A DNA stretch of 64,000 bases. It comes from Patescibacteria group bacterium. GTDB lineage: Bacteria; Patescibacteriota; Microgenomatia; Levybacterales; UBA12049. Shown in pieces: positions 1 through 64,000 of the stretch; the stretch's first letter is position 1, and every line of letters starts with the position of its first letter. Position numbers and translations under genes: made by a program. A model generated the notes under the pieces. That model ran no database searches. It was not told where the DNA came from and saw only the letters and a program-made list of their open reading frames with translations. The DNA lies in the NCBI GenBank assembly GCA_038064195.1, contig JBBTTO010000003.1, forward strand, positions 114,428-178,427, written 5' to 3'.

Positions 1-473
1 TAGATCTTCGTTTGGGCAATGCCTTCAGAATTTTTGAACATAGTAAAAACCCCTTTATCGATCCGACGCGTAAAGATTTTACCAACGATATTACCCGTGA
101 GATCAAAATTAAAAAAGGTGAGCGCTTTATGATGCAGCCGGGGGATTTCGTCCTGGCCGTAACCTTGGAAAAAGTGACCATCAGTCCCGATCTCTTAGGT
201 AGACTTGAGGGGAGGTCATCACTTGGTAGACTCGGGATTGTCGTTCATTCGACTGCTTCTATTTTTGATCCCGGCTGGGATGGTAACCCCGTGCTGGAAC
301 TGGGCAATCTCGGCCGTATAGCAGTCGCGTTGTATCCCGGGATGCGTATCTGTGCCATGACTTTTGAAGAACTCTCAAGTCCGGCGGAAGTGCCTTATGT
401 CAAGAAAAAAGTTGCCAAATATACTTTTCAGGCAGGACCTGAGGCGAGTCGCTTCCACTTGGATAATAAGTAG
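1..473 (+). CDS. dcd: dCTP deaminase/dUTPase-family protein, 5'-truncated by window edge
   Basis: Frame open from nt 3; aligns to the Dcd core (GRSSLGRLGIVVHSTA...DPGWDG...LELGN) starting ~40 aa into a typical Dcd, so the ATG at 12 is internal. Confidence 0.75.
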   Translation, partial: DLRLGNAFRIFEHSKNPFIDPTRKDFTNDITREIKIKKGERFMMQPGDFVLAVTLEKVTISPDLLGRLEGRSSLGRLGIVVHSTASIFDPGWDGNPVLELGNLGRIAVALYPGMRICAMTFEELSSPAEVPYVKKKVAKYTFQAGPEASRFHLDNK

Positions 474-553
474 TTTTAATTTATTATTTTCAACAAAGGT
501 GGACTGTTGAAGTATGTCTAATAGTGAATTTAATAAAAGCTATAAATTGATTT

Positions 554-1231
554 ATGATTTATCACGTAGAGTTTGATCTCGATTTTAAAAGAAATCTTTA
601 CGACGGATGTTTTATCGCGCTTGAAGGAATTGATGGTAGCGGAAAATCAACACAGGCACAGAAATTAAAAGAAATTCTTGAGAAAAAAGGAAGAAAAGTC
701 GTTGTCCGGAATCCTTTTGAAGGAGAGATAGGCGTATTTGTTAGAACAATTTTGGCAGGTGAAAGAAGAGTTTCACCCATTGCTTTACAATATATAATCT
801 CAGCCAATCGAGCAGCACAACAGGAGGGGATCATAAAAGATCTCAAAGACGGATTTGATGTAATTATCGACCGTTATTTCTGGTCAGCAGTCGCGTACGC
901 AATTCTTGATCATCCTACCGCTGATAAAGAAGATATGAAGCAATGGCTCTTGGTCAGTCAAAGCATTTTATCTCATTATCATCAATTTTTACTGCCTGAT
1001 ATCACGTTTTTCTTAGATATCTCCTCAAGAACTGCATCAGTACGTCTTGACTTGATGGAGAAGGAAAAAGAGATTTATGAGGAGGAATCCAAAATAAAAA
1101 AGATTGAAAAGATTTATGAATGGTTGGTTGGGGAATTTCCAGCAGAATTTGTAACAGTCAATGGTGAGCAGCCAATTGAAAAAGTAACAGATGAATTGCT
1201 CAGGCATATCGAAATGTGTAAAAATACATAA
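554..1231 (+). CDS. tmk: thymidylate kinase
   Basis: P-loop LEGIDGSGKSTQ, DRY motif, typical dTMP kinase length. Confidence 0.9.
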   Translation: MIYHVEFDLDFKRNLYDGCFIALEGIDGSGKSTQAQKLKEILEKKGRKVVVRNPFEGEIGVFVRTILAGERRVSPIALQYIISANRAAQQEGIIKDLKDGFDVIIDRYFWSAVAYAILDHPTADKEDMKQWLLVSQSILSHYHQFLLPDITFFLDISSRTASVRLDLMEKEKEIYEEESKIKKIEKIYEWLVGEFPAEFVTVNGEQPIEKVTDELLRHIEMCKNT

Positions 1232-1232
1232 T

Positions 1233-1772
1233 ATGATTTTAGGACCGAAATTATTACTTCAGTTAGTCAAAAAGAAAAAACTTGTTGAAAATCTTTCCGA
1301 GCGGGAATTAACCAATCCCGAAGGGGCTGGTTTTGACTTACGACTTGGTGAAGTCTTCAAAATTTCAGGTAACGCTTTTCTTGGTGAGACTCACAGACAG
1401 ACACCAGGTATCGAATCTGTTATGGTCTATGATCCTAAAAAGCCTAAGAGTATCAAGATAAAACCGGGTGATTTTTTCTTAGTCAAAACAATTGAAAAAA
1501 TAAATCTTCCTCTTGATCTGTCCGCAGTGATTTTACCCAGAACGACTACGTTCAGGTCAGGGCTTTTTATTCGCACGGGTCCCATCCAGCCGGGGTACTC
1601 AGGGGAATTGACCTTTGGTCTAAAAAATGAAGGTCCGATAACAGTTGAGATCGAAATGGGAGCACGATTTACGCATGTTGTCTTTAGTGAGATAAAAGGT
1701 GAGGGAAGTAAGTATCGCGGACAGTGGCAGGGTGGCCGCGTCAGCTCAAGTAAAAAAGAAAAACAAGTCTAG
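1233..1772 (+). CDS. second dCTP deaminase/dUTPase-family protein (possible bifunctional Dcd-Dut or Dut)
   Basis: ILPRTTTFRSGLFIRTGPIQPGYSGELTFGLKN matches the dUTPase/Dcd beta-barrel signature; the likely start is the ATG at 1233, 1 nt after the tmk stop (the listed ORF starts at 1191). Confidence 0.7.
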   Translation: MILGPKLLLQLVKKKKLVENLSERELTNPEGAGFDLRLGEVFKISGNAFLGETHRQTPGIESVMVYDPKKPKSIKIKPGDFFLVKTIEKINLPLDLSAVILPRTTTFRSGLFIRTGPIQPGYSGELTFGLKNEGPITVEIEMGARFTHVVFSEIKGEGSKYRGQWQGGRVSSSKKEKQV

Positions 1773-2347
1773 CTAACTCTCCATTTCTTCTTCAACTTCT
1801 CAAAATGCGGGCGGGAGATTTCTTGAGACTTCGGTAACATTTTTTCAAAACGATCGAATTTGCGTTGGAGTCTGTCAAAATTATTTGTCTCATCAGCCCA
1901 TTTCTTGGCAGCAGTATGCAGTTTTTCATTTACATAAAAATCAATATAGTCGGCATCTTTGACGATAGATTTTTCCAGAGAGTTATTTTCATGTGAAAAA
2001 ATTTCTTCAATTTGCTTTATCTGTTTTTGGGTTAACCCCAGTTTGGGGAGTAAGTCTTTGGTCACTTCACGTCCCATTTCCTCGTGTTTTTCCAGGAGCG
2101 TTTGTTCGTCAGCCTTAACTACTTTGCCGATGTCATGAAAAAGAGCAGATAATGCCACGACGAGCGGATCCACTTCGACAGGATACCCATCAGCGATCTC
2201 AAGCGCATATTTCATGACCTGAATACTATGATCGGCCATGATATGCCAGTCGCCAAAGCTATAATGAGGGTTTTCCCTAAAGGATTTATTTACAAATTCG
2301 ACGGATTGCTGTACTGCCGGATGATTAAGCACTGGGTGATCGTGCAT
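1769..2347 (-). CDS. HD-domain phosphohydrolase
   Basis: LFHDIGK HD motif, ~190 aa. Confidence 0.7.
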   Translation of the reverse strand: MHDHPVLNHPAVQQSVEFVNKSFRENPHYSFGDWHIMADHSIQVMKYALEIADGYPVEVDPLVVALSALFHDIGKVVKADEQTLLEKHEEMGREVTKDLLPKLGLTQKQIKQIEEIFSHENNSLEKSIVKDADYIDFYVNEKLHTAAKKWADETNNFDRLQRKFDRFEKMLPKSQEISRPHFEKLKKKWRVS

Positions 2348-2417
2348 TAGCCTGATTATATCACCAAAAAAAAGTCAGGGCTTGTAAAATCAAGCAAATT
2401 CTTCTATAAACTGATCC

Positions 2418-3017
2418 ATGCCGCGTCGTACTAAAAAAATATCCCGTGATATAGAATTTCTCTATGAAATAGGGTCACTTCGCCATCTCCAAAGGTCCTG
2501 GCGACAGTTCACGCGAGTCGATGTCGCCAATAATTCAGAGCATATCTTCAGAGTGATCTGGATCGCACTTATTATTGCAAGGCGTGAGGGAGTCAAAAAT
2601 GAGGAAAAAATTATCAAGCTCGCCCTTGTCCATGATGTCGGCGAGACACGCGTTCCGGATACCAACTATCTGACGAAAATATACAGTTCACGCGATGAAG
2701 CAATGGCCATGAGCCACATTCTCAAAAATACGTCCCTTGAAAATGATTTCCATGATTTATATAAAGAATACGCAGCTAGATCGACAATTGAGGCAAAAAT
2801 CGTCAAAGACGCAGATAACTTAGATGTCGATTTTGAACTGGCAGAGATGAAAGCTCAGGGTCATACACTCAAAAAATATTGGCCGAGAACACGGGTGAGG
2901 GATAAATTATTTACCAAGACCGCCAAAAAGATATGGGAGGAGCTGCAGTCAGCTAATCCCCATGAATGGCATATTTTTGCCCATGAAGATTATGCAGCAG
3001 AGATGGATAAAAAGTGA
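2418..3017 (+). CDS. HD-domain hydrolase, YfbR-like 5'-deoxynucleotidase family
   Basis: H..LVHDVGE..D motif arrangement typical of YfbR/HD-3 nucleotidases. Confidence 0.65.
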   Translation: MPRRTKKISRDIEFLYEIGSLRHLQRSWRQFTRVDVANNSEHIFRVIWIALIIARREGVKNEEKIIKLALVHDVGETRVPDTNYLTKIYSSRDEAMAMSHILKNTSLENDFHDLYKEYAARSTIEAKIVKDADNLDVDFELAEMKAQGHTLKKYWPRTRVRDKLFTKTAKKIWEELQSANPHEWHIFAHEDYAAEMDKK

Positions 3018-3066
3018 TACAAAAATATATCTTGTAAAAATCAGCATAAAAGGGTAATGTAGTCAT

Positions 3067-3363
3067 ATGTTAACGAAAAATGATTTACAAGCAATTCAAG
3101 GAATTGTTGAAACCACGATTGATCGTAGGTTGGGTTCAGTTAACACTCAACTTGGTAAGATTAGTACGGATGTTGATCGTAGGTTGGGTTCAGTTAATGA
3201 TCAATTAGGTAAAATTAATAAAGATATAAAGTCACTGCATAGAGATACTAGGAAAATAAAAAAAGACACAGAGGCGATTATCGATCATTTTGATAAACGA
3301 GATATGCGTTTGCAAAAAAGAGTAACGAGGATAGAAGAGCATCTTGTTTTGACACCTCAGTAA
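3067..3363 (+). CDS. small coiled-coil hypothetical protein with internal 19-aa tandem repeat
   Basis: DRRLGSVNTQLGKISTDV / DRRLGSVNDQLGKINKDI encoded by a 57-bp direct duplication (3118-3174 / 3175-3231). Confidence 0.5.
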   Translation: MLTKNDLQAIQGIVETTIDRRLGSVNTQLGKISTDVDRRLGSVNDQLGKINKDIKSLHRDTRKIKKDTEAIIDHFDKRDMRLQKRVTRIEEHLVLTPQ

Positions 3364-3430
3364 AAATCAGCCAATACTGATACAGTTTGTCGTCTTGAAA
3401 ATATCCTGTAAAAGCAGTACAAAGTAACAG

Positions 3431-4435
3431 ATGAAAGCCGTGAAAAAGCATCCCGAATATCAGTATCTCGATCTTCTCCAAGAAATTCTTGATGATGGTA
3501 TCAGGAAAGTAGATAGAGGGACTGATGTGGTTCTGTATAGCTTATTCGGAAGACAAACACGGTATGATCTCTCTGCGGGTTTCCCTTTACTTACGACAAA
3601 GAAAGTCTATTGGAAAGGAGTCCTCCACGAGCTCTACTGGTTCATGTCGGGGAATTCTAACATCAAGTATTTGGTGGATAATAATGTCCATATTTGGGAT
3701 GATTATCCATTCAAAATTTATAATTGGAAAAGAGAAAAAGCCAAGCTTCCGGAATTGACGAAAGATGAGTTCATCGAAAAAATTCATGTTAATGATAAGT
3801 TTGCCAAAAAATGGGGAGAGTTACCCAAAATTTACGGTGAATCATGGCGACGCTGGCCGACCCGCATCCCAGGAAGGACGATAGATCAGCTTTCGTGGGC
3901 GATCCAGGAATTGAAAGATGATCCCGATGCCAAAAATCTGATTATTAATTCATGGAATCCGGAATACCTCTATACTATGGCGACGTATGAAGATGCATCA
4001 CGTTTCCCTATATGCCATAACATGTATCAATTTAGTAATCGAAACGGGAAATTATCGCTTCAACTATATCAGAGGAGTGCGGATATGTTCTTAGGTGTAC
4101 CATTTAATATCGCGAGTTATGCATTGCTTACGATTATTTTAGCTAAGATCAGTGGTTTGGAACCCGGTGAATTTGTACATACTTTTGGTGATGTCCATAT
4201 TTATGAGAATCACATTGAACAGGTTAAAGAGCAGTTGAAGCGCAAGCCCAAAACCCTGCCGACAATCAAACTTGATGACTCAGTTGTTTCACTTGATACA
4301 TTTACTCCTGATAAAGTTATCCTTGAGAATTACGATCCTCATCCATCTCTCAAAGGAGAGCTGACCGTTGCCGGCGGCTTCTTTGAAAAAAAGTCCAACA
4401 AAGCTGCATCTTCTCCTAAGAAGAAAAAGAAATAA
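3431..4435 (+). CDS. thyA: thymidylate synthase (long form with Lys-rich C-terminal tail)
   Basis: LHELYWF, PICHNMYQF (catalytic Cys), LQLYQRSADMFLGVPFNIASYALL. Confidence 0.9.
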   Translation: MKAVKKHPEYQYLDLLQEILDDGIRKVDRGTDVVLYSLFGRQTRYDLSAGFPLLTTKKVYWKGVLHELYWFMSGNSNIKYLVDNNVHIWDDYPFKIYNWKREKAKLPELTKDEFIEKIHVNDKFAKKWGELPKIYGESWRRWPTRIPGRTIDQLSWAIQELKDDPDAKNLIINSWNPEYLYTMATYEDASRFPICHNMYQFSNRNGKLSLQLYQRSADMFLGVPFNIASYALLTIILAKISGLEPGEFVHTFGDVHIYENHIEQVKEQLKRKPKTLPTIKLDDSVVSLDTFTPDKVILENYDPHPSLKGELTVAGGFFEKKSNKAASSPKKKKK

Positions 4436-4450
4436 GGTATAATTTCCAGT

Positions 4451-4915
4451 ATGAATAAAGAAGGTGAGGTGGTCCCGACAATTGGCGTAGTTACTTTTCG
4501 GGCTGAACAAGTCCTCCTCGTACGCCACGGAACAAAAGCCGGTCATATTCAAGATACAGTTGGTATTCCTTCAGGGAGAATTGAACTTGATGACAACCGG
4601 CAGCCAAAAGAGAGTCCGAAGGAGGCTTCAGCTAGAGAACTTCGAGAAGAGACTGGTTATGAAGTGGATGAAGTAAATCTTGCGGAGTTTGAAGGAAATC
4701 ACTTCTTGGCAGATATTCCTCGTAGTGATGGAAGTATTGTAAAGATGTCGTGGAATGTTTTTCTAGCATCTCAAATAACTGGAGAGATGAAGGAAGGGGA
4801 TGACGAGACGTCGCCTCTCTGGTATCCAGTGAATGATATCAATGATCTTAACTTGCTACCCAATGTCGCAAGTGTAATTATAAATGCTCAAAAATTTATC
4901 AATAGTCAGCGATGA
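4451..4915 (+). CDS. NUDIX hydrolase
   Basis: Nudix box E..ASARELREETGYEV. Confidence 0.75.
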   Translation: MNKEGEVVPTIGVVTFRAEQVLLVRHGTKAGHIQDTVGIPSGRIELDDNRQPKESPKEASARELREETGYEVDEVNLAEFEGNHFLADIPRSDGSIVKMSWNVFLASQITGEMKEGDDETSPLWYPVNDINDLNLLPNVASVIINAQKFINSQR

Positions 4916-5289
4916 AGATATACATAAGTCATAATCGTAAGCAGTTTAATTATAAAAAAGAATTATACGAACCGCTCAAAAATTCTCAGTTAAGTAAAGA
5001 TCATATTTTTATTTTCCCCCACGACAATAATCCGCAGTCGTTTAATGCCAAGGATTTATTTCAGAACAAAGGTTGTGATTTGGTCATCGCGGAAGTCTCC
5101 TATCCTGCAACAGGTCAGGGAATAGAGCTTGCATGGGCAAATATGTATCAGATACCCATAGTTTGTATTTACAAACAGGGGAGTGATATCTCAGGCTCTT
5201 TGTCATTTATTACCAGCAAGTTTCTTATGTATACCGATACTCAAAATATGATTGAAGATATTGCGGGATTTTTGCGACAATATGAATAA
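4912..5289 (+). CDS. nucleoside 2-deoxyribosyltransferase / dNMP N-glycosidase (DNPH1/Rcl)-like protein
   Basis: Small Rossmann-like protein with GQGIELAWA motif (conserved Glu), located in the nucleotide cluster. Confidence 0.5.
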   Translation: MKIYISHNRKQFNYKKELYEPLKNSQLSKDHIFIFPHDNNPQSFNAKDLFQNKGCDLVIAEVSYPATGQGIELAWANMYQIPIVCIYKQGSDISGSLSFITSKFLMYTDTQNMIEDIAGFLRQYE

Positions 5290-5341
5290 ACTTTTCAGGG
5301 GAGTCACCCCGCATTAGTTTGTATGGCGGGGAAACACCCCT

Positions 5342-5881
5342 TTGTATATGAATAAACCACGAATAAGTATTATCGTCGCGATGGCTGAGAACCGGGTCAT
5401 CGGGAATAAAGGTGATATCCCCTGGCATATCCCGGGTGAGCAGAAGCGGGCTAAAGACATCACCATGCCGCATCCTCTTATCATGGGGCGTAAGACGCAT
5501 GAATCAATAGGGAGAATTCTGCCAGGGAGACTAAATATCATCGTTACAACCGACACTAATTATAAAGTTGAAGGGGGAGTTGTTGTCCATTCACTTGAAG
5601 ATGCAATAGAGACAGCAACAAAAGTAGAAGAGGAACGAGTCCATAACAATTTAACAATTGAACAATTTAACAATGACGACCCTGAGATTTTCATTTTCGG
5701 TGGAGCCAATCTTTATCAACAGGCATTACCGATGGTCGATAGACTCTATCTTACTATTGTTCACAAAGATGCAGAGGGGGATGCTGTCTTTCCTGATTAT
5801 TCAGAGTTTACGAAAGAGATTGAAAGAGAAGAAAAGGAATTTGAAGGTCTCAAATATACGTATCTGACGCTGGAGAGATAG
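5342..5881 (+). CDS. folA: dihydrofolate reductase
   Basis: ISIIVAMAENRVIGNKGDIPWHIPGE...LIMGRKTHESIG. Confidence 0.9.
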   Translation: MYMNKPRISIIVAMAENRVIGNKGDIPWHIPGEQKRAKDITMPHPLIMGRKTHESIGRILPGRLNIIVTTDTNYKVEGGVVVHSLEDAIETATKVEEERVHNNLTIEQFNNDDPEIFIFGGANLYQQALPMVDRLYLTIVHKDAEGDAVFPDYSEFTKEIEREEKEFEGLKYTYLTLER

Positions 5882-5898
5882 TCTTGACCTCACCCCGA

Positions 5899-5919
5899 CC
5901 CTCTCCTTCGAGGAGAGGG
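5899..5919 (+). terminator. hairpin CCCTCTCC-TTCG-AGGAGAGGG after folA
   Basis: Perfect 8-bp GC-rich stem with TTCG loop directly after the folA stop. Confidence 0.5.
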
Positions 5920-6000
5920 AGATCAAGGAAGAGTCATTGTATTGATACATTTTGTTCTCTTGTCAGTCCAAACGCATACTTGTATACTGATCGGAATTAG

Positions 6001-7323
6001 ATGAAGAATCTCAAACAATCAGATCCGCAAATTTACGGCTTTATAAAAGAAGAAGAAAAGCGCCAAAAAGGCGTCTTGGAGATGATCGCCTCAGAAAATT
6101 ATGCTTCGAGCAGTATTCGCGAAGCATTGGGTAGCGTTCTTACTAACAAGTACTCAGAAGGATTCCCCGGTAAGCGCTATTATCAGGGCAATTCAGTGAT
6201 CGATAAGATAGAGTCCCTCGCCCAGGAAAGGGCGCAAAAATTATTTGGCGTTCCGTATGTCAATGTTCAGCCTCTTTCAGGTGCTCCTGCCAATTCCGCA
6301 GTCTATTTGGCAGTTCTGCAGAATGGTGAAAAATTAATGGGTCTTTCACTCACTTCGGGCGGCCATATTACCCATGGACACAAATTAGGTCTCTCAGGAA
6401 GGCTTTTTACTTTTGCTCACTACACGCTCGGTCAGGATGGGACGCTTAACTATGATGAGATTGAAAAGCAGGTGCTTTCCGAAAAGCCACAACTTCTCAT
6501 CTGCGGATTTACCGCCTATGCACGTAAAATTGATTTTAAGCGTTTCGGACAGATTGCCGATAAAGCAAATTGCTACCTGATGGCTGATGTCTCACATATT
6601 ACAGGGCTTATCGTTGCAGGAGTGCACCAGTCACCTGTGCCGTATGTGCATATCGTCACGACGACAACCCATAAGACATTGCGTGGACCCAGGGGTGCCA
6701 TGATCATGGTAACTGCCAAAGGCCTTAAGAAAAATCCTGATTTACCTAAAAATATCGAAACAGCGATCATCCCAGGACTTCAAGGCGGGCCGCACGATAA
6801 CCAGACTGCGGGGATTGCCGTCGCGCTTAAAGAAGCCGGAACTGCCAAATTTAAAAAATACGGGGAGCAGATTATCCTCAACGCAAGAGCATTGGCCGAA
6901 GGTTTGAAAAGTTATGGTTTTGATCTGGTCAGTGGTGGAACTGACAATCATCTGATCCTTATTGATTTGCGCAATAAAAAAGTCAATGGGCGAGTGGCTG
7001 CCATTGCTTTGGAAAAGGCTAATATTGTCCTCAATTACAACGGCGTACCGGGGGACCCGATGCCGCCGCTTTATTCAAGTGGAATCAGGCTTGGGACACC
7101 GGCGATCACGACGCGAGGGCTTAAGGAACGCGATATGAAAAAAGTTGCCAAGTGGTATAGCGATGTCATTGAAGAAGTCAAAGGCATGGAGTTGCCTGTT
7201 GATGATAGAGTCAAACGTGGAGAACTGATGAAAAAGTATCGCGCGGAGATTGAGAAGAATAAAAAGCTCGTCTCAATCGGGCGGGAAGTTGCCGCATTCG
7301 CTAACAAACTCCCACTACCCTGA
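6001..7323 (+). CDS. glyA: serine hydroxymethyltransferase
   Basis: Full-length SHMT with conserved PLP-lysine region VTTTTHKTLRGPRG. Confidence 0.95.
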   Translation: MKNLKQSDPQIYGFIKEEEKRQKGVLEMIASENYASSSIREALGSVLTNKYSEGFPGKRYYQGNSVIDKIESLAQERAQKLFGVPYVNVQPLSGAPANSAVYLAVLQNGEKLMGLSLTSGGHITHGHKLGLSGRLFTFAHYTLGQDGTLNYDEIEKQVLSEKPQLLICGFTAYARKIDFKRFGQIADKANCYLMADVSHITGLIVAGVHQSPVPYVHIVTTTTHKTLRGPRGAMIMVTAKGLKKNPDLPKNIETAIIPGLQGGPHDNQTAGIAVALKEAGTAKFKKYGEQIILNARALAEGLKSYGFDLVSGGTDNHLILIDLRNKKVNGRVAAIALEKANIVLNYNGVPGDPMPPLYSSGIRLGTPAITTRGLKERDMKKVAKWYSDVIEEVKGMELPVDDRVKRGELMKKYRAEIEKNKKLVSIGREVAAFANKLPLP

Positions 7324-7373
7324 TTTAGAATTCATAATTCAGAGTTCAGAATTTAATTCAAAGTTCGAGAATT
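7324..7373. repeat. AGAATT/CAGAAT-type repeat, left inverted repeat flanking the four-helix-bundle gene
   Basis: TTTAGAATTCATAATTCAGAGTTCAGAATTTAATTC...GAGAATT; its reverse complement matches 7741-7771 (shared AATTCATAATTCAGA). Confidence 0.6.
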
Positions 7374-7742
7374 ATTTTTTGTGTTAAGAATAATTGTTGA
7401 AAGTAGTTTTTTAATTTGATCACATTCATCCGAAGCTCTCTCTATTTCTTGCTGCATATTCTTATTGATTTCTTTTAAGAGAGCGAGCCAATAAAGAGTT
7501 TCTGAAGCAGACTTCAAAGCGATATTGAAGAAGTTTAGGAATTCTTTTTTTGAGGTACTGTTCCCACCTTCTACGACATTTGCGCCAATTGATGTCCCTG
7601 AACGGATAAGCTGGTCAAGTAGTGGCCAATTTGTTCTATTACTTCTAAGATTTTCCGACAAGGCAAGTATAACTAGAGAAAAAGAAAAGCAACGTTTTTT
7701 AAATTCTTGTTTGAACGTATTTTGCTTATTTGGCTCTCCCAT
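7353..7742 (-). CDS. four-helix-bundle protein (23S rRNA intervening-sequence protein family)
   Basis: GANVVEG core and overall pattern of the S23 ribosomal/IVS four-helix-bundle family; the start codon abuts the right IR. Confidence 0.8.
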   Translation of the reverse strand: MGEPNKQNTFKQEFKKRCFSFSLVILALSENLRSNRTNWPLLDQLIRSGTSIGANVVEGGNSTSKKEFLNFFNIALKSASETLYWLALLKEINKNMQQEIERASDECDQIKKLLSTIILNTKNNSRTLN

Positions 7743-7771
7743 TCTGAATTCTAAAATCTGAATTATGAATT
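7741..7771. repeat. right inverted repeat partner of 7324-7373
   Basis: ATTCTGAATTCTAAAATCTGAATTATGAATTA. Confidence 0.6.
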
Positions 7772-7774
7772 AGT

Positions 7775-10627
7775 CTACGGCGCAACCTCCTGCCAGATGA
7801 AGTTGGGGACACGCAGGAATTCAGGCGCGTTGAGGATCATATCCGGTCGTTCACGAATCGTGAATGACGGGAAGTTGATATTGTCAGTACACAGGTCACG
7901 TGAGTTGATAAAGTTACCACCACTTCCTCCTGCGTTGACAACTATAGCCCCTTGAACATTGAGTTGTTTGTCAGGGATCGGACTCGGACTTGCCGAGCAG
8001 TCAGCTGTAGCAGGATTGGTACTTGAGCCACTCGGTACACTGAAATTTTGGTCAGCGCTGAAAAAGCCTTCTAAATTACCACTGCCTATGACAGGTCCCG
8101 GACAGGCAGCAGTCCTACCCAGGCTCGGGTCAACTGTTATTGACCCTGAGACCGAGTAAAAGACAGTTGAAGTCGTCGGGACACTTAACGTGCCTTTCAA
8201 GGTCAGATCGCCATTGACGAGTATGATGATATCCCGATTAGCGCTTGCTGTAAAGTTGTTAAGAGTAACTGAGCTATTAGCTTGATAGATACCATTTGAC
8301 AAGCCTCCGGGAAGAGTACAGTTATTGAGGTTGCTACATACTGTCGTGAGATTAGTGGGCGTGATATTGGACTGCTTCATAATTGACTGCAAGTAGCCGT
8401 AGGATGTCTGGATGAGCGTACCGTTACTCGGAACAAATGTCTCAGGATAGGCAGCTCCACCGACCAGCCAGCCATTTGAGGAGACGTTTCCCTGCCAGAA
8501 GTTCGCGGGCGCGGCGCCTGTGAAGGCGACACCGGGTGTTGAAGATGACCCGGGAAGCATGGCATAAGCACCTGTACAGGAGGCATCAGGGCTTGGAGGT
8601 ACAGGATTACTGATTCCTGTGTCAAAGCGGACATCCAGACCATACGCCTGCCACCAGGGAAGTCCTCTTTTTATCGCGAAATTGAGATTTTCCAGATTAT
8701 TGTTATTGCAATTTCCTCCGGGTGAGGGAGTAGCTTCTGCACAGCTTGAGCCGACTGGCGCTATAAATGAGGCGGGCGGTCCGTTACGCGGGTGATTCAT
8801 GATGTAGCCTGTTGGCAGGCTCGGGTAACGGACTGTGTATTGACCTGAGATAAGTCCAGTCAGCGTATAGCTGCCATCTGGGTTATTGGTAATAAGCGGG
8901 TTAGGCGCGCCTCCAGGATAGTTAGACATCAGAATACCGGGACTAGCTGCGAAGTTCGTCTCTGATCCGTTTTTCCTCTGACTGTCATCGCTGTCCACAA
9001 AGACATTACCCGAGATTTGGTATTTGCCGAAGAACTTCAGATCCCGTTGATGCGCGTCACCGGCAGTAATCGTTAGCGGCCGGGGATAGGTGGGGAGAGA
9101 GACATAGTCAGTCCCGGGATCGGCGGTGAGGAGGAAGTCTCCCGGTTCGATAGCTGTGATGAGGAAGTCGCCGTTGGCATCAGATCTGTCAGAGCGGGAT
9201 TGCTGGGTGCCTTGGGGAACCGCGTGGACGACGACGCTTGCAAGCGGCATATCTTTAGCGCTGTTAAAGTCCCCGCTACTCATTGAGCTGCTGCTTTTGT
9301 CAGCGTCAACATAGATTTTCCCAGCGATAGTATAGACGCGGTTGATCCCGATGTCAGCTGTCCAGCCGTTTTGGGTTGAGTTAAGAGGTATCGTGATAGT
9401 ACGGGTATTATCATTGTTAGGATAGGCTTTGTAGTCTACAGGTACTGTCAGCGTGACAGTATAATTTCCGCGCTTTTTATTAGGGAAGGAGTATCGTCCG
9501 GTCGCGTCAGTTGTCGTCGTGCCGCCTTCACCTGCTGGCCCTGTCAGGGTGACTGTTGCTCCCGAGTAGCCTGTGGTTTCAGTAGGATCTTTCGTGCCGT
9601 CTCGATTGTCATCGATGAAGATATAGCCTGAGAGGTCGTAAGTCGGGATAGCCGCGAAGCGGATACGGGTATTAGGGCCGAGGGTTGTCGTACGGGGATT
9701 GGTATTGACGGTACGCCAGGAGTTACTCGAGAAAGTAAGTGCATAGTCACCGCCCGCGCGGTAATCGAAGTCATAGTCTCCGTTGGAGTTGGTCGTATGT
9801 GAGCCGATTGATACTCCGTTACGCGTCGCGGATATTCTTACTCCGGCGACCATCGGTTCACCCGTGTCGCACTGAGCGTCTTCATTTTGACTCCAGCAGA
9901 CAGAGCCGTAGAGATGAGCATAGACATCATAGGTAGTAGAGCCGACATTATTCGCGTCGCTGTGTTCGGCGAGATTGTTGCCATAATCAGCGTAAACCCT
10001 CAGAGTATACGTGTCTGCTTCGTTTTGCGTAAAGGTTTGGTTATTAAAAGTCGTATAGTTACTGCCCCCAGTCCATGACATATAGTCTATAGATGTAATA
10101 GGGAAGTTAGCTCCTGAACTAAATTGCATCGTAGGCGTGCCGTTATTGTAGGCTGTTGAGTCTTTAAATACCGCATGCCCGGCCCAGCAGCAAGTCCATT
10201 CATCCCCAATGTTATTAATTGTTGCTCTGATAGCAATATCTTGACCTGTTATAAAATATCCGGCACTCGGATTTGCTCCGGTCGACGTTCTCGCATCGAC
10301 CTGTGTGACCGTGAAGTCTGGATAGGTAGGTACGGGAGTTGGAGTTGGCAGAGGCCCCCCACCCCCACCAGGGCAAGCAGCGGGTTGACAACAATAACCA
10401 ACAATATCCCCGGGGGTTGCCTGGCACGTAATAGTATAACTTGGTTGATTTGGACAAAATGGCAAACGTGTACACAAGGCGTTGTCCATACATCCTGCTT
10501 GACCATCACATGCAGGCACTATTGCAGCTTGAGTTTGATAGAAACTAAATAAAGAGAAAAGTCCGATAATAGAGCCCACAAAAATAAGCCCGTTAAATAA
10601 GAAAAATCTTGATAAGTAGTGTTTCAT
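7775..10627 (-). CDS. large (950 aa) secreted/surface protein, N-terminal TM/signal anchor, Cys-rich module, Gly/Pro linker, Ser/Thr/Asn-rich beta-repeat domains
   Basis: N-terminal hydrophobic segment, PGGGGGPLPTPTPVP linker, SdrD/Cna-B-like repeats (GDYxxT, DxDxDG motifs). Confidence 0.65.
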   Translation of the reverse strand: MKHYLSRFFLFNGLIFVGSIIGLFSLFSFYQTQAAIVPACDGQAGCMDNALCTRLPFCPNQPSYTITCQATPGDIVGYCCQPAACPGGGGGPLPTPTPVPTYPDFTVTQVDARTSTGANPSAGYFITGQDIAIRATINNIGDEWTCCWAGHAVFKDSTAYNNGTPTMQFSSGANFPITSIDYMSWTGGSNYTTFNNQTFTQNEADTYTLRVYADYGNNLAEHSDANNVGSTTYDVYAHLYGSVCWSQNEDAQCDTGEPMVAGVRISATRNGVSIGSHTTNSNGDYDFDYRAGGDYALTFSSNSWRTVNTNPRTTTLGPNTRIRFAAIPTYDLSGYIFIDDNRDGTKDPTETTGYSGATVTLTGPAGEGGTTTTDATGRYSFPNKKRGNYTVTLTVPVDYKAYPNNDNTRTITIPLNSTQNGWTADIGINRVYTIAGKIYVDADKSSSSMSSGDFNSAKDMPLASVVVHAVPQGTQQSRSDRSDANGDFLITAIEPGDFLLTADPGTDYVSLPTYPRPLTITAGDAHQRDLKFFGKYQISGNVFVDSDDSQRKNGSETNFAASPGILMSNYPGGAPNPLITNNPDGSYTLTGLISGQYTVRYPSLPTGYIMNHPRNGPPASFIAPVGSSCAEATPSPGGNCNNNNLENLNFAIKRGLPWWQAYGLDVRFDTGISNPVPPSPDASCTGAYAMLPGSSSTPGVAFTGAAPANFWQGNVSSNGWLVGGAAYPETFVPSNGTLIQTSYGYLQSIMKQSNITPTNLTTVCSNLNNCTLPGGLSNGIYQANSSVTLNNFTASANRDIIILVNGDLTLKGTLSVPTTSTVFYSVSGSITVDPSLGRTAACPGPVIGSGNLEGFFSADQNFSVPSGSSTNPATADCSASPSPIPDKQLNVQGAIVVNAGGSGGNFINSRDLCTDNINFPSFTIRERPDMILNAPEFLRVPNFIWQEVAP

Positions 10628-11196
10628 TAGTTTGTAAGAGTAATAGTGAAGGGATTATTTTCTGGTTTTTCACCGTATCCCCAAAAAAGAGATTTAAATC
10701 CATCCCTAGGAGGAGGCGAATGATTTACATTTTGCAGGGTTGCTATTATTCCGGCTGGAATCGAAACTCTCAAGCCATTTATATATTTTTTATCTTTTAC
10801 TTCGTCTGGGTCTATATATATTAGGATTTTTACATCATTATTTCCCACTTTCGAGATCAAACTAAAGTTAGTAATAGGTATTGGATTGTCTGCACTTTTA
10901 ATTGTTCGATATGTATTGAGGGGTCTAATTTTGTTAGTTGTCTCAAGTGTGATTTTAGATATTTTAGGTGTTTTAGGGTCTGACTTGATTGCTTCTTTAT
11001 TCCAATCTTTCAATTTTCTCTCAAATTCAGGCGAGCTTTTGTATTGAATAGTATAGTTCTTACTGGTATTTTTGATATTTATAAAATTGTTACTCTTAAC
11101 TACAAAGAAAAGTAAAAAAAGATTGATTATTAGTAAAGATACGAGGATGCTGATTAAAATAATATTATTAACTTTCATTTTAGCAAAAAGATGCAC
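10627..11196 (-). CDS. hypothetical membrane-anchored protein
   Basis: N-terminal TM helix ILISILVSLLIINLFLLFFVV. Confidence 0.5.
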   Translation of the reverse strand: MHLFAKMKVNNIILISILVSLLIINLFLLFFVVKSNNFINIKNTSKNYTIQYKSSPEFERKLKDWNKEAIKSDPKTPKISKITLETTNKIRPLNTYRTIKSADNPIPITNFSLISKVGNNDVKILIYIDPDEVKDKKYINGLRVSIPAGIIATLQNVNHSPPPRDGFKSLFWGYGEKPENNPFTITLTN

Positions 11197-11240
11197 TCTC
11201 CTTAAGTGTATAAATCAGTATTTGTAAAGTCAAGAAAACT

Positions 11241-11736
11241 CTTTACATATTTCTTATAGAGATATACTATATGTAAAGTATCTACTTCGAGTAGGAATAA
11301 TTTGCTCTACTATATTCATCATGAGAAAGAATTTTAAAGAACTATTGCTGCATTACAGCTTAGATTGTATACCGCCCATACGGCGGCGATAGTCTTATGA
11401 AAAAGAGACAGCAGCCTATTATTTCCTCTTCTTCTCCCTCTCTGCTCTCTCTTTTTTCTTTTTTCTCCTCATCTTTATCGGCAGGTATTCCCCGCCTAAT
11501 TCCCGATTTTAGCCTCAGCGAGCATCCCATAGGCTTGACATTAGACCTATAATATGTTAACATTTGAAGCTTAGCACCTTAAAAAGCTAGCTTTCGTAGG
11601 AAGTTATTCGACCAGCAGCCTCTGTTTGATTATGTATATTGTTTCTCAATTGCGAGATGATAATTTATATAGTCTTCAGATTGTCTCCTGTTCGGATCGT
11701 CTTTCTACGAATTACTTGACAATTTTTGCTCTGATC
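11241..11736. repeat. left arm of ~0.5-kb imperfect terminal inverted repeat
   Basis: The core 11371-11736 aligns in inverted orientation with 14504-14871 (e.g. ACCGCCCATACGGCGGCGATAGTCTTATGAAAAAGAGACAGCAGCC vs revcomp ACCGCCGATACGGAGGCGATAGTCTTATGAAAAAGAGACAGCAGCC). The outer part 11241-11278 matches the revcomp of 14967-14998. Confidence 0.85.
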
Positions 11737-11848
11737 TCCGATGTTAGATCGGTGGCTTTGTGCTCATAAAAGTGGGTACAAAGCTACCGGTCAACGTACC
11801 TGCCTTACCGGTAGCATGTCTTTGGACTTTTTGTTCGAATAACGCCCG

Positions 11849-12640
11849 GTGACGGGCAAGGAGACTTCGATGAACCGCCGTAACCTTTTCTCGATCGTTT
11901 TCTCGTTCGTTTTCACGTTGTCGTTGTTTGGTTCGGCACTGGCCGATGACCCCAAGGTGGCGCCCGTAGTGGCGACTCCGGAACAGGTCACCTTGACGAC
12001 GAAGACTCTCGCCGAGTGGGCGACCCTCGTGAGCGATCACGATCCGGCCGCGCTCGACATGATGTCGAAGAAGGCCGTCAAGGCCCTCTTCGGCACCGAC
12101 GACTCCGCGACGCTCGTGCAGTACCTAGCGATCAAGTTCGAGACCCAGATCTATCCCGTCGATGATGGGACGGTCACAGTCCCGAGCGAAGGGCAATTCG
12201 CTGCGACCGTGTCCTTTCGTGGGTTTTACACCGCGATGGGGTACTACACGGTGAAGCTTCGCTTGGTGGATAACGGTGGGGAGTTCCTCACCATCGACTC
12301 GGCGAAGCTCAGCTCTCCGGTGTTTCCGGAGGGCACGAAGCCGACCACGATCAAGCTCACCATCGCGCCGGATGTTCCGGCGGTGCTCTCTACCAATGGA
12401 CTGGATGTGTCGGACTTCGTCGTCCTAAGCATTGTGAGCACCGATGTTCAGACCCACGTCATCACCCTGGTCAAGCCGGGCAAGAGCCCGCTCGACCCAG
12501 CCAACTGGCTTGGCATGGCGATCATTAATCCCGAGAAGAAGGGGAAGATGGGTCTCGCCGGCCTTCCGGCTGGCACGTACGACGTGATCGACAGCACCAT
12601 GGCCGCCGACATCCTCGTTGGCCAGATTACCGTCAAGTAA
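11849..12640 (+). CDS. secreted hypothetical protein (GC-rich cargo gene)
   Basis: Signal peptide MNRRNLFSIVFSFVFTLSLFGSALA; GC content clearly above surroundings. Confidence 0.6.
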   Translation: MTGKETSMNRRNLFSIVFSFVFTLSLFGSALADDPKVAPVVATPEQVTLTTKTLAEWATLVSDHDPAALDMMSKKAVKALFGTDDSATLVQYLAIKFETQIYPVDDGTVTVPSEGQFAATVSFRGFYTAMGYYTVKLRLVDNGGEFLTIDSAKLSSPVFPEGTKPTTIKLTIAPDVPAVLSTNGLDVSDFVVLSIVSTDVQTHVITLVKPGKSPLDPANWLGMAIINPEKKGKMGLAGLPAGTYDVIDSTMAADILVGQITVK

Positions 12641-12751
12641 TTCAATTCACCGCAAAGTGCGGTACAAGAAGGACGAACCCCCACCGAATCCCGGTGGGGG
12701 GCGTTCTCCTCTCCTTAAAAAGTGAAGAGAGAAGAACGCCAACCATAGGTA

Positions 12752-13726
12752 ATGCTAATGCCCATAAGTATGAATAAAGATTCTGGACCAATACATATAA
12801 GCAGTAGTGATCGCATGTCTCGCCGAGCTTTTTTGGTTGCTAGTGCAGGTGTAGCAGCAGGTGGTGCTTCTGTAGCCGTGGATGTAATTAGAGGCATGCG
12901 ACAAAACCCTCCTGCCATTGAAGAAGTCCCTGAACCGACTCCAGAAACAGCTCCTATTAATTTAGCACCTGATGGTGCATATTATTCTTTACTAGTAGAT
13001 GATGAAGCAAATAGTCTCATGGGTGAGACTGGGGTAGCGCTAATTGATAAAGAGATGCAGAACTTTGCTGTTTTTCATCCTAAGACCACTATACGAGTCA
13101 GTAAAGAAGGGGGCGATTTTACTCCTGAACAATTTCTCTATTCAGGAGATGCGTTAGCTAAGCTTGAGGTTGATATCCCATTTGTTGTCCTACGATCTGT
13201 TCTTGAGCGTGTGCTAGCAGAAGCACAAGAGCCAACGACCCTTAATGGTGCAAAGCTGAAAGCACTTGGTGAATTTGCATTATTTCATCAGACTGTAACT
13301 GATAATGACCGAGCTCTGGATATCTTTAATCCTGCAGGGAATGTAGAATTATCGGAAGATGCCGCTGCCTATGTTGAAGCTTATAAGTCATGCCTTTATG
13401 ATCCCTTATCTTATTTTGCAGCAGTTGGAACGACCATTTATCGTAATACACGTCATCTGGGTCCAATAATTAATAATATTCCTGACGAAGCTGTACAAGA
13501 ATTCACTAATTCAGTCGCAGCAGCGCAAGGTACTCCTACAGTAGTTCTTCATGAGTCATCTGATAAAAAAGTATCGAGGAACACTGTTATCTATGAGAGA
13601 GATCTTTTACGAGCCTTGATTACCCCCTATGGTATTAAAGATTCTACTGAAGCCGATGAGTCAATCGAAGAGTCTATGCACGGTTTTCATCAGCTAACTA
13701 AGGAATTAGGAATTGATGAAGTGTAA
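12752..13726 (+). CDS. hypothetical exported protein with twin-arginine-like signal
   Basis: SRRAFLVASAGVAAGGASVA near the N-terminus. Confidence 0.55.
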   Translation: MLMPISMNKDSGPIHISSSDRMSRRAFLVASAGVAAGGASVAVDVIRGMRQNPPAIEEVPEPTPETAPINLAPDGAYYSLLVDDEANSLMGETGVALIDKEMQNFAVFHPKTTIRVSKEGGDFTPEQFLYSGDALAKLEVDIPFVVLRSVLERVLAEAQEPTTLNGAKLKALGEFALFHQTVTDNDRALDIFNPAGNVELSEDAAAYVEAYKSCLYDPLSYFAAVGTTIYRNTRHLGPIINNIPDEAVQEFTNSVAAAQGTPTVVLHESSDKKVSRNTVIYERDLLRALITPYGIKDSTEADESIEESMHGFHQLTKELGIDEV

Positions 13727-13948
13727 AGCGTTTTAAATTGATTTAAACCCCACTCCACATATTTTTTGATCGAGTTCGCAACAATAGAGTATAAGTTGGT
13801 AGACATTACTATTTCTGCAGGCACTAGCGTTGACTTTATTTTAATAAATGGTGAAATTTTTGGCATGAAAAAGCCCCGCACATAGCTATGGCGGGGCTCT
13901 TTCGTCTTGTCCCCATAGGGGATGCGAGTTACTTCGAGCGAGCACGAC

Positions 13949-14395
13949 CTAGTCGGCCGTGGGTGCGTGGGGGTACCGAACCGCCCATTCCGTGACGACG
14001 AAATCGTCTTCGCTGGTTCCCGTCAGGTGGAGCTCATCGTACGAGAGGGCGCCCTCGTGGCTGAACCCCGTGTAGACGATCCGGATATTGAGCTCATCGT
14101 GCAGGTCGAAACCGACGTACGGCAGCGCGACGATCCCGGCGCTGACCGGAGTCTCCGGCAGCCCGACTCGTGCTTCCGGCGCGACCATGTCGATCCAGCT
14201 CGGATTGCCGGATGCTATCTTTTCGAAGAGCTGCTTCATGAACCACTCGACGCTCGCCTGTAGCTCGACCGAAGGGGTCGGATTGGGGCGGGCGGCAGTA
14301 GTAGTGGAGCGAACTCCTCCGATTGCGGCGGCGGTGAGGCCACCGGCTATCGCAGCGAAACGACGACGACTAACTATAACAGTACTACCGTTCAT
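13949..14395 (-). CDS. small exported hypothetical protein (GC-rich cargo gene), Tat-like signal
   Basis: Start taken at MNGSTVIVSRRRFAAIAGGLTAAAIGG (GGAGG 5 nt upstream); the longer listed ORF (to 14584) runs into the right repeat arm and is probably not translated. Confidence 0.5.
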   Translation of the reverse strand: MNGSTVIVSRRRFAAIAGGLTAAAIGGVRSTTTAARPNPTPSVELQASVEWFMKQLFEKIASGNPSWIDMVAPEARVGLPETPVSAGIVALPYVGFDLHDELNIRIVYTGFSHEGALSYDELHLTGTSEDDFVVTEWAVRYPHAPTAD

Positions 14396-14503
14396 GCATG
14401 CCTCCTCGGCTTGTGAGCTTGCGCCCTTGTGCCAATTGCTACGGAAGTCCCGCGCATGATCGACAACTTTATAGCGAGGAAATTCCTCAGCCATGAAGTT
14501 GTC

Positions 14504-14998
14504 GATCAGAAGACAAAAATTTGAAGTAACTCGTAGGAAGACGATCCGAACAGGAGACACCCAGACGTTCATACAATTTGTCACCTCGCAATTGAGAGAC
14601 TTTTTATACGAACAAGCTGAGGCTGCTGGTCGAATAACTTCCTACGAAATATTAACTTGTAAATGAGCGAACCCGTGTATCCTAATCTATTATAGGACAG
14701 CTGTCAAGGTTATGAGACATCACAAGCTCCGGAGTTAGAAAATATGAAAGGGAGCCTGAGGCTAAGCGGATTAGTGAAGAGAAAAAAGAGAGAGCAGTGG
14801 AGAGAGAAAAGTAAAAAAATAGTGGCTGCTGTCTCTTTTTCATAAGACTATCGCCTCCGTATCGGCGGTATGTGATTCAGCCAGTAATGCAGTCTGAGCT
14901 GATTAGAATTAATTCTCATATGATTATAGTTGAGCCAAACGTTCTCAAAAGCTTTTTCTATTTCAAATATAGTATATCTTTATAAGAAATATGTAAAG
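14504..14998. repeat. right arm of ~0.5-kb imperfect terminal inverted repeat
   Basis: See the left arm; contains the polypurine complement (GAAGAGAAAAAAGAGAGAGCAGTGGAGAGAGAAAAG) of the left-arm CT tract. Confidence 0.85.
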
Positions 14999-15377
14999 AT
15001 TTAATTAAAAGGATGAGTAGGCTGAGATATAAATACGCGAAAATTACGTATATCATGTAAGAATTTAGGAAGAAAGATAATTATAGAAAAATAGCAGAGG
15101 GAGGATATAGTCTGTAAAGATGTTGAAGAAGCGATATTGCCCTGACCTTGATTATAAGCAGTAGGTAAATATCCCGATTATGGTTGATGTGAATAAAGAT
15201 AAATGATTGAGGATTGAGGAATAATTGCATTCCCGCATTGTTGTATTGTCTTCATGTATTAGCCTTGCTTTCATGTTGAAAGTTGCAATAATCAGATTAT
15301 GGATGAGAGGCAGGAGCTTGACATCGTCTAGTCTCAGTGCTATAGCAGGCTAGCACTAGATAATTTCAAAACTGTAT

Positions 15378-16844
15378 ATGACAGAGCAAGATACGCAAGT
15401 TAAACTATCCCGTCGCGACCTTTTCAAAGCCGCGGGCACTTTTGCTCTTGGCACTTTTGTACTTGAAAATAAAGGGTTGCAGGTCGCAAGCGCGCAAGAA
15501 CAAGTCCCTACCGTTATTAAAGAGATATTCACCTCAGATCCTAAAGAAGTTAATAGTATGCAGCATGATCAGATCACGCTTATGAGTACTTTTGAAGACG
15601 AGTCTGGGGTATCGGCAATTCTTAATATGACACCAGATGGTGCACAAGGCATTCCTTCGCGCTTACAGCTTGCGAAATACGATGCTTCTACAAGCCAGTT
15701 TGGTCAATTTCAGGAGATAGGGAGGGCTCCGATGAATGACTCCGAGGCAATTGCCCTCTTGCCCGGTGAGACTGAACATACCCTTGGTATCCTGGCAGGA
15801 GTAAATGAAGGACATACTCAATTAGATGCAAATGGAGAGGCTGCTGTCCCGCGTCTATTTTTTTCAGGTGACGAAGGGAGAAGATTTGATGAAATTGATC
15901 TTACTGATCAAAATGGAGAGAAGCTATCCCATGGGATGATTTTAGACGTTAGACGAATTCCACAGTCTCGTATTGGCTTAGTTCAAGTAATTCTGCCTAA
16001 TAGAGAGACAGGGTATGGCATTGTAGATTCTGAGACTAAGCAGTATATACCAATTCCTAGTGAGTCGTCCGTGCCTATACTTGATGATATTACTCTCAGT
16101 AAGGACGGTTTAATCTTAAGTGGCGTAGGGAGAGTGGTAGAGCGTGATAGTGGTGGGTTTCAAAAATTAAAAGCAATTTCAAGGATTGAAATTGACTTAC
16201 AAACGAACACAGTTATAAGTAATTTTGAGATTTATCAGAACGATGAGGCTTTTGCATTTAAGTCAATGGGGGTGAGGCATGATGAGCAGGGGGATCCGAC
16301 AGTAGGCTATGCTGTACAAAAATATACGACAAGTCGCGAAGGAGATAGACATTACTATAAAATAGATCTTCAGACAGGAGAGGTACAAGCAGTTGACTAT
16401 GGCCCTATCTTAGACCAAATCGTCCTAAAATATGTTAGGCCAGAGCAATTTATGCCTAAGGAGCTTTTTGTTGGCTCATTTCCGGTGGTTACCAAAATAA
16501 CACCAGTTGCGGGGGGTAATTTATTTACCGGTAGACTTCAAATACCTCAAGCCGGTTCACACCCAATGGCTGTTTTTATACCTGAAGGAGTAGATCCAGT
16601 TAATGAAATTGATAAAGTTATTAACTGGCCTTTTAACGAGTTGCGTATTTTCCCGGGGGAGATAAAGCAAATTGAGATAGCTTCATTCCCTTCAGATCCT
16701 TTTGCGAGAAATCAGGAATCTCCGGTTCCAAATCATGGATTTCTTTTGAATATGAGTGCCTGTGGACAAGCCTTTATCCCCACAAATGAAAAATATGAGC
16801 CGATCGGCAGTGAAGTTCTGTATGCAATTAAAAGCCAGGGATAG
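15378..16844 (+). CDS. hypothetical exported protein with twin-arginine-like signal (488 aa)
   Basis: LSRRDLFKAAGTFALGTFVL. Confidence 0.6.
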   Translation: MTEQDTQVKLSRRDLFKAAGTFALGTFVLENKGLQVASAQEQVPTVIKEIFTSDPKEVNSMQHDQITLMSTFEDESGVSAILNMTPDGAQGIPSRLQLAKYDASTSQFGQFQEIGRAPMNDSEAIALLPGETEHTLGILAGVNEGHTQLDANGEAAVPRLFFSGDEGRRFDEIDLTDQNGEKLSHGMILDVRRIPQSRIGLVQVILPNRETGYGIVDSETKQYIPIPSESSVPILDDITLSKDGLILSGVGRVVERDSGGFQKLKAISRIEIDLQTNTVISNFEIYQNDEAFAFKSMGVRHDEQGDPTVGYAVQKYTTSREGDRHYYKIDLQTGEVQAVDYGPILDQIVLKYVRPEQFMPKELFVGSFPVVTKITPVAGGNLFTGRLQIPQAGSHPMAVFIPEGVDPVNEIDKVINWPFNELRIFPGEIKQIEIASFPSDPFARNQESPVPNHGFLLNMSACGQAFIPTNEKYEPIGSEVLYAIKSQG

Positions 16845-16928
16845 GAGGTTGACTTGACACCCCGGGGAATTTATCTGTCAGTCCGAAGGGGGAGGTCTGA
16901 GTCATCACAAGAGGAGAGATTAATCATA

Positions 16929-17501
16929 TTAGGGGATGATGATATATCCTGCGCTTTCCTTTTTACCGTCACAAGTGTATTGATAGAACTTTCCTTTAGT
17001 GAACTGTTGACTGGTAACTTTTTGAAATTTGTTCCCTTCTACAGAATATTTCCATTGAGTATTGTCTATAAATTGTAAGGTGTGACTCGTTGCATCATCA
17101 TTTTGAAGATAAAACGAGTCGGGAGTGATAATCTGGGCGACGGTCGGTGACGTCGAGCAATTTTTACCAATAAAGACGCTTGATGTTCCGCGTTGGTTGG
17201 ATGTGAGTAATGCTATTTGTTGCTCATTATCTTTCCCGGGGGCGCCTGTTGGTATTTCACGAATAAGCCTGACTTTTGGAGTCTCTTGTTCGACCTTTTT
17301 TATTTTTGATGAAATAAGATCAGGTGTGGTTGTGGGGAGATTATTTTTGCTGGAGAAAATTCGGTAACCTGTATAGAGTGTTAAGCCTAGTGCAATAAGC
17401 AACATAATTCCCAGAGCAACAAGCACGGATTTTTTGATATAGACAGTTTTATCTTCATGGTTGAGAGAAGATTGAGAGGGAGCTTGAGTTGGTTCTTCCA
17501 T
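16929..17501 (-). CDS. hypothetical membrane-anchored protein
   Basis: TM helix LVALGIMLLIALGLTLYTGY after a short N-terminal tail. Confidence 0.5.
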   Translation of the reverse strand: MEEPTQAPSQSSLNHEDKTVYIKKSVLVALGIMLLIALGLTLYTGYRIFSSKNNLPTTTPDLISSKIKKVEQETPKVRLIREIPTGAPGKDNEQQIALLTSNQRGTSSVFIGKNCSTSPTVAQIITPDSFYLQNDDATSHTLQFIDNTQWKYSVEGNKFQKVTSQQFTKGKFYQYTCDGKKESAGYIIIP

Positions 17502-17674
17502 AGATACTATGTATCATAGCATAGATATATTGCAGATTTAGCTCGAATAGGATATAATTACGCTTATCACACACATCTGGCTGATGTTCCTGCTAATACA
17601 GATTTGCCAGATGGAGGGTCCCGCCTTCGTCCCGATAATATCGGGACTTCGGCGAGGCGAAGAAGGAACACACT

Positions 17675-18589
17675 ATGCGTAACGTAACACTTGAAGAATT
17701 ATTGGAGGCCGGTGCTCATTTCGGGCATCAGGTAACTCGCCAAAACCCCAAAGCTCGGGACTATGTCTTTGAAGCTCGCGACAATATCCATATTATTGAT
17801 TTAGCCAAGACCAAAGAAGGCTTAGACGAAGCCGCTGCTTTTGTTAAGTCACTGGCTGCTAAAGGTGGAACTATGATTGTTCTTGGTGCTAAGCGTCAGG
17901 CAGAGCCGGTCGTTCGCGAACAAGCCAAAAGAGTTCAGGAAGCAGGTATCGACGGATTGTATTTTGTCAGCAATCGCTGGATCGGCGGCATACTCACCAA
18001 TTTTCCGGAGGTCAGTAAGAACTTCAAACGCCTCAAGGATCTGGGTAAATTTATGGATACTCCCTCTGAAAAGGCCCGTTTTACCAAAAAGGAAGTTTCG
18101 CTCATGGAAAAATCTCGTCAAAAGCTAGATAGTTTTTATTGGGGGGTGGCTGACATGACTCATATTCCTGATGCTGTTTTTATCATTGATACTCATTTGG
18201 AAGATTTGGCAGTCCGTGAAGCTATCGCGACTAAAGTCAAAACAGTCGGTATCACCGATACGAATGCCGACCCGACGATTATTGATTATCCGATCCCGGC
18301 TAACGATGATGCTGTGGGATCTGTACAGTTGATAGTTGCGCATATCATTGATGCGTGGATTGAAGGTCGTTCTGCACAGCAGAATGCAGAAGGCGGAGAG
18401 GTAAAGGGGACAAAAGAGACAAAAGCTCCAGTAAAAAAGGATAAAGAGGCTGAGAAGATCGTCGAAGCTGCCGAAAATGTCGATGACAAAATGGAAAAAA
18501 CAGTTGAAGCGGAAAAAGATCTGAAAGCGGTTGAAACTCCAGGCAAGGCTCCGGTGAAAAAAACTACCAAGAAAGCAAAAGCAGCATAG
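17675..18589 (+). CDS. rpsB: 30S ribosomal protein S2 with Lys/Ala-rich C-terminal extension
   Basis: LLEAGAHFGHQ...signature; conserved order rpsB-tsf. Confidence 0.95.
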   Translation: MRNVTLEELLEAGAHFGHQVTRQNPKARDYVFEARDNIHIIDLAKTKEGLDEAAAFVKSLAAKGGTMIVLGAKRQAEPVVREQAKRVQEAGIDGLYFVSNRWIGGILTNFPEVSKNFKRLKDLGKFMDTPSEKARFTKKEVSLMEKSRQKLDSFYWGVADMTHIPDAVFIIDTHLEDLAVREAIATKVKTVGITDTNADPTIIDYPIPANDDAVGSVQLIVAHIIDAWIEGRSAQQNAEGGEVKGTKETKAPVKKDKEAEKIVEAAENVDDKMEKTVEAEKDLKAVETPGKAPVKKTTKKAKAA

Positions 18590-18614
18590 CGCTAAGCGCT
18601 TTGCTCAAAGCGAG
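18585..18614. repeat. GCGC-family palindromic repeat at rpsB/tsf junction
   Basis: CATAGCGCTAAGCGCTTTGCTCAAAGCGAG; overlaps the rpsB stop. Confidence 0.6.
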
Positions 18615-18621
18615 AACAAAT

Positions 18622-19077
18622 ATGGCCAACGCAGATATCGCATTACTCAAAAAACTCCGCAGTGAAACTTCAGCAAGTATCTCTGATTGTCGAAATGCTT
18701 TAGAGGAGACGGACAATGACTATAAAAAAGCCGTTGAATGGCTTAAAAAGCGTGGTCTTGAGAAAGCTGCCAAAAAATCAGATCGTGAGACTAGTCAGGG
18801 TTTGGTTGAAGCATACATCCATAATGGCGGTAAAGTCGGAGCGCTTGTCGTCCTTCTTTGTGAAACTGACTTTGTTGCTCGCACAGATGAATTCAAAAAT
18901 CTGGCTCGCGAGATCGGCATGCAGGCCAGTGCCATGAATCCTGAAAGTGTCGAAGCACTCCTCAAACAGGAATATATCCGCGACGCTTCCCAAACGGTTG
19001 AGGATCTTATTAAAAATGTCATCGGCAAGCTTGGCGAAAATATTACGCTCAAGGAGTTCAAGAGATTCTCGATCTAG
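18622..19077 (+). CDS. tsf: elongation factor Ts, short form
   Basis: UBA-like N-terminus LLKKLRSETSASISDCRNAL; the start is taken at the ATG at 18622 (the listed ORF start at 18601 lies inside a dispersed repeat). Confidence 0.85.
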   Translation: MANADIALLKKLRSETSASISDCRNALEETDNDYKKAVEWLKKRGLEKAAKKSDRETSQGLVEAYIHNGGKVGALVVLLCETDFVARTDEFKNLAREIGMQASAMNPESVEALLKQEYIRDASQTVEDLIKNVIGKLGENITLKEFKRFSI

Positions 19078-19115
19078 ATTGTTGCATCAATTTATTATTA
19101 GCGTATAATTGACCC

Positions 19116-19673
19116 ATGGATAGCTTAGAAAACCTCAGACAGCAGATTCAAAAAGTCCTGGATCTTATCAAAAACGATATCAGTTCCATCCGTACAGGCA
19201 GAGCAGCGCCCAGTCTTATTGAAAATATCTCAATTGTGACATATGGTGGTTCGACAAAGCTTCGAGTACTCGAGCTTGCGACAATCGCTGCAACTGACCC
19301 TCAGACTCTGGTTATTACTCCCTTTGATCAAAGTACAAGAGAGGATATCAGAAAAGGGATTGTTGATGCGGGAACTGGTCTTAATCCAACAGATGATGGT
19401 CATATCCTGCGTATCACCATCCCGCCACTTTCCACTGAGCGTCGTGAAGAACTCATCAAGATGATGAATCACAAATTAGAAAACGGGAGAGTTATGATCA
19501 GACAAGCCAGACATGAGGCTATGAATGATATCAAAAAACAAGCTGAAAGTGATGGGTTATCTGAGGATGATCAGAGTAGGCTTGAGAAAGAAGCGCAAAA
19601 AATAGTTGATGAAAGCATTGCGACCATCGACGGCATGGGCAAGCAAAAAGAAGCAGAACTTTTGGCTATGTAG
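19116..19673 (+). CDS. frr: ribosome recycling factor
   Basis: Full-length RRF (185 aa) with the typical coiled-coil. Confidence 0.9.
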   Translation: MDSLENLRQQIQKVLDLIKNDISSIRTGRAAPSLIENISIVTYGGSTKLRVLELATIAATDPQTLVITPFDQSTREDIRKGIVDAGTGLNPTDDGHILRITIPPLSTERREELIKMMNHKLENGRVMIRQARHEAMNDIKKQAESDGLSEDDQSRLEKEAQKIVDESIATIDGMGKQKEAELLAM

Positions 19674-19690
19674 CCAAAAGTTCTCGGAAG

Positions 19691-19714
19691 GCGCGTAGCG
19701 GTTAGCGCAAAGCG
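19691..19714. repeat. GCGC-family repeat 5' of frameshifted four-helix-bundle gene
   Basis: GCGCGTAGCGGTTAGCGCAAAGCG. Confidence 0.55.
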
Positions 19715-19715
19715 T

Positions 19716-20077
19716 ATGGCATTTCGATTTGAAGAATTAGAAATATGGCAACTAGCAATAGCCTATACAAATAGCATTTATCTAATTTGTAAAACATTCC
19801 CCAAAGAAGAACTTTTTTCCTTACAGGACCAACTGAAAAGATGTGCTGCTTCTATTGCCGCCAATATTGCCGAAGGATCTGGCGCCAGCTCGAGAAAGAC
19901 TTTTGTCATTACCTTGATATTTCAATTAAGTCAGTCTACGAATCCGTTTCTCATTTGTATATTGCTAAACAACAAGGTTACATCAATGAAGAACAATTAG
20001 CAAAACTTTATGAAGATGCCGATAAGCTCTCTCGTAAGATACGTTCATTTAAGGCTTCCTTATTAAGGAACGCTTAG
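19716..20077 (+). pseudogene. four-helix-bundle (IVS-family) gene interrupted by a frameshift
   Basis: 19716-19910 encodes ...IAANIAEGSGASSRK. The family sequence continues in the next frame (DFCHYLDISIKS...LAKLYEDADKLSRKIRSF, 19841-20077). The shift lies around 19893-19900 (AGAAAGACTTTTG). Confidence 0.6.
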
Positions 20078-20103
20078 CGCTATGCCCTTTGCGCTTGGCG
20101 AGC
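20071..20103. repeat. GCGC-family repeat 3' of frameshifted four-helix-bundle gene
   Basis: CGCTTAGCGCTATGCCCTTTGCGCTTGGCGAGC. Confidence 0.55.
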
Positions 20104-20124
20104 TAGGTGTTATAATGATCCCTC

Positions 20125-21306
20125 ATGCTACTTACCGCGCTTGTTTTTTTACTCATCCTTTCGGTTCTGGTCCTCATTCATGAACTCGGGCATTTCTTAG
20201 TTGCCAAAAAATTAAATATCAAAGTTGAGGAGTTCGGTTTTGGTCTGCCGCCGCGTGTTTTTGGTATCAAACGGGGAGAGACAATCTATTCAATTAACTG
20301 GCTGCCGATTGGTGGCTTTGTCAAATTATACGGAGAAGATGACGCAGGCGCAGGTAAGGTTAGCGCAAAGCGCATAGCGCAAAGCGAGAAACCGAAAGCT
20401 CTTGCGAGAGCTTTCTATGCCAGGCCGGTCGGTCAGCGGGCAGCAGTAGTTGTCGCCGGTGTGGTCATGAATACACTGTTGGCTATTGTGATTTTTTACA
20501 TTTTTATGGGGGTCTCAGGTTTTCGAGCACAGCTGCCTCTTCTAAAAGACCATATATTTTACTTTGCGAATACAAGTATTAAGACTGATATTTTGATAAG
20601 TCAAGTTCAAAAAGATTCTCCTGCAGCTAAAATAGGTCTTCCTCAATATGCACAAATCGTGTCGTTAAATACTATCAAGCCCAGTACTCCTGAAGAATTC
20701 ACTTCAATCATTAAGAAAAGTCAGGGGAAGGAGCTTAGTATTACCTGGATTGATCCGAACACCCATAAAAAAACGACCAAGTCCGCAGTCCCGCGTGTCA
20801 ATCCGCCAAAGGGTCAAGGGGCTTTGGGGGTGAGCCTTTTTGGGGCAAGATCAGCCATACTGAATTATGAGACGCCAGTCCAAAAAGTTTTCTCTGGTAT
20901 CACTCATCCGATCAATCTCCTGCTGTACAATTTTGATTTGATCGGCAGTTTGATCAAGTCAGCAGTTAGGGATCATAACGCAACGGCTTTAGGTGAGGGA
21001 GTGGCAGGGCCGGTCGGGATCTATTCACTTGTCGGGACCATCGTACAGATCCCTAATATCAAAGAACGAACGCTCGAGCTTTTGAATTTGGCGGGAATTT
21101 TGTCTATTTCGTTGGCTTTCTTTAATGTCCTACCAATCCCGGCACTCGATGGGGGAAGACTCTTCTTTATCCTCATCGAAGGAGTCACCAGACGAAAAGT
21201 AAATCCCAAATATGAAACTTTAGCCCACACCATCGGTATGGCAGTTTTACTGCTGCTTATTGTGCTGATTACCTTTAAAGACATTTTTCAATTTGTGATT
21301 AAATAA
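20125..21306 (+). CDS. rseP: RIP metalloprotease RseP (site-2 protease, M50)
   Basis: HELGHF zinc motif, PDZ region, C-terminal LDGG. Confidence 0.85.
   Translation: MLLTALVFLLILSVLVLIHELGHFLVAKKLNIKVEEFGFGLPPRVFGIKRGETIYSINWLPIGGFVKLYGEDDAGAGKVSAKRIAQSEKPKALARAFYARPVGQRAAVVVAGVVMNTLLAIVIFYIFMGVSGFRAQLPLLKDHIFYFANTSIKTDILISQVQKDSPAAKIGLPQYAQIVSLNTIKPSTPEEFTSIIKKSQGKELSITWIDPNTHKKTTKSAVPRVNPPKGQGALGVSLFGARSAILNYETPVQKVFSGITHPINLLLYNFDLIGSLIKSAVRDHNATALGEGVAGPVGIYSLVGTIVQIPNIKERTLELLNLAGILSISLAFFNVLPIPALDGGRLFFILIEGVTRRKVNPKYETLAHTIGMAVLLLLIVLITFKDIFQFVIK
20358..20388. repeat. GCGC-family repeat inserted in-frame in rseP
   Basis: GGTTAGCGCAAAGCGCATAGCGCAAAGCGAG encodes VSAKRIAQSEK. Confidence 0.65.
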
Positions 21307-21419
21307 TTACGTCATCCTGGCTTGTCCAGGATCGATTCTGGATGCGTTCGCTTTGCTCCTTACCAGAATGACGTCCCTCTGGACTTGTATTTTATTTAGG
21401 ATCGTCTTATACTTCAGTT

Positions 21420-22565
21420 ATGACTAAGCCAAGAGTAACCTTACCCGGTCCGATTGCGCTTGTAAAAGAGTCATGGGTCATCTATAAAAAAAGCTTTTGG
21501 AATATAATCGGTGTTGGTCTCCTCGCAATTCTTACCGTCCTTGGGTATATTGTCCTCGGTGGACTCGGCGGCGGCTTAATGGCTGTCATTTTTGCCAATC
21601 ACTTCAATATTTTCTCTTATCTTTTTATAGGGATTGTCGGGGTTTTGTATTTACTCGGTTTTTTTGCAGTCATAGCCTGGGCACAGGCAGCTTTTGTGGT
21701 CGTCATCCGTGACTCTGGAAAAAAGACAGGGAGCAGACTGGCTTTTAAAAATGCCCGTCAGTATGCAATTCCTTTAGTCATGACATCTCTTTTGTCGATG
21801 GTCCTCGTTTTCGGCGGAGTATTGCTTTTTATTATTCCCGGGATACTTTTAGGTATTTGGTTTAGCTATAGTATCTATGCGATTGTCTGTGAAGATAAGA
21901 AAGGCTTGTTAGCCCTTCATTCAAGTCGGGAGTATTTCAGAGGAAAATTTTGGAAGATCATAGGGAGAGAGATTGCAGTACGCTTGCCCGAAATCATCCT
22001 GAGCATGTTTATAACATCTCTGGTCACCCAACATGTACTCCCGGGATCGGTTCAAGGACTATATCAACTGCTATCCCTACTGGCTGCGCCTTTTTATATT
22101 ATTTATTCGTATCTTCTTTACACCAAAGTTCGCGAGGCGACCGGGTCCGTTGCAACGGTACCGGGGGGAAATAAAAAAGTTTACCTGGGTATCCCGGCCG
22201 TAGGGTATGTCCTTGTTGTTATAGCTGCTATTTACACCGGGCCGATGATCATGAAATTGGCCTCCCAGACACCTGAGATACTCCCGGCGATGATGGGCAA
22301 GTCGTTGACCAACGACCAGGTACTTCCAAGTACTGCCATAGTTTATGGCTTGGTCAGCTACTACCTAACCAACAAACATTATCCTTCCAGTCTTGAGAGT
22401 ATTGTAGATAAAAGCTTTTTACCGAAGGTTCCTAATGATCCCAAGACTGGCCTACCGTATCGTTATACGGTGCTTGAGGCCGGTCAGGACTTCAAGCTAT
22501 GCACCCCTCAAGGAGAGAAGCCTGAAAAATGTGTTACCTCCAAATCGTCTCAATTTGACCTCTAA
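21420..22565 (+). CDS. polytopic membrane protein of unknown function
   Basis: Six or more hydrophobic helices; hydrophilic C-terminal domain. Confidence 0.5.
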   Translation: MTKPRVTLPGPIALVKESWVIYKKSFWNIIGVGLLAILTVLGYIVLGGLGGGLMAVIFANHFNIFSYLFIGIVGVLYLLGFFAVIAWAQAAFVVVIRDSGKKTGSRLAFKNARQYAIPLVMTSLLSMVLVFGGVLLFIIPGILLGIWFSYSIYAIVCEDKKGLLALHSSREYFRGKFWKIIGREIAVRLPEIILSMFITSLVTQHVLPGSVQGLYQLLSLLAAPFYIIYSYLLYTKVREATGSVATVPGGNKKVYLGIPAVGYVLVVIAAIYTGPMIMKLASQTPEILPAMMGKSLTNDQVLPSTAIVYGLVSYYLTNKHYPSSLESIVDKSFLPKVPNDPKTGLPYRYTVLEAGQDFKLCTPQGEKPEKCVTSKSSQFDL

Positions 22566-22666
22566 ATAACCGCTGAAAAACACGGAACCAAAGTTTGGAC
22601 ACACTGAACAACGCAGAAGCGCCTCTAGAGTAATTGTTCAGAATGTGGTATACATAATGCTACTTC

Positions 22667-23449
22667 ATGATAGACCTAGGACAAATCCTCAGGGACAAAC
22701 AATTTGTGATCTATCAGCAGCACGGGCTCCATGTCGCCAAGGTAGATACTATGTATGAGGGTTTTCGCATCGCCCGTGAAACTCTCTATTCTATAGTCGA
22801 CAAAACAACCGTTCTTTATTTATCAGGCGGTAGGACCCCAAAAGACCTCTACGAAAATTTAGCCAACGATAGAAAAATCCTTCCGGGAGCAGTCGCACTC
22901 GTTGATGAGCGGTATGGTCCCAAAGGACATGTCAATAGTAATGAGAAGATGATAACAGAAAGTGGTTTTATGCCCTATTTGGCTGGGGCTGGAGTTCCAT
23001 TTTATCCGGTTTTACAAGATAACAAACCTGGGATTGAGGAAATGGCTGATAACTACGATATGACAGTACGCTATCTTTTTGCGGGATTTCCCAAGAGTGT
23101 TGCTACACTTGGGATCGGGATGGATGGACACACGGCAGGTATTGCCGGGAATCGCCCTGATGTAGTAGGCACTCCCGGCTTTCACAATCCGATGTTTGAT
23201 CCGGAGCAAAAAAATCTTTTAGTTTCACATTTCTCTGACATGCAGGGGATGTTCAAAGAAAGAATTTCTCTGACCTTCCTCGGCCTATCGATGATTGATG
23301 TCCTGATCGTGATGGTTTTCGGCAATGATAAAAGAGAGACTTTAGAAAAAGTTTTTACAGAGGGTAGTGAAGAGGATGTCCCGGCTAGATTCCTTAAGCG
23401 CCCCGATATTGCTAAACGGACACTTCTTATAACAGACCAGAAAGTTTAG
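22667..23449 (+). CDS. pgl: 6-phosphogluconolactonase
   Basis: LSGGRTP, VDERYGP, GIGMDGHTAGI motifs of the DevB/NagB family. Confidence 0.75.
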   Translation: MIDLGQILRDKQFVIYQQHGLHVAKVDTMYEGFRIARETLYSIVDKTTVLYLSGGRTPKDLYENLANDRKILPGAVALVDERYGPKGHVNSNEKMITESGFMPYLAGAGVPFYPVLQDNKPGIEEMADNYDMTVRYLFAGFPKSVATLGIGMDGHTAGIAGNRPDVVGTPGFHNPMFDPEQKNLLVSHFSDMQGMFKERISLTFLGLSMIDVLIVMVFGNDKRETLEKVFTEGSEEDVPARFLKRPDIAKRTLLITDQKV

Positions 23450-23545
23450 TCACGAATGGATACGAATTATTACTACGAATGAGTCCAAATATTCGGGATT
23501 ATTCAGACTAAACATCCGGATTCATTAGTGATTTAATTAAGTATT

Positions 23546-24973
23546 ATGACTTCTCCTTTTGCTTTAGTTATCTTCGGCGCCACAGGAGATTTGATGCGGG
23601 CTAAATTAATGCCTTCGCTTTTTTCTCTTTTCAAACAAGGTCTTCTCCCAGAGGATTTTTTTATTTTCGGTTTTTCCAGACGCGAGATTTCGGATCAGGA
23701 ATTTTATGCATTATTCCCGAAATTAGCTCAAGACGCAGCCTGGGCTGATTTTATCCGTCATGTTCAGTATCAACAGGGTAACTTTGAAGACGAAAAGGGA
23801 TATAAAGAGTTGATCAGTAAATTAACGCAACTTGATGAAAAGATGGGAGCGTGTATCACCCGTCTTTTTTACTTAGCGACACCACCTGATAATTATGAAC
23901 AAATTCTGGACAATCTTGATAAGACTAAATTGGCTGAAGGTTGCGGACAAGGAAGTAATAAATGGACACGGATTATTTTAGAAAAACCTTTCGGTCGCGA
24001 TCTGGAGACAGCCCAGCATTTAGATCAGAAATTAGCAACGATATTTGAAGAGCGTCAGATTTTCAGGGTAGATCATTATTTAGGTAAAGAAAATGTACAG
24101 AACATGCTGGCTTTTCGATTTGCCAACGGCATTTTTGAGCCTGTTTGGAATAATAAATACATCGATCATATCCAGGTCACCATTAGTGAAAAAAACGGTA
24201 TCGGAACGAGGGGGAAATTTTATGACGGTGTAGGAAATCTGCGGGATGTAGCCCAAAATCATTTACTGCAGCTTGTTGCAGCAGTGGCCATGGAGCAACC
24301 AAAATCTTTTATGAAAGAAGATGTGAGAGATGCTCGAGCGAGCGCAATCCAGGCAATTGAGTGTATCGAGTCTGATAGTGTACCTGAGAAAGTTATAAGG
24401 GGACAGTATAAAAGTTATCTCTCAGAGAGTAATGTCAGTCCTTCGTCTCAAACAGAAACATTTGTCGCGATGAAATTTTCGATGGATAGTGAGCGCATGA
24501 AAGGGATCCCTATCTATGTCCGGGTAGGCAAGAAAATGGAGAAAGACGTGGTCGAAATTTCGATAGTCTTTATCCAGACCTGTCATATTTTATTTAAAGA
24601 ATACGGCTGCCCTGAGATCGGCAACGTTATCACGATCCGCATTCAACCTGACGAAGGAATAAAAATGCGTTTTATTACTAAGAAGCCCGGGACTAAGCTG
24701 GCATTAGAACCAGTCGAAATGAAATTTACTTATCAAGACCATTTTGGTAAGAAAGGACCTGATGCATATGAAAAAGTGTTACTTGATATTATGAGTGGGG
24801 AACAAATGCTTTTTAATCGTACCGATGAACTCATGAGTTCATGGGAGTTTATTACCAATATCTTAGAGGGATGGAAAAAGAATAATCCTCCCTTATATAT
24901 TTATGAAGACGGATCAGAGGGGCCAAAAGAAGCAAAGGAATTGATCGAAAAAGACGGGAGGCATTGGCTCTGA
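23546..24973 (+). CDS. zwf: glucose-6-phosphate 1-dehydrogenase
   Basis: GATGDL, RVDHYLGKE, EKPFG motifs. Confidence 0.9.
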   Translation: MTSPFALVIFGATGDLMRAKLMPSLFSLFKQGLLPEDFFIFGFSRREISDQEFYALFPKLAQDAAWADFIRHVQYQQGNFEDEKGYKELISKLTQLDEKMGACITRLFYLATPPDNYEQILDNLDKTKLAEGCGQGSNKWTRIILEKPFGRDLETAQHLDQKLATIFEERQIFRVDHYLGKENVQNMLAFRFANGIFEPVWNNKYIDHIQVTISEKNGIGTRGKFYDGVGNLRDVAQNHLLQLVAAVAMEQPKSFMKEDVRDARASAIQAIECIESDSVPEKVIRGQYKSYLSESNVSPSSQTETFVAMKFSMDSERMKGIPIYVRVGKKMEKDVVEISIVFIQTCHILFKEYGCPEIGNVITIRIQPDEGIKMRFITKKPGTKLALEPVEMKFTYQDHFGKKGPDAYEKVLLDIMSGEQMLFNRTDELMSSWEFITNILEGWKKNNPPLYIYEDGSEGPKEAKELIEKDGRHWL

Positions 24974-24977
24974 CTCT

Positions 24978-25685
24978 ATGAATTCAAAAAGAATTGCTAT
25001 AACCGGTGCACATGGTGTGATAGGAGCTTTTTTAGTTGCAGAGCTATCTCATCATGGTTATGAGATAACCCAGCTCGTACGAGCTTCAACTGATATCAAT
25101 AATTATGATGGGCTCGTGCAGGCATTAGCCGGGCATGCTGCTGTCATCCATCTTGCCTGGAATAGCCGAGCAGAGGATGTACATAGCGGACAAGCTGATC
25201 AAGACAATACCCGGATGTTTTCAAATGTTTATCGCGCAGCTTTAGAAGCGAAAGTTAAACGTGTAATTATGGCAAGCTCAGTGCATGCTCATGGATTTTA
25301 TAATGTAACCCCCGATAATCTTATCCATCCCTATGATTTGCCTACACCTGATAGTCCCTATGGAGCGAGCAAAGTGCATATGGAGGCGCTCGGAAGATTT
25401 TATGCTACAGAAGGGTTGGAAGTCATCTGTATTAGGTTTGGCGCATTCGGAAAACAAAATATCCCACCTGTCGTTACTAGACGCAACAATCCGATTGAGA
25501 AAATCAAAAGAGCTGTATGGTTAAGTCGTGACGATTGTGTCGGGCTTGTTCGAAAATGTCTTGAAGCCCCATCACTACCTAACAATTATGAACTGCTGTA
25601 TGGTATCTCCAACAATTCCGGTCGAGTTCATGATATAACTAATCATATCGGCTGGGTACCTCACGATGACGCGAATGAATTTTAA
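24978..25685 (+). CDS. NAD(P)-dependent epimerase/dehydratase-family protein
   Basis: ITGAHGVIG Rossmann motif; lies in the zwf-gnd operon. Confidence 0.6.
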   Translation: MNSKRIAITGAHGVIGAFLVAELSHHGYEITQLVRASTDINNYDGLVQALAGHAAVIHLAWNSRAEDVHSGQADQDNTRMFSNVYRAALEAKVKRVIMASSVHAHGFYNVTPDNLIHPYDLPTPDSPYGASKVHMEALGRFYATEGLEVICIRFGAFGKQNIPPVVTRRNNPIEKIKRAVWLSRDDCVGLVRKCLEAPSLPNNYELLYGISNNSGRVHDITNHIGWVPHDDANEF

Positions 25686-25690
25686 GTAAT

Positions 25691-26656
25691 ATGCAAATAG
25701 GATTTATCGGACTTGGCAAAATGGGCACTCGGATGGTATTTAAGCTTCTTGAAGGGGGACATGAGGTTGTGGTTTGGAATAGATCAACGGAGCCGATAAA
25801 AGATTTAGAATTTAGAATTCAGGATTCAGAATCGGAGAAATATTTTAAGACTGCTAATACAATTAAGGATTTGATTTCTCAATTAGATAAGCCTCGAATT
25901 ATTTGGTCTATGCTGCCGGCAGGAGGGGTGACTGAGTCGGCTCTTAAAGAAATTGCAAATTATGTTGAAAAGGGAGATATCGTCGTCGACGGGGGCAATG
26001 CGTTTTATAAAGACACGCAAAGACGTAGCGAAGAGCTTAGCGCAAAGGGCATAGCGTTTTTAGGTATAGGAGTTAGCGGTGGAATCAAGGCTGTCGATAA
26101 AGGATATCCCTTGATGGTAGGGGGAGACAAGTCGGCATTTGAGGAAATAAAACCGATCCTTGAAACGCTTATTAAGCCGGACGGGCCAGCCTCGACTAGC
26201 GCGAGTCTAGGCGGGGGGTATGAGTATTTTGGGACAGGCGGAGCCGGGCATTTCGTAAAAATGGTCCATAACGGTATCGAGTACGGCATGATGCAAGCAA
26301 TTGGTGAAGGATATGGCGTCCTTGAGAAAGCGCCATATGAAATAGATCTGGTAAAAGTCAGTCAGCTCTGGCAAAAAAATACGATAGTCACGAGTTATCT
26401 TAATGAGTGTGCGAAAGATGCATTGGAGAAAGACCCGACTCTGTCAGGTCTTGACGGTGTCATCGATGCCACCGGGGAAGCAGAGTGGACGGTCAACCAA
26501 GCCCGCGAAGAAGGAGTCTATGCTGAGAATATCGACCAGTCACTTGATTTTCGCAGGCGTTCAAAAACTGATAAAAATGTTAGCTCTTCTTTTGCTGCGC
26601 GGATGGTCGCAGCTCTGCGCCGCGAATTCGGCGGCCACGCCGTGAAGAAAAAATAA
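25691..26656 (+). CDS. gnd: 6-phosphogluconate dehydrogenase (short, decarboxylating-type/YqeC-like)
   Basis: IGLGKMG...VWNRS NAD-binding N-terminus and 6PGD C-domain; carries two in-frame repeat insertions. Confidence 0.8.
   Translation: MQIGFIGLGKMGTRMVFKLLEGGHEVVVWNRSTEPIKDLEFRIQDSESEKYFKTANTIKDLISQLDKPRIIWSMLPAGGVTESALKEIANYVEKGDIVVDGGNAFYKDTQRRSEELSAKGIAFLGIGVSGGIKAVDKGYPLMVGGDKSAFEEIKPILETLIKPDGPASTSASLGGGYEYFGTGGAGHFVKMVHNGIEYGMMQAIGEGYGVLEKAPYEIDLVKVSQLWQKNTIVTSYLNECAKDALEKDPTLSGLDGVIDATGEAEWTVNQAREEGVYAENIDQSLDFRRRSKTDKNVSSSFAARMVAALRREFGGHAVKKK
25801..25834. repeat. AGAATT-type repeat inserted in-frame in gnd
   Basis: AGATTTAGAATTTAGAATTCAGGATTCAGAATCG encodes KDLEFRIQDSES in an otherwise conserved region. 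Confidence 0.6.
26022..26056. repeat. GCGCTAAGCGC-family palindromic repeat inserted in-frame in gnd
   Basis: GACGTAGCGAAGAGCTTAGCGCAAAGGGCATAGCG. Confidence 0.6.
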
Positions 26657-26685
26657 GGATAACATGCCACAATTAGTGGGGGAAT

Positions 26686-27483
26686 ATGGATATGTATAAA
26701 GTAATAATTTCTGACTTTGATGGTACTCTTGTAGGAGTAAATTATAAACTGTCCAAAAAGCTCAAGCATGCAGTTAGTGAATGGTTACGCGCGGGTAAGT
26801 TTTTTTCAGTTGCAACAGGGAAAGCATTCGTTCCAATGTTAACAAACGCCTTAGAAGAGCTGAATATAACATCGCCGATTATCATTAACGGAGGTGCCGA
26901 GATAATTAGTTGGAGATCAAAGGAGATCTTATTTTCTGCATATATAACTCCTGATATTGCGCAAGCGATTTGTAATCTGTTAACTCAACATAACTATCCT
27001 TTTGTCGTGGTTAAGACCGATAAAGTATATTCGTTTTCTAAGGAGAATGACCTGCATAAAGAAGATATTAGCTTTAGAGATTTATCTAAACTAGCTAATT
27101 ATCACAATATTTCTAAGATTAGAATAACCACTACAGATTTGCAAGAAGATATAGTAGAAAATTTTGTTAAGCAGGAAATAACAGATGTATATCCGACAAT
27201 TAACGTAGTCCGAGGTTATACTCCTTCATCAAAGGGTTATGATATAACGTCAGTGAACGCGACGAAGCAATTAGCTATGATTAAACTCTTTGAGTTATTA
27301 AAAATTGATCGCAGTGAAGTAATTGGAATTGGAGACGGATTCAATGATTATTCTTTGTTAACCGCGTGTGGATATAAGGTGGCGTTGGAGAATGCACCAG
27401 AAGATTTGAAGTCGATAGCGGACTATATAGCACCTTCTGCTGATAAGGACGGTGTAGCAGATGTTATTTACAAGCATATTTGA
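26686..27483 (+). CDS. Cof-type HAD phosphatase
   Basis: DFDGTL, GDGFND motifs. Confidence 0.75.
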   Translation: MDMYKVIISDFDGTLVGVNYKLSKKLKHAVSEWLRAGKFFSVATGKAFVPMLTNALEELNITSPIIINGGAEIISWRSKEILFSAYITPDIAQAICNLLTQHNYPFVVVKTDKVYSFSKENDLHKEDISFRDLSKLANYHNISKIRITTTDLQEDIVENFVKQEITDVYPTINVVRGYTPSSKGYDITSVNATKQLAMIKLFELLKIDRSEVIGIGDGFNDYSLLTACGYKVALENAPEDLKSIADYIAPSADKDGVADVIYKHI

Positions 27484-27527
27484 GTAGCTAGGCAGTAAGA
27501 TGTTCTAGTGCTATACTAGGTACGATT

Positions 27528-28754
27528 ATGCGATATTCGTCATTTTTCCCACAGACTATCAAAGAAGCTCCAAAAGATGAGGTGGCTGTTAATGCCAAAT
27601 ATCTTATCCGTGGCGGGTATATCGATAAATTAATGGCCGGATCCTATACACTTTTGCCACTTGGAATGCGCGTCGTCCAAAAAATTAATCAAATTATAAG
27701 GGAGGAGATGAATAAGACCGGAGCGCAGGAATTACTTATGCCGCTACTTCATCCGAAGGAGATCTGGAATGAGACAGGCAGGTGGGACTCTGCTAAAGAA
27801 GTCATGTATCAATTTGAGAAAAATGACAAAGAATATGCGTTATCTTTCACCCATGAGGAAATTGTCATGGATCTCATCCGCAAGCATACGAATTCTTATA
27901 AAAATCTGCCGGTCAAAGTCTATCATTTCTCAACGAAGTTTCGTAACGAGCTCCGTGCCAAATCAGGCATCTTGAGGGGGAGAGAATTTATGATGAAAGA
28001 TCTCTATAGTGCTCACAGGAGTGAAGAAGACTTACTGACATACTACTGGCAGGTAGCGGATGCTTATATAGAAATTTTCAAGCGGATCGGGATTGATGTC
28101 AAAATTACTGAAGCAGACGGGGGGGTTTTTACCAAATCACATACCCATGAATTCCAGGCGCTTTGTGAAGTCGGTGAGGATACTATCTATCACAAGGAAG
28201 GCTGGAAGTTCTGGAAGAATAAAGAGGTTATGACACAGGAAGAATTGGATGATCCAGAAGTGAAAAACGCACAGGCAATCGAGGTCGGCAATATTTTTCC
28301 ACTCGGCACGATGTATGCTGAGAGGATGAATGCACTCTTTACCGATGAGGACGGGTCACGTAAGCCGGTCTGGTTTGCCAGTTACGGCATCGGTCCGACC
28401 AGAGTTATGGGGACAGTCGTTGAGATATCACATGATGACAGGGGGATTATTTGGCCGGAGGCAATCGCTCCTTTCGCGGTTCACCTGATAGGACTGCATG
28501 AACGAGCTGATGAAGTTTATGAAGAGCTGGTACAGGCCGGAGTCGATGTCCTCTATGATGATAGATGGGACAGCGGGGCCGGAGAGAAATTTGCGGACGC
28601 TGACCTCATCGGAATTCCGGTAAGACTTGTCGTCAGTAGCAAAACCCATTCGGCAAGCTCAGGGCAGGCAGGTGAACAGGTGGAGTGGAAAAAAAGAGAT
28701 AGTAGTGAGACGGAGTTGCTTGCAACTGATGAGGTCATTAAAAGGTTGACGTAA
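27528..28754 (+). CDS. proS: prolyl-tRNA synthetase (short form lacking editing domain)
   Basis: N-terminal class-II motifs resembling E. coli ProRS (LIRGGYI..., LPLGMRV); ~408 aa. Confidence 0.8.
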   Translation: MRYSSFFPQTIKEAPKDEVAVNAKYLIRGGYIDKLMAGSYTLLPLGMRVVQKINQIIREEMNKTGAQELLMPLLHPKEIWNETGRWDSAKEVMYQFEKNDKEYALSFTHEEIVMDLIRKHTNSYKNLPVKVYHFSTKFRNELRAKSGILRGREFMMKDLYSAHRSEEDLLTYYWQVADAYIEIFKRIGIDVKITEADGGVFTKSHTHEFQALCEVGEDTIYHKEGWKFWKNKEVMTQEELDDPEVKNAQAIEVGNIFPLGTMYAERMNALFTDEDGSRKPVWFASYGIGPTRVMGTVVEISHDDRGIIWPEAIAPFAVHLIGLHERADEVYEELVQAGVDVLYDDRWDSGAGEKFADADLIGIPVRLVVSSKTHSASSGQAGEQVEWKKRDSSETELLATDEVIKRLT

Positions 28755-28847
28755 TTTTATTCAGGGTTTTTCCACAGGGGACTACTTCTAACAAGGGTCG
28801 TATTTCGGAATCTGATGGGATCCTGAAACAAGTTCAGGATGACTTCG

Positions 28848-29459
28848 TCATTTAGGCAAAGGGAGCAGGGACATAACGTCCACTTGGAAGACCACAATCC
28901 AGACTATTGTATAGATCAAAATCCCGACAGGAACTCCCACAATCAGTAATAGCTTCTTTTTACCTCCCGGTTTTTTCTCGCCTGTCGACTTGGCTTTCGT
29001 ATCGCCATTATTTACAACTCCATAGGTAGTTGTTGAGGGTGTCACGGCCGGTGCTTTGACAATGGGGGTATTAGGATCAATTGTCGGAAGGGGTGTGGCG
29101 TATTTGGCAGCGAGCGCAGCATAGTCGACAGTCGGTTTCATACCCGATGGTTGAGCAGCTGGATTCGGAGGTGGAAGAGGCGGAGCCGCAAGTACTGCGC
29201 CATTAGTTTTGGGTGTCACTGGCGCAGTAGCTACCTGCTCCGACGGGTCAAGGCGGGCCGGTGGGGGCGCGGGCGTTAGTCCCGGTTGACTTGGAAGAGG
29301 TGTGGGTGGTAGAGGCGATAGCCCACCCAGGTCTGGTTGAGCAGCTGGACTTGGAAGTGGTGGAGGGGTAGTCGCTTTGGCACCTGTTGTCGTACCCATG
29401 ACACGGTCATAGACTTCTTTTAATTTGGGATCAAGATTGGCAGTGTTTTTAGGATCCAT
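28848..29459 (-). CDS. Pro-rich tail-anchored membrane protein
   Basis: Low-complexity P/A/T-rich N-terminal region and a C-terminal TM helix. Confidence 0.45.
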   Translation of the reverse strand: MDPKNTANLDPKLKEVYDRVMGTTTGAKATTPPPLPSPAAQPDLGGLSPLPPTPLPSQPGLTPAPPPARLDPSEQVATAPVTPKTNGAVLAAPPLPPPNPAAQPSGMKPTVDYAALAAKYATPLPTIDPNTPIVKAPAVTPSTTTYGVVNNGDTKAKSTGEKKPGGKKKLLLIVGVPVGILIYTIVWIVVFQVDVMSLLPLPK

Positions 29460-29623
29460 TTGTTCAGTAGTTAGTTATTAGTGTTTAGAAGTTAGTTAAA
29501 CACTGATTTAATGATCGGGGATTTGTTAGTATTTGTCAAGTAAAACACATTGCTACATTGTTTGATTGTTAAATTGTTTTATAGCAATTGAACAATAGTT
29601 TTTCTTCGGCTATACTTAGCTTT

Positions 29624-30526
29624 ATGAAAATAATCGTTACCCACAATGCTCCTGACTGGGATGCTATCAGCTCAGTTTGGCTCATCAAGAGATATTTACC
29701 CGGTTGGCGGGATGCTATTGTCGAATTTGTTCCGGCAGGGACCAGACGAGCCAAGAGCCAAGAGCTAGGAGATATGATTGACCCGATTGAAATTGTCGGT
29801 GAGGATGAAGTCATCCATGTTGATACCGGACTTGGGCCGCTTGACCACCATCAGACAGCAGACAAAACAGTTTGTGGTGCAACTAAGACCTGGGACTATA
29901 TCCAAATGCAAATCACATTAGCAGGTGAGGAATTGAAAGCCGAACATGTCGAAGCTGTCTCACGAATAGTCGCTATTATTTTGGCGGATGATCATTTCAG
30001 AGAAGTGTTTTGGGCAGATCCGATGGCTGATTATCATGAATTCTCACTCATTGGTTTGCTTGAGGGCATCAAATTATCCCATCCTGATCAGGATAATTTT
30101 TATATGGATTTCGGGATGCAGTGTCTGGACGGAATGGTGCATACTTTTGAAAGTCGTATTTGGTCAGAAAAGGAAATTGCCGATAAAGGCATCAGTTTTC
30201 GCGTTAAGCGTGGCCGCGCCTTGGCCTTTGAGACGGTGAATGACGGTGTAATAAAACTCGCGCAAAAAATGGGCTATATCCTCGTCGTCCGAAAGGATCC
30301 GCGTAAAGGATATGTGCGGATCAAAGCCCGCCCTGCATCAGGCAAAGATGATGATCTCGATCTGACAGCAGCCTATGAAAAGCTGCAAGAGATCGACTCA
30401 AAGGCAACGTGGTTCCTGCACGTCTCCAAAAAAATGCTCCTGAACGGTACTCCTAAAAATCCTAAAATGGTACCCACTACTCTGACGCTTGAGCAGATTA
30501 TTGAAGTTTTAAAAAGTATTTACTAG
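29624..30526 (+). CDS. DHH-family phosphoesterase (NrnA-like)
   Basis: HNAPDWDAISS and GLGPLDHHQ motifs; start placed at MKIIVTH. Confidence 0.7.
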   Translation: MKIIVTHNAPDWDAISSVWLIKRYLPGWRDAIVEFVPAGTRRAKSQELGDMIDPIEIVGEDEVIHVDTGLGPLDHHQTADKTVCGATKTWDYIQMQITLAGEELKAEHVEAVSRIVAIILADDHFREVFWADPMADYHEFSLIGLLEGIKLSHPDQDNFYMDFGMQCLDGMVHTFESRIWSEKEIADKGISFRVKRGRALAFETVNDGVIKLAQKMGYILVVRKDPRKGYVRIKARPASGKDDDLDLTAAYEKLQEIDSKATWFLHVSKKMLLNGTPKNPKMVPTTLTLEQIIEVLKSIY

Positions 30527-30612
30527 CAAAGCGCGTAGCGGATAGCGCTAGGCGTTGTTTTTATTTCAAGATCTTGAAACCCTTGGCTCTTTGCGCTATG
30601 CTCTAAGCGATT
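30526..30612. repeat. composite GCGC-family repeat pair flanking palindrome TTTCAAGATCTTGAAA
   Basis: GCAAAGCGCGTAGCGGATAGCGCTAGGCG ... CTCTTTGCGCTATGCTCTAAGCGATT. Confidence 0.6.
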
Positions 30613-30615
30613 ACT

Positions 30616-30948
30616 ATGAATGATTGTATTTTTTGCAGAATTGCGAGGAAGGAAATTCCTAAAGAATTTACCTACGAGGATGAGGATATTATGGTTTTTC
30701 CTGATATCAATCCTGTCAAACCGATTCATCTCCTGATCATCCCCAAAAAACATATTCCGGAACTCCACGCTCTTGATAATCCGGCTCTTTTTGAGAAGAT
30801 AGGCTCTGTTATCCTCCGGATGATTGTGAAGATGGAGCTACAAAATAAAGGGTACCGAGTCGTCATCAATGGCGGAGGGGCACAGCTGGTCGATCATCTC
30901 CATATCCACCTCATGGGCCCCATCGCCAAAACCGCCAGTCTCGGCTAG
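30616..30948 (+). CDS. HIT-family hydrolase
   Basis: HLHIHLMG histidine triad. Confidence 0.8.
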   Translation: MNDCIFCRIARKEIPKEFTYEDEDIMVFPDINPVKPIHLLIIPKKHIPELHALDNPALFEKIGSVILRMIVKMELQNKGYRVVINGGGAQLVDHLHIHLMGPIAKTASLG

Positions 30949-30959
30949 TGAGAGTCTAG

Positions 30960-31152
30960 GCGGGCTTCTCTTTAGGCTTCAGGTTTACATGTCTTCGCTT
31001 TTGATGTAAAATAGAGCCCTACGGAATGTAGATCCGCAAAAGGTTAGCAAGGGGGCTTGCCACTCCGAAGCCCGACTCAAAGCTTGGGATAAGGAATTTA
31101 AGGTGAACCCTCCTTCGTTAAAACTTCGGCGGGCGAAGGGTGGTGTTTTTTT
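30960..31152 (+). promoter_or_regulatory. structured leader / possible small RNA upstream of rpsU
   Basis: Several hairpins ending in CCTTCG...CGAAGG plus a T7 run; the GGGTGG purine tract that could serve as the rpsU RBS lies inside the last stem. Confidence 0.3.
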
Positions 31153-31335
31153 ATGGTATTTGTTAAGAAACAACCGGGTGACACAGATGATGCGATTATT
31201 CGCAAGTTCTCGCGTAAAGTAATTGATGCGGGGATTGTGAATGAGGCCAAGCGTCGACAATTTTATCTCAAACCTTCTCTTGCCAAAAAATTAAAGGCTG
31301 AAGAGTCTCGCCGCGCGAGGAAGAAGATCATTTAA
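31153..31335 (+). CDS. rpsU: 30S ribosomal protein S21
   Basis: 60 aa, basic; S21 signature ...FYLKPS...RARKK. Confidence 0.85.
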   Translation: MVFVKKQPGDTDDAIIRKFSRKVIDAGIVNEAKRRQFYLKPSLAKKLKAEESRRARKKII

Positions 31336-31337
31336 TT

Positions 31338-31411
31338 GCATAGCGCTTAGCGCAAAAGGGCCAAGCGTTCCATTTTAACTTTACGCTACGCGCTTACCGC
31401 TATCCGCTTGC
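31338..31411. repeat. GCGC-family palindromic repeat pair
   Basis: GCATAGCGCTTAGCGCAAAAGGGCCAAGCG ... CGCTACGCGCTTACCGCTATCCGCTTGC. Confidence 0.6.
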
Positions 31412-31418
31412 CCGAATT

Positions 31419-31802
31419 ATGGCTGACGTTAAAATTTTCACCTTTGTTGAAAGCCGCTATCAGGTCAATCGAAAAAAAATCAGGGATGTTATTCATGAAG
31501 TGCTCGACACCAAAGGCATAACGAGTAAATGTGAAGTATCGCTGGCTTTTGTCGGGGATCGTAAGATGCATGGTCTGAATTTGAAATTTCGTAATTTGGA
31601 TAAAACGACTAACATTTTGTCCTTCCCTTTGAGCGAAGGCCAACAAACCCCTCTTCCCGCATCGGTCATGCGTCTTGGAGATATCGTCATATCCTATCCG
31701 CAAATCATAAAAGAGGCAGCTCGGGATGAGATGATGGTTGATGATAAGATCAATCAACTCGTCGAGCATGGACTGCTGCACTTACTTGGAGAACACCACT
31801 AA
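31419..31802 (+). CDS. ybeY: rRNA maturation endoribonuclease YbeY
   Basis: HGLLHLLG(E)HH zinc motif. Confidence 0.85.
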   Translation: MADVKIFTFVESRYQVNRKKIRDVIHEVLDTKGITSKCEVSLAFVGDRKMHGLNLKFRNLDKTTNILSFPLSEGQQTPLPASVMRLGDIVISYPQIIKEAARDEMMVDDKINQLVEHGLLHLLGEHH

Positions 31803-31814
31803 TACGGTATCTCG

Positions 31815-31870
31815 CCTAGCGCATAGGGCAAAGCGAAATAACGCTTGGCGCTTACCGCTTTGCGCTAAGC
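31815..31870. repeat. GCGC-family palindromic repeat
   Basis: CCTAGCGCATAGGGCAAAGCG...CGCTTGGCGCTTACCGCTTTGCGCTAAGC. Confidence 0.6.
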
Positions 31871-31876
31871 AACTAT

Positions 31877-33421
31877 ATGGTTTATTACAGAACGTATCGA
31901 CCGCAAAAAATAAGTGATTTGGATAGTGAAGCTGTCCGTCGCAAACTTTTTTCTGTTCTTCAGGTAGCAGCGCCTACCTTTTTACAAATCCCGCATGCTT
32001 TTCTTTTTACCGGACCTAAAGGTCTGGGCAAGACCTCAACAGCTCGTATTGTGGCGAAAGTAATAAATTGCACGGGTAGAACGCATAGCGCTAAGCGCTT
32101 AGCGCAAAGCGATTCCATTGAGCCATGCAACGAATGTCAGCAATGTGTATCGATTACGAATGGCACAAATTTGGATGTCTTTGAGATTGATGCCGCGTCA
32201 AATCGGGGAATTGATGAGATACGTGATTTAAAAGAAAAAATTCGTCTGAGTCCGGTATCTGCCCAAAAAAAAGTCTATATCATTGATGAAGTGCATATGC
32301 TGACAACTGAAGCATTTAACGCGCTTCTGAAAACGCTTGAGGAGCCGCCAAGCCATGCTGTTTTTATCCTGTGCACGACTGAAGCGCATAAAGTCCCCGC
32401 GACAATTCTCTCGCGCTGTCTTCATATCGGATTTAAAAGGGCGACAGATGATGAGTTGGTGAGGGCATTACAGCGAATTGTTAAAGGGGAAGGATTAAAG
32501 ATAGATGAGCAGACGCTTCATGAAATTGCTAAGCTGGCAGACGGAGGTTTTAGAGACGGGACAAAAATTCTTGAAGAACTGGTGGCACTCTCAGATGGAA
32601 AAGATATCAATGCAGCGCTTTTGGAAAAGGGTTACCAGGTCACGTCAATGAACCAAAGTATCCGGGAGCTGATTGATGCGTGTGCAGAAAAAAATCTGCA
32701 GGCAAGCATTGCCGTTGTCAGTAAAGCGACGGACGCGGGAACTGACATGAGCTATCTCCTTTCGGAGTTGATTGAAGCGTTGCATACTCTTTTGCTCTCG
32801 CGGGTAGGTGTGGGAGAAGCGTTGTTTGTTGCGGAACTGGAGATTGAGGACCTGAGGGAGTTACTGGCTCTTTTAACAAAGGCTGCCGGTGAAATGAAAT
32901 ATACGGTCGTGCCGTCATTACCGCTTGAGTTGGCTCTGGTGAGCTGGTGCAGCGGGGCACAAGAATTAAGAATTAAGAATGAAGAATTAAGAATAGAAAA
33001 AAAAGAAACCGTGGGAAAAGAGGGGGTGACGGTGGCTTCGATGAGAAGAGAGGCAGGTAATATAGCAAAGCTTAAAGCTGTTAATGGTGAGGAACAGGAT
33101 GTAAAAGAAAAAGCAGTCAAAGGTGATCCGTCTGAGGTAAGCATACTCAACTATGCAGCAAGGGGGGATCATTCACAGGAATGGATTGATGCATTGTGGA
33201 AAAATATTATTATTGAGATAAAAAGCCACAATCATATGATAGCGGGAGTATTACGTTCGTGCCGAATTGTAAGCTACGATCGTAAAGTCCTGACTATTGA
33301 GGCGGCAGCCTCCTTTCACAAAGAGAAATTGGTCGAGCCCAAGACCTTTGCCGCGCTACTGGCAGTATGCGAGAAGTTAATTGGTAATCCGATTGAGGTT
33401 TCAATTACATTGAAACAGTAG
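31877..33421 (+). CDS. dnaX: DNA polymerase III subunit gamma/tau
   Basis: GPKGLGKTS Walker A, CNECQQC zinc module, SRC motif; carries two in-frame repeat insertions. Confidence 0.9.
   Translation: MVYYRTYRPQKISDLDSEAVRRKLFSVLQVAAPTFLQIPHAFLFTGPKGLGKTSTARIVAKVINCTGRTHSAKRLAQSDSIEPCNECQQCVSITNGTNLDVFEIDAASNRGIDEIRDLKEKIRLSPVSAQKKVYIIDEVHMLTTEAFNALLKTLEEPPSHAVFILCTTEAHKVPATILSRCLHIGFKRATDDELVRALQRIVKGEGLKIDEQTLHEIAKLADGGFRDGTKILEELVALSDGKDINAALLEKGYQVTSMNQSIRELIDACAEKNLQASIAVVSKATDAGTDMSYLLSELIEALHTLLLSRVGVGEALFVAELEIEDLRELLALLTKAAGEMKYTVVPSLPLELALVSWCSGAQELRIKNEELRIEKKETVGKEGVTVASMRREAGNIAKLKAVNGEEQDVKEKAVKGDPSEVSILNYAARGDHSQEWIDALWKNIIIEIKSHNHMIAGVLRSCRIVSYDRKVLTIEAAASFHKEKLVEPKTFAALLAVCEKLIGNPIEVSITLKQ
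32083..32111. repeat. GCGC-family repeat inserted in-frame in dnaX (between Walker A and Zn module)
   Basis: GCATAGCGCTAAGCGCTTAGCGCAAAGCG encodes HSAKRLAQSD. Confidence 0.65.
32961..32996. repeat. AGAATT-type repeat inserted in-frame in dnaX
   Basis: AAGAATTAAGAATTAAGAATGAAGAATTAAGAATAG encodes QELRIKNEELRIE. Confidence 0.6.
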
Positions 33422-33521
33422 TATAAAGTATTAGGTATAAGGTATTATGTATTAGCAAATTATTTATACTGTATACTTAATACAAAATACATGATACATA
33501 TTTAGGGGGGGTGATTGAATT

Positions 33522-33806
33522 ATGCAAAATCCATTTGGACAACTTGGTGAATTAAAAAAGATGCGTGATCAGGCGATGCAGATTCAGCGTCAATTGGCGG
33601 CCGAGGAAATTACGGTTGAGAAGAAAGGCATCACCATTATCATCACCGGTGATCAAAAAATCAAAGAAATTCAGACCAACGGAAAGTCTGACCACGATAT
33701 CGCTGAAGCAGTCAACGAAGCAGTCAAAAAATCACAGGAAATCGCTGCTAAAAAGCTGCAACAAATGTCAGGGGGACTCGGCGGCTTGCTCGGGGGAATG
33801 AAATAA
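33522..33806 (+). CDS. ybaB: nucleoid-associated protein YbaB/EbfC
   Basis: Conserved dnaX-ybaB-recR neighbourhood; typical size and sequence. Confidence 0.85.
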   Translation: MQNPFGQLGELKKMRDQAMQIQRQLAAEEITVEKKGITIIITGDQKIKEIQTNGKSDHDIAEAVNEAVKKSQEIAAKKLQQMSGGLGGLLGGMK

Positions 33807-33824
33807 AAAGATCGGGGCTAACTT

Positions 33825-34388
33825 ATGTTCAGTCCAGGCGCATTTATTAGTGAGTTTACCTCCAAGAAAGGCAGACAAATTGTCTTTCGTCTCCTCAGTG
33901 AAAATGATGTTCCTCAATTAACTGATTATATTAATTCCCTCAGTAAAGAAGATACCTTTATTTCTTTTAGTGATGAAAAATTTGATTTAGAGCGTGAGAA
34001 GAAAATAGTTAGTGAGTGGCTTGAGTTGATGAGAAAAGGCGATATGGTTACAATTCTCTCCTTCCATGATCAAAATCTTGTTTCCAATGCATCTATTACT
34101 CGCGAGACGAGGCGAGCAAAACATGTAGGTGCTGTAGCCCTCAGTGTTAAATCAGGCTTCCGCGAAGAAGGGATAGGCTCTAAGATACTTGAACTGCTTG
34201 AGGATGCAGGAAGGCAAATGAATCTTCGCATGCTCGAACTGACAGTTTTTGCTAATAACGATCGGGCACGCCATGTCTATCATAAACACGGCTATAAAGA
34301 AGTCGGGGCAATACCTGAAAAGATATTATATAAAGGTAGGTATATAGACGAGGTCATCATGTTCAAGCGTTTGGTCTCAGCCTCTTGA
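33825..34388 (+). CDS. GNAT-family N-acetyltransferase
   Basis: Motif A REEGIGSKIL. Confidence 0.7.
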   Translation: MFSPGAFISEFTSKKGRQIVFRLLSENDVPQLTDYINSLSKEDTFISFSDEKFDLEREKKIVSEWLELMRKGDMVTILSFHDQNLVSNASITRETRRAKHVGAVALSVKSGFREEGIGSKILELLEDAGRQMNLRMLELTVFANNDRARHVYHKHGYKEVGAIPEKILYKGRYIDEVIMFKRLVSAS

Positions 34389-35317
34389 TTATTTTTCTAT
34401 CTCCCGATACACTCAAGACAATGAAACTCTTCAGCGGTTCTTCAAATAGGCCTTTAGCGGAAAAGATCGCGATAGAATTAAAAACTAAGGTCTCACCCAG
34501 TGAAATCTTTGTTTTTCCTGACGGCGAACGGCGAATTCAAATTCAGGATACTGTTGTTGATGAGGATGTCGTGATCATCCAGCCGACGACACCTCCGGCG
34601 GAAATTCATTATTTTGAACTTTTTTTTCTGGCAGACGCGGCGAAAAGAAGTGGCGCGAAAAGTGTTACCGCTGTCGTACCGTATTTAGGCTACCAGCGTC
34701 AGGATCATGTTTTCCGCGATGGTGAGGCAGTATCACTTGAAGTAATCGTCAATACCATGCAGTCAGTGAGCATTGATAAAGTTATTTCCTTTGATCTTCA
34801 TACGATTAAAATCCCTGAGGTCTTTTCTATCCCCATGCTTCATTTATCCGCCCTTCCCCTTTTTGCTCGCGAAATACAAAAGCAGGGCTGGGGGGGACTG
34901 GATACTGTCCTTGTCTCGCCTGACATGGGTGGTATAAGACGGATCAAGATCATATCTGAGATGCTAAAAGATATGCCGTATGTCACTATAGAAAAAAATC
35001 GTGATTTAGCAACCGGTCATGTTGAAATGGAGGAGATTCGTGGTGAGATCACACACAGAGTAGTTATTGTGGATGATATGATCTCCAGTGGCGGGACGAT
35101 TGTCAAAGCCGCTCAAGCCTTGAGAGCTAAAGGAGCCAAGGAAGTCTATGTTTTTGTCACTCATCCTGTTTTCTCCTCAGATGCCCCAAAAATTTTACAG
35201 GATTCGGCAGTGGATAAAGTTTATGTCACTGACTCGGTATTCGTCCCCAAAGAAAGACAATTCCCGAAACTCCGGATTCTTTCACTAGCCCCGGTAATTG
35301 CCGGGGCTCTGGGTTAA
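34385..35317 (+). CDS. prs: ribose-phosphate pyrophosphokinase
   Basis: PRPP-binding VVIVDDMISSGGTI. Confidence 0.9.
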   Translation: MIIFLSPDTLKTMKLFSGSSNRPLAEKIAIELKTKVSPSEIFVFPDGERRIQIQDTVVDEDVVIIQPTTPPAEIHYFELFFLADAAKRSGAKSVTAVVPYLGYQRQDHVFRDGEAVSLEVIVNTMQSVSIDKVISFDLHTIKIPEVFSIPMLHLSALPLFAREIQKQGWGGLDTVLVSPDMGGIRRIKIISEMLKDMPYVTIEKNRDLATGHVEMEEIRGEITHRVVIVDDMISSGGTIVKAAQALRAKGAKEVYVFVTHPVFSSDAPKILQDSAVDKVYVTDSVFVPKERQFPKLRILSLAPVIAGALG

Positions 35318-35496
35318 TCTCGCCTTGAGAAATTGAGGCTAGTGTGTTAGTCTAGATAAGTCAATACTCCGCTTATTCGTTCAGGGGATTAATACCCCAA
35401 GGGTACTAGCTACTTGCCGAAGGCACTAGGGTCTTTGCCAGTCGCGTAGCGGCGCCCGCAGTTTGAGCGAGGGGCGGGGAGAAACCCCTTCATAAT

Positions 35497-36111
35497 ATGA
35501 GAATTCCCAAGGCTATTCAGTCAACCATTGAATCATTTGAAAAATTACCAGGCATCGGGCCCAAAACTGCTCAACGCCTGACATTTTATCTTCTCCACGT
35601 TCCTCAACACGAACTTGATCGGTTTGCGGAGGCTGTCAAAAACCTTAAAGTCGGTACGGTCCTCTGCTCAGTTTGCTTTAGCGTAGGTGAGGAAGATCCG
35701 TGCAGTTACTGCGCGAGCAGTTCACGGGATCACGGTACTGTCTGTGTCGTCGAGCAGGCACTCGATGTCCTGGCTCTTGAGAAAAGCGGACGGTATAACG
35801 GTGTGTATCATGTCCTGCATGGCAAAATCGACCCGCTTAATAGTATCGGACCGGATGAGATCTATATTCGTCAGTTATTTGAGAGGATAAAAAACAGCCA
35901 AAACGGTCATAGTATCAAAGAGCTTATCCTGGCGACCAATCCGACTATGGAGGGCGAGGCGACAGCCATGTATATAGCTCAGGAACTCAAAAATCAAAAT
36001 TCAAAAGTCAAAATTACGAGGATAGGACGGGGACTCCCAATCGGTGCTGATCTGGAATACGCTGACAGTGTGACACTGGAACGCGCCATGGAGAGCAGGA
36101 GCCAGTATTAA
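35497..36111 (+). CDS. recR: recombination protein RecR
   Basis: HhH LPGIGPKTAQR, C4 zinc finger, Toprim. Confidence 0.9.
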   Translation: MRIPKAIQSTIESFEKLPGIGPKTAQRLTFYLLHVPQHELDRFAEAVKNLKVGTVLCSVCFSVGEEDPCSYCASSSRDHGTVCVVEQALDVLALEKSGRYNGVYHVLHGKIDPLNSIGPDEIYIRQLFERIKNSQNGHSIKELILATNPTMEGEATAMYIAQELKNQNSKVKITRIGRGLPIGADLEYADSVTLERAMESRSQY

Positions 36112-36272
36112 AATCGTCCCGATGATATTTTTCATACGGGATCCTGATAAGATTTCCGACGAACAAAAAGAAGAAATGGGCATAATCAGGTAGCTTGTAT
36201 TAAGTAGTATGTATCATGTATGAAGGTACTGAATATACAAAATACGTAATACCAAATACATAATACAAATTT

Positions 36273-36824
36273 ATGGCAAATAATCCGTTTGGTTCATTTG
36301 AAGATGCCTTTGAACAAGGTGTCTCAACAGTTAAGCAACAGGTCAAACAACAAGCCTCAACGACAGTACAGTCGGCTACTTCTCAGGTTACCGGGTCAAC
36401 TCCAACTCCCACCCCCATCCTGCATGGAGGACAAGCGGATAGTAAGGCACTTACCGATCAGTTCAACGAAGCAGGAGCGAGTAATCAGCAATCAGCAAAC
36501 AGTGATCAGCAAAATGACCCTGTCGCTCAGGCAGCTCAGCTCCAACAGCTGGATGCTAAAAGTCAGGAAGAACAACAAAAGAAGTTAGTCGAAGCACGCA
36601 AGCAACTCAAGCAGCATCGGGAACAGCACACAACAACGTATTTTGATCCAACATTTAATAAGCATCATCCCGAGCCGACTGTCCAAGAACGTCTGGAACA
36701 GCAAGAGCAAGAAAAAGAACAAAAGAAAATGGCAGACCTTGAGGAGCAGAAGAAAAAGGCACCACCGATTGCTCTTAAGCAGGCCCAAACTCGAGCGGAA
36801 ATTAACCGCGGCGCCTCTGGGTAA
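36273..36824 (+). CDS. Gln-rich low-complexity hypothetical protein
   Basis: Q/E/K-rich, no recognisable domain. Confidence 0.4.
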   Translation: MANNPFGSFEDAFEQGVSTVKQQVKQQASTTVQSATSQVTGSTPTPTPILHGGQADSKALTDQFNEAGASNQQSANSDQQNDPVAQAAQLQQLDAKSQEEQQKKLVEARKQLKQHREQHTTTYFDPTFNKHHPEPTVQERLEQQEQEKEQKKMADLEEQKKKAPPIALKQAQTRAEINRGASG

Positions 36825-37002
36825 CATAAATTAGTAGTTATTTCTCTGTATTGACAATTTTTTTATACGAGACGTACAATGCTAAGTGAGGCACAGGCAG
36901 GAAGATACATGGAAGAAGAAGACAATTACCTAGGTAATGTCTTTTCCTTTTAAGTAATTTTATCTTCCTCTTTTGTTTTTTTATATTAAGGAGTAACTAT
37001 TT

Positions 37003-38226
37003 ATGTTGTATTTCTCTCGTTTAAAAGGAATGCCCGTCCATACCGAAGGGGGAATCATGGTGGGAAAGCTGGAAGATCTTTTTTTTCTTGCCTCTGAAAC
37101 CCCGCTTATCACCAAGCTTGTCATCAAAACCAGGAATAAGCACGAGATTATTGCCTCAGTGGACGAGCTGAAAAAAATGAATGGTGCTATCACCATCAAA
37201 GATAATTTCAAACAGACCAGTCTATCTGATGAAGATCTGTCTCTTTTACGAAATCTGTTGGATAAGCAGATTATTGATGTTGAGGGGCATAAAGTCGTCA
37301 GGGTTAATGATGTCACCATCCAGGAAAAAGAGAATAATAATCCCTCATATTACATTTCAGGGGTTGACATTGGTTTTCGGGGGATTCTGCGTTGGCTTAA
37401 ATTAGAAGACGCGGCTCTACCTCTTTACCGTCTCACCAAATGGGATTCTCATCCGCATTTTCTTTCCTGGACGGCTGTGCAGCCTTTAGAGCTTGCACGT
37501 GGTAATGTCCAATTGAAAAAAGGACTGGAGAATCTGGAGAAGATCAGGCCTGAAGATCTGGCTGACTATCTGGAGAAGACGACTATCCGCAATGTCAATA
37601 AAATTGTCAGCAGTCTGGATGAAGACTATGCTGCCGAGGTTATCAGTGACTTGAACACGAGTTATCAGACAGCTCTGTTTCGCAGGTTCTCACCGGAAAA
37701 ATCTGCCGAGCTGATCACCCTTATCGATCCTGACGAAGCTGTTGATATTTTACTTACTCTGCCTGAGGAGCGTAGGACCGATATCCTTGAGTCACTGCCC
37801 AGGGAGAAAAGTCAGGAACTCCACGCTCTCCTCAAGCTTTCAAAGACCCCGATAGGCGAACTCATTACCACCGATTACTTTACTATCCCAGCCACAGACA
37901 CGATCGGCAAAGCAATTTCCACTCTCAGAGAGCACACTGAACAGGCATCCTTTCTGCCGTATCTGTATGTCATTAATGAAGAGAAGGAACTCGTCGGAGT
38001 TCTCTCTGTTCAAAGTCTCCTGGCTCATGATAATGATGAGCGAGTCAGGGACGTCATGGAGCAGAATCTGATCGTGATTCACGTCACAACTCCCCGTGAT
38101 ATCGCTGTTAAAAAAATGCTGCGCTATAAAGTCTATGCACTACCGGTACTCGATAACGCACAACATCTAGAGGGTGTAGTCCGTTTTGATGATCTGGCCG
38201 AGACAGTACTTGAACGCTATGCTTAA
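37003..38226 (+). CDS. PRC-barrel + MgtE-N + CBS-pair cytoplasmic regulatory protein
   Basis: N-terminal PRC-barrel-like segment, MgtE intracellular-domain-like helices, tandem CBS. Confidence 0.6.
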   Translation: MLYFSRLKGMPVHTEGGIMVGKLEDLFFLASETPLITKLVIKTRNKHEIIASVDELKKMNGAITIKDNFKQTSLSDEDLSLLRNLLDKQIIDVEGHKVVRVNDVTIQEKENNNPSYYISGVDIGFRGILRWLKLEDAALPLYRLTKWDSHPHFLSWTAVQPLELARGNVQLKKGLENLEKIRPEDLADYLEKTTIRNVNKIVSSLDEDYAAEVISDLNTSYQTALFRRFSPEKSAELITLIDPDEAVDILLTLPEERRTDILESLPREKSQELHALLKLSKTPIGELITTDYFTIPATDTIGKAISTLREHTEQASFLPYLYVINEEKELVGVLSVQSLLAHDNDERVRDVMEQNLIVIHVTTPRDIAVKKMLRYKVYALPVLDNAQHLEGVVRFDDLAETVLERYA

Positions 38227-39457
38227 CTTTCGTCGTATGCGCAAACAATTATTGCTGCTTCTGGCAGTGGTCGGTCCCGGCATCATTACGGCTTTTGCTG
38301 ACAACGATGCGGGTGGAGTGGCTACTTATTCCGTAGCCGCAGCCAAGTTTGGCTACGGGATGTTGACGACGATTATCCCGATCACCATCGTCCTGATGAT
38401 CACACAGGAAATCGGCTCAAGGCTTGCTGTCGTGACAGGGAAAGGTTTAGGAGACCTCATCCGCGAACGCTTTGGCATCAGGATCTCCCTGCTTATTTTC
38501 GGACTTCTTTTTTTCGTTAATTTGGGAGTCATTATCCAGGATCTGGGGGGACTTAAAGACGGGCTGAAGCTTTTTCATCTCAATATTTATCTTTTTTTGC
38601 CGCTTATTATCCTTTTTTTGTTTTTCTTTATCGCTAAATCCTCATATGCAAAAATTGAGAAATTTTTCTTATTTTTGATTTTTTTCTATTTGGCATACCT
38701 TGTCTCGGCAATGCTTGCCAAGCCTGATTGGGGCCTGGTTGCCAAATCCGTTATCATCCCGCAAAGTAAAATCAGCTTTGATTATCTTTATACATCTATT
38801 GCCGTTCTTGGGACGACTGTGACAGCCTGGGGGCAGTTTTTTATCAACAGTTATGTCAAAGACAAGAAGCTATCACCTGAGAAATTAAAGTATAACCGTC
38901 TGGAAATTTATGCCGGGGCTATTCTGACTGATTTCTTTTCGCTTTTAATGATGGTAGCGGTTATTGCCACAATTTTTGTGCATGGTATTCAGATCAATGG
39001 GGCGGCGGATGCAGCCCGTGCAATTGAGCCTTTCGCGGGTAATCTGGCCGGGATTATGTTTGGGGCCGGATTGCTCGTAGCCGGCTTTATCGGAGCCGCG
39101 ATCGTCCCCCTGGCCACAGCGTATGCTTTCTCCGAGTTCTTCGGCTATGAGGGGAGTCTGGATGTCAGCTTTAATAAAAGTCAGCTTTTCTATGGCTTTT
39201 TTATGCTGCAAATTCTGCTTGGTTTTGCGGTCATTATGATCCCGGGTGTTTCACTTTTTAAGATCACACTCTACGCTGATTATCTCAACGGAATCTTCCT
39301 GCCGATTATTTTCTTCTTCCTTTACCGTTTTGCCAATAACGAAGAGTTGATGGGTGAATATAAAAATACCAGATTCCAAAATATTTTACTCGTGGGATCG
39401 GGTGTGGTCATCACTTTCGCAGCCCTCATCGGTGCGTTCGGTAAATTTTTCCTCTAG
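38219..39457 (+). CDS. NRAMP-family divalent metal transporter (MntH-like)
   Basis: GPG...D.D.GG...AAKFGY and IGSRLAVVTGKGL align to MntH TM1/TM2; ~11 TM. Confidence 0.7.
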   Translation: MLNFRRMRKQLLLLLAVVGPGIITAFADNDAGGVATYSVAAAKFGYGMLTTIIPITIVLMITQEIGSRLAVVTGKGLGDLIRERFGIRISLLIFGLLFFVNLGVIIQDLGGLKDGLKLFHLNIYLFLPLIILFLFFFIAKSSYAKIEKFFLFLIFFYLAYLVSAMLAKPDWGLVAKSVIIPQSKISFDYLYTSIAVLGTTVTAWGQFFINSYVKDKKLSPEKLKYNRLEIYAGAILTDFFSLLMMVAVIATIFVHGIQINGAADAARAIEPFAGNLAGIMFGAGLLVAGFIGAAIVPLATAYAFSEFFGYEGSLDVSFNKSQLFYGFFMLQILLGFAVIMIPGVSLFKITLYADYLNGIFLPIIFFFLYRFANNEELMGEYKNTRFQNILLVGSGVVITFAALIGAFGKFFL

Positions 39458-39626
39458 TAGGTCTATATATTATAGAGCACCTGCTTCATCGTAGCTTCTG
39501 ATGTGTTAGAATAGGGACATAATTTTTAATTTGAAATTTTCAATTCTCATTTAATATTAAATGTTTTAATATTTAAAGTTTAAAAATTTACTTCAAATTA
39601 AAAATTGTAAATTGAAAATTTGACAT

Positions 39627-41105
39627 ATGTTGCGTCTCTACAACTCTTTATCTCGACAAATAGAAGAATTTCAGCCGATTCAGCCTCCACATGTCGGTAT
39701 GTATACCTGCGGTCCGACAGTCTATCAATACGCTCATATCGGTAATTTCCGAGCCTATATGACAGCCGATATTCTCGTGCGCGTACTTAAACATAATAAC
39801 TATGACCTGAAATTTGTCATGAACATTACTGACGTCGGGCATCTGGTCAGTGATGCAGATAGTGGAGAGGATAAGCTTGAAAAATCAGCCAAAAAAGAAG
39901 GCAAGACTGCTTGGGATATCGCTGAGCTCTACACAGATGCATTTCTCAAAGACTATGATGCTTTAGGCCTTACTCGACCTGATGTTTTAGCGAAGGCAAC
40001 GGACCACGTTCAGGAGCAAATAGATTTGATTAAAAGACTTGAGGCAAAAGGCTTTACTTATATCATCAGTGACGGAGTCTACTTTGACACCTCAAAATTA
40101 GCAGACTACGGCAAGCTCTCAACCCTTGACCAAATTAAAGAAGGAGCACGGGTAGAGATCAATGAAGAGAAAAGAAATCCACGTGACTTTGCTCTGTGGA
40201 AATTCAGTGAACCAAAAGGTACAGGACCCTTCGACTCTGCTCAGGCCGTTCGAGGCTCTGAGGAGCCCCCAGGCTCTCGAAGAGGTGACGCTGTTTCACG
40301 TCGTCATATGGAATGGGAGAGTCCATGGGGAGTAGGCTTCCCGGGGTGGCATATTGAGTGTAGTGCAATGAGTATGAAATATCTGGGTGAGACTTTCGAC
40401 ATTCATACGGGAGGGGTGGATCATATCTCAATCCATCATACTAATGAGATTGCCCAGTCTGAAGCAGCGACGGGCAAAAAATTTGTCGACTACTGGGTTC
40501 ATACAGCCTTTATGCTGGTACAGGGACAGAAAATGAGTAAAAGCCTGGGGAATACATACAAGCTGTCTGACTTGGTGGGTAACGGCTACCTGCCTGTCCA
40601 CTTGCGTTATCTGTATCTCCAGACCCATTATCGGCAGGAAATGAATTTTACCTGGGAGAGTTTAGAGGCAGCCAAGACAGCACTTGAGCGCCTGACCAAC
40701 AGTGTGGCGATGTGGGATAAGGGAGAGGGAGAAGTCTCAAAAAAATTTGAAGAGAAATTCCTAATGGCGCTCAATGATGATTTGAATACCCCGCGGGCTT
40801 TAGCAGTCGTGTGGGAGCTGATGAAGTCAGATATCAAGCCAGGCCAGAAGCGGGCGACTCTCCTGAAAATGGATGAGGTACTCGGCCTCGGGCTCCAGCG
40901 GGCAGGGAAGAAGCCCGACTTCGTTAAAACTACGACGGGCAAGCAGGAGGCTATCCCAGAGGTCGTACAATCGCTTCTGGATGAGCGTACGAGAGTGCGG
41001 GCTCAACAGGACTTTCAGCGTTCTGATGAGCTCAGAGAGCAGATTCGTGGCCTTGGCTATGACGTCCAGGATAGCCCCAGCGGCCCCAGCCTCAAAAAGC
41101 TCTAA
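39627..41105 (+). CDS. cysS: cysteinyl-tRNA synthetase (with ~25-aa GC-rich insertion before the WHIECSAM motif)
   Basis: [26 protein letters not shown]. Confidence 0.9.
40914..40944. repeat. direct repeat copy 1 (inside cysS)
   Basis: CCCGACTTCGTTAAAACTACGACGGGCAAGC; 29/31 identical to 45059-45089. Confidence 0.8.
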
Positions 41106-41155
41106 GTTAGCCTTGAAATTAGTGAATTTAGCCTCAACTCAAGGCTGGGAGGAGA

Positions 41156-41184
41156 CTTGACAAAGATCCCATAGTAATATATAT
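41156..41184 (+). promoter_or_regulatory. sigma70-like promoter TTGACA-17-TATATT firing into a ~550-nt noncoding stretch
   Basis: Near-consensus -35/-10 with a 17-nt spacer immediately after the cysS terminator region. Confidence 0.45.
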
Positions 41185-41189
41185 TATAG

Positions 41190-41745
41190 GTCTCTTATCG
41201 TAGAGTTTACGATACGCGGAGATTGACAATTGAGCCTTTACTTTTACCAGCCATACATAAGAGATCCTGTCCTCTTATACATGCCTATTTAGGCACGACT
41301 TACAGGGCTGGTTTTTTGTTGGCTACAAAGTAGCCAACACCCCTCTTATGCGCTCTTCGAGTCGTGTACGAATAGTACTGAAAAGACGAGAAGTAAGCTT
41401 TGTGGGGTTGATACCTTTATCTTAGCCACAGCTGGAGTCAGTTCGGTTTGATTATTGAAGCTAAATAGCTTCACTGCTTACGGAACTGAATCTAGCGTTG
41501 GCTAGCAATAGTTAACGTTACTAAGGTGGATAAATTTGTCTCTAGAGCGAAAGTTCTACAAGATGAGCTTTGATATCTTAGGAACCCAAGACATGTGTCC
41601 ACTCTCCGATGTAAATCGGAGGCGTAGCGGTGACTCCGCTGCAGGCTGTCTCGGCGAGTTTAGCCTTAGACGAAAGTTTGAGAACTAGGCTCAAGGAGCA
41701 GCAAGTGGAAATTTGAAGGTATTGCCTTCAAATTTCCACTTTAAT
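41190..41745 (+). ncRNA. candidate long structured noncoding RNA (unclassified)
   Basis: No ORF over 60 aa; many local hairpins; ends in a perfect 15-bp hairpin followed by TTTAATTT. Confidence 0.3.
41705..41739 (+). terminator. intrinsic-terminator-like hairpin GTGGAAATTTGAAGG-TATT-GCCTTCAAATTTCCAC
   Basis: Perfect inverted repeat followed by a T-rich tract. Confidence 0.55.
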
Positions 41746-42064
41746 TTGAGAGATATTGTTCGAGTTAATCGAGAACTTCTCGATGCGGGTTTCACCCTTA
41801 CTCGAAGAATAAAAAGCACTTTCACAAATGAAAGTGCTCTTACGTCCCGATGACATCGGGATTGGCGAAGAGCACCCTTATGAGAAATTCGAAGCACGAA
41901 TTTCGAATAGCGAAACCCCACTTCGTCCCGCTTTGGCGGGACTACGAAGGGGCAAAGCAAAATAGGTTTCGTATTTCGGATTTAGGATTTCGATATTTCC
42001 GTCGGGGTGGTCTTCGTCAAAGACTAGAGTTTGGTCGTGTTGCAGAGAGCAACTACAGACTCTT

Positions 42065-42481
42065 TTGGAGACAAATTCCATGCCATCCAATGCTACTGAG
42101 GCAGTTTTCGACGTAGTTGCGATCATTACCTTTGGAGGCGTGATCTGGATGATTTTCGCCACCATCAATCTCTTTTTCTTTGAGGTTATCAGGTGGTGGA
42201 CCGGTCGCGATCTCGAATGGGGCTTCATCGTCTCTCACAGGGCGGAGGAAGCCATCGAGGTGCGTGGGTTGATGCGTAACATCTTCGTTTACTCATCCGG
42301 AATCGTCGCATTCGTTTTTTTCGTTGTCTATCTCTATGTCGGACCCCGGTTCGGCAGTTGGTGGGCGACAGCGGCGTTTTTCTCGGCGTGGCTACCTTTT
42401 TTGTATTGGTATGCCAGATCCTGGCAGATCGCCAGGATAGTTCGCCGGGAGGCTCTCCAAGCCCTTTACGCTAGGGATTAG
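42065..42481 (+). CDS. small membrane protein (3 predicted TM)
   Basis: GGAGA RBS 8 nt upstream; hydrophobic helices. Confidence 0.5.
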   Translation: METNSMPSNATEAVFDVVAIITFGGVIWMIFATINLFFFEVIRWWTGRDLEWGFIVSHRAEEAIEVRGLMRNIFVYSSGIVAFVFFVVYLYVGPRFGSWWATAAFFSAWLPFLYWYARSWQIARIVRREALQALYARD

Positions 42482-42500
42482 CGTATCATTCTTGGGATGA

Positions 42501-42528
42501 GTCTCCCCGCTGTCAAAAGCGGGGAGAC
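42501..42528 (+). terminator. terminator hairpin GTCTCCCCGC-TGTCAAAA-GCGGGGAGAC + T7
   Basis: Follows the 42065-42481 gene. Confidence 0.6.
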
Positions 42529-42598
42529 AAGTTCTTTTTTTGATGGTGAGTGAAAAGCTCCGATTAGCTCGGGATTTTTCGGTCTTCGTCAGGCCCCC

Positions 42599-42615
42599 AT
42601 CCGCAATGTGTGGAT
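42599..42615. promoter_or_regulatory. operator-like palindrome ATCCGCA-ATG-TGTGGAT directly 5' of AGGAGG-N5-ATG
   Basis: Paralogue of 43479-43495. Confidence 0.45.
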
Positions 42616-42634
42616 GTGAGATCAGGAGGAAAAA

Positions 42635-42760
42635 ATGGATCGAAGACTTGCCCTGATAGGGCTAGTAGCCGCCATGATTGGCGGTTTTGCTGCCGCTCTC
42701 AGGTGGGGATCGGTAGCACTGGACACCCTACTGCTTGGTGGGATCTATTGCTCATCATAG
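42635..42760 (+). CDS. 41-aa hydrophobic peptide (MDRRLALIGLVAAMIGGFAAALRWGS...)
   Basis: Perfect AGGAGG RBS with 5-nt spacing; below the 60-aa ORF-track cut-off. Confidence 0.3.
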   Translation: MDRRLALIGLVAAMIGGFAAALRWGSVALDTLLLGGIYCSS

Positions 42761-43138
42761 CAGTAATTTTTATTGTTATATCAGTTGTCTTTGATTTCAT
42801 AGGTAAATGACTGTCTTGGTTTTACTGCCGGAGTTTGGCCTTACGGCCAAGCTCCGGCAAGGAGTCTTAGGAAAGGTGAAAAAATGCTGACAAAATAGCA
42901 TTGTCAAGCGAAAGCTCTCTCCTTCTGATATCGTAGTTTTTATACTAAGCACTGCATATCTTTGATAAAAAGCAAACTATTAGCTATGAACTATTTACTC
43001 ATAGCTGGTTGTTTGGTCTTCGTCAGAGACTAGCCCTGTGTCGCTGGGGGTGATTTTGCCTTCAGGGTATACCGGCTTACGCACCGGGAGAAAAAAAGTG
43101 GTATTTATTATCCAGAATCTTTTCTCTTGGCGTCGTCC

Positions 43139-43334
43139 CATGTCGGACTCGGGAGCTCCGGTGGAGTCACCTGCTGAGCTCAGAGCGCAGATGCAGCACG
43201 GTTGCTGCATATTCTGTGGCGACTGCAGTGCCCCCACAGCGTGGGGATGCAGTAAGTGCTGGTCCTATGGGGCTGGGTTGAGTGGGTCGTCACAAGATGC
43301 TCCCGCTCCGTTACTGGAGCGAATGAGTGTCTGA
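43139..43334 (+). CDS. small Cys-rich (3x CxxC) zinc-ribbon-like peptide
   Basis: HGCCIFCGDCSAPTAWGCSKCW; the start is uncertain (the listed ORF begins with GTG at 43038). Confidence 0.3.
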
Positions 43335-43354
43335 GACGCCCAAAAATTTTTATG

Positions 43355-43384
43355 CTCGGGGGTTGCCGTAAGGCGACCCCCGAG
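43355..43384 (+). terminator. terminator hairpin CTCGGGGGTTGCCGTAAGGCGACCCCCGAG + T7 run
   Basis: Immediately followed by TTGACTAGAGCAA. Confidence 0.6.
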
Positions 43385-43478
43385 CTTCTCTTTTTTTGAC
43401 TAGAGCAAGAAGAATAATCGATTCTGGACGCACTGCGTTTGCCAGAATGACGATGGTTTTTATTGGTCTAGTCAACCT

Positions 43479-43495
43479 ATCCGCAATGTGCGGAT
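43479..43495. promoter_or_regulatory. operator-like perfect palindrome ATCCGCA-ATG-TGCGGAT 5' of AGGAGG-N5-ATG
   Basis: 7-bp arms, 3-bp spacer, 18 nt before the start of 43514. Confidence 0.5.
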
Positions 43496-43513
43496 GTAGA
43501 TCAGGAGGAAAAA

Positions 43514-43777
43514 ATGAGTAAATCTAGAATGGGTGTCCTCCTCATTTTTGGGGATGGTCACTTGAGCGGTTCTCAGCTTCGTGAGGTCCTCACGGATGGA
43601 CCGATCGTAATCGAGCATCTGAAAGTCTCATCGACTACTGATGAGCGGATCGCGAAGATCCCTGAGGGATTTAGCCTCAGGGCAGTCGCAATTCGTTCTG
43701 ATGTCGGCTCTGGAGCACTGGAGGAAGCTCAACGATTTGCTGAAAATCAAGGAGGAATTTTTTTGATTATCTCCTGA
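43514..43777 (+). CDS. hypothetical 87-aa protein (possible small alpha/beta fold)
   Basis: Strong RBS; alternating beta-alpha pattern; no recognisable motif. Confidence 0.5.
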   Translation: MSKSRMGVLLIFGDGHLSGSQLREVLTDGPIVIEHLKVSSTTDERIAKIPEGFSLRAVAIRSDVGSGALEEAQRFAENQGGIFLIIS

Positions 43778-43800
43778 TTACATGTACTGGGCGAGTTGCT

Positions 43801-43828
43801 CCGCCTCGGGTTTCAAACCCCGGGGCGG
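43801..43828 (+). terminator. terminator hairpin CCGCCTCGGG-TTTCAAA-CCCCGGGGCGG + T run
   Basis: Followed by TTGACTAAAGCAA; the same GGGCGAGTTG...GGGGCGGGCACCGTCTTTT context recurs at 44506-44559. Confidence 0.55.
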
Positions 43829-43892
43829 GCACCGTCTTTTTTGACTAAAGCAAAAAGTTTCACAACAGAAATTTATTGGTCTAGTCAACCCG

Positions 43893-43908
43893 GTCGCCAG
43901 TTGGCGAC
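43893..43908. promoter_or_regulatory. palindrome GTCGCCA-GT-TGGCGAC between TTGACT box and gene start
   Basis: Perfect 7-bp arms directly after the shared TTATTGGTCTAGTCAACC block. Confidence 0.4.
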
Positions 43909-43951
43909 TGTTACTGATCATTTTTCGTTATCCCTCAGAAAGGGGAAATCG

Positions 43952-44485
43952 ATGCAACTGTTGTCTCGTCGTTCCAAAGTCGAAGCACTTTCGCCGGCGG
44001 ATCAGCAGGAGGCCTCAGCCGCGGCTCTCCAGATCAACTGCGACGCCGATGCCGCGCGCTTGATCCAGATTTACCAGTTCAGCTGGCGTCATCTTGAGCT
44101 TTGGGTCGCTGAGAGGCGATCCACCAACATCGGTTTCGACTTCCGTCGCAATGGTGGCATGGAGCGCCTGAATAAGGCAATTCGCGTCATTAAGGAAGTC
44201 GACGTCGAGTACGTCCTCTACAACGAGCCGAAGCGGCACTACAAGGACGACTACCAACGATGGTTGGTCGTTATGATGCTGGCCAAGGCGGCCGGCGTCG
44301 AAGAAGTGTCCAACTTTGAGGATGGCATCCTCCACGAACAGTTCATCGGGCAGGGGACGATATCCCTTTGCCACAGCAAGAACTGCGCGTGGATCACCGT
44401 GACCGGCGCGGGCTACAACCCCGATCCAGACACCAATCCTCTCTACCGGAAAACGATCATCTACACGAGGCGCACCGACATCTAG
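43952..44485 (+). CDS. hypothetical 177-aa protein
   Basis: Start at MQLL, with GGGGAA 7 nt upstream; the listed longer ORF includes the upstream repeat. Confidence 0.5.
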   Translation: MQLLSRRSKVEALSPADQQEASAAALQINCDADAARLIQIYQFSWRHLELWVAERRSTNIGFDFRRNGGMERLNKAIRVIKEVDVEYVLYNEPKRHYKDDYQRWLVVMMLAKAAGVEEVSNFEDGILHEQFIGQGTISLCHSKNCAWITVTGAGYNPDPDTNPLYRKTIIYTRRTDI

Positions 44486-44682
44486 GAGCGCCTCGACATT
44501 CTTGGGCGAGTTGTCCCGCTTCGTCGGCCTTCGGGCTTACGGGGCGGGCACCGTCTTTTATTTCTGATCCCGATTTAATCGGGACTGACAGTGAGCGAAA
44601 AGTTTCGTTAATTCGAAATTTCTCGTTCCTTAGTCAGGAGCCGGCGACCGATTGGTTGCTGTCATCATATGGAGGAAATGCA

Positions 44683-44976
44683 ATGAAATTGACAAGGAAG
44701 TCTGTCCTCGATCAGGTCTTCGACTTGGTGGAGGAGCAACTGCGGACCAACCGCAGAAGCAACTCACGGGACGAAACCCAGATTTACGTGGGTGGTATGA
44801 CCTATCGCCCCGAGGTCCGAGAGGAGGATGGCAAGTATGTCGTGAAGATCACGATGTCCTGTGCTCGCTGTCCTGACAGAGTGTCCGAGCTTCGCTTCAA
44901 CACCTGGTTGGGATGGATTCCTCTCTGGAAGTCCATCCAGATCCAAAGTTTCATTAATGAGCATTCTCCCCGATGA
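44683..44976 (+). CDS. hypothetical 97-aa protein
   Basis: GGAGGA RBS 6 nt before the ATG. Confidence 0.45.
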   Translation: MKLTRKSVLDQVFDLVEEQLRTNRRSNSRDETQIYVGGMTYRPEVREEDGKYVVKITMSCARCPDRVSELRFNTWLGWIPLWKSIQIQSFINEHSPR

Positions 44977-45058
44977 TCGTCTTGGGAGCGTCTCGCCCGC
45001 CTCCGCCACGTGGTGGGGGCGGGCGGACAAACCCCTATCTTTGAAAATTATTTTTAGG

Positions 45059-45089
45059 CCCGACTTTGTTAAAACAACGACGGGCAAGC
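45059..45089. repeat. direct repeat copy 2 (duplicate of cysS internal segment)
   Basis: CCCGACTTTGTTAAAACAACGACGGGCAAGC. Confidence 0.8.
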
Positions 45090-45121
45090 TCCACGCCGCA
45101 CGACGTGCTATGAGGAGCAAA

Positions 45122-45270
45122 GCAGAAAGCTGTTTGTAACCCCCGCTTAGCGGGGTGACCCATGTTTGATAGTTAGCTTTAGCAACGGAAGACAGGCCTT
45201 CGCTAAAGCTACAGCCTGCAATGCAGGCTAATCCTACACGGATCATTACAAGCAGCTTTCTGCTTTTTTT
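45122..45270 (+). ncRNA. candidate structured RNA closed by an 18-bp stem and followed by a T run
   Basis: GCAGAAAGCTGTTTGTAA ... TTACAAGCAGCTTTCTGC (17/18 bp) encloses three local hairpins (CCCCGC-TTA-GCGGGG; TAGCTTTAGC...GCTAAAGCTA; AGCCTGCA/TGCAGGCT), followed by TTTTTTT. Confidence 0.35.
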
Positions 45271-45279
45271 GTGGGTTTT

Positions 45280-45726
45280 TTAGGAAGCTTCACCTTCAGG
45301 AGTCGGTGGAGTAGGTTCGCGATTGAGCGCTTGAGTAGCTGGATTGAGGTTAACTGCAGCATCCGGTCGGCCTGCGTGTTCGGCATGGGCACGTGCCATA
45401 GCGTCAACAACTACCTGAGACGCATCAGGTGTAGGAGGAGTCGGAGGTATCTTTTCAAGAGTTTTTGTTTCAGGATTGATCCGCCAGCCACCCTGAGCGA
45501 GTCGTCCTTCAATATTACTTACTCGAGAAGTAGTATCGAGGGAACGATCACCTAGGCTAGATATAGCTTGGGTCTGGAGAAGTTGTTTTCGCTCGCTTAC
45601 GAGCGTTTGAGCCTCTTCACGACTTAATAGAGGGGAGGAAGAGGGGGATTCTGGTTGAGGATTTTGTTCTGATTTGCCACCGAAGAGACGCTTGAAGAAC
45701 CCGCCTTCACCACCACTTTCACTCAT
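45280..45726 (-). CDS. hypothetical low-complexity protein with N-terminal GFFKRLFGG amphipathic motif
   Basis: Pro/Thr/Glu-rich; the N-terminal motif resembles the MinD-type membrane-targeting helix. Confidence 0.4.
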   Translation of the reverse strand: MSESGGEGGFFKRLFGGKSEQNPQPESPSSSPLLSREEAQTLVSERKQLLQTQAISSLGDRSLDTTSRVSNIEGRLAQGGWRINPETKTLEKIPPTPPTPDASQVVVDAMARAHAEHAGRPDAAVNLNPATQALNREPTPPTPEGEAS

Positions 45727-45822
45727 ATGTCAATCATAAAAAGAAAAGCCTGGATTGTCAAACAACAAGATCAGAATGAGAATGGCGGAGCCTGTAGCTT
45801 GACTTTTTTTACGATTTCGGGA

Positions 45823-46914
45823 ATGATAGGGGGTATGAATGATAATATGAACACACAAGCAAGCCCCATTCCTTCGATATTGAGCTCACTTCCTGATGCG
45901 CGTATCGCGTATCAAAGCGCTCAAGACGAAATAGCCAAAGCACAAGGTCTGCCTGAGCGGGATGTCAGGCGAGTGCAGGAAAAAGCTTTTCGCCAGATTA
46001 TCGCCACAAATAGTCCTGAGGTCTGTGATGCTATTGCCAGTGAGGATCAGACGTTCAGACGTCTTTGGTACAAAATACAAGTTGAGGAATTGAGAAAAGA
46101 CACGACGTTGAGCAAATATGCTCTTCTGCAAAAGCAACTTGAGATTTATCAAACTCTCCAAAATAAAGCCCTTGCCGCTCAATCAATTGATGCTTCCTGG
46201 TTGCCGCGAAGTATTCGCGAAGAACGACGACGGTCCTATCTTCATTTTATCAAGGACATGAGTAAAGCAGGTAAGTATGATCAGCTCGTCAGCCTTGCCG
46301 GCAAGAATGATCTTTATTTGCAAAAATTACTTGATGAGCTTGAAGGGCGAAAGGTTCGCTCAGACAAGTTACGCGTAGTTCCAGCTCCTCAGTCTGAAGT
46401 TGAGGAAGCAGCTCCACAATCCGAAGCGCTTCATGAGTCGCCTGTCTCAGTTAATGAAGGAGTGCAAGAAGTAACGTCTGTCGAAAAACCTTCACAGCCT
46501 TATCGTTCCGCCACATACGGGCAAGAGAGGGAGGATTTATGGGAAAAACGTTTTGGTCAGCGTATCTCAGCGCCAAGACAGGAGAACTTGTCTGACGCAT
46601 CAGGTGGGAGGACCCAGCGATGGACGAGAAATCTGGGAGTGAGTGTCATGATAGAAGTTGCTCAGATAAAGCCGATGGTTGAGTCTGCCACTGATACAGT
46701 TCCAACTGAATCCGCAACCATGGTTCAGGTTCCGCAGACGTTAGAGCCCGTTACTCCTGATGTCCATGCAGAGCAAATGACCGGCCAAAATCAAGCGCCT
46801 GCCGAGTCGATGACAACCGTAGAAAATGAGCATGCTGACATTTCAGATGAGAAAAATGAGAGTGTCGATACTAAAAGTAGAGGCTTTTTCAGTAGACTTT
46901 TTGGCAGAGGTTAG
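45823..46914 (+). CDS. hypothetical protein with C-terminal GFFSRLFGRG amphipathic motif
   Basis: The start is ambiguous (ATGs at 45823/45835/45847); the C-terminal motif mirrors that of the divergent neighbour. Confidence 0.5.
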   Translation: MIGGMNDNMNTQASPIPSILSSLPDARIAYQSAQDEIAKAQGLPERDVRRVQEKAFRQIIATNSPEVCDAIASEDQTFRRLWYKIQVEELRKDTTLSKYALLQKQLEIYQTLQNKALAAQSIDASWLPRSIREERRRSYLHFIKDMSKAGKYDQLVSLAGKNDLYLQKLLDELEGRKVRSDKLRVVPAPQSEVEEAAPQSEALHESPVSVNEGVQEVTSVEKPSQPYRSATYGQEREDLWEKRFGQRISAPRQENLSDASGGRTQRWTRNLGVSVMIEVAQIKPMVESATDTVPTESATMVQVPQTLEPVTPDVHAEQMTGQNQAPAESMTTVENEHADISDEKNESVDTKSRGFFSRLFGRG

Positions 46915-46920
46915 ACTACT

Positions 46921-47241
46921 ATGCAAGACCCGATTAACGAGTTGATTACTTTTCTTCAGCAGAAGGGACTCACACAAGAGGAGATCGCAACAGAGTGTGA
47001 GAATTTGACGTGGCAGGCCTCAGACAAGTTCCATGAAGAACTTATGTCTATCCTTATCCCTGAAGACAAGCAGGCAATTGACGCGATTGGAGACGATCTG
47101 GAGGCAGAAGCTGAGATGAAAAGGCGCTATGTAGCTAGAACGGCTAAAGATCCTCAGGATGTGATGCGTGATATCCTCACGCAGCAAGCTAAGCAGGTTA
47201 TGCGTGAATACGACACATCGTCCTCAATGACCGCGCAATAA
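46921..47241 (+). CDS. acidic hypothetical protein
   Basis: 106 aa, no motif. Confidence 0.4.
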   Translation: MQDPINELITFLQQKGLTQEEIATECENLTWQASDKFHEELMSILIPEDKQAIDAIGDDLEAEAEMKRRYVARTAKDPQDVMRDILTQQAKQVMREYDTSSSMTAQ

Positions 47242-47946
47242 GGTATTAGTGCGTTCCCCTTTTAAAAACGACATATAGATATCAAATTTGAGCAGATTTA
47301 TTAATTCACTAAGCAGGTGGTGGTGGCGGGTGTTGATAATTCCGTTCACCGGTATCCCATGCTCCTTAAAGGCAGCCACGAGTCGCTCCTGCTGTGTAAA
47401 AGGAATACGTTCGTCACGCATAGCAAGGTAGACAAGAACTCTTTTAACCTTAATCTGACTGAGATTATTGACAGGTGAGATCGGAGCCCAGAGCTTCTTG
47501 AGGGATGAAAGTGAAAATTTCTTTTTACGCAGGCTTTTTTTTAGTTCAGGTACAGTTTTGCTCCATGTCCAGACTATCTCTGCCAGATCGGCTCCACTGA
47601 GATTGAGCACGATGCTTTCCAGGCGGGGAACTGCGTTGGCCACCATCAGCGCCACTCCTGTGCCTTGACTCAGAGCAAAAAGTGACAGATGCTGTTGCTG
47701 CCTCTTAGGAAGCTGGCTTATAATTTCCAAACATTTATTTTTCACTGACATAAAATGTTGTACGGTTAACCCGGGATCGGTGGTCAACAATGTTTTGTCC
47801 CAGGTGAGGATGATGGCCTTAAAGCCATAGGAGGTGAAGAGTTGGCCAAGGAGCCAGAGATGCCATTGACGGACACCCCAGCCGGCAAAGACTATGACGA
47901 CTTTGCTATTTTTTTGACCGTAGATTTTATATGAGGAGGTGAACAT
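47224..47946 (-). CDS. alpha/beta-hydrolase fold esterase/lipase-like protein
   Basis: VIVFAGWG oxyanion-type segment and a GxSxG-like nucleophile elbow (ALSQGTG). Confidence 0.65.
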   Translation of the reverse strand: MFTSSYKIYGQKNSKVVIVFAGWGVRQWHLWLLGQLFTSYGFKAIILTWDKTLLTTDPGLTVQHFMSVKNKCLEIISQLPKRQQQHLSLFALSQGTGVALMVANAVPRLESIVLNLSGADLAEIVWTWSKTVPELKKSLRKKKFSLSSLKKLWAPISPVNNLSQIKVKRVLVYLAMRDERIPFTQQERLVAAFKEHGIPVNGIINTRHHHLLSELINLLKFDIYMSFLKGERTNTLLRGH

Positions 47947-48006
47947 TTATGAATAATATACGAAAGATAGTGAATAGTAAATGGTTTGAAGAGGGATAGA
48001 ATTACT

Positions 48007-48055
48007 GGTCAGTGGTCAGTGGTCAGTGGTCAGTGGTCAGTGGTCAGTGGTCAGT
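48007..48055. repeat. heptanucleotide microsatellite (GGTCAGT)x7
   Basis: Seven perfect tandem copies plus a partial one, in the divergent intergenic region. Confidence 0.95.
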
Positions 48056-48099
48056 GGTTGAATTGGAATGCAAGCTACAGGTGAGTGTATAAATACGTT

Positions 48100-48309
48100 T
48101 CATGGGTAGTGACAAATCTGTCACTCATTTCAAGCCGCTTTTGGCTTGATGGAGATGATAGACGTGGCACATATGCCATGTCCGGTCAGAAAGAGGGGGC
48201 TTCGGCAAGAGCGAAACGCAATCCACCGCAAGCGTCCCCACGCTATCATAGCGGTAATTCCGTATCACTCTCACCGAAGCAAAGGGGAGGCGCCCGTCGG
48301 CGCCTTTTT
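48100..48309 (+). ncRNA. candidate small RNA: extended -10 promoter (TGTATAAAT, 48086-48094), GC-rich structured body, intrinsic terminator GGCGCC-CGTC-GGCGCC+T5 (48289-48309)
   Basis: No ribosome-binding site or plausible protein; all three forward frames are open only because of the high GC. Confidence 0.35.
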
Positions 48310-48782
48310 AGCCTTTGGTAAGGCGAGGTGTGTCACTGTGGGGAACACGCTCATGGGGAAGTTTTATTACCTCCTTTCTCGCGGGTTACTCCCGTTGACA
48401 TCCCTCATATCAGGGGGAGTTGTGACCCCCGCCTGGGCCACAACCCCCTGGAGGAGGTGTGTTCGGCAGGGTGCAACTACCGAACTGTCAGTATCGTCTC
48501 ATTGGGTGCGGAGATCGGTACTCACAGTCCGGTAGTTATTGATAAAATTACCGTTAAATCTAACAGGACTCAGCCTGTAGCTTGTCAAAGATCATTTTCT
48601 CCTAGATTAGGAGGACCACGTTTGACGTGGTCAAAGGACTAGATAGTTAGATAGCACGGTGATCCACGCAAATTGTGAATTATAGTGCTGTCACCTATTT
48701 ACCCTATCTTGATTGAATAGTCAAGAGAGAGCTTACTCATATTTTCATTGACAGGGAAAAGTTTTCCCAGCACAATAAGAGT

Positions 48783-49355
48783 ATGTTTATTATCCGTAAA
48801 ATCTACTATTTCTTACTTGACACCATTCAGACAATTCTGATTGTCGCATCAGTCCTCATGATTCTCTATGCCTTCGTCATCCAACCAAATGAGGTCAGTG
48901 GACTGTCCATGTACCCGACATTTAAGGATCATGATTATCTCCTGAGTTATCTTCTGGATGTCAAATTTGATAAATACAAAAAAGGCGATGTGGTGGTCTT
49001 TCATTCGCCTGTCGAACTTGACAAGTTATATATTAAGCGGGTCATTGCAACGCCCGGTGATACGATCATGGTGCAAAACGGCAAGGTTTTTCTCAATGGT
49101 TCACAACTTGATGAGAGTTTGTATCTGAGTCCGGATGTAGAGACGCATGGCGGAGCCTTCTTGCAAGAGGGTCTTCCCAAGACAATACCTACGGGGACAA
49201 TAGTTGTGATGGGAGATAACAGACCGAACAGTTCAGATAGTCGGGAGTGGGGATTTCTGGACAAATCACGCGTAGTCGGGCGCTCAGTGGTGCGCTTTTT
49301 CCCCTTTAATACTTTCCACCTTATCCACAATCCGTACACGGAGCACAAGCTTTGA
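48783..49355 (+). CDS. lepB: signal peptidase I
   Basis: SM..PT catalytic Ser region, GDNR...S.DSR motif. Confidence 0.85.
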   Translation: MFIIRKIYYFLLDTIQTILIVASVLMILYAFVIQPNEVSGLSMYPTFKDHDYLLSYLLDVKFDKYKKGDVVVFHSPVELDKLYIKRVIATPGDTIMVQNGKVFLNGSQLDESLYLSPDVETHGGAFLQEGLPKTIPTGTIVVMGDNRPNSSDSREWGFLDKSRVVGRSVVRFFPFNTFHLIHNPYTEHKL

Positions 49356-49430
49356 ATCTTTTGGTCGGCCTGCCCATACAAATCACCCTGGGGTGAGTAT
49401 GGGACAGGCCTTTCTTCCTCCTGACTGGAA

Positions 49431-49757
49431 TTAGTCTGCTGCATCGCTGAGCTCCTGAGGATTTCTCCCATAGGAAGCCTTGACAATTGCTTTAACTAAA
49501 CGTCCGAAGCGGTTATTGAGCGTGGTGTCGAGGTTAACGACTCCCCATCCATTTCGCCAACTCTTTTGTTCATAGGCAACATATGGTTGTGCTGCCTCCA
49601 AAACGTCCCGATCAGTGATGATCTGCTGCCAGTTGATCTGCCCAACTTTTCTCGAATTGGGGAGAGAGGCGATGCAGACCGCGATGACTATGTTGTTGAC
49701 TGTATACGGATCGTAAACAATCCGTATCATGACACCTTCATCATTTTCCATGAGCAT
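49431..49757 (-). CDS. hypothetical protein
   Basis: 108-aa ORF with no motif. Confidence 0.35.
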   Translation of the reverse strand: MLMENDEGVMIRIVYDPYTVNNIVIAVCIASLPNSRKVGQINWQQIITDRDVLEAAQPYVAYEQKSWRNGWGVVNLDTTLNNRFGRLVKAIVKASYGRNPQELSDAAD

Positions 49758-49912
49758 TCTCCGGGTTGAGTTCTCAATAGACGACGTTCGGTTCAGTTGA
49801 AAGGAACTTGGTTACTTAATAAAAAAGTGCCTGTCAGCCAAATCGACAGCTCTTCTTTACAAAGTAGATTGGATTGTAACTAAAGCACATTCGTAAAGCA
49901 ATACGCTTCAGT

Positions 49913-52138
49913 TTATGGAGTTAAGGTTATATCAAGGGGTAAAGTTGGAGTTGGAGTATCAGAAGGGATTGGGAAAGGTGTGGGGGTGACTGTAGGAGTT
50001 GGGGTTGCCGTTGGTTCATCGGTATTTTGAGTTTGGGGTACGCTGGTAGGAGTGGCAGTGGGATCTTCAGTAATAGTTGGAAGAGCGTCGGTACAGGATT
50101 TGGTCGGGATCGTGCCTGAGAGGAAATACTCAGTCATCGCACTACTCGTCGCGGCTTCTGCCCGGAGGCCATTTTCTTTACAGATAGTAACTCTCAGGAC
50201 ACTTGAGGGAGGATTAAAACGTTCAACCGGTGTTCCCGTCAGCATGTGCTCCATCATCTGCCGCCAGATAGGTGCTGCTCCGAGTGATCCGGCGATACTG
50301 TCCATAGGTGTGTTGTCATTATTCCCGACCCAGACTCCCACCACCAGACTTGGCGTATAACCGATCGTGAGTGCGTCTTTGTAGTCATTGGTCGTGCCCG
50401 TCTTGACAGCAGTCGGACGTGAGAGGGTAAGTGACGTGCCGAATACTTCGGTCCTGGCTTCATTATCAGATAAGATAGAGGAGATCACAAAACTCGTTTC
50501 AGGACTGAGTACCTGAATAGGGTCAGGTGTATATTCGTATATTTCTTTGCCTTTTTTGTCAGTGATTTGTAGTATTGTCGTCGGGGTAATATGCTTACCC
50601 GTATTTGCAAAGGCAGCATAAGCCTCAGTCATCTGGATAAGCGGTACCTCACCAGCGCCTAAAATCAGCGAGAGGCCGTAGTCGCCGGGGTTGGTAAGTG
50701 AGGTGATCCCCAGTTGTTTGGCGTAACTTAGGGTGTTAGCTATCCCGACTTTTTCCATGACATGGACGGCAGGGATATTTAAAGAGTTAGCCAAAGCGCG
50801 TCGAACAAGGACGTTGTCACGGAATTTACGATCATAGTCTAGAGGCTTGTATCCGTCAGGGAAAGTGACAGGCTTATCATCAAGCACTGTCGCAGCAGTT
50901 ATGATCTGATGCTCGATACCGTACGAATAGACGATCGGCTTAAATGATGATCCCGGCTGACGGGCGCGTACTGCCATATTGATTTTGCCGTTAGTCTCAT
51001 CGAACCAGTCATGACTGCCGACAAGGGAGAGGATCTCACCTGTTTTAGGATCCAGGGCCACAGCCGCGCCATTTGTGACTTTGTTAAATCTGAGATTAGT
51101 GACTTGCCGGCTTACCACTTTTTCAGCGTATTCCTGGTCAGACAAATCAAGAGTAGTCTTGACGATAAAGCCTGAGTTAGCCACTCGTTGTTCGCCGTAT
51201 TTTTTGATCAGCTCGTCTTTGACCATCAAGGCAAAATGCGGAGCCGTGACATTGAGATCCTGTTTTTGCGGATTAAAGAGTATGGTTTGACTCCCTGCCT
51301 GTTGTTCCTGAAGTTGTGTGATATATCCCTGCTTTTCCATAAGAGACAGCACAAGTTTTTGTCTGTTGAAGGCTTTTTGCTTGTCACCACTTAAGGGTGA
51401 GTAGGCAGATGGTGCAGGCAGGATTGCCGCAAATAACGCACTTTGGCTAAGCGTGAGATCTGAGGCATGTTCACCAAAATAAGTCCGGGCCGCGTCTTCA
51501 ACTCCGAAGGCTCCCTCACCGTAATAAACAGTATTGAGATACATCTCTAAAATATCTTCTTTGGAAAATCTGCGTTCGATCTCAATTGCCAAAAAAAGCT
51601 CCTGATACTTACGCAGGAAGTTTTTTTCCTGAGTCAGTAAGGTATTCTTCACCAACTGCTGTGTGATAGTTGATCCTCCCTGAGCGAGTTGTTCTTTTTG
51701 GACGTCACTGACCAAGGCGCGCCCGATCCCCTCGATTGAAAATCCTTGATGCTTATAAAAATCCTTATCCTCAGTTGCGACGACTGCAAGTTGTAGCGAT
51801 TTGGGGATTTGACTGAGGGGAACGGTATGTTTGGATTTGGCCTCATAAAGAGTGAAAAATGTCTTGCCGGTACGATCGGTCAAAATCACGCCAGCATTTT
51901 TATGACTGAGGATGTTTTCCTTACTCGAGAGATCACGGATGAAGTAGAGATAGGTAAGAAGAGGAGTCAGGATAAGGAGCGTAATTCCGGCAAGAATTAT
52001 TATCAATAAGGGTTTTTTAAAAGTAGTCCAGAGCTCTTTGATAACTGAGACGAGGATGGAGGGATTCTTGGGAACTTCTTTAAGTTCCTCTTTAATTTCC
52101 TCAAGCTGCTCTTTGACGTTTTCTAGATTTTGACTCAT
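49913..52138 (-). CDS. class A penicillin-binding protein (transglycosylase + transpeptidase) with Thr/Pro-rich C-terminal tail
   Basis: GT51 motifs (EDKDFYKHQG, RFSKEDILEMYLN), SxxK, SxN, KTG. Confidence 0.9.
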   Translation of the reverse strand: MSQNLENVKEQLEEIKEELKEVPKNPSILVSVIKELWTTFKKPLLIIILAGITLLILTPLLTYLYFIRDLSSKENILSHKNAGVILTDRTGKTFFTLYEAKSKHTVPLSQIPKSLQLAVVATEDKDFYKHQGFSIEGIGRALVSDVQKEQLAQGGSTITQQLVKNTLLTQEKNFLRKYQELFLAIEIERRFSKEDILEMYLNTVYYGEGAFGVEDAARTYFGEHASDLTLSQSALFAAILPAPSAYSPLSGDKQKAFNRQKLVLSLMEKQGYITQLQEQQAGSQTILFNPQKQDLNVTAPHFALMVKDELIKKYGEQRVANSGFIVKTTLDLSDQEYAEKVVSRQVTNLRFNKVTNGAAVALDPKTGEILSLVGSHDWFDETNGKINMAVRARQPGSSFKPIVYSYGIEHQIITAATVLDDKPVTFPDGYKPLDYDRKFRDNVLVRRALANSLNIPAVHVMEKVGIANTLSYAKQLGITSLTNPGDYGLSLILGAGEVPLIQMTEAYAAFANTGKHITPTTILQITDKKGKEIYEYTPDPIQVLSPETSFVISSILSDNEARTEVFGTSLTLSRPTAVKTGTTNDYKDALTIGYTPSLVVGVWVGNNDNTPMDSIAGSLGAAPIWRQMMEHMLTGTPVERFNPPSSVLRVTICKENGLRAEAATSSAMTEYFLSGTIPTKSCTDALPTITEDPTATPTSVPQTQNTDEPTATPTPTVTPTPFPIPSDTPTPTLPLDITLTP

Positions 52139-52492
52139 GGATAATTGTATTCAGTATAAAGTATCAGATAGTAAGTATAAAGCGGTTTTGTATTTTTCGC
52201 CCGAAGTGTTTGAAGGTTAGGCTGCTCGTCTCCGCGAGGTTTTTTATGCAAACCTTACCTCTATGTGCGTTTGGTGTTCATATCATACCAGGGATCAGCT
52301 TTAGTTTTATCATTGTCATTTAATAATCCTAATCCGCCCATTTCAATCCAGATTCTTGCGGCATGTGAGGCTGGAGTCACGTAGTAAGGTTCATTTTTGT
52401 AGGTAGCTATTGCTTGTTGGAGTTCCTGAGTAAGAGGGGAATCTGGATCAGGGGTAGATCCTTTCTTTATATATTTTTGTTATCATAGATCT

Positions 52493-52948
52493 ATGAGGAG
52501 ATTTTTTCTTTCTTTCATTACTTTTTTAGTACTTGGGATATTCATAGTTTCTCCTATTCGTGCTGAGGATATCCACACAACTGACAAGTTACTAACAGTT
52601 GATACCGGCAAGCAAATGCTCTATGCCTGGGAAGGGGGAAGAATAGTCTACCAGACACCTGTGGCTACCGGGCTCCCGAAGTCTCCGACTGTCAAAGGAA
52701 CATTTAAGATTTATGTTAAGTATGAGACTCAGGCACATATGCGTGGTGTATCGCCCTATATCGGTAAATACGACTTTAAAAATGTACCGTATGTCATGTA
52801 TTTCCATGAAGGCTACGGTGTTCATGGAGCGTACTGGCATAACAGTTTTGGTACCAGGAGAAGCAATGGCTGTGTCAATGTTCCGGTCTATGCAGCCAAG
52901 TGGCTCTTTGAATTTGCTCCGATAGGTACGACTGTTATGGTATTTTAG
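52493..52948 (+). CDS. L,D-transpeptidase (YkuD family)
   Basis: HG...SNGCVNV catalytic motif; signal peptide. Confidence 0.8.
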   Translation: MRRFFLSFITFLVLGIFIVSPIRAEDIHTTDKLLTVDTGKQMLYAWEGGRIVYQTPVATGLPKSPTVKGTFKIYVKYETQAHMRGVSPYIGKYDFKNVPYVMYFHEGYGVHGAYWHNSFGTRRSNGCVNVPVYAAKWLFEFAPIGTTVMVF

Positions 52949-52955
52949 GATCTTC

Positions 52956-53321
52956 TTATTTCTTCTTGAGGAGTTCGATGTCAAAAATGAGGGTAGCAAA
53001 GCCGGGGATATCTGGCTCGACTCCGTATTTGCCATATCCTAAGTGATGGGGGATAGTAAGACGACGCTTCCCGCCGACTTTCATCCCAGGTATTCCAATA
53101 TCCCAACCCTGGATGACATAACCCGCGCCAATAGCGACTTCAAAGGGCATATCGCGGTCATGTGAACTGTCAAATTTTTTGCCCGGTTTGCCTGATTCGC
53201 TTAGCCAACCCGTATAGTGCACTGTAATATGGTCACCGGATTTGACTTCGTCTCCGTTACCTACTTTGAGGTCTTCGATTTTTAGTTCCTGTGGGTCATC
53301 CATTCGACACAGTATAAACAA
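52956..53321 (-). CDS. FKBP-type peptidyl-prolyl isomerase
   Basis: VHYTGWL...GKKFDSS...GWDIGIPGMKVGGKRRL. Confidence 0.85.
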   Translation of the reverse strand: MFILCRMDDPQELKIEDLKVGNGDEVKSGDHITVHYTGWLSESGKPGKKFDSSHDRDMPFEVAIGAGYVIQGWDIGIPGMKVGGKRRLTIPHHLGYGKYGVEPDIPGFATLIFDIELLKKK

Positions 53322-53352
53322 TCATTTGGGTTTTGTGGGTAAGAAAATGCTC

Positions 53353-53381
53353 GCAATGCGCTAAGCGCTTGGCGCAGAGCG
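53353..53381. repeat. GCGC-family palindromic repeat overlapping the 3' end of the methyltransferase gene
   Basis: GCAATGCGCTAAGCGCTTGGCGCAGAGCG; supplies the last ~7 codons (LRSAPSA*). Confidence 0.6.
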
Positions 53382-54038
53382 TAATAGATACATGTGGGTT
53401 TGGAGGAAGTCGAGATCATCACCGGCGCGATTTTGTGTTTTTTCCAGTCTTGCCTTAGGTGCCTGTTCTTTACAAAGTTCTAAAACCCTCTCCAGATCGT
53501 AGAGAAAGAGTTCACGATCATGTTCCGCCGGAGTTTCACGAGTCAAAAAATTGAAAGCCACGCCGACTTTAGCCAGAGGCCACATTTTGGCGATAAATGC
53601 TTCCATCATCTGATAGTTATCAGTTGCAAGGACTGCCGCAAGTGCGCCGGAGCAGAAGACGTAGTCATAGGTTTCAGCCAAAGGCTGATCGGCCTCTGGC
53701 CGAAAAGGTCGAGGGTCGAAGGTCAAAAAATCGGAGGTGACAAATCGACCTTCCGGATATTTCATCTGTGCATATTCAACAGACATGTGGTAAATATCAA
53801 TGCCAAGATAATCTATAACTCCACGCTGTTTTAAATAGTCATAGAAATCACCTGTCCCGCAGCCGATGTCCAGCACTGAACTCCCTTTTAGCGGTTTGTT
53901 GGTGTACCGGGTGATATCAGTCAGGAGCTTGAAATTTCCATATTTATCGCGATCTCCCCAGCCGTCATCTAGGTTGTGACGGAGAAAATAACCATAGAAT
54001 TGGTCGTTGATCTCACGATCTTTGTCTGAATAGCGCAT
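53361..54038 (-). CDS. class I SAM-dependent methyltransferase
   Basis: VLDIGCGTGDF motif I. Confidence 0.75.
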   Translation of the reverse strand: MRYSDKDREINDQFYGYFLRHNLDDGWGDRDKYGNFKLLTDITRYTNKPLKGSSVLDIGCGTGDFYDYLKQRGVIDYLGIDIYHMSVEYAQMKYPEGRFVTSDFLTFDPRPFRPEADQPLAETYDYVFCSGALAAVLATDNYQMMEAFIAKMWPLAKVGVAFNFLTRETPAEHDRELFLYDLERVLELCKEQAPKARLEKTQNRAGDDLDFLQTHMYLLRSAPSA

Positions 54039-54135
54039 GAGAATTATTGTACAGGGGTGAAGTCATAATTGCCACACAATTACTATGAGTATAGTTTTTT
54101 GCAATAAAGGAAACTTTTTGTATATAATATAGGAC

Positions 54136-54660
54136 ATGAAAGACGTGCCATTATCCTATGACGCTTTAAGAATGGAGCAATGTCAAAAGGAATTTCGGGA
54201 AGTTGGAGCACTGCTCGAGTCGGTTATTGATAATAACGCAGAGCAGTTAAGGATTGGCCCTGACTATCTTGCGACACTTCGAACCGGTCAAGATATAGAT
54301 GTTGTTTCCTATGCGATTAGGTATGATACTCCACGTGAGTTGAATATGGGAATGTCAGATGCGGCTTTTGTGCTGGTGGCACATGACACCAAAGGTAAAG
54401 TACTCGGAGTGCGATCGTCACACCTTTTTCCATCAGATCCGCAGTATTCCCTCCAAGCTTTCGGAACGATCGTCACCAGTGAACGCGGAGTAGGTGTGGG
54501 TTCAGCACTTGAGACAGCCCATCAGGATCTTCTCAAAAGGGAGGTGACAGACAGAGGTGAGCCTTTGATGTATGTAGCGGTTGATAAAAATCAAGGCCGT
54601 ATCAGTGCTTATCAACATAGATATAACATTTTGGCGATCGTAGACATGCAAAATTTCTAG
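54136..54660 (+). CDS. hypothetical protein (possible acyl-CoA N-acyltransferase fold)
   Basis: Weak GNAT-like RGVGVGSAL segment only. Confidence 0.35.
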   Translation: MKDVPLSYDALRMEQCQKEFREVGALLESVIDNNAEQLRIGPDYLATLRTGQDIDVVSYAIRYDTPRELNMGMSDAAFVLVAHDTKGKVLGVRSSHLFPSDPQYSLQAFGTIVTSERGVGVGSALETAHQDLLKREVTDRGEPLMYVAVDKNQGRISAYQHRYNILAIVDMQNF

Positions 54661-54668
54661 ACGAAATC

Positions 54669-54947
54669 ATGGATGAAAGATCACGCTGGGAAAGCATGTA
54701 TGGGCATGATAGACAATTTGGTTTTAAAACGAGGTTGAATGGTAATTTAACGTTGGTTATTAATCCAGCCAGCACAACACATAGTGAAGATCCAGCCACA
54801 CTCCAAACGGTCCGGATTGTAAAGTCAGAGACAGGCGAGGCTCAAGTCGTGGTCGAAGAGCGAGTAGAGGATCTAACCCAAAGACGCCAGGATAAATTTG
54901 ATGAACTCCATTTCAAGATCCTGCCTGGACTTAAGGCTGTGCAGTAA
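54669..54947 (+). CDS. hypothetical protein
   Basis: 92-aa ORF. Confidence 0.35.
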   Translation: MDERSRWESMYGHDRQFGFKTRLNGNLTLVINPASTTHSEDPATLQTVRIVKSETGEAQVVVEERVEDLTQRRQDKFDELHFKILPGLKAVQ

Positions 54948-54957
54948 GTTTATATCT

Positions 54958-55386
54958 TTAGTTTTGCAGGGATCTGTCGCCTAGATCCTGAGTAAAACGG
55001 AGGAGGTAGCCGTCAGGATCCTGAACTAAAAATTGCTTGTTGCCTGATTCATGGTCATCGACTCGATACCATTTCTCTTCAACTTCCAGGAAGAGTTTTA
55101 TGTCGTTTTTTTGAATTCTTGAGAGCATTTCATCGACGTTCTCGACCTCAATTTGCAGGTTGATACCGCGACCAAGCGGTGGAGTCAGTTCTCCTGTCTC
55201 CCATGTCCGACCTTTACCAATTTCGTCTAGCATCAGCTCTACCTCACCCATGATAAGAAAAGCAAAGCCTTCCTCAGGACGCTCGTAGGCGATTGAAAAG
55301 CCTAAGATCTCAGTATAGAAATGAAGACTTTTTGTAATATCCCCGACACTGAGTTCTGGGATAAGTTTTTGGGATGATGTAGTCAT
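54958..55386 (-). CDS. VOC/glyoxalase-bleomycin-resistance-family protein
   Basis: LSVGDITKSLHFYTEILGF; start at MTTSSQ. Confidence 0.7.
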   Translation of the reverse strand: MTTSSQKLIPELSVGDITKSLHFYTEILGFSIAYERPEEGFAFLIMGEVELMLDEIGKGRTWETGELTPPLGRGINLQIEVENVDEMLSRIQKNDIKLFLEVEEKWYRVDDHESGNKQFLVQDPDGYLLRFTQDLGDRSLQN

Positions 55387-55410
55387 AGTCTTTCGTATTA
55401 TAATACAGAT

Positions 55411-55977
55411 ATGAAAGATAGAACCATGAATGAGATGCAGCAATATATCTATGATCAGGAGAAAAAGTGGTTTGAGATATTTAAACCGTATCTAAAAGGT
55501 AGCATTTTAAAAGTAGGGGACGGACTCGGGTACCTCACTGAGTTTATGATTGAAGAAAAGCCAAACCTTGCTATTTTGGAGATTCAAAAACATGAGGATG
55601 CAATGTATAAAGATAAAGTTGTCATTTATGATGGTCGTCATTTTCCTTTTAAAGATAAGCAATTTGACGCAGTAGTCTGTACGTTTGTGCTCCATCATAC
55701 TCCTCATCCAGTCGAATTGCTTTTAGAGATGAAACGAGTCGCCAAAAGAATTATCCTCATTGAGGAGACTTACTCAGGTATTCTTTCAAAGATGGATTTG
55801 GTTTACCGGGATACATCAGTGAATATGAAAGCCGGGCAGCCATCACCCATACATTGGAAAAGTTATTTTAAAAAAGGTGAGCTTGAGAAGATCTTTGCTC
55901 GTGAGAATCTTGAGATGGTCTATCACAAAGAAGTTAAGAAAAGAAGATATTGGAAAGAGCTATTTGTAGTAGAGTAA
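55411..55977 (+). CDS. SAM-dependent methyltransferase (type 11-like)
   Basis: ILKVGDGLGYL motif I, VVCTFVLHH. Confidence 0.65.
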   Translation: MKDRTMNEMQQYIYDQEKKWFEIFKPYLKGSILKVGDGLGYLTEFMIEEKPNLAILEIQKHEDAMYKDKVVIYDGRHFPFKDKQFDAVVCTFVLHHTPHPVELLLEMKRVAKRIILIEETYSGILSKMDLVYRDTSVNMKAGQPSPIHWKSYFKKGELEKIFARENLEMVYHKEVKKRRYWKELFVVE

Positions 55978-56068
55978 TGTTAACCCGCTTTCGCTCTCTT
56001 CAGCGGACCTTGTCTTGCCGTAGCTTCAGAAGCTCGACTTCGCTCTTTCGAGCTTCGTCGAAACGAAT

Positions 56069-56153
56069 GCGGAGGGAGGGAGATTCGAACTCCCGGAATC
56101 TTGCGATTCGATGGTTTAGTAAACCATTGCACTAGGCCACTATGCGATCCCTC
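56069..56153 (-). tRNA. type-II (long variable arm) tRNA, Ser-like, anticodon loop UUACUAA (anticodon ACU, unusual A34)
   Basis: GGAGGGA/TCCCTCC acceptor, 3-bp D stem with GG in the loop, ATGGT-TTACTAA-ACCAT anticodon arm, 16-nt variable arm, GGGAG-TTCGAAT-CTCCC T arm, discriminator G, CA encoded. Confidence 0.7.
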
Positions 56154-56157
56154 CTTA

Positions 56158-56517
56158 TTAATCCTTTGTGTATAAAGCTAATTTTGTTGCTTTATTAGCA
56201 TTAACTAAAATAACTTTATCTTTTGGCCCGATATAAACAGCTATTAAATCATAGTCCTTATTGTCAAATTTATTGACGTTAATGACTCCATTTCCACGAA
56301 AGATTTGTCTCATTTCAACTTTCCACGTTCCTGACTTTTTTCTCACAGATGTAAATTTAATACTAACGCGTTTAATTTCGCCATCTTTATAGCAAATAAC
56401 ATCGTATTTACTATTATTTGAAAAAGGCAGATAAACTTCATATCCGTTTTCGATTAAGTAAGTAATGACTTTAGCTTCAGCTAGCCTACCCTTGGTTTTC
56501 CGATCCATGAGTATCAT
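56158..56517 (-). CDS. PD-(D/E)xK nuclease-fold protein (Hjc/YraN-like)
   Basis: GRLAEAKV...YDVICYKDGEIKRVSIK matches the D...E.K restriction-endonuclease-like core; 4 nt from the tRNA. Confidence 0.5.
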   Translation of the reverse strand: MILMDRKTKGRLAEAKVITYLIENGYEVYLPFSNNSKYDVICYKDGEIKRVSIKFTSVRKKSGTWKVEMRQIFRGNGVINVNKFDNKDYDLIAVYIGPKDKVILVNANKATKLALYTKD

Positions 56518-56569
56518 GCATTATCCCAAAGAAATCTTTTTTTGTCCATGTTTGTGCTATAGTAGGCTC

Positions 56570-57076
56570 ATGGAAATGGTGGATGTCATTGACTGTGAAG
56601 GGCATGTTTTGTCTGTAGTCCGTAAGGACGAGGCGCATGCTCAGGGTTTTCTGCATAAATGTGTCATCGGGGCACTCAGAAATTCTAAAAGTGAGTTCAT
56701 GCTGATCCGTCCTCCGACACACAAACAAGACGCCGGACAGTATGTCTTTCCTGTCGGAGGACATGTCTCCAGCGGCGAGTCGGAAGTTGCTGCATTAGAA
56801 AGAGAAGTTGAAGAGGAGATAGGGATTACAGGGTTTGCCTCAAAAAGAATAGGACAGGATACTTTCGACCGGCATGTATTGGGGCGGCATGAAAATCATC
56901 TGTTCGTACTATACGAAATCATTTCTGATCAAGAGCCAATTGCGGGAGGAGAACTTGAGACTATGCATTGGTTCACACCAGACGCTTTGCGCAAAGCGAT
57001 TAGCATTGAGAGGGAAGCGTTCGGGGATGCATTTTACTTCGTCGCCGAACGATTTTATCCGGAATTACTCAACTAA
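56570..57076 (+). CDS. NUDIX hydrolase
   Basis: GGHVSSGESEVAALEREVEEEIGI Nudix box; start at MEMVDV. Confidence 0.75.
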   Translation: MEMVDVIDCEGHVLSVVRKDEAHAQGFLHKCVIGALRNSKSEFMLIRPPTHKQDAGQYVFPVGGHVSSGESEVAALEREVEEEIGITGFASKRIGQDTFDRHVLGRHENHLFVLYEIISDQEPIAGGELETMHWFTPDALRKAISIEREAFGDAFYFVAERFYPELLN

Positions 57077-57079
57077 CTT

Positions 57080-58264
57080 TTATTTTACCTCAAGGATGGC
57101 CTTGCTTACCTCGTCGACTAAGCCATTAAAGAAAGGATCGGGGATGATACAGTCAGCTGTCGGTTCAGGCACAAGACTTGCCAATTTTTTGGCAGCGGCT
57201 TCTTTCATCGCATGAGTTACAGTCGTCAGCCTCCCATCAATTACAGCTTTAAATACTGCGGGGAAGGCGAGTAAGTTATTGATTTGGTTAGGATAATCAC
57301 TTCGACCCGTCGCCACGACGTACGCGCCTGCCTCTTTGGCCTCTTGTGGCATGATCTCAGGTGTGGGGTTGGCCATGGCAAAAACAATCGGTTTGTCAGC
57401 CATCTCCTTAATCATTTCAGGACGGATATTCCCCGGGCCTGAGACACCGATGATGACATCTGCACCCTTTATTACTTCCGTAAGAGATCCTTGGAGGCGG
57501 TCTTTATTGGACAGGCCTGCGACGGCTTGCTTGTAGATATTCATATCCTCCCGTCCTGTAAAGAGTGCGCCTTTACTGTCAACGACGATGACATCTCCGA
57601 CGCTGCTACTCCCGGGAAGCCTCTGACAGGAGTCCTCACTACAGTTAAGTCCCAAAAGCATGCGTGAGACCGCCAGCCCTGCAGCGCCTGCTCCGACTAT
57701 GACGACTTTAAGAGACTCGAATGGCTTGCCGACAACTTTGGCAGCATTATGGAGGGCAGCTGTGACGACGATGGCTGTCCCATGCTGGTCATCATGAAAA
57801 ACAGGAATACCGATATCCTGGAGTGCTTCTTCGATATGAAAGCAGGCAGGTGCTGCGATGTCCTCGAGATTGATACCGGCAAAAGATGGCGCGACATTGC
57901 GGACGAACTGGATAATTTGATTTGAGTCCTGTGTAGCCAGGACAAGTGGGACAGAGTCTACGTTGGCAAATCTTTTGAGAAGTAGCGATTTGCCTTCCAT
58001 CACAGGCAGGGCTCCTTCCGGTCCGATATTGCCAAGACCCAGGACCGCCGAGCCATCAGAGATGACGGCGACGGTGCGTCCGCGCCAGGTAAGATCAAAT
58101 GAAAGATCATGATTTTCGGCAACTGCCTGTGAGACTGCGGCGACACCCGGAGTGTAGGCAAGGGAAAGGTCATCACGATTATTGATCTCAACAAGTGAGC
58201 TCGTCGCGAGTTTGCCTTGATGCTTTTTGTGCAGGGCTATCGCGCGTTTTTGGATGTCTTCCAT
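57080..58264 (-). CDS. NAD(P)-dependent malic enzyme (short form)
   Basis: VVIVGAGAAGLA and malic-enzyme N and NAD domains. Confidence 0.85.
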   Translation of the reverse strand: MEDIQKRAIALHKKHQGKLATSSLVEINNRDDLSLAYTPGVAAVSQAVAENHDLSFDLTWRGRTVAVISDGSAVLGLGNIGPEGALPVMEGKSLLLKRFANVDSVPLVLATQDSNQIIQFVRNVAPSFAGINLEDIAAPACFHIEEALQDIGIPVFHDDQHGTAIVVTAALHNAAKVVGKPFESLKVVIVGAGAAGLAVSRMLLGLNCSEDSCQRLPGSSSVGDVIVVDSKGALFTGREDMNIYKQAVAGLSNKDRLQGSLTEVIKGADVIIGVSGPGNIRPEMIKEMADKPIVFAMANPTPEIMPQEAKEAGAYVVATGRSDYPNQINNLLAFPAVFKAVIDGRLTTVTHAMKEAAAKKLASLVPEPTADCIIPDPFFNGLVDEVSKAILEVK

Positions 58265-58463
58265 AGCATGTAGTTTACTCCTTTTTGGGGCAAAAGTGAA
58301 CGTTTTTTAACAACAGGTAAGAAAGAGTATAATAACTCCATGATAAAAGGGATTGTTTTGTTTTGGGGAGGTTTTGGGCGGGACTTGAAAAGAATAGGCT
58401 TGATATAGTATGATATGTCATCTAACTTGACAAAGGTCAGGTTTTTAGTATTTTATATTATTT

Positions 58464-58976
58464 ATGAGAACATCACCTGAATATCCAATGGCTGAAGATC
58501 CCGGTGTAAATGACGCCTATTTTTTGCGCCAAGGCGCCAAGGCTTTTGCCGAGAAAATAGGCTCTAGGGGTGATTTTCCTAGAGTAATGGTATCTCAGAT
58601 TGACAAAGAGACAGGAAGAACAGTTTTGGATGAGAGGGCAGGGCTTGTTGTACCTATTCCTGAAGTCAACGAGGGCTCAGAAATTGATTCGACTCAGCCA
58701 CCGATTGATATGCAGGTTTTATTAGAACCGGATGGAGCTCTTTCAATTATCAAACCTAATGGAGTTAGTGGAGCAGTAAAAGCATACCCTGTAGACACAT
58801 CTGTTCGCCAGACAGAAGATTATGCTCGCATTCATGGGGCTCTCGGGACAGCCACCCAAGCATATCTTGATAGACTCAATGGTGATGATACTCCTCCTCC
58901 TGAAGATCCACAGCCAGATGGTGGTGGTTCAGCCCCTGTAAGACTGTATACTCATGATGATACTGTAGCTGCTTGA
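58464..58976 (+). CDS. hypothetical protein
   Basis: 170-aa ORF. Confidence 0.4.
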   Translation: MRTSPEYPMAEDPGVNDAYFLRQGAKAFAEKIGSRGDFPRVMVSQIDKETGRTVLDERAGLVVPIPEVNEGSEIDSTQPPIDMQVLLEPDGALSIIKPNGVSGAVKAYPVDTSVRQTEDYARIHGALGTATQAYLDRLNGDDTPPPEDPQPDGGGSAPVRLYTHDDTVAA

Positions 58977-59234
58977 AGTAATCATCTTCTTACTCTCCTC
59001 TTACCTCACCCACATCTGCTTCTTAAATCATCAGGTTAATATAAAATTATTCTGTCCTGTAGAACTGGGAAAGCATCTAAAAACAGTACATGACGCATGG
59101 GAGGTTAGCCGGCAGTTACTTCCTGAGTGTTATGTTAACTGAAATACTTTTTATCCAGGCTCTCCTGGTGATAGCAGTTTTTGTCCTCTAGTGGATTCGT
59201 ACTCAATGAGTTGTTTTGTCGTTTTCTATATTAG

Positions 59235-59813
59235 TTATTTGAGCGTGGCGCTAACGACGAAGCGTTTGAGCCCGGCAAAGCCGTAGGGAGTGTAAAGTGT
59301 CAAAGTTTCTTTATTACTAGATTTTATCAGGCTTGTTTCATTTGGAAGAACTACATGCAGGTCCGTCACGGTATAACGATAACTGTCTCCGTTTCTCAAG
59401 CTGAGAATAATTTCGTCCCCTTTGGCAAGACTCGTCAGAAGACCGAACTGATCTGTGGTGTTGCGTCCATAGATTACCACATTGTCGTCCTCACCCGGAG
59501 AACTTGAGTTAGCCACATGCGAGACAGAGTCAGTGTATGTCGGCCAAACCCCGTTGGTTTTGGTAGCCTCGCTAAGAGGAAGTCCTAACTCCAAAGACGG
59601 GATATAGATAAATGTGGGGATAGAATGATTTTTAGCCTCAGATCGTGGAGCATCAGTAGCAAAGGCTGCAAAAGAGTAAGTAGTTGATTCATATAATTTA
59701 CCTATGAGGACAAATGCGATAAGAAGCAAAAAACACAATATGCTAAAGTGAAGAGAAAAAAGATTTCTCAGCGTTAAGGTCAGTAATTTTTGTTTTTTTG
59801 ATCGCAATGCCAT
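59235..59813 (-). CDS. sortase-fold protein lacking catalytic His/Cys (pseudo-sortase)
   Basis: Aligns to SrtA: NISIAGHTF→NVVIYGRNT (His lost), LTLITCDDY→LTLYTPYGF (Cys lost), the conserved Arg is retained (KRFVVSATL); N-terminal TM anchor. Confidence 0.5.
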   Translation of the reverse strand: MALRSKKQKLLTLTLRNLFSLHFSILCFLLLIAFVLIGKLYESTTYSFAAFATDAPRSEAKNHSIPTFIYIPSLELGLPLSEATKTNGVWPTYTDSVSHVANSSSPGEDDNVVIYGRNTTDQFGLLTSLAKGDEIILSLRNGDSYRYTVTDLHVVLPNETSLIKSSNKETLTLYTPYGFAGLKRFVVSATLK

Positions 59814-60102
59814 AATAGGCCTGTAGTATAAATCACTGAGGCTAAAAAGTCAAATACGATAGGGAAGCGGCATCACGCAAAATACTCAGTATTTTGCTAT
59901 CAGTCTGAATCAGTTCCTGTTTGTGGTGGTTTGGGATCATCTATAGCTGTAAATGCAACAGTCATCTTTCATTCACCTCCTTTCATTGATACGAATGTAT
60001 CCAAATGGTTATTTCGAATGAATCCGAATCTACAGGTACAGTTTAGGAGAAAAGTTTAAGAATGGGAATAAGGATGGGTAAGAAAGAGGTAAGGTCCGAT
60101 TG

Positions 60103-61170
60103 TCAGCTAGCGGGGTAGTTACGGAGGAGCTCAAGGACGGCAAATTCGGTTGGTTTGAGATTGTCTTCTTTTTGCGGCTTGTCCCTGTATTCTTTAATAT
60201 GAGGCACGAGGATGTCTTCTTCATAGGTTCGGAAAATTGTCGGGTGGATGTAGTAGCTGCGACAGACTGTCGGAGTATTGCCCAGATTTTTGGAGACTTT
60301 TTTTACGACTTGGGTCATATTTTTTTTCTTATCATCTTTAGTCTTGGGGGTTTCCATTTGACAGAGATAATTTGCGCTGAGCATGGTGCCGCCCCAGGTA
60401 CGGAAATCCTTGGCGGTGATCTGTTCGCCGGTTGTATCCTGCAGATATTGGTTGACCTCAGCAGAGTCGACGGTGTGACGCTGATGCTCCTCGTTTAAGT
60501 ATTGGAAGACCTCATAGCCCGGCAGTTCGATGCATTTACGAATGGTTTTGACCACAGTCGGATTGGTAATGTCTTTTTCATGATCAATCCCTGACTTGCC
60601 TTTGAAGGTAAATCTGATGCGGTCACCGTCGACATCCACATGCTTATTTCGCAGTGTTGTCAGGCCGAAGGACTGATTTTCTTTGGCATATTCTTCATTA
60701 CCGATACGGATAAAGGTATGCTCCAGTAACCAGACGACTGTGGCGATGACTCTTTTTTCATTCAGGCCTCTTGTCGTCATGTCACGCTCTACAGCCTCAC
60801 GAATAGTAGGGAGATGCTTGCCGAAGAACTCAACACGATCGAATTTAGCTTCCTGACAGATGCGTTCCCATTCTTTGTGATAGATATACTGCTTGCGACC
60901 TTTTTGATCGATACCTGTAGCCTGTAAGTGGGTGTTGGCGTAAGGGGAGATCCAGACACCTGTCCAGGCAGGGGGGATGACGAGATCCTTGATACGCTTG
61001 AGGGTTTTGCTGTCGTTGACACGTTCACCGGTAGAGCCTGTGTAAATTGGGGATGTTTTGCTGCCTTCACGGCTGATACCGCGGATAGAGTCGGTGATAT
61101 AACGAAGGTCGAGCTTCTCAGCTTTCTCGAGGACCTCTTCCGGGACATGGGACAGTGATATATCAGACAT
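60103..61170 (-). CDS. bacterial type IB DNA topoisomerase
   Basis: Poxvirus/bacterial TopIB core with the active-site SKxxY context (CRSYYIHP); true start at MSDISL (61170). The upstream part of the listed ORF is spurious. Confidence 0.8.
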   Translation of the reverse strand: MSDISLSHVPEEVLEKAEKLDLRYITDSIRGISREGSKTSPIYTGSTGERVNDSKTLKRIKDLVIPPAWTGVWISPYANTHLQATGIDQKGRKQYIYHKEWERICQEAKFDRVEFFGKHLPTIREAVERDMTTRGLNEKRVIATVVWLLEHTFIRIGNEEYAKENQSFGLTTLRNKHVDVDGDRIRFTFKGKSGIDHEKDITNPTVVKTIRKCIELPGYEVFQYLNEEHQRHTVDSAEVNQYLQDTTGEQITAKDFRTWGGTMLSANYLCQMETPKTKDDKKKNMTQVVKKVSKNLGNTPTVCRSYYIHPTIFRTYEEDILVPHIKEYRDKPQKEDNLKPTEFAVLELLRNYPAS

Positions 61171-61303
61171 AACCAGTGCTGAGTTTAAGTATACAACATT
61201 AAGAAAAGGGTCAAAGGAGACAAAAGGCGCAAAAGAGAGAAAAGGTTGGTGCCGGCGCTCCGGCACCCATATAGGGTGACAAAGCGCCGGCGTGGCCAAC
61301 GAG

Positions 61304-61636
61304 TCACCGGACCGGCTGGTCTGCGTAGCGTTGAAGCTCCGCTTGGACACGCCGGAGTAGGCGGGTGTTGATGTCGGGACTCCTCGCCAGAGCTTGTTTC
61401 TCGACGGGAAGATTCTCGACGAACTGGCTGAGAAGCCATTCCGGTTTTGGTTTTCGGTAGAGAACCTCCTCTGACTTGGGTGACTCCCAGATTTTCCACC
61501 TTGGTGGCCTGGTCGTCTTGGTCTGGTGGGCCTGGTCCCAGACCCACTTTTCGATACTTGCACCCAGGATTTGATCGTCCTGGATGTTTTGCTGTCGTTC
61601 TTGAGACATGACGAGGTCCTTTCGTTTTGTCTCCAC
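61304..61636 (-). CDS. hypothetical protein in GC-rich patch
   Basis: 110-aa ORF; composition differs from the host. Confidence 0.4.
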   Translation of the reverse strand: METKRKDLVMSQERQQNIQDDQILGASIEKWVWDQAHQTKTTRPPRWKIWESPKSEEVLYRKPKPEWLLSQFVENLPVEKQALARSPDINTRLLRRVQAELQRYADQPVR

Positions 61637-61981
61637 CTTACGATAAGGTAGAGCCCGAGCAATCCGTCTGCTTTGCGCAGCCGAGACTCCTCAGGCGCTA
61701 CCTCTTATAACTCGTTGTATTAAAAAGATCCTTTCAGACGTTATAAAACTGCGATCCACAAAGTGGAAGTCTTAAAAATTCTGAAAGTCCAGCGATTATA
61801 GCAAAAAAAGAGAGGAAATGACAACTATAAGATCTAAAGGGGAGTGGGAAGAAAGGAAAGCGGCTCCCAGGCGTGAGCCCGGGAGCCGTGATTGGGTGCA
61901 TGTACATCCCTGCTAATGAGCTATGGTGGGCATCATCGCATGAACGGACTTGCCGCTTGTCCCTGGGGCTTCCGACCCGCG

Positions 61982-62608
61982 TTACATCGCGGGTTGACGC
62001 ATTTGGTTGAAGATAGCTCGCGCTGGTTTCTCCGGCATGTGCTGAAGAGCCTTCACGAACGCCGCCAAACCGAGGGCGTCGAGACCTTGGACGTATTCGT
62101 AAACGTCCATTTGAATCTTGCCCGGAACCTCCTGTGACAGAGGCCCGGCTAGCACGTAGTGGGTAAAGATCGACTTGCCGCCGATCCGTCGGGGGTTGGC
62201 GTACACCTGCCCCGAGTTGACCACCGTTCGTTTGACCGCTTGTGCGATGTTGGCGAGCGATGACCTGACTGCGCGCCAGATCTGGATCTTGGTCGTCTCA
62301 TCCAGGAAAACATCCTCTTGTTCGGCCTGTACGGTGTACCTGCCGGTTTGGGGATCTACCCTGAATGTGATGACGACGTCACCCACACGGTCTTTGCCGC
62401 CGTCGTGCTCGATGAACTTCAACGAGTCGTACTGCGAACCGTCGGGTGATGTTTCCTTGACGAACGCGGCGTGATATGGCCCCCCATTTTCCATTCCTGC
62501 GTGGAAGGAGTTAGGGGAGATCACGTCCGTGTCCGGGTGCTGGATTCTCCAGTTGGAGTCTCCGACTTTGAAGGTGCGAACCCCACTGGGTTCTGTAACT
62601 GTGAGCAT
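61982..62608 (-). CDS. hypothetical protein in GC-rich patch
   Basis: 208-aa ORF with good coding look. Confidence 0.5.
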   Translation of the reverse strand: MLTVTEPSGVRTFKVGDSNWRIQHPDTDVISPNSFHAGMENGGPYHAAFVKETSPDGSQYDSLKFIEHDGGKDRVGDVVITFRVDPQTGRYTVQAEQEDVFLDETTKIQIWRAVRSSLANIAQAVKRTVVNSGQVYANPRRIGGKSIFTHYVLAGPLSQEVPGKIQMDVYEYVQGLDALGLAAFVKALQHMPEKPARAIFNQMRQPAM

Positions 62609-62803
62609 TCTTTTGATCTCCTATGGTGGGGTAGATCGTGCCCAGGACAAGCTCCAGAATTATAGCCTATAATAGTAAAACTGTCAAGTTTTAGTGAGGC
62701 TAGATTGAGGCTGGATGAGTAAAGAAGATGTTCGATGTTTTTAGTTTGAGTGTGGTTGGCTCTCCTCTCACCAGAATGGTGAGAGGAGAGCTTAGTGCCC
62801 GTT

Positions 62804-63040
62804 TTAGAAAGGATCGTAACGACCCTCATCAGCCTCTGTTTTCTTCCTGGGAGGAGTCTCTGGCGGAGGAAAGCGAAAAGCTTGCAGTCCCCGAAGGTGC
62901 TGCTCGGTGATGCGGGTAATGCTGAGACCTCCTCCGCTGACCTTAGCGCCATCCAGATAGGCGCTTCCCAATTTGCGGAGGATTGCTCCGATCCATGGAA
63001 AGCGTGTCAGCACGACGCTGATAATTTGACCGATGGTCAT
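62804..63040 (-). CDS. hypothetical small protein
   Basis: 78 aa; overlaps an alternative-frame ORF. Confidence 0.25.
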   Translation of the reverse strand: MTIGQIISVVLTRFPWIGAILRKLGSAYLDGAKVSGGGLSITRITEQHLRGLQAFRFPPPETPPRKKTEADEGRYDPF

Positions 63041-63215
63041 GTGGCCTCCTTCCGGCTGTACCGGTACTGTGTGTCTGAAGTAACCTGTTTCAGTTCTAAA
63101 ACGTGCGAAATACGTAGTTGATTTGGAACAGCCGCTAACGGATATTCAAATAAAAATACGTCAGGTAATTATAAACTATAAGATGTCCAGTGGCAAGTAA
63201 CGGGAGCAAATCGAG

Positions 63216-63953
63216 TTACAGAAAGCGGACAGTATCCTCCCACCCGATCTCTTTTTGGGTTGAGCTTGCGGGGAGATCATAGGAACCTAAGTTAAGTACC
63301 AGTAAGACTGTAGGGTGCTGGCTGTCCATAAGGAAGATCTCTCTTCGAGGTGCTCCGGGGCAGAGGGGAATAAGCGCAGTATAAATACTAGGATATGTAG
63401 CGGTCTGGTCAACTTGGAAAGTACAATTTTTATAAAGTAAGTCACTTTGGGTGATTTTCTTCACAGCATCCACAGGAGCGTCTGTCGATATCTTTGTGAA
63501 GACATCGACATAAGGTTCTTGGCTTGGAGGCATTTTTTCAGGGACCAGGTAGACTCGATTATTAACTTGCTGAGCTGTAACTTTTTTTAGCTGGTTGGGG
63601 TTGAGCTCAAATTCTTTGGCGTAATCAAACATAATACCTAATTCCTGTGAGTAAAAGCGATTGCTTGTCGGGTCAGCGCTCATACTTGCCTCAGGGGTAG
63701 GTGTGGGAGTAGCAGTAGGAAGGATGGTGGGAGTAGGAATAACTTGATTTGGGGCAGGTTGGGAGGTTTGCCTAAGAGTCAGGATAGCTATCCATGCTCC
63801 CAGAATAATGATTACAGCCAGCATGACGAAGTTAAGTAACTTATGATGATTGCGCGAAGGAGCAGGTGGCATTACAGGTGAGGGGACTACAGGTTGCGGT
63901 GGAGGGGGAACTGGAATTTCAGTTGAGTAAGGAGAGGGTGGATTCTGATCCAT
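63216..63953 (-). CDS. Pro-rich N-terminus, single-TM membrane protein
   Basis: PPPPQPVVP tract, then TM LLNFVMLAVIIILGAWIAIL. Confidence 0.5.
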   Translation of the reverse strand: MDQNPPSPYSTEIPVPPPPQPVVPSPVMPPAPSRNHHKLLNFVMLAVIIILGAWIAILTLRQTSQPAPNQVIPTPTILPTATPTPTPEASMSADPTSNRFYSQELGIMFDYAKEFELNPNQLKKVTAQQVNNRVYLVPEKMPPSQEPYVDVFTKISTDAPVDAVKKITQSDLLYKNCTFQVDQTATYPSIYTALIPLCPGAPRREIFLMDSQHPTVLLVLNLGSYDLPASSTQKEIGWEDTVRFL

Positions 63954-64000
63954 AGGAGTTAAGGTTTAGCTACGAGAGTCTTGAGGATCGAGTCCATCTC

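Follow-up and report, generated by a model that had tools for sequence, protein, structure and literature searches.

The AGCGC repeats that are scattered through the DNA analysed here are probably the arms of an IVS-type cassette encoding an S23p four-helix-bundle protein, and of derivatives of this cassette that have no ORF. In its full form the cassette consists of an S23p gene of ~120 codons, with ~35 nt of heptamers directly 5' of the start codon and their inverted complement directly 3' of the stop codon. Below we describe the repeats in the window (the whole 64-kb stretch that was analysed), the genes that they flank, their counterparts elsewhere, and the other explanations that we considered.

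The AGCGC repeat family

The AGCGC family comprises 12 true arms at eight loci in the window (Table 1). Its unit is a tandem array of imperfect WWAGCGC heptamers with a 7-bp period, in which five core positions are conserved and the two spacer positions are limited to A or T. Each arm consists of one degenerate outer unit and four WWAGCGC heptamers with the terminus ...AGCG(A/T), giving a length of ~35 nt (range 28-35) or about five 7-base units; arm pairs span 60-90 nt. Polarity and inner end were constant across the 12 arms, with the inner ends pointing to an ORF or to a hairpin loop. Four consecutive heptamers were scored against NNAGCGC with a threshold of 15/20, and we observed 45 overlapping placements at or above this threshold in the window versus 0 in 20 first-order Markov simulations of it. 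The host is a tiny groundwater bacterium in which copies lie both between and within essential genes.

A preliminary description had presented these repeats as palindromic half-sites, inserted in frame in three genes. The family itself proved real: the motif was present at every position listed, the placement counts exceed the simulated ones, and we likewise found a dispersed, structured family with copies that differ between close relatives. The palindromic unit had to be abandoned, as did the insertions in gnd and rseP (see below). The repeats look palindromic because the GCGC core is self-complementary and the arrays occur in inverted pairs. The expected hairpins were seen in part, in that window hairpins folded better than shuffles, though modestly (z = -1.0 to -2.1). 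Three hairpin-forming, ORF-less AGCGC pairs fill operon spacers, and the loop of the 30521-30613 pair includes the perfect palindrome TTTCAAGATCTTGAAA (30564-30579). Correctly described, too, were the effects on gene ends. The arm at 53348-53382 gives the minus-strand methyltransferase gene (53361-54038) its last codons and its stop, so that the protein ends in ...LRSAPSA inside the array. The TTG start at 18601, within the 18579-18613 array, yields a false extension of tsf, of which the real ATG (18622) lies 8 nt downstream of the arm end; this arm also includes the rpsB stop codon TAG, and the relative L171 has the same arm at the orthologous place.

AGCGC is one among many heptamer families of the window. 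TRF gave period 7 in 22 of 48 rows, and 22 arrays were found at lag 7 versus at most 3 at other lags; a perfect (TGGTCAG)x7.6 array is also present, as are inverted pairs of other units (Table 1). In their head-to-tail 7-nt unit, the window arrays agree with heptanucleotide simple repeats (LSSR/STRR). A cassette and the gene-less arrays near it have a heptamer family in common.

Table 1. Heptamer arrays and four-helix-bundle cassettes in the window, in order of position.
Feature	Position	Strand	Sequence or context
Cassette 1	7321-7774	-	intact four-helix-bundle gene 7353-7742; inverted ATTCAGA arrays 7321-7357, 7740-7774
AGCGC single arm	18579-18613	+	AAGCAGC ATAGCGC TAAGCGC TTTGCTC AAAGCGA
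Cassette 2, left arm	19681-19715	+	TTCTCGG AAGGCGC GTAGCGG TTAGCGC AAAGCGT; adjoins ATG of four-helix-bundle ORF
Cassette 2, four-helix-bundle gene	19716-20077	+	PF05635/TIGR02436; 1-nt deletion near 19893
Cassette 2, right arm	20070-20104	-	minus-strand reading AGCTCGC CAAGCGC AAAGGGC ATAGCGC TAAGCGT; holds ORF stop codon
AGCGC single arm in rseP, in frame	20360-20387	+	TTAGCGC AAAGCGC ATAGCGC AAAGCGA; encodes SAKRIAQS
ATTCAGA-family array in gnd, in frame	25794-25835	+	encodes DLEFRIQDSES
ORF-less inverted AGCGC pair	30521-30555, 30579-30613	+, -	fills spacer between DHH-like gene and HIT gene
ORF-less inverted AGCGC pair	31333-31368, 31383-31410	+, -	S21-ybeY spacer
ORF-less inverted AGCGC pair	31809-31836, 31841-31875	+, -	4-nt loop; ybeY-dnaX spacer
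AGCGC single arm in dnaX, in frame	32078-32112	+	AGAACGC ATAGCGC TAAGCGC TTAGCGC AAAGCGA; encodes HSAKRLAQS
Inverted pair, GTATTAG-type heptamer arrays	33417-33502		dnaX-ybaB spacer
Inverted pair, TGTATxA / ATACxxA heptamer arrays	36196-36271		spacer after recR
Inverted pair, AATTTxx / AAATTxx heptamer arrays	39518-39630		upstream of cysS
AGCGC single arm	53348-53382	+	TGCTCGC AATGCGC TAAGCGC TTGGCGC AGAGCGT

Four-helix-bundle cassettes

The remark in the preliminary description that two copies bracket a frameshifted four-helix-bundle gene was true and became the key to the identity of the element. This gene belongs to cassette 2, which has AGCGC arms and lies between frr and rseP, while cassette 1 occupies the entire spacer from glyA to a convergent surface-protein gene. 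Both genes fall in PF05635/TIGR02436, the "23S rRNA IVS protein" family (S23p): gene 1 at 1.3e-22 and 3.8e-27, and gene 2 at 1.1e-19 and, after frameshift repair, 2.6e-33, respectively. The closest PDB entry to the four-helix-bundle proteins is 2RLD, which has five chains. Tandem heptamers are present directly upstream of the ORF start in the window cassettes, as in Coxiella, and the arms can pair at 23 of 25 aligned positions in cassette 1 and at 24 of 33 in cassette 2. The gene of the AGCGC cassette is broken in this genome, yet its arms persist, which is a caveat for the cassette reading.

Neither cassette lies within 23S rRNA helix 25 or 45, the sole Rfam match in the window being a tRNA, and no rRNA was detected around the four-helix-bundle genes of 40 related loci. 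The flanked PF05635 gene has no transposase domain and no PADLOC match. With respect to a MITE (terminal inverted repeats plus a target-site duplication, derived from an autonomous transposon), inverted arms are present, with no direct target duplication at the inspected junctions, and no transposase is known for the parent cassette. For the cassettes and arms, the analysis turned up neither a transposase or recombinase nor a target-site duplication, and therefore no mechanism of mobility can be named. A search of the 64-kb window for the RNase III signature motif found none.

The architecture beyond the window

The combination of this gene with inverted heptamer arms is general across many phyla. 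Before the metagenome scan, all three of three four-helix-bundle genes were bracketed by inverted heptamer arrays, with different units. The metagenomic set comprises the best 80 loci of the first 600 pattern matches and is not a random sample. For 73 loci of this best-of-600 set, lag-7 arrays preceded the gene in 51 and followed it in 63, with both flanks occupied in 45, compared with 0-6 at control lags. In 45 of 68 loci of the same selection the flanks were inverted relative to each other, versus 2 direct and 0 shuffled; the median gap to the ORF was 1 nt, and the aligned stem had a median length of 35 nt. Array density in these best-of-600 loci was 7.07/kb near ORF ends versus 0.22/kb elsewhere, a 32-fold enrichment, and distal arrays had exactly the heptamer of their own cassette in 9 of 25 cases, versus 1.6% for other cassettes (p = 1e-10). 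Arm length varied from 3 to >13 units. Stem mismatches comprised 53 G:U, 53 A:C and 199 others; this lack of a G:U bias on the sense strand gives no indication that the RNA structure of that strand is under selection.

Six plasmid loci were checked as well, and heptamer arrays were found on both sides in four. The flanking arrays were inverted in Nostoc punctiforme and Riemerella, but direct, not inverted, in the Pseudanabaena plasmid cassette, and on the PCC 7120 gamma plasmid the units differed between the two sides. The Calothrix locus had an array on one side only, and the Anabaena 90 locus had inverted flanks of which the heptameric nature is not clear.

Variation between relatives and copies within genes

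Copies vary between close relatives, both by presence or absence (in the dnaX loop) and by a swap of family (at spacers). Three spacers that have the AGCGC family in the window have the AATAGT family in L087, an 86%-identical relative, and two of the same three are just 10-16 nt long in L172, the locus of which ends before the third; a pattern scan of this 15.9-kb locus found no AGCGC arrays. AGCGC-family arms bracket the four-helix-bundle gene in the window and in L171 alike, and the L171 orthologue of gene 2 is intact (120 aa). The cassette is much better conserved than its flanks: cassette 2 of the window shares 96.7% identity with that of L171, against 86% for rseP and 80% for frr. L091 has a homologue of gene 1 that is 71% identical, carries the same ATTCAGA arms and lies between unrelated genes.

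As the preliminary description had stated, arms can be read through in frame in dnaX and rseP. Its three in-frame insertions were a different matter, since the orthologue alignments upheld dnaX alone. There the arm is lineage-specific and adds five residues between Cys 1 and Cys 2 of the zinc module, where ~30 relatives have the ancestral loop TGRKDTSGKDIE; the array is not present in L087. With the arm, DnaX has 11 residues more than E. coli gamma between these first two Cys, and insertions at the same place occur in 42 of 120 homologues. The rseP arm sits in a hypervariable linker after GGFVKLYGED and replaces sequence with no net change of length relative to close relatives. The gnd segment (26030-26057, +; EELSAKGIAF) was rejected as a member of the family. 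It is native, ancestral coding sequence with a chance resemblance to the array; this segment aligns without gaps to 60 orthologues and is conserved as DNA (GCA AAG GGC ATA GCG TTT) in L171 and L172. A separate ATTCAGA-family array in gnd (25794-25835) is identical in L171, and L172 has a related ATTCAAA-type array at the same place. The in-frame arms changed protein length by 0, 0 and +5 residues, never by a whole arm. In RseP and DnaX the arms overwrite variable loops, in the only orientation and frame without stop codons. Altogether, the in-frame arms have the look of sequence that was overwritten or evolved in place, rather than simply inserted.

Relation to known systems

The closest known relative of the AGCGC elements is the S23p-encoding 23S rRNA IVS of Coxiella burnetii and Leptospira (Ralph & McClelland 1993; PMC4990558), not the Rickettsia palindromic element (RPE). 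The window cassettes and this IVS have in common a PF05635 four-helix-bundle ORF that is prone to decay, terminal inverted repeats with a ~28-bp stem, heptamers directly 5' of the ATG and a total length of ~430 nt. The Coxiella IVS carries three to four tandem GACAGAT heptamers directly before the S23p ATG, in a copy number that differs between strains, and its S23p is apparently not expressed (PMC4990558); RNase III cuts its terminal stem, which is 28 bp long (Warrier et al. 2016, PMC4990558). In the rRNA IVSs of Coxiella, Leptospira and Salmonella, the two arms base-pair over ~28 bp, and cutting of this duplex by RNase III frees the host transcript of the element. The window cassettes differ in their location in the spacers of protein-coding operons, and window arms also occur without a gene, with single arms being translated inside essential genes.

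Tandem heptanucleotides are likewise the unit of the STRR repeats, which Mazel reportedly described in 1990. These and the TAACTGA repeats of cyanobacteria, Beggiatoaceae and Bacteroidetes (MacGregor 2015, PMC4679880) are mainly intergenic and often right before start codons, and their host taxa also have genes of the four-helix-bundle type; on plasmids of Nostoc, Calothrix and Pseudanabaena, these genes have such repeats as flanks. They have been described, however, as direct repeats without an associated gene, whereas the window arrays are imperfect and gene-tied, with defined ends and inverted pairs.

REP families have genome-specific sequences and recurring spacer positions, and the same is true of the window family. 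Like REP/REPIN sequences with their RAYT, it is a short dispersed family in inverted pairs that flanks a single small gene. The repeats differ in being heptamer arrays, whereas a REP is a single imperfect palindrome; and where a RAYT is an IS200/IS605-type transposase, the gene flanked here encodes a four-helix bundle without a known nuclease fold. We rejected membership in the REPIN-RAYT class, as the flanked gene is PF05635 and not an IS200/IS605 TnpA-like RAYT. Avd, the accessory protein of diversity-generating retroelements, belongs to the same superfamily and is a pentamer, like S23p. Its model NF033474 gave a weak match (1e-4, below the family cut-off), the genes score TIGR02436 and not Avd, and no reverse transcriptase or template/variable repeat pair adjoins them.

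Explanations for the repeats

We infer that the element is mobile, and propose that the cassette would spread as DNA, with its ORF and arms moving as one unit. Arms without a gene would then be non-autonomous or decayed derivatives of it, and the heptamer units would turn over via slippage and replacement. An element inside an operon may be tolerated because, in the RNA, its arm duplex is either processed or does no harm.

An alternative, which we consider unlikely, is that the four-helix-bundle ring binds nucleic acid sequence-specifically, with the heptamer arrays as predicted binding sites comparable to the triplet arrays of TRAP and HutP. In that case the cassette would be a gene that regulates itself, and the arrays that lack a gene would be its regulon or processing sites, not mobile DNA. 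Consistent with this, the arms adjoin the start codons of the cassette gene, tsf, HIT, ybeY and dnaX, their five-plus-two pattern of core and A/T-only positions is constrained, and distal arrays have the heptamer of the resident cassette. In addition, the median arm of 35 nt equals 5 x 7, S23p is cited as a homopentameric ring (Lin 2006, cited in PMC4990558) and 2RLD has five chains. However, 12 arms remain in the window even though the gene of the AGCGC cassette is now a pseudogene, Coxiella S23p apparently is not expressed, and arm length is far from fixed. The absent G:U bias speaks against a function as sense-strand RNA, and in-frame copies in coding loops and the family swap at orthologous spacers fit a regulon poorly.

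It is improbable that the arrays are ordinary heptanucleotide microsatellites that arose by polymerase slippage and later decayed, with the gene link and inverted pairing being incidental. Among long simple repeats, heptanucleotides are cited as the most frequent class in many prokaryotes, with slippage as the proposed origin (Mrazek 2007, via PMC4679880), and the perfect (TGGTCAG)x7.6 array, the copy-number differences between Coxiella strains and the many different lag-7 units in the window would all fit. Against this, the WWAGCGC family recurs 12 times with constant polarity and inner end, arrays occur in inverted pairs and are strongly concentrated where four-helix-bundle ORFs begin and end, and the cassette is better conserved than its flanks. 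Slippage as the sole explanation, without a shared element identity, is already largely refuted, although it may change unit number within arms.

The preliminary description had likened the repeats to RPEs. On this reading they would be independent miniature elements that insert in frame and are unrelated to the four-helix-bundle gene, which we regard as very improbable. RPEs are also selfish-looking repeats that are translatable in frame in the surface loops of essential proteins, and the dispersed copies, the lineage-specific DnaX segment and the many homologues with insertions in the same DnaX loop recall them. Yet RPEs are palindromes of reportedly 100-150 bp, by the account of Ogata et al. 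in 2000, not 28-35-nt heptamer arrays, and are not known to have heptamer periodicity or an associated four-helix-bundle gene. Among window copies there is net insertion only in dnaX, the gnd case is ancestral, and family arms bracket the gene in the window and L171 in an architecture that is general.

It is hardly credible that the hairpins serve this lineage for intrinsic termination or attenuation of transcription: hairpins do lie directly 3' of stop codons and a T-run follows one arm (30536-30560), but terminator-like sites show no enrichment (21 vs 17.2 +/- 4.5 expected), most pairs are operon-internal, right before the next start codon and without a T-tail, and some copies are within coding sequence.

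Beyond the probable cassette origin of the AGCGC arms, we tentatively raise the possibility that S23p genes and inverted heptamer arms are a widespread, previously unrecognised autonomous/non-autonomous system of the RAYT/REPIN kind. If this is true, recognition of its own arm by the pentameric ring would involve roughly one heptamer per protomer, and gene-less arms would be dependants of the four-helix-bundle gene. It would also unify three long-standing oddities, namely the 23S rRNA IVSs, the STRR-type repeats of cyanobacteria, and the "S23 ribosomal protein" genes that sit squeezed into operons, cas operons among them. Within the streamlined genomes of the CPR, such a system would rewrite spacers and even the loops of essential proteins.

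AGCGC repeats as polar heptamer arrays

The AGCGC motif was present at every position from which the preliminary description had reported a family of short palindromic repeats, and the family is real and significant. When the 64-kb window was searched for NNAGCGC in four consecutive heptamers (score of at least 15/20), we obtained 45 overlapping placements vs 0 in 20 first-order Markov simulations; after merging, these gave 12 arms spread over 8 loci. The palindromic half-sites originally proposed (GCGCTAAGCGC, TTAGCGCAAAGCG and CGCTTGGCGCTTACCGC) turned out to be read-outs, on either strand, of one heptamer array, and the motif is more accurately an array of 7-bp periodicity, as in the dnaX example ATAGCGC TAAGCGC TTAGCGC AAAGCGA. 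Aligned by heptamer, the units give the consensus W W A G C G C, with 88-98% conservation at positions 3-6, C in 67% at position 7, and nearly always A/T at positions 1-2. Each arm is polar: its outer unit is degenerate (often xxCTCGC), the next four units are good ones, and in 10/12 arms the inner end reads ...AGCG plus A/T in place of C. The inner ends of every pair point towards each other or towards an ORF. A restriction-avoidance or methylation reading was dropped, since GCGC is not avoided (172 sites vs 162 expected).

Two perfect 16-nt palindromes were also seen. One, TTTCAAGATCTTGAAA, is contained in the loop of an AGCGC arm pair; the other, CGCTTTGCGCAAAGCG, resembles two AGCGC inner units back to back, scores only 14-15/20 as an array, and could be either a minimal copy or a chance match.

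The units had been expected to fold as hairpins. They were indeed more stable than shuffled sequences, but only at z = -1 to -2.1, and hairpin stability alone is no proof of function. Stem mismatches comprised 53 G:U vs 53 A:C, so that there was no G:U bias and no signal of RNA-level selection. Together, the lack of G:U bias and the modest z values favour symmetry at the DNA level over a selected RNA structure. A terminator reading was rejected for want of any enrichment of terminator-like sites.

Other heptamer families in the window

AGCGC is one among many heptamer families in the window. Period 7 accounted for 22/48 rows in Tandem Repeats Finder, with many different units, and a lag-autocorrelation scan found 22 arrays at lag 7, at most 3 at each of the other lags from 4 to 13, and 14 at lag 14. 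Non-coding DNA, ~13% of the window, holds about two thirds of the arrays. The perfect TGGTCAG array is adjoined by an AATAGT-family-like stretch, CCATTTACTATTCACTATC, and has an identical 7 copies in L173, a contig of the same population from another assembly. Rfam held no family for the arrays, for 40 four-helix-bundle loci, or for the 30.9-31.2-kb spacer. A possible small RNA gene in the HIT/S21 spacer, with a promoter-like TTTACA-17-TAAAAT and a GC-rich hairpin with a T-run after it, matched nothing in Rfam, even at E = 1.

Heptamer arrays, four-helix-bundle genes and neighbouring features
Feature	Contig	Position	Strand	Description
Four-helix-bundle gene 1	window	7353-7742	minus	intact; inverted ATTCAGA-type arrays both sides (cassette 7321-7774)
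Four-helix-bundle gene 2	window	19716-20077		AGCGC arms both sides; 1-nt deletion near 19893 (cassette 19681-20104)
frr-stop palindrome	window	19655-19684		perfect, 13-bp stem
gnd array	window	25794-25835		genuine ATTCAGA-family array; protein length unchanged
GAGCCAA array	window	29743-29779		in ORF, DHH-like gene
16-nt palindrome TTTCAAGATCTTGAAA	window	30564-30579		DHH-like gene/HIT spacer
Possible small RNA gene	window	30984-31150		promoter-like 30984-31012; hairpin and T-run 31124-31150
AAGAATT x5 array	window	32953-33004		in ORF, C-terminal half of dnaX
Inverted array pair	window	33417-33502		spacer
TCAAAAA array	window	35981-36019		in ORF, recR
Inverted array pair	window	36196-36271		spacer
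AATCAGC array	window	36473-36512		in ORF 36273-36824
Inverted array pair	window	39518-39630		spacer
(TGGTCAG)x7.6 array	window	48006-48058		perfect; spacer of divergent genes 47224-47946 (-) and 48146-48535 (+)
tRNA-Ser	window	56069-56154		sole tRNA in 64 kb; ARAGORN anticodon ACT, unusual for serine if so
16-nt palindrome CGCTTTGCGCAAAGCG	window	56983-56998
frr, NUDIX gene, frr-end copy, cassette	L171	1139-1790
frr-rseP spacer	L172	3978-4149		two inverted arrays, ~85-nt loop

Four-helix-bundle cassettes

The window holds two PF05635/TIGR02436 (S23p-type, four-helix-bundle) genes. The ATTCAGA arrays around gene 1 take up the spacer that separates glyA from a convergent gene, and reach the stop codons of both neighbours. 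The deletion in gene 2 was judged against the intact orthologue in the close relative L171. Genes in the surroundings of the repeats are rpsB, tsf, frr, rseP, gnd, a HIT gene, S21, ybeY, dnaX, ybaB and recR, and related proteins come from uncultured Patescibacteria, several carrying the source label Candidatus Levybacteria. A third such gene, with arms AAGATTC / GAATCTT, lies between ybaB and recR on the distant MAG contig L007. This contig (CAZZEB010000006.1; 37% GC) is labelled uncultured Gammaproteobacteria; it has the dnaX-ybaB-[cassette]-recR order and DnaX heptamer hairpin of CPR relatives, and may be mis-binned or mislabelled. PADLOC matched the four-helix-bundle proteins to no defence system, and a signature-motif search of the 64-kb window found no RNase III gene.

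The anatomy of these cassettes is that of the intervening sequence (IVS) in the 23S rRNA of Coxiella burnetii, a 428-nt element with an S23p ORF and, directly 5' of its ATG, 3 or 4 tandem GACAGAT heptamers whose number varies between strains (PMC4990558). The Coxiella element sits in 23S rRNA, whereas the window cassettes sit in protein-coding operons. The Xanthomonas S23p protein forms a homopentameric ring of four-helix bundles (PMC4990558). We consider it probable that the AGCGC repeats are arms of S23p-type IVS cassettes, together with gene-less derivatives of them.

The frr region gave several further observations. A perfect palindrome, AGAACTTTTGGCTATGTAGCCAAAAGTTCT, has the frr stop codon at its centre: the end of frr recurs in inverted form in the 13 nt 3' of the stop, which directly adjoin the left arm of cassette 2. 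L171 shares this palindrome; the Levybacteria relative L172, which has no four-helix-bundle gene there, lacks it. The palindrome may be a scar of the insertion mechanism. In L171, frr is succeeded by a NUDIX gene, then by a repeat of the final ~85 nt of frr, then by the cassette, an order suggestive of an insertion in which the frr end was duplicated. The GCGTATG-type and GCTATAA-type arrays in the frr-rseP spacer of L172 may be the remnant of a cassette that decayed at that site.

Heptamer arms at metagenomic and plasmid loci

We scanned metagenome contigs with an alignment of three four-helix-bundle proteins and kept 80 loci (GC 25-61%), which were the best of the first 600 pattern matches and not a random sample; 73 had both flanks. 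With a lag-7 score of at least 15/21 as the criterion, arrays were found in these non-random loci at the upstream end of the ORF in 51/73, at the downstream end in 63/73 and at both in 45/73, compared with 0-6 per end, and at most 2 at both ends, for control lags 5, 6, 8, 9, 10 and 11. The flanks were inverted repeats in 45 of 68 loci, aligned directly in 2, and gave 0 when shuffled. The gap between ORF and arm had a median of 1 nt on each side, the aligned stem a median of 35 nt (interquartile range 30-42), and array density within 100 nt of the ORF ends was 32x that of the rest of the same loci. Distal arrays (more than 150 nt away) matched the cassette heptamer of their own locus exactly in 9/25 cases, against 1.6% for the cassettes of other loci.

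Of 6 plasmid loci checked, 4 likewise had the gene flanked on each side by heptamer arrays. The arrays were inverted in Nostoc punctiforme (GTCAGGA x5) and Riemerella, direct in Pseudanabaena (L178; AGCTAAA x10 or more, AGCCAAA x9), and made of units that differ between the two sides in the PCC 7120 gamma plasmid; Calothrix had an array on one side only, and Anabaena sp. 90 (L179) had inverted flanks that were not clearly heptameric. On L178 and L179 the gene is wedged between cas6 and cas4, a position that fits the published finding of S23p-type genes among cas genes (PMC3936711, repeats unmentioned) and could be due to insertion and not to a role in Cas function.

Turnover and possible movement

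Arms included, cassette 2 agrees at 411/425 positions (96.7%) in the window and L171, vs 86% identity for rseP and 80% for frr; it therefore postdates the divergence of the two genomes, or else was exchanged. A homologue of gene 1 in L091 (71% identical) also has ATTCAGA arms and is flanked by unrelated genes. Family composition varied between relatives at the same sites: the hairpins of the DHH-HIT, S21-ybeY and ybeY-dnaX spacers belong to the AGCGC family in the window and to the AATAGT family in L087; in L171 the ybeY-dnaX spacer is of the AATAGT family and the S21-ybeY spacer of another; and in L172, whose locus stops at the ybeY stop, the DHH-HIT and S21-ybeY spacers are just 10-16 nt. 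No array polymorphism was seen in contigs of the same strain (L001-L006 and L173, with 99.86% identity or more to the window), and these were uninformative. We saw neither an enzyme that could move the DNA nor a target duplication.

In-frame arrays in coding sequence

The preliminary description had taken the repeats as selfish elements tolerated in frame within dnaX, rseP and gnd. This was partly right. One of the three coding cases (gnd) is spurious. The dnaX copy is lineage-specific as proposed: ~30 relatives (57-86% identity) share the loop TGRKDTSGKDIE where the window has TGRTHSAKRLAQSDSIE, and the array is missing from the DNA of L087, the 86% relative. Compared with E. coli gamma, the segment adds 11 residues between the first and second Cys of the zinc module. 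The loop is also a hot spot, with a length above 14 residues in 42/120 homologues (maximum 53), and the three long loops that we read as DNA were all heptamer arrays of other units: in-frame hairpins of AGCTAGA-type units in L090 and AGCAGCC units in L007, and an AGCGC-like single arm in L088 (homologue 56% identical). The DnaX-based search of genome contigs returned mostly distant phyla, only L007, L010 and L043 being useful.

In rseP the array does lie in frame, but there is no net insertion: the window, L171, L172 and the homologue P0241 all have a 23-residue hypervariable linker, in which L171 carries the window arm with a few substitutions and L172 a TAAAAAT array at the same place. From these alignments the rseP case reads as a replacement. 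The gnd segment EELSAKGIAF aligned without gaps to 60 orthologues, and its coding DNA is kept in L172, whose locus had no AGCGC arrays in a pattern scan; to judge from this comparison, it is ancestral sequence that resembles an array by chance. The coding copies changed protein length by 0, 0 and +5 residues, so that simple insertion of a 35-nt arm is no explanation.

Implications

The broad rule is that inverted heptamer arrays bracket four-helix-bundle genes across phyla, with gene-less arrays of the same family nearby. It appears not to have been described before as a general one: in full-text searches, heptameric repeats with S23p were found only in PMC4990558 and only for Coxiella, 23S_rRNA_IVP ORFs in CPR rRNA insertions were reported with repeats unmentioned (PMC11270868), and no general description of heptamer arms was found. 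Two old puzzles are thereby linked, namely the function and spread of S23p and the rRNA IVS (since ~1990) and the prokaryotic excess of heptanucleotide repeats (since the STRR reports), the link being that heptamer arrays are S23p cassette arms in uncultured CPR, many other metagenomic lineages, and several plasmids from cultured cyanobacteria and Riemerella. The arrays also supply a reason for S23p genes inside cas operons without these necessarily being Cas components. For CPR annotation and alignments, the finding matters because arrays yield spurious starts and ends of ORFs (tsf, the methyltransferase) and put lineage-specific peptide segments into essential proteins, DnaX and RseP among them.

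What the first reader, a model, noticed from the sequence alone, without database searches (positions are those of the whole stretch)
42490..44690. Cassette-like array: small hypothetical genes separated by paralogous terminator / TTGACT / operator-palindrome / RBS modules
At least four consecutive units share recognisable non-coding architecture.
- Each has a GC hairpin plus T-run terminator (42501-42528, 43355-43384, 43801-43828; 44506-44559 repeats the 43786-43840 context GGGCGAGTTG...GGGGCGGGCACCGTCTTTT almost verbatim).
- Immediately after comes TTTTTTGACTAGAGCAA / TTTTTTGACTAAAGCAA (a -35-like TTGACT), then a shared TTATTGGTCTAGTCAACC block (43460-43477, 43873-43890).
- Next comes a short perfect palindrome (ATCCGCA-ATG-TGCGGAT at 43479-43495; ATCCGCA-ATG-TGTGGAT at 42599-42615; GTCGCCA-GT-TGGCGAC at 43893-43908).
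- Finally comes a strong RBS and the ATG of a small ORF (41-aa hydrophobic peptide, 87-aa protein, 177-aa protein, 97-aa protein).
- A further shared leader motif GGTCTTCGTCA(R)AGACTAG recurs at 42009, 42580 and 43016, and in diverged form as TAGTCAGG at ~44627.
This looks like a set of independently terminated, co-regulated cassettes under a common DNA-binding regulator. No nearby regulator is obvious, so the organisation and all the gene products are uncharacterised. That makes it a good candidate for a novel accessory system, possibly a small-protein/peptide array associated with the island in the previous finding.
Basis: seen in the sequence. Interest (0 to 1): 0.8.

Follow-up and report, generated by a model that had tools for sequence, protein, structure and literature searches.

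The report
Shuffling small-gene cassette array in CPR bacterium
Downstream of cysS, this groundwater Levybacteria-like bacterium and its relatives carry a fixed promoter-to-terminator "platform" holding 0 to 6 small genes of unknown function, separated by conserved hairpin modules, and the genes differ in number, order and identity between strains, much like an integron but with no integrase and no attC sites.

Summary
The repeats are real, statistically non-random, and occur only in this array within the 64 kb window. The cassette idea holds; the functional labels on the repeats do not.

- **TTGACT is not a -35 box.** It is the 5' arm of a long imperfect hairpin of 46-156 nt.
- **The hairpin covaries.** The base of the hairpin shows compensatory changes across 24 junctions from 10 loci.
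- **The short palindromes are not a shared operator.** They keep their structure but change sequence.
- **One promoter.** The only sigma70-like promoter on the gene strand is a single conserved one just after cysS.

Related contigs show the same platform with 0, 1, 1, 1, at least 5, 6, 6 and 6 cassettes. Orders differ (A-B-C-D-E-F here; A-C-X-E-D-Y; A'-X-B-C-D-W; B-C-A). There are about 15 ORFan families, none matching Pfam, PHROGs or PADLOC.

Best reading: a promoter-driven expression platform whose ORFan cassettes are reassorted by recombination within repeated hairpin junction modules. It is closest in logic to integrons and to T4-phage PeSL regions, but a member of neither.

The parts
41108..41147 (+). 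Iteron-like boxes. TAGCCTTG (41108) and TAGCCTCA (41129) lie 21 bp apart, with a degenerate inverted copy abutting the -35. This is the putative regulator-binding region of the platform promoter.
   Evidence: Read. The same TAGCCTCA boxes, 2-5 copies at 21-bp spacing, lie upstream of the promoter in L089, L100, L102, L104, L014, L035 and L037.
41157..41185 (+). Platform promoter P1: TTGACA-17 nt-TATATT (11/12 match to consensus).
   Evidence: it is the only + strand sigma70-like site between 40800 and 45300. It is conserved in 8 loci, including the empty platform L102.
41246..41317 (+). Riboswitch-like three-way-junction RNA ending in a U-run. P1 is ACCAGCC/GGCTGGT. P2 has the conserved loop AUCCUGUCC. 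After P3 comes UUACAGG, which is complementary to the P2 loop and could form a pseudoknot.
   Evidence: The P1 stem is invariant in 7 loci, and the P2 and P3 stems change sequence while staying paired. There is no Rfam match.
41318..41863 (+). Long conserved non-coding leader containing blocks such as GGAACCCAAGACATGTGTCCAC...GCGTAGCGGTGACTCCGCTGCAGGCTGTCT.
   Evidence: It is 69-74% identical to L089 and L109, and is also alignable to L104, L035, L037 and L014. No ORF is conserved, and there is no Rfam match.
41864..42019 (+). First long hairpin. GGCGAAGAGCAC pairs with GTGGTCTTCGTC.
   Evidence: dG -73.9 kcal/mol. The same basal arms occur in L089, L100, L104, L014 and L037.
42080..42481 (+). 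Cassette A: 133-aa membrane protein, an ORFan.
   Evidence: Only three homologue clusters exist among 5.8 billion proteins. It lies first in L089 but third in L092.
42490..42591 (+). Junction A/B: two-tier GC hairpin (core 42501-42528), a T-run, and long hairpin 42541-42591.
   Evidence: (z = -3.8).
42599..42760 (+). Short 5'-UTR hairpin (42599-42615), Shine-Dalgarno sequence, and cassette B. B is 41 aa as read and is a frameshifted version of a 58-aa protein; the homologous C-terminus continues in another frame to 42810.
42827..43025 (+). Junction B/C: GC hairpin 42827-42858 with no U-tract, a spacer, and long hairpin 42963-43025.
   Evidence: (z = -4.3).
43098..43334 (+). Cassette C: Cys-rich protein of about 78 aa with a GTG start (alternative start at 43038).
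   Evidence: Homologues occur in L089, L092 and L109.
43354..43474 (+). Junction C/D: GC hairpin plus T-run (43354-43398) and long hairpin 43397-43474. TTGACTAGAG pairs with CTCTAGTCAA.
   Evidence: I2; z = -6.3.
43479..43777 (+). Short hairpin (43479-43495), Shine-Dalgarno sequence, and cassette D (87 aa).
   Evidence: D follows E in L089 but precedes E here.
43789..43887 (+). Junction D/E: GC hairpin plus T-run (43789-43845) and short form of the long hairpin (43842-43887).
   Evidence: (z = -4.3).
43893..44485 (+). Short hairpin (43893-43908), Shine-Dalgarno sequence, and cassette E (177 aa). E has a helical N-domain and a beta C-domain and is a structural orphan.
44504..44636 (+). Junction E/F: GC hairpin plus T-run (44504-44563), small hairpin TCCCGATTTAATCGGGA (44568-44584), and long hairpin 44586-44636.
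   Evidence: D3, D8; z = -6.0.
44683..44976 (+). Cassette F (97 aa, with a CxxC motif). So far it is seen only in this population.
   Evidence: The same upstream hairpin precedes the unrelated gene Y in L089.
44990..45028 (+). GC hairpin after the last cassette, with no U-tract.
   Evidence: The last-cassette hairpins in L089, L100, L104 and L035 likewise lack a U-tract.
45058..45089 (+). 32-nt hairpin element. It is a second copy (94% identical) of a segment lying inside the cysS coding region at 40913-40944.
   Evidence: (D1). It is absent from the equivalent position in L091 and L089.
45119..45272 (+). Platform end: long hairpin AAGCAGAAAGCTGTTTGTAA...TTACAAGCAGCTTTCTGC followed by T7. This is the presumed terminator of the whole unit.
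   Evidence: (I3). It is conserved in L089, L091, L100, L102 (empty platform), L104, L035 and L109.

Best explanation
**What it is.** The region is a chromosomal gene-cassette platform that a lineage of Levybacteria-like CPR bacteria carries directly downstream of cysS.

**Fixed frame**
- A regulated promoter: iteron-like TAGCCTCA boxes followed by TTGACA-17-TATATT.
- A riboswitch-like RNA that ends in a terminator.
- A long structured leader.
- At the far end, a conserved long hairpin followed by a U-run.

**Contents**
- Between these ends lie 0-6 or more small ORFan genes, all on the same strand.
- Each gene is preceded by a Shine-Dalgarno sequence and a short 5'-UTR hairpin.
- Neighbouring genes are separated by a junction module of two hairpins. 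One is a GC-rich two-tier hairpin, often followed by a T-run. The other is a long imperfect hairpin.
- The long hairpin has a conserved base: 5' TGAYG..GA-G-C, paired with G-G-TC..CRTCA 3'.
- That base contains a conserved G.G mismatch. The apex of the hairpin is hypervariable.

**Shown**
- The architecture itself.
- Covariation in the hairpin base.
- Restriction of the modules to this locus.
- Conserved platform ends, including one empty platform and one relative with no platform at all.
- Extensive reassortment of ORFs, leaders, hairpin apices and GC hairpins between strains.

**Inferred**
1. The array is transcribed mainly from the single upstream promoter, with read-through or antitermination at the junctions.
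2. The junction hairpins act in the RNA as processing, stability or antitermination elements.
3. Cassettes are gained, lost and permuted by recombination within the short conserved hairpin bases, either by homologous or short-homology exchange or by an unidentified recombinase encoded elsewhere.

What the cassette proteins do is unknown.
For: **Variable content in a conserved frame**
- Cassette orders are:
  - window A-B-C-D-E-F
  - L089 A-C-X-E-D-Y
  - L109 A'-X-B-C-D-W
  - L092 ..B-C-A..
  - L014 at least 5 cassettes
  - L100, L104 and L035 one cassette each
  - L102 none, with the promoter-leader directly abutting the end hairpin
  - L010 cysS directly followed by uppS, with no platform
- Synteny MgtE-Nramp-CysS-platform is conserved.

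**Module reassortment**
- The same leader precedes the unrelated ORFs A and A', and likewise B and D.
- The same long hairpin precedes F and Y.
- The same GC-hairpin apex CCGCCAGGTACCRGTCGGTACCTGGCGG follows D (L089), A (L092), E (L091) and W (L109).
- Homology between the window and L109 B-C-D blocks starts in the 3' arm of a long hairpin and ends at the base of a GC hairpin.

**Hairpins**
- All 24 junctions fold as predicted.
- z-scores are -3.8 to -6.3.
- In the basal stem, 83% of cells are paired versus 66.5% in shuffles (0/500 shuffles as high).
- 14 of 16 base pairs show double changes. The covariation score is 0.525, versus 0.237 in shuffles and at most 0.235 when the partner is slid.
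- L014 replaces TGACG/CGTCA wholesale with TATCTCA/TGAGATA.
- The gene-strand fold was more stable than the antisense fold in all 18 junctions tested (18/18), with 63 G.U pairs against 19.

**Single promoter**
- Only one sigma70-like promoter lies on the + strand.
- The long hairpin begins within 0-3 nt of the preceding T-run, leaving no room for a promoter.
- Several GC hairpins lack a U-tract: those after B and F here, plus the last cassettes of L089, L100, L104 and L035.

**Cassette proteins**
- Cassette proteins are real but orphan. E gives a confident AlphaFold2 model.
- About 15 families have no Pfam, PHROG or PADLOC hit.
Against: - There are no expression data. Co-transcription from P1 is inferred only from the absence of canonical internal promoters, and four of the six junction hairpins in the window look like competent intrinsic terminators (GC stem plus T-run). 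That would block read-through unless antitermination exists.
- CPR promoters are poorly characterised, so a non-canonical promoter inside the junction cannot be excluded.
- The G.U excess on the gene strand is partly explained by the G+T-rich composition of that strand. In an ungapped arm alignment the counts were 47 G.T against 22 A.C.
- The covariation test used arm sequences chosen from predicted folds, which favours the structure.
- Most comparison loci are short metagenomic contigs, and assembly across repeated modules could create some chimeric orders. However, three complete 6-cassette arrays and four complete arrays with 0 or 1 cassette come from independent assemblies.
- The recombination mechanism is not identified.
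Confidence: 0.55

Rival explanations
1. Integron-like site-specific capture. The long hairpins, with or without the GC hairpins, would be folded-DNA recombination sites analogous to attC. A recombinase encoded elsewhere in the genome would recognise them by structure, inserting and excising cassettes at a fixed point in the hairpin base. The platform promoter would play the role of Pc.
For: - The sites are imperfect palindromes with conserved ends, a hypervariable centre and a conserved non-paired position (G.G), as in attC.
- Cassettes are co-oriented single ORFs without canonical promoters, downstream of one promoter.
- Empty, single-cassette and multi-cassette platforms exist at one locus.
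- Cassette-specific homology begins sharply inside the 3' arm at GGTC|TTCGTCA.
Against: - No integrase or other recombinase was found among the 20 largest other ORFs of the 64 kb window or next to the platform in any locus.
- The arm sequences do not fit the attC cores RYYYAAC/GTTRRRY. The order of the conserved ends is TTGAC...GTCAA, not ..AAC...GTT.. (read directly).
- Hairpin types do not travel with the upstream ORF as attC does. Mosaicism is finer than whole cassettes: leaders, apices and GC hairpins reassort separately. That fits recombination at many short homologies better than one crossover point.
- The gene-strand G.U bias points to RNA.
Confidence: 0.2
2. Each cassette is an independent transcription unit with its own promoter (TTGACT as -35), an operator palindrome bound by one common DNA-binding regulator, and its own terminator.
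For: - GC hairpins followed by T-runs occur after A, C, D and E.
- TTGAC(A/T/G) matches a good -35 hexamer and is preceded by a T-rich tract.
- If these terminators are efficient, internal promoters would be needed.
Against: - No -10-like hexamer lies 16-18 nt after TTGAC in any junction. That position falls in the hypervariable hairpin apex.
- The promoter scan finds none in the array.
- TTGAC covaries with its 3' partner, for example TGACT/AGTCA, TGACG/CGTCA, TGATG/CGTCA and TATCTCA/TGAGATA. A -35 box would not do that.
- The 'operator' palindromes differ in sequence between cassettes and between orthologous cassettes: the hairpin before E is GTCGCCA.. in the window and L089, CATCATTCGGC.. 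in L091, and ATCTGCAGTT.. in L099.
- Some GC hairpins have no U-tract.
Confidence: 0.13
3. The junction hairpins are selfish small palindromic repeats (REP, BIME or MITE-like) that have colonised the intergenic regions of a fast-evolving accessory operon. The array's variability would be ordinary indel turnover, and the modules would have no role in expression or shuffling.
For: - The apices look like independently inserted small palindromes and are swapped between otherwise identical bases.
- A 32-nt hairpin element has been copied between the cysS coding region and the array end.
- The small hairpin TCCCGATTTAATCGGGA recurs in several junctions.
Against: - The signature occurs only in the array, always on the gene strand, and exactly once per cassette at a fixed distance from the Shine-Dalgarno sequence.
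- None were found outside platforms in the 80 cysS-neighbourhood loci, apart from one signature match (L011), read as spurious because it lies in what looks like coding sequence.
- The basal sequence, with its G.G mismatch, is conserved between loci whose E proteins are only about 30-35% identical. That implies purifying selection.
Confidence: 0.07
4. It is a decayed prophage, satellite or integrative element inserted at the 3' end of cysS. The 32-nt direct repeat would be its att sites, and the small genes would be leftover phage morons.
For: - A 32-nt direct repeat (94% identical) lies at 40913 and 45058 and brackets most of the array (D1).
- G+C content is higher in the array (0.51-0.58) than in the flanks (about 0.36-0.47).
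- All the genes are ORFans.
Against: - There are no integrase, replication or structural genes.
- Two motif scans of IMG/VR (GGTCTTCGTCARAGACTAG and GACAGTGAGCGAAAAG) gave no match beyond chance, PHROGs gave none, and the E model has no match in BFVD.
- The platform ends are conserved at the same chromosomal site in distant relatives, including an empty one.
- The 32-nt repeat is absent from the equivalent position in L089 and L091, so it is not the element boundary.
Confidence: 0.05

Closest known systems
Integrons, including sedentary chromosomal integrons and integrase-less CALIN arrays
   Same: - One promoter lies upstream of a co-oriented array of single-ORF cassettes that mostly lack promoters and mostly encode unknown functions.
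- Cassettes are separated by imperfect palindromes with conserved ends and a variable centre.
- Cassette number and order differ between strains, and empty platforms exist.
   Different: - There is no intI at or near the locus.
- The palindromes do not carry the attC R''/R' cores.
- The palindromes do not segregate with the upstream ORF.
- Each junction also carries a GC hairpin, often terminator-like.
- The platform has a long structured leader and a dedicated terminal hairpin.
- Strand asymmetry suggests the hairpins function in RNA.
PeSL (promoter-early stem-loop) modules of the hyperplastic regions of T4-type phages (Arbiol et al. 2010, PMC2839356; Comeau et al. 2014, PMC4122927)
   Same: - Repeated composite regulatory motifs flank small ORFan genes.
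- Insertions, deletions and replacements between relatives have their endpoints in the motifs.
- Shuffling is attributed to recombination between the repeated motifs.
   Different: - PeSLs contain a strong sigma70-like promoter, and none is detectable here.
- PeSLs are in phage genomes, whereas this array is in a cellular CPR chromosome at a fixed syntenic site.
- The repeated unit here is a pair of hairpins with covarying stems plus a 5'-UTR hairpin, framed by a single promoter and a terminal hairpin.
Phage morons
   Same: Small accessory genes are insulated by terminator-like hairpins and are variably present.
   Different: Morons carry their own promoter, occur singly between phage genes, and have no common junction module or platform.
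Recombinase-associated immunity-gene arrays of Bacteroidales (rAID-1) and pdif modules of Acinetobacter plasmids. Both are recalled from memory and were not checked here.
   Same: They are arrays of small accessory genes separated by conserved intergenic repeats and vary between strains.
   Different: Those arrays are tied to an adjacent tyrosine recombinase or to XerC/D-type sites. No such gene or site was seen here.
Intercistronic RNase III or REP-type mRNA hairpins, and nut-type antitermination sites. This is a functional analogy recalled from memory.
   Same: Long imperfect hairpins and GC hairpins between cistrons of a polycistronic transcript could be processing, stabilising or antitermination elements. 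The 3' arm GGUCUUCGUCAA loosely resembles boxA (GCUCUUUAACAA), matching 8 of 12 positions by eye, and is followed by a short hairpin.
   Different: Those elements are not known to delimit mobile or shuffled cassettes. The boxA-like stretch here is base-paired, whereas boxA acts single-stranded. No experimental link exists.

Membership tests
Integron | An integron integrase gene (intI, tyrosine recombinase) adjacent to the array | tested here: not met
   The array is flanked by cysS on one side and by uppS or conserved unknown genes on the other in every locus. The 20 largest other ORFs of the 64 kb window are housekeeping or unknown genes with no Phage_integrase hit. The rest of the genome was not searched.
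Integron | attC sites: imperfect inverted repeats whose ends are the cores R'' RYYYAAC and R' GTTRRRY | tested here: not met
   The imperfect palindromes with variable centres are present. Their ends, however, are TTGAYG..GAGC / GGTC..CRTCAA. No AAC...GTT frame is present. The IntegronFinder attC covariance model was not available.
Integron | Each attC travels with the ORF upstream of it, so a cassette is an ORF plus its 3' attC | tested here: not met
   D and E are each followed by different hairpins in the window and in L089. Hairpin bases, apices and GC hairpins reassort separately.
Integron | Co-oriented, mostly promoterless cassettes downstream of a common promoter, with number and order differing between strains | tested here: met
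   One sigma70-like promoter at 41157. Arrays of 0, 1, 1, 1, at least 5, 6, 6 and 6 cassettes occur with different orders.
PeSL-type hyperplastic region | A repeated composite motif containing a strong sigma70-like promoter plus a terminator stem-loop | tested here: not met
   Terminator-like stem-loops are present. No sigma70-like promoter lies in any junction (spacing checked by eye).
PeSL-type hyperplastic region | Indels and replacements of ORFan genes between relatives end in the repeated motifs | tested here: met
   Breakpoints fall at the hairpin bases. Identical modules flank unrelated ORFs.
PeSL-type hyperplastic region | Located in a T4-type phage genome | tested here: not met
   The context is a core chromosome. 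Two motif scans of IMG/VR gave no match beyond chance, and PHROGs and BFVD gave none.
Intrinsic (Rho-independent) terminator | A GC-rich stem-loop followed immediately by a U-tract | tested here: inconclusive
   The feature is met after C, D and E. After A the T-run is 6 nt away from the stem. It is not met after B and F, nor after the last cassettes of L089, L100, L104 and L035.
REP/BIME or MITE-type dispersed palindromic repeats | Many copies dispersed through the genome in both orientations | tested here: not met
   The signature is found only in the array, on the + strand only, within the 64 kb window. It is also found only in platform-bearing loci among the 80 cysS neighbourhoods, apart from one match (L011) read as spurious. 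The whole genome was not available.
Known RNA families (Rfam 15) | A score at or above a family's gathering threshold | tested here: not met
   The only match in the window is a tRNA at 56070. A permissive scan of 41050-45350 gave only chance-level hits.

The most novel reading that the evidence does not exclude
This could be a previously undescribed class of gene-capture system in CPR bacteria. It would be a dedicated chromosomal expression platform: a regulated promoter, a riboswitch-like gate, a long leader and a terminal hairpin. New ORFan cassettes would be inserted, excised and permuted through structure-specific recognition of a novel hairpin site with a conserved G.G-mismatch base. The enzyme would be a recombinase or nuclease encoded in trans and unrelated to IntI. 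The same hairpins would then serve in the transcript as processing or antitermination signals, so that any cassette combination is expressed.
Probability: 0.2. Interest if true: 0.92.

Novelty: new variant of a known kind. Interest (0 to 1): 0.78.

Why it matters
CPR/Patescibacteria have tiny genomes, few recognised mobile elements and very many genes of unknown function.

- **A dedicated gene-exchange locus.** This is a conserved locus whose only apparent purpose is to hold and express an exchangeable set of lineage-specific small proteins. It would be a concrete, testable mechanism for how these organisms acquire and trial new genes, perhaps for host attachment, competition or phage defence.
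- **New motifs to study.** The locus supplies several new non-coding RNA or DNA motifs:
  - a junction hairpin with a conserved G.G mismatch
  - a riboswitch-like three-way junction
  - a conserved leader of about 0.7 kb
  - about 15 protein families with no known relatives, one of which has a confident novel-looking fold
- **A possible independent invention.** If the shuffling proves to be site-specific, it would be an integron-like system invented independently of IntI and attC.

Tried and rejected
- **Function from homology.**
  - Pfam, PHROGs and PADLOC scans covered about 15 cassette proteins.
  - They gave nothing above noise.
- **Known RNAs.** Rfam at gathering threshold and at permissive E-values gave nothing relevant.
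- **Viral origin.** Two motif scans of IMG/VR returned zero hits or six chance hits with no other similarity.
- **Prophage att-site idea.** The 32-nt repeat in cysS and at 45058 first looked like attL/attR. I rejected this because relatives have the same platform ends without the repeat, and no integrase is present.
- **TTGACT, or the T-rich tract plus TCGTCA, as a promoter** (sigma70, ECF-like CGTC -10, or other). I rejected this because no partner hexamer is conserved at a fixed spacing and because these bases covary as stem partners.
- **Small local stems around the TCGTCA 'loop'** (GTCTT/AAGAC, GTTCCC/GGGAAC). I considered these as the functional hairpin. The long-range pairing is energetically preferred and is better supported by covariation, but the local stems may be an alternative conformation.
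- **RNAalifold on the post-promoter RNA.** It recovered only the invariant outer stem because of poor alignment. Per-sequence folds were more informative.
- **P0008.** This 2945-aa 'homologue' with 29 repeats is low-complexity tandem-repeat sequence and most likely not a real relative.
- **Literature search.** A search for integron-like cassettes in Patescibacteria found nothing relevant.

Full report
**1. Observation**

- The 18-mer TTATTGGTCTAGTCAACC occurs exactly twice, at 43460 and 43873. Chance expectation is 0.05 matches.
- ATCCGCAATGTGCGGAT occurs at 43479, and at 42599 with one mismatch.
- GGTCTTCGTCARAGACTAG occurs at 42009 and 43015.
- TTTTTTGACTARAGCAA occurs at 43392 and 43837.
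- Several further blocks are duplicated at 90-100% identity.

Terminator-like GC hairpins lie where stated, and the small ORFs with strong ribosome-binding sites exist.

A relaxed signature for the shared 3' motif hits six times. All six are on the + strand, one per cassette, and there are no other hits in the 64 kb.

It runs from just after cysS (about 41100) to about 45272 and holds six ORFs:
- A, 42080-42481
- B, 42635-42760
- C, 43098-43334
- D, 43514-43777
- E, 43952-44485
- F, 44683-44976

**2. Organism and context**

Identical copies of the locus lie on Hainich groundwater contigs. The closest CysS proteins belong to Levybacteria/Microgenomates MAGs.

The surrounding genes are core chromosomal genes:
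- MgtE, Nramp, CysS, LepB and a PBP
- pentose-phosphate enzymes
- ribosomal protein S2 and DnaX

No integrase was found among the 20 largest other ORFs.

G+C content in the array is 0.51-0.58, against about 0.36-0.47 in the flanks.

**3. What the repeats really are**

Folding each intergenic region gives the same three elements every time:
- A GC-rich, two-tier hairpin starts a few nucleotides after the stop codon. Its outer stem is the recurrent TCTTGGG box.
- A long imperfect hairpin starts within 0-3 nt of the following T-run.
- A short hairpin lies just before the Shine-Dalgarno sequence.

The 'TTATTGGTCTAGTCAACC' and 'GGTCTTCGTCA' blocks are its 3' base. The repeat finder had already paired 43396-43420 with 43451-43475 (I2).

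*Folding statistics*
- The long hairpins of the window have z-scores of -3.8 to -6.3 against dinucleotide shuffles.
- Across 24 junctions from 10 loci the base reads 5' TGAYG-NN-GA-G-C... paired with ...G-G-TC-N-CRTCA 3'.
- That base carries a recurrent G.G 1x1 mismatch. The apex is unrelated from junction to junction, at 20-120 nt.

*Covariation in the two arms*
- 83% of cells are paired, against 66.5% in shuffles (0/500 shuffles as high).
- 14 of 16 pairs show changes on both sides.
- The covariation score is 0.525, against 0.237 in shuffles and at most 0.235 when the partner is slid.
- In L014 the whole outer stem is replaced in a compensatory way, CTATCTCA...TGAGATAG for TGACG...CGTCA.

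*Other points*
- The short pre-SD hairpin keeps its position and structure, but its sequence changes between cassettes and between orthologous cassettes. That argues against a common operator.
- The gene-strand fold was more stable than the antisense fold in all 18 junctions tested (18/18), with 63 G.U pairs against 19. This hints at an RNA-level role.
- The strand is G+T-rich, however, so I treat that as suggestive only.

**4. Relatives: a conserved platform with variable cargo**

Homologues of the cassette proteins are extremely rare.
- E has five real relatives among 1.84 billion cluster representatives.
- A has three homologue clusters.
- D has two homologue clusters.

Every relative that could be placed lies in the same kind of array.

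| Locus | Content |
|---|---|
| window | A-B-C-D-E-F |
| L089 | A-C-X-E-D-Y |
| L109 | A'-X-B-C-D-W |
| L092 | ..B-C-A.. |
| L014 | at least 5 cassettes, one E-like |
| L091 | ..E, then the platform end |
| L100, L104, L035 | one cassette each |
| L037 | at least one X-like cassette (contig ends) |
| L102 | none |

In L102 the promoter and short leader run straight into the terminal hairpin.

L010, a related Levybacteria MAG, has cysS immediately followed by uppS and no platform.

The frame is conserved wherever it can be seen:
- TAGCCTCA boxes at 21-bp spacing
- a TTGACA-17-TATATT promoter
- a structured RNA of about 70 nt ending in ACCAGCC...GGCTGG-U7
- a long leader
- the terminal hairpin AAGCAGAAAGCTGTTTG...CAAGCAGCTTTCTGC-U7

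Synteny (MgtE-Nramp-CysS-platform) is conserved. This is therefore a chromosomal locus, not a recently integrated island.

**5. Mosaicism**

Modules reassort at a finer scale than whole cassettes.
- The A leader is conserved up to the ATG in front of the unrelated ORF A'.
- B and D share one leader.
- F and Y share one long hairpin.
- One GC-hairpin apex follows four different ORFs in four loci.
- Identical hairpin bases carry different apices.
- The block B-C-D shared by the window and L109 starts in a long-hairpin 3' arm and ends at a GC-hairpin base.

This pattern fits repeated recombination within the short conserved hairpin bases better than a single site-specific crossover.

**6. How it most likely works**

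*Shown:* the architecture, the covariation, the restriction to one locus, and variable cargo in a conserved frame.

*Inferred:* transcription starts at the single conserved promoter. The supporting points are:
- It is the only sigma70-like site on the gene strand.
- There is no room for a promoter between a T-run and the next hairpin.
- Several GC hairpins lack U-tracts.

The iteron-like boxes and the riboswitch-like terminator would gate entry into the array. The junction hairpins would act in the RNA as processing, stabilising or antitermination signals, so that any combination of cassettes is expressed. The conserved hairpin bases would double as the substrates for shuffling.

The main weakness of this model is that four junctions in the window look like efficient terminators. 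Either antitermination or unrecognised promoters must therefore exist. No expression data were available.

**7. Comparison with known systems**

*Integrons.* The logic is closest to integrons: one promoter, co-oriented promoterless single-ORF cassettes, palindromic junctions with variable centres, and empty platforms. The defining features fail, though. There is no intI, there are no attC cores, and the hairpins are not linked to the upstream ORF.

*PeSL regions.* It also resembles the PeSL-mediated modular shuffling of ORFan genes in T4-type phages (PMC2839356, PMC4122927). It lacks the promoter component, however, and lies in a cellular chromosome.

*Other families.* It is not a REP- or MITE-type dispersed repeat within the sequence available. 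It matches no Rfam family.

I therefore class it as a new variant of a known kind, namely cassette arrays shuffled through repeated junction elements. There is a real chance that it is a mechanistically new capture system.

**8. Cassette proteins**

A is a multi-pass membrane protein. B is a small hydrophobic protein, frameshifted in this population. C and F are Cys-rich.

E gives a confident AlphaFold2 model (pLDDT 84, pTM 0.80) with a helical N-domain and a beta C-domain. It has no significant structural neighbour.

None of about 15 families matches Pfam, PHROGs or PADLOC. Their function remains unknown. Roles in competition, immunity, host interaction or defence are guesses.

**9. Verdict**

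The cassette interpretation is supported and extended. The promoter and operator assignments are rejected. The result is interesting for CPR biology and for the study of gene-capture systems, but it rests on comparative sequence analysis only.

Noticed in passing
window 41246-41317 (also L089 333-404, L100 153-221, L104 3755-3832, L014 4950-5017, L035 11537-11610, L037 3722-3799): A compact three-way-junction RNA lies about 60 nt downstream of the platform promoter's -10. Its outer stem ACCAGCC/GGCTGGT is invariant and is followed by U7. Two inner hairpins change stem sequence while staying paired. A conserved loop AUCCUGUCC is complementary to UUACAGG just 5' of the closing strand, which could form a pseudoknot. 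It looks like a riboswitch or attenuator, or an sRNA, and has no Rfam match.
   Followed up: partly
window 41108-41147: TAGCCTCA-type direct repeats spaced 21 bp apart, plus an inverted copy abutting the -35 of the platform promoter. They are conserved in 2-5 copies in all platform-bearing loci and are probably the binding sites of an unidentified regulator.
   Followed up: partly
window 41318-41863: About 550 nt of conserved non-coding leader with no conserved ORF. It includes blocks that are nearly invariant between distant loci (GGAACCCAAGACATGTGTCCAC, GCGTAGCGGTGACTCCGCTGCAGGCTGTCT, GCAGCAAGTGGAAAT..CCTTCAAATTTCCAC). It may be a large structured RNA. Most of it is missing from the empty platform L102.
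   Followed up: partly
window 40913-40944 and 45058-45089: A 32-nt hairpin-forming element occurs twice at 94% identity. One copy is in frame inside cysS, where it encodes [11 protein letters not shown] in a linker that other CysS proteins lack. The other sits between the last cassette and the terminal hairpin, where L089 and L091 have nothing. It looks like a small palindromic insertion that has been copied between the two sites.
   Followed up: partly
window 42635-42810: Cassette B is frameshifted here. The 41-aa reading frame stops at 42760, but the conserved C-terminal half (..LLLIIAVIFIVISVVFDFIGK) continues in another frame to 42810. L092 encodes an intact 58-aa protein, and L109 carries a related copy. 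An independent assembly (L005) carries the same 41-aa gene call, so the frameshift is probably real.
   Followed up: partly
window 45119-45272: The terminal hairpin of the platform encloses further conserved internal hairpins (for example 45174-45211 and GCCTGCAATGCAGGC). It is more elaborate in the window, L089 and L109 than in the single-cassette loci. No function beyond termination is known.
   Followed up: no
window 45280-47241: Three conserved genes of unknown function follow the array: 148 aa on the - strand, and 395 aa and 106 aa on the + strand. Homologues of the 106-aa protein, together with much longer low-complexity proteins, lie downstream of the platform in L102 and L104. There are no Pfam hits above threshold.
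   Followed up: partly
window 47986-48084: An ORF translation shows a tandem GQWSVVS repeat three times, implying a short 21-nt tandem DNA repeat. It was not examined.
   Followed up: no
window 60103-61662 (- strand): A bacterial type IB topoisomerase (Topoisom_I plus Top1B_N_bact domains) is encoded in this CPR genome. It is mechanistically related to tyrosine recombinases. There is no evidence linking it to the array.
   Followed up: no
L089 85-115, 508-540 and 1705-1740; L091 706-735; L109 3745-3775: Another short repeat, GCCGCTAC(A/C)GTGTAGC(T/A)AGT(A/G)C(C/T)CTTGG(G/A)GTAC, recurs in and around arrays of relatives in both orientations. It is not present in the window's array.
   Followed up: no
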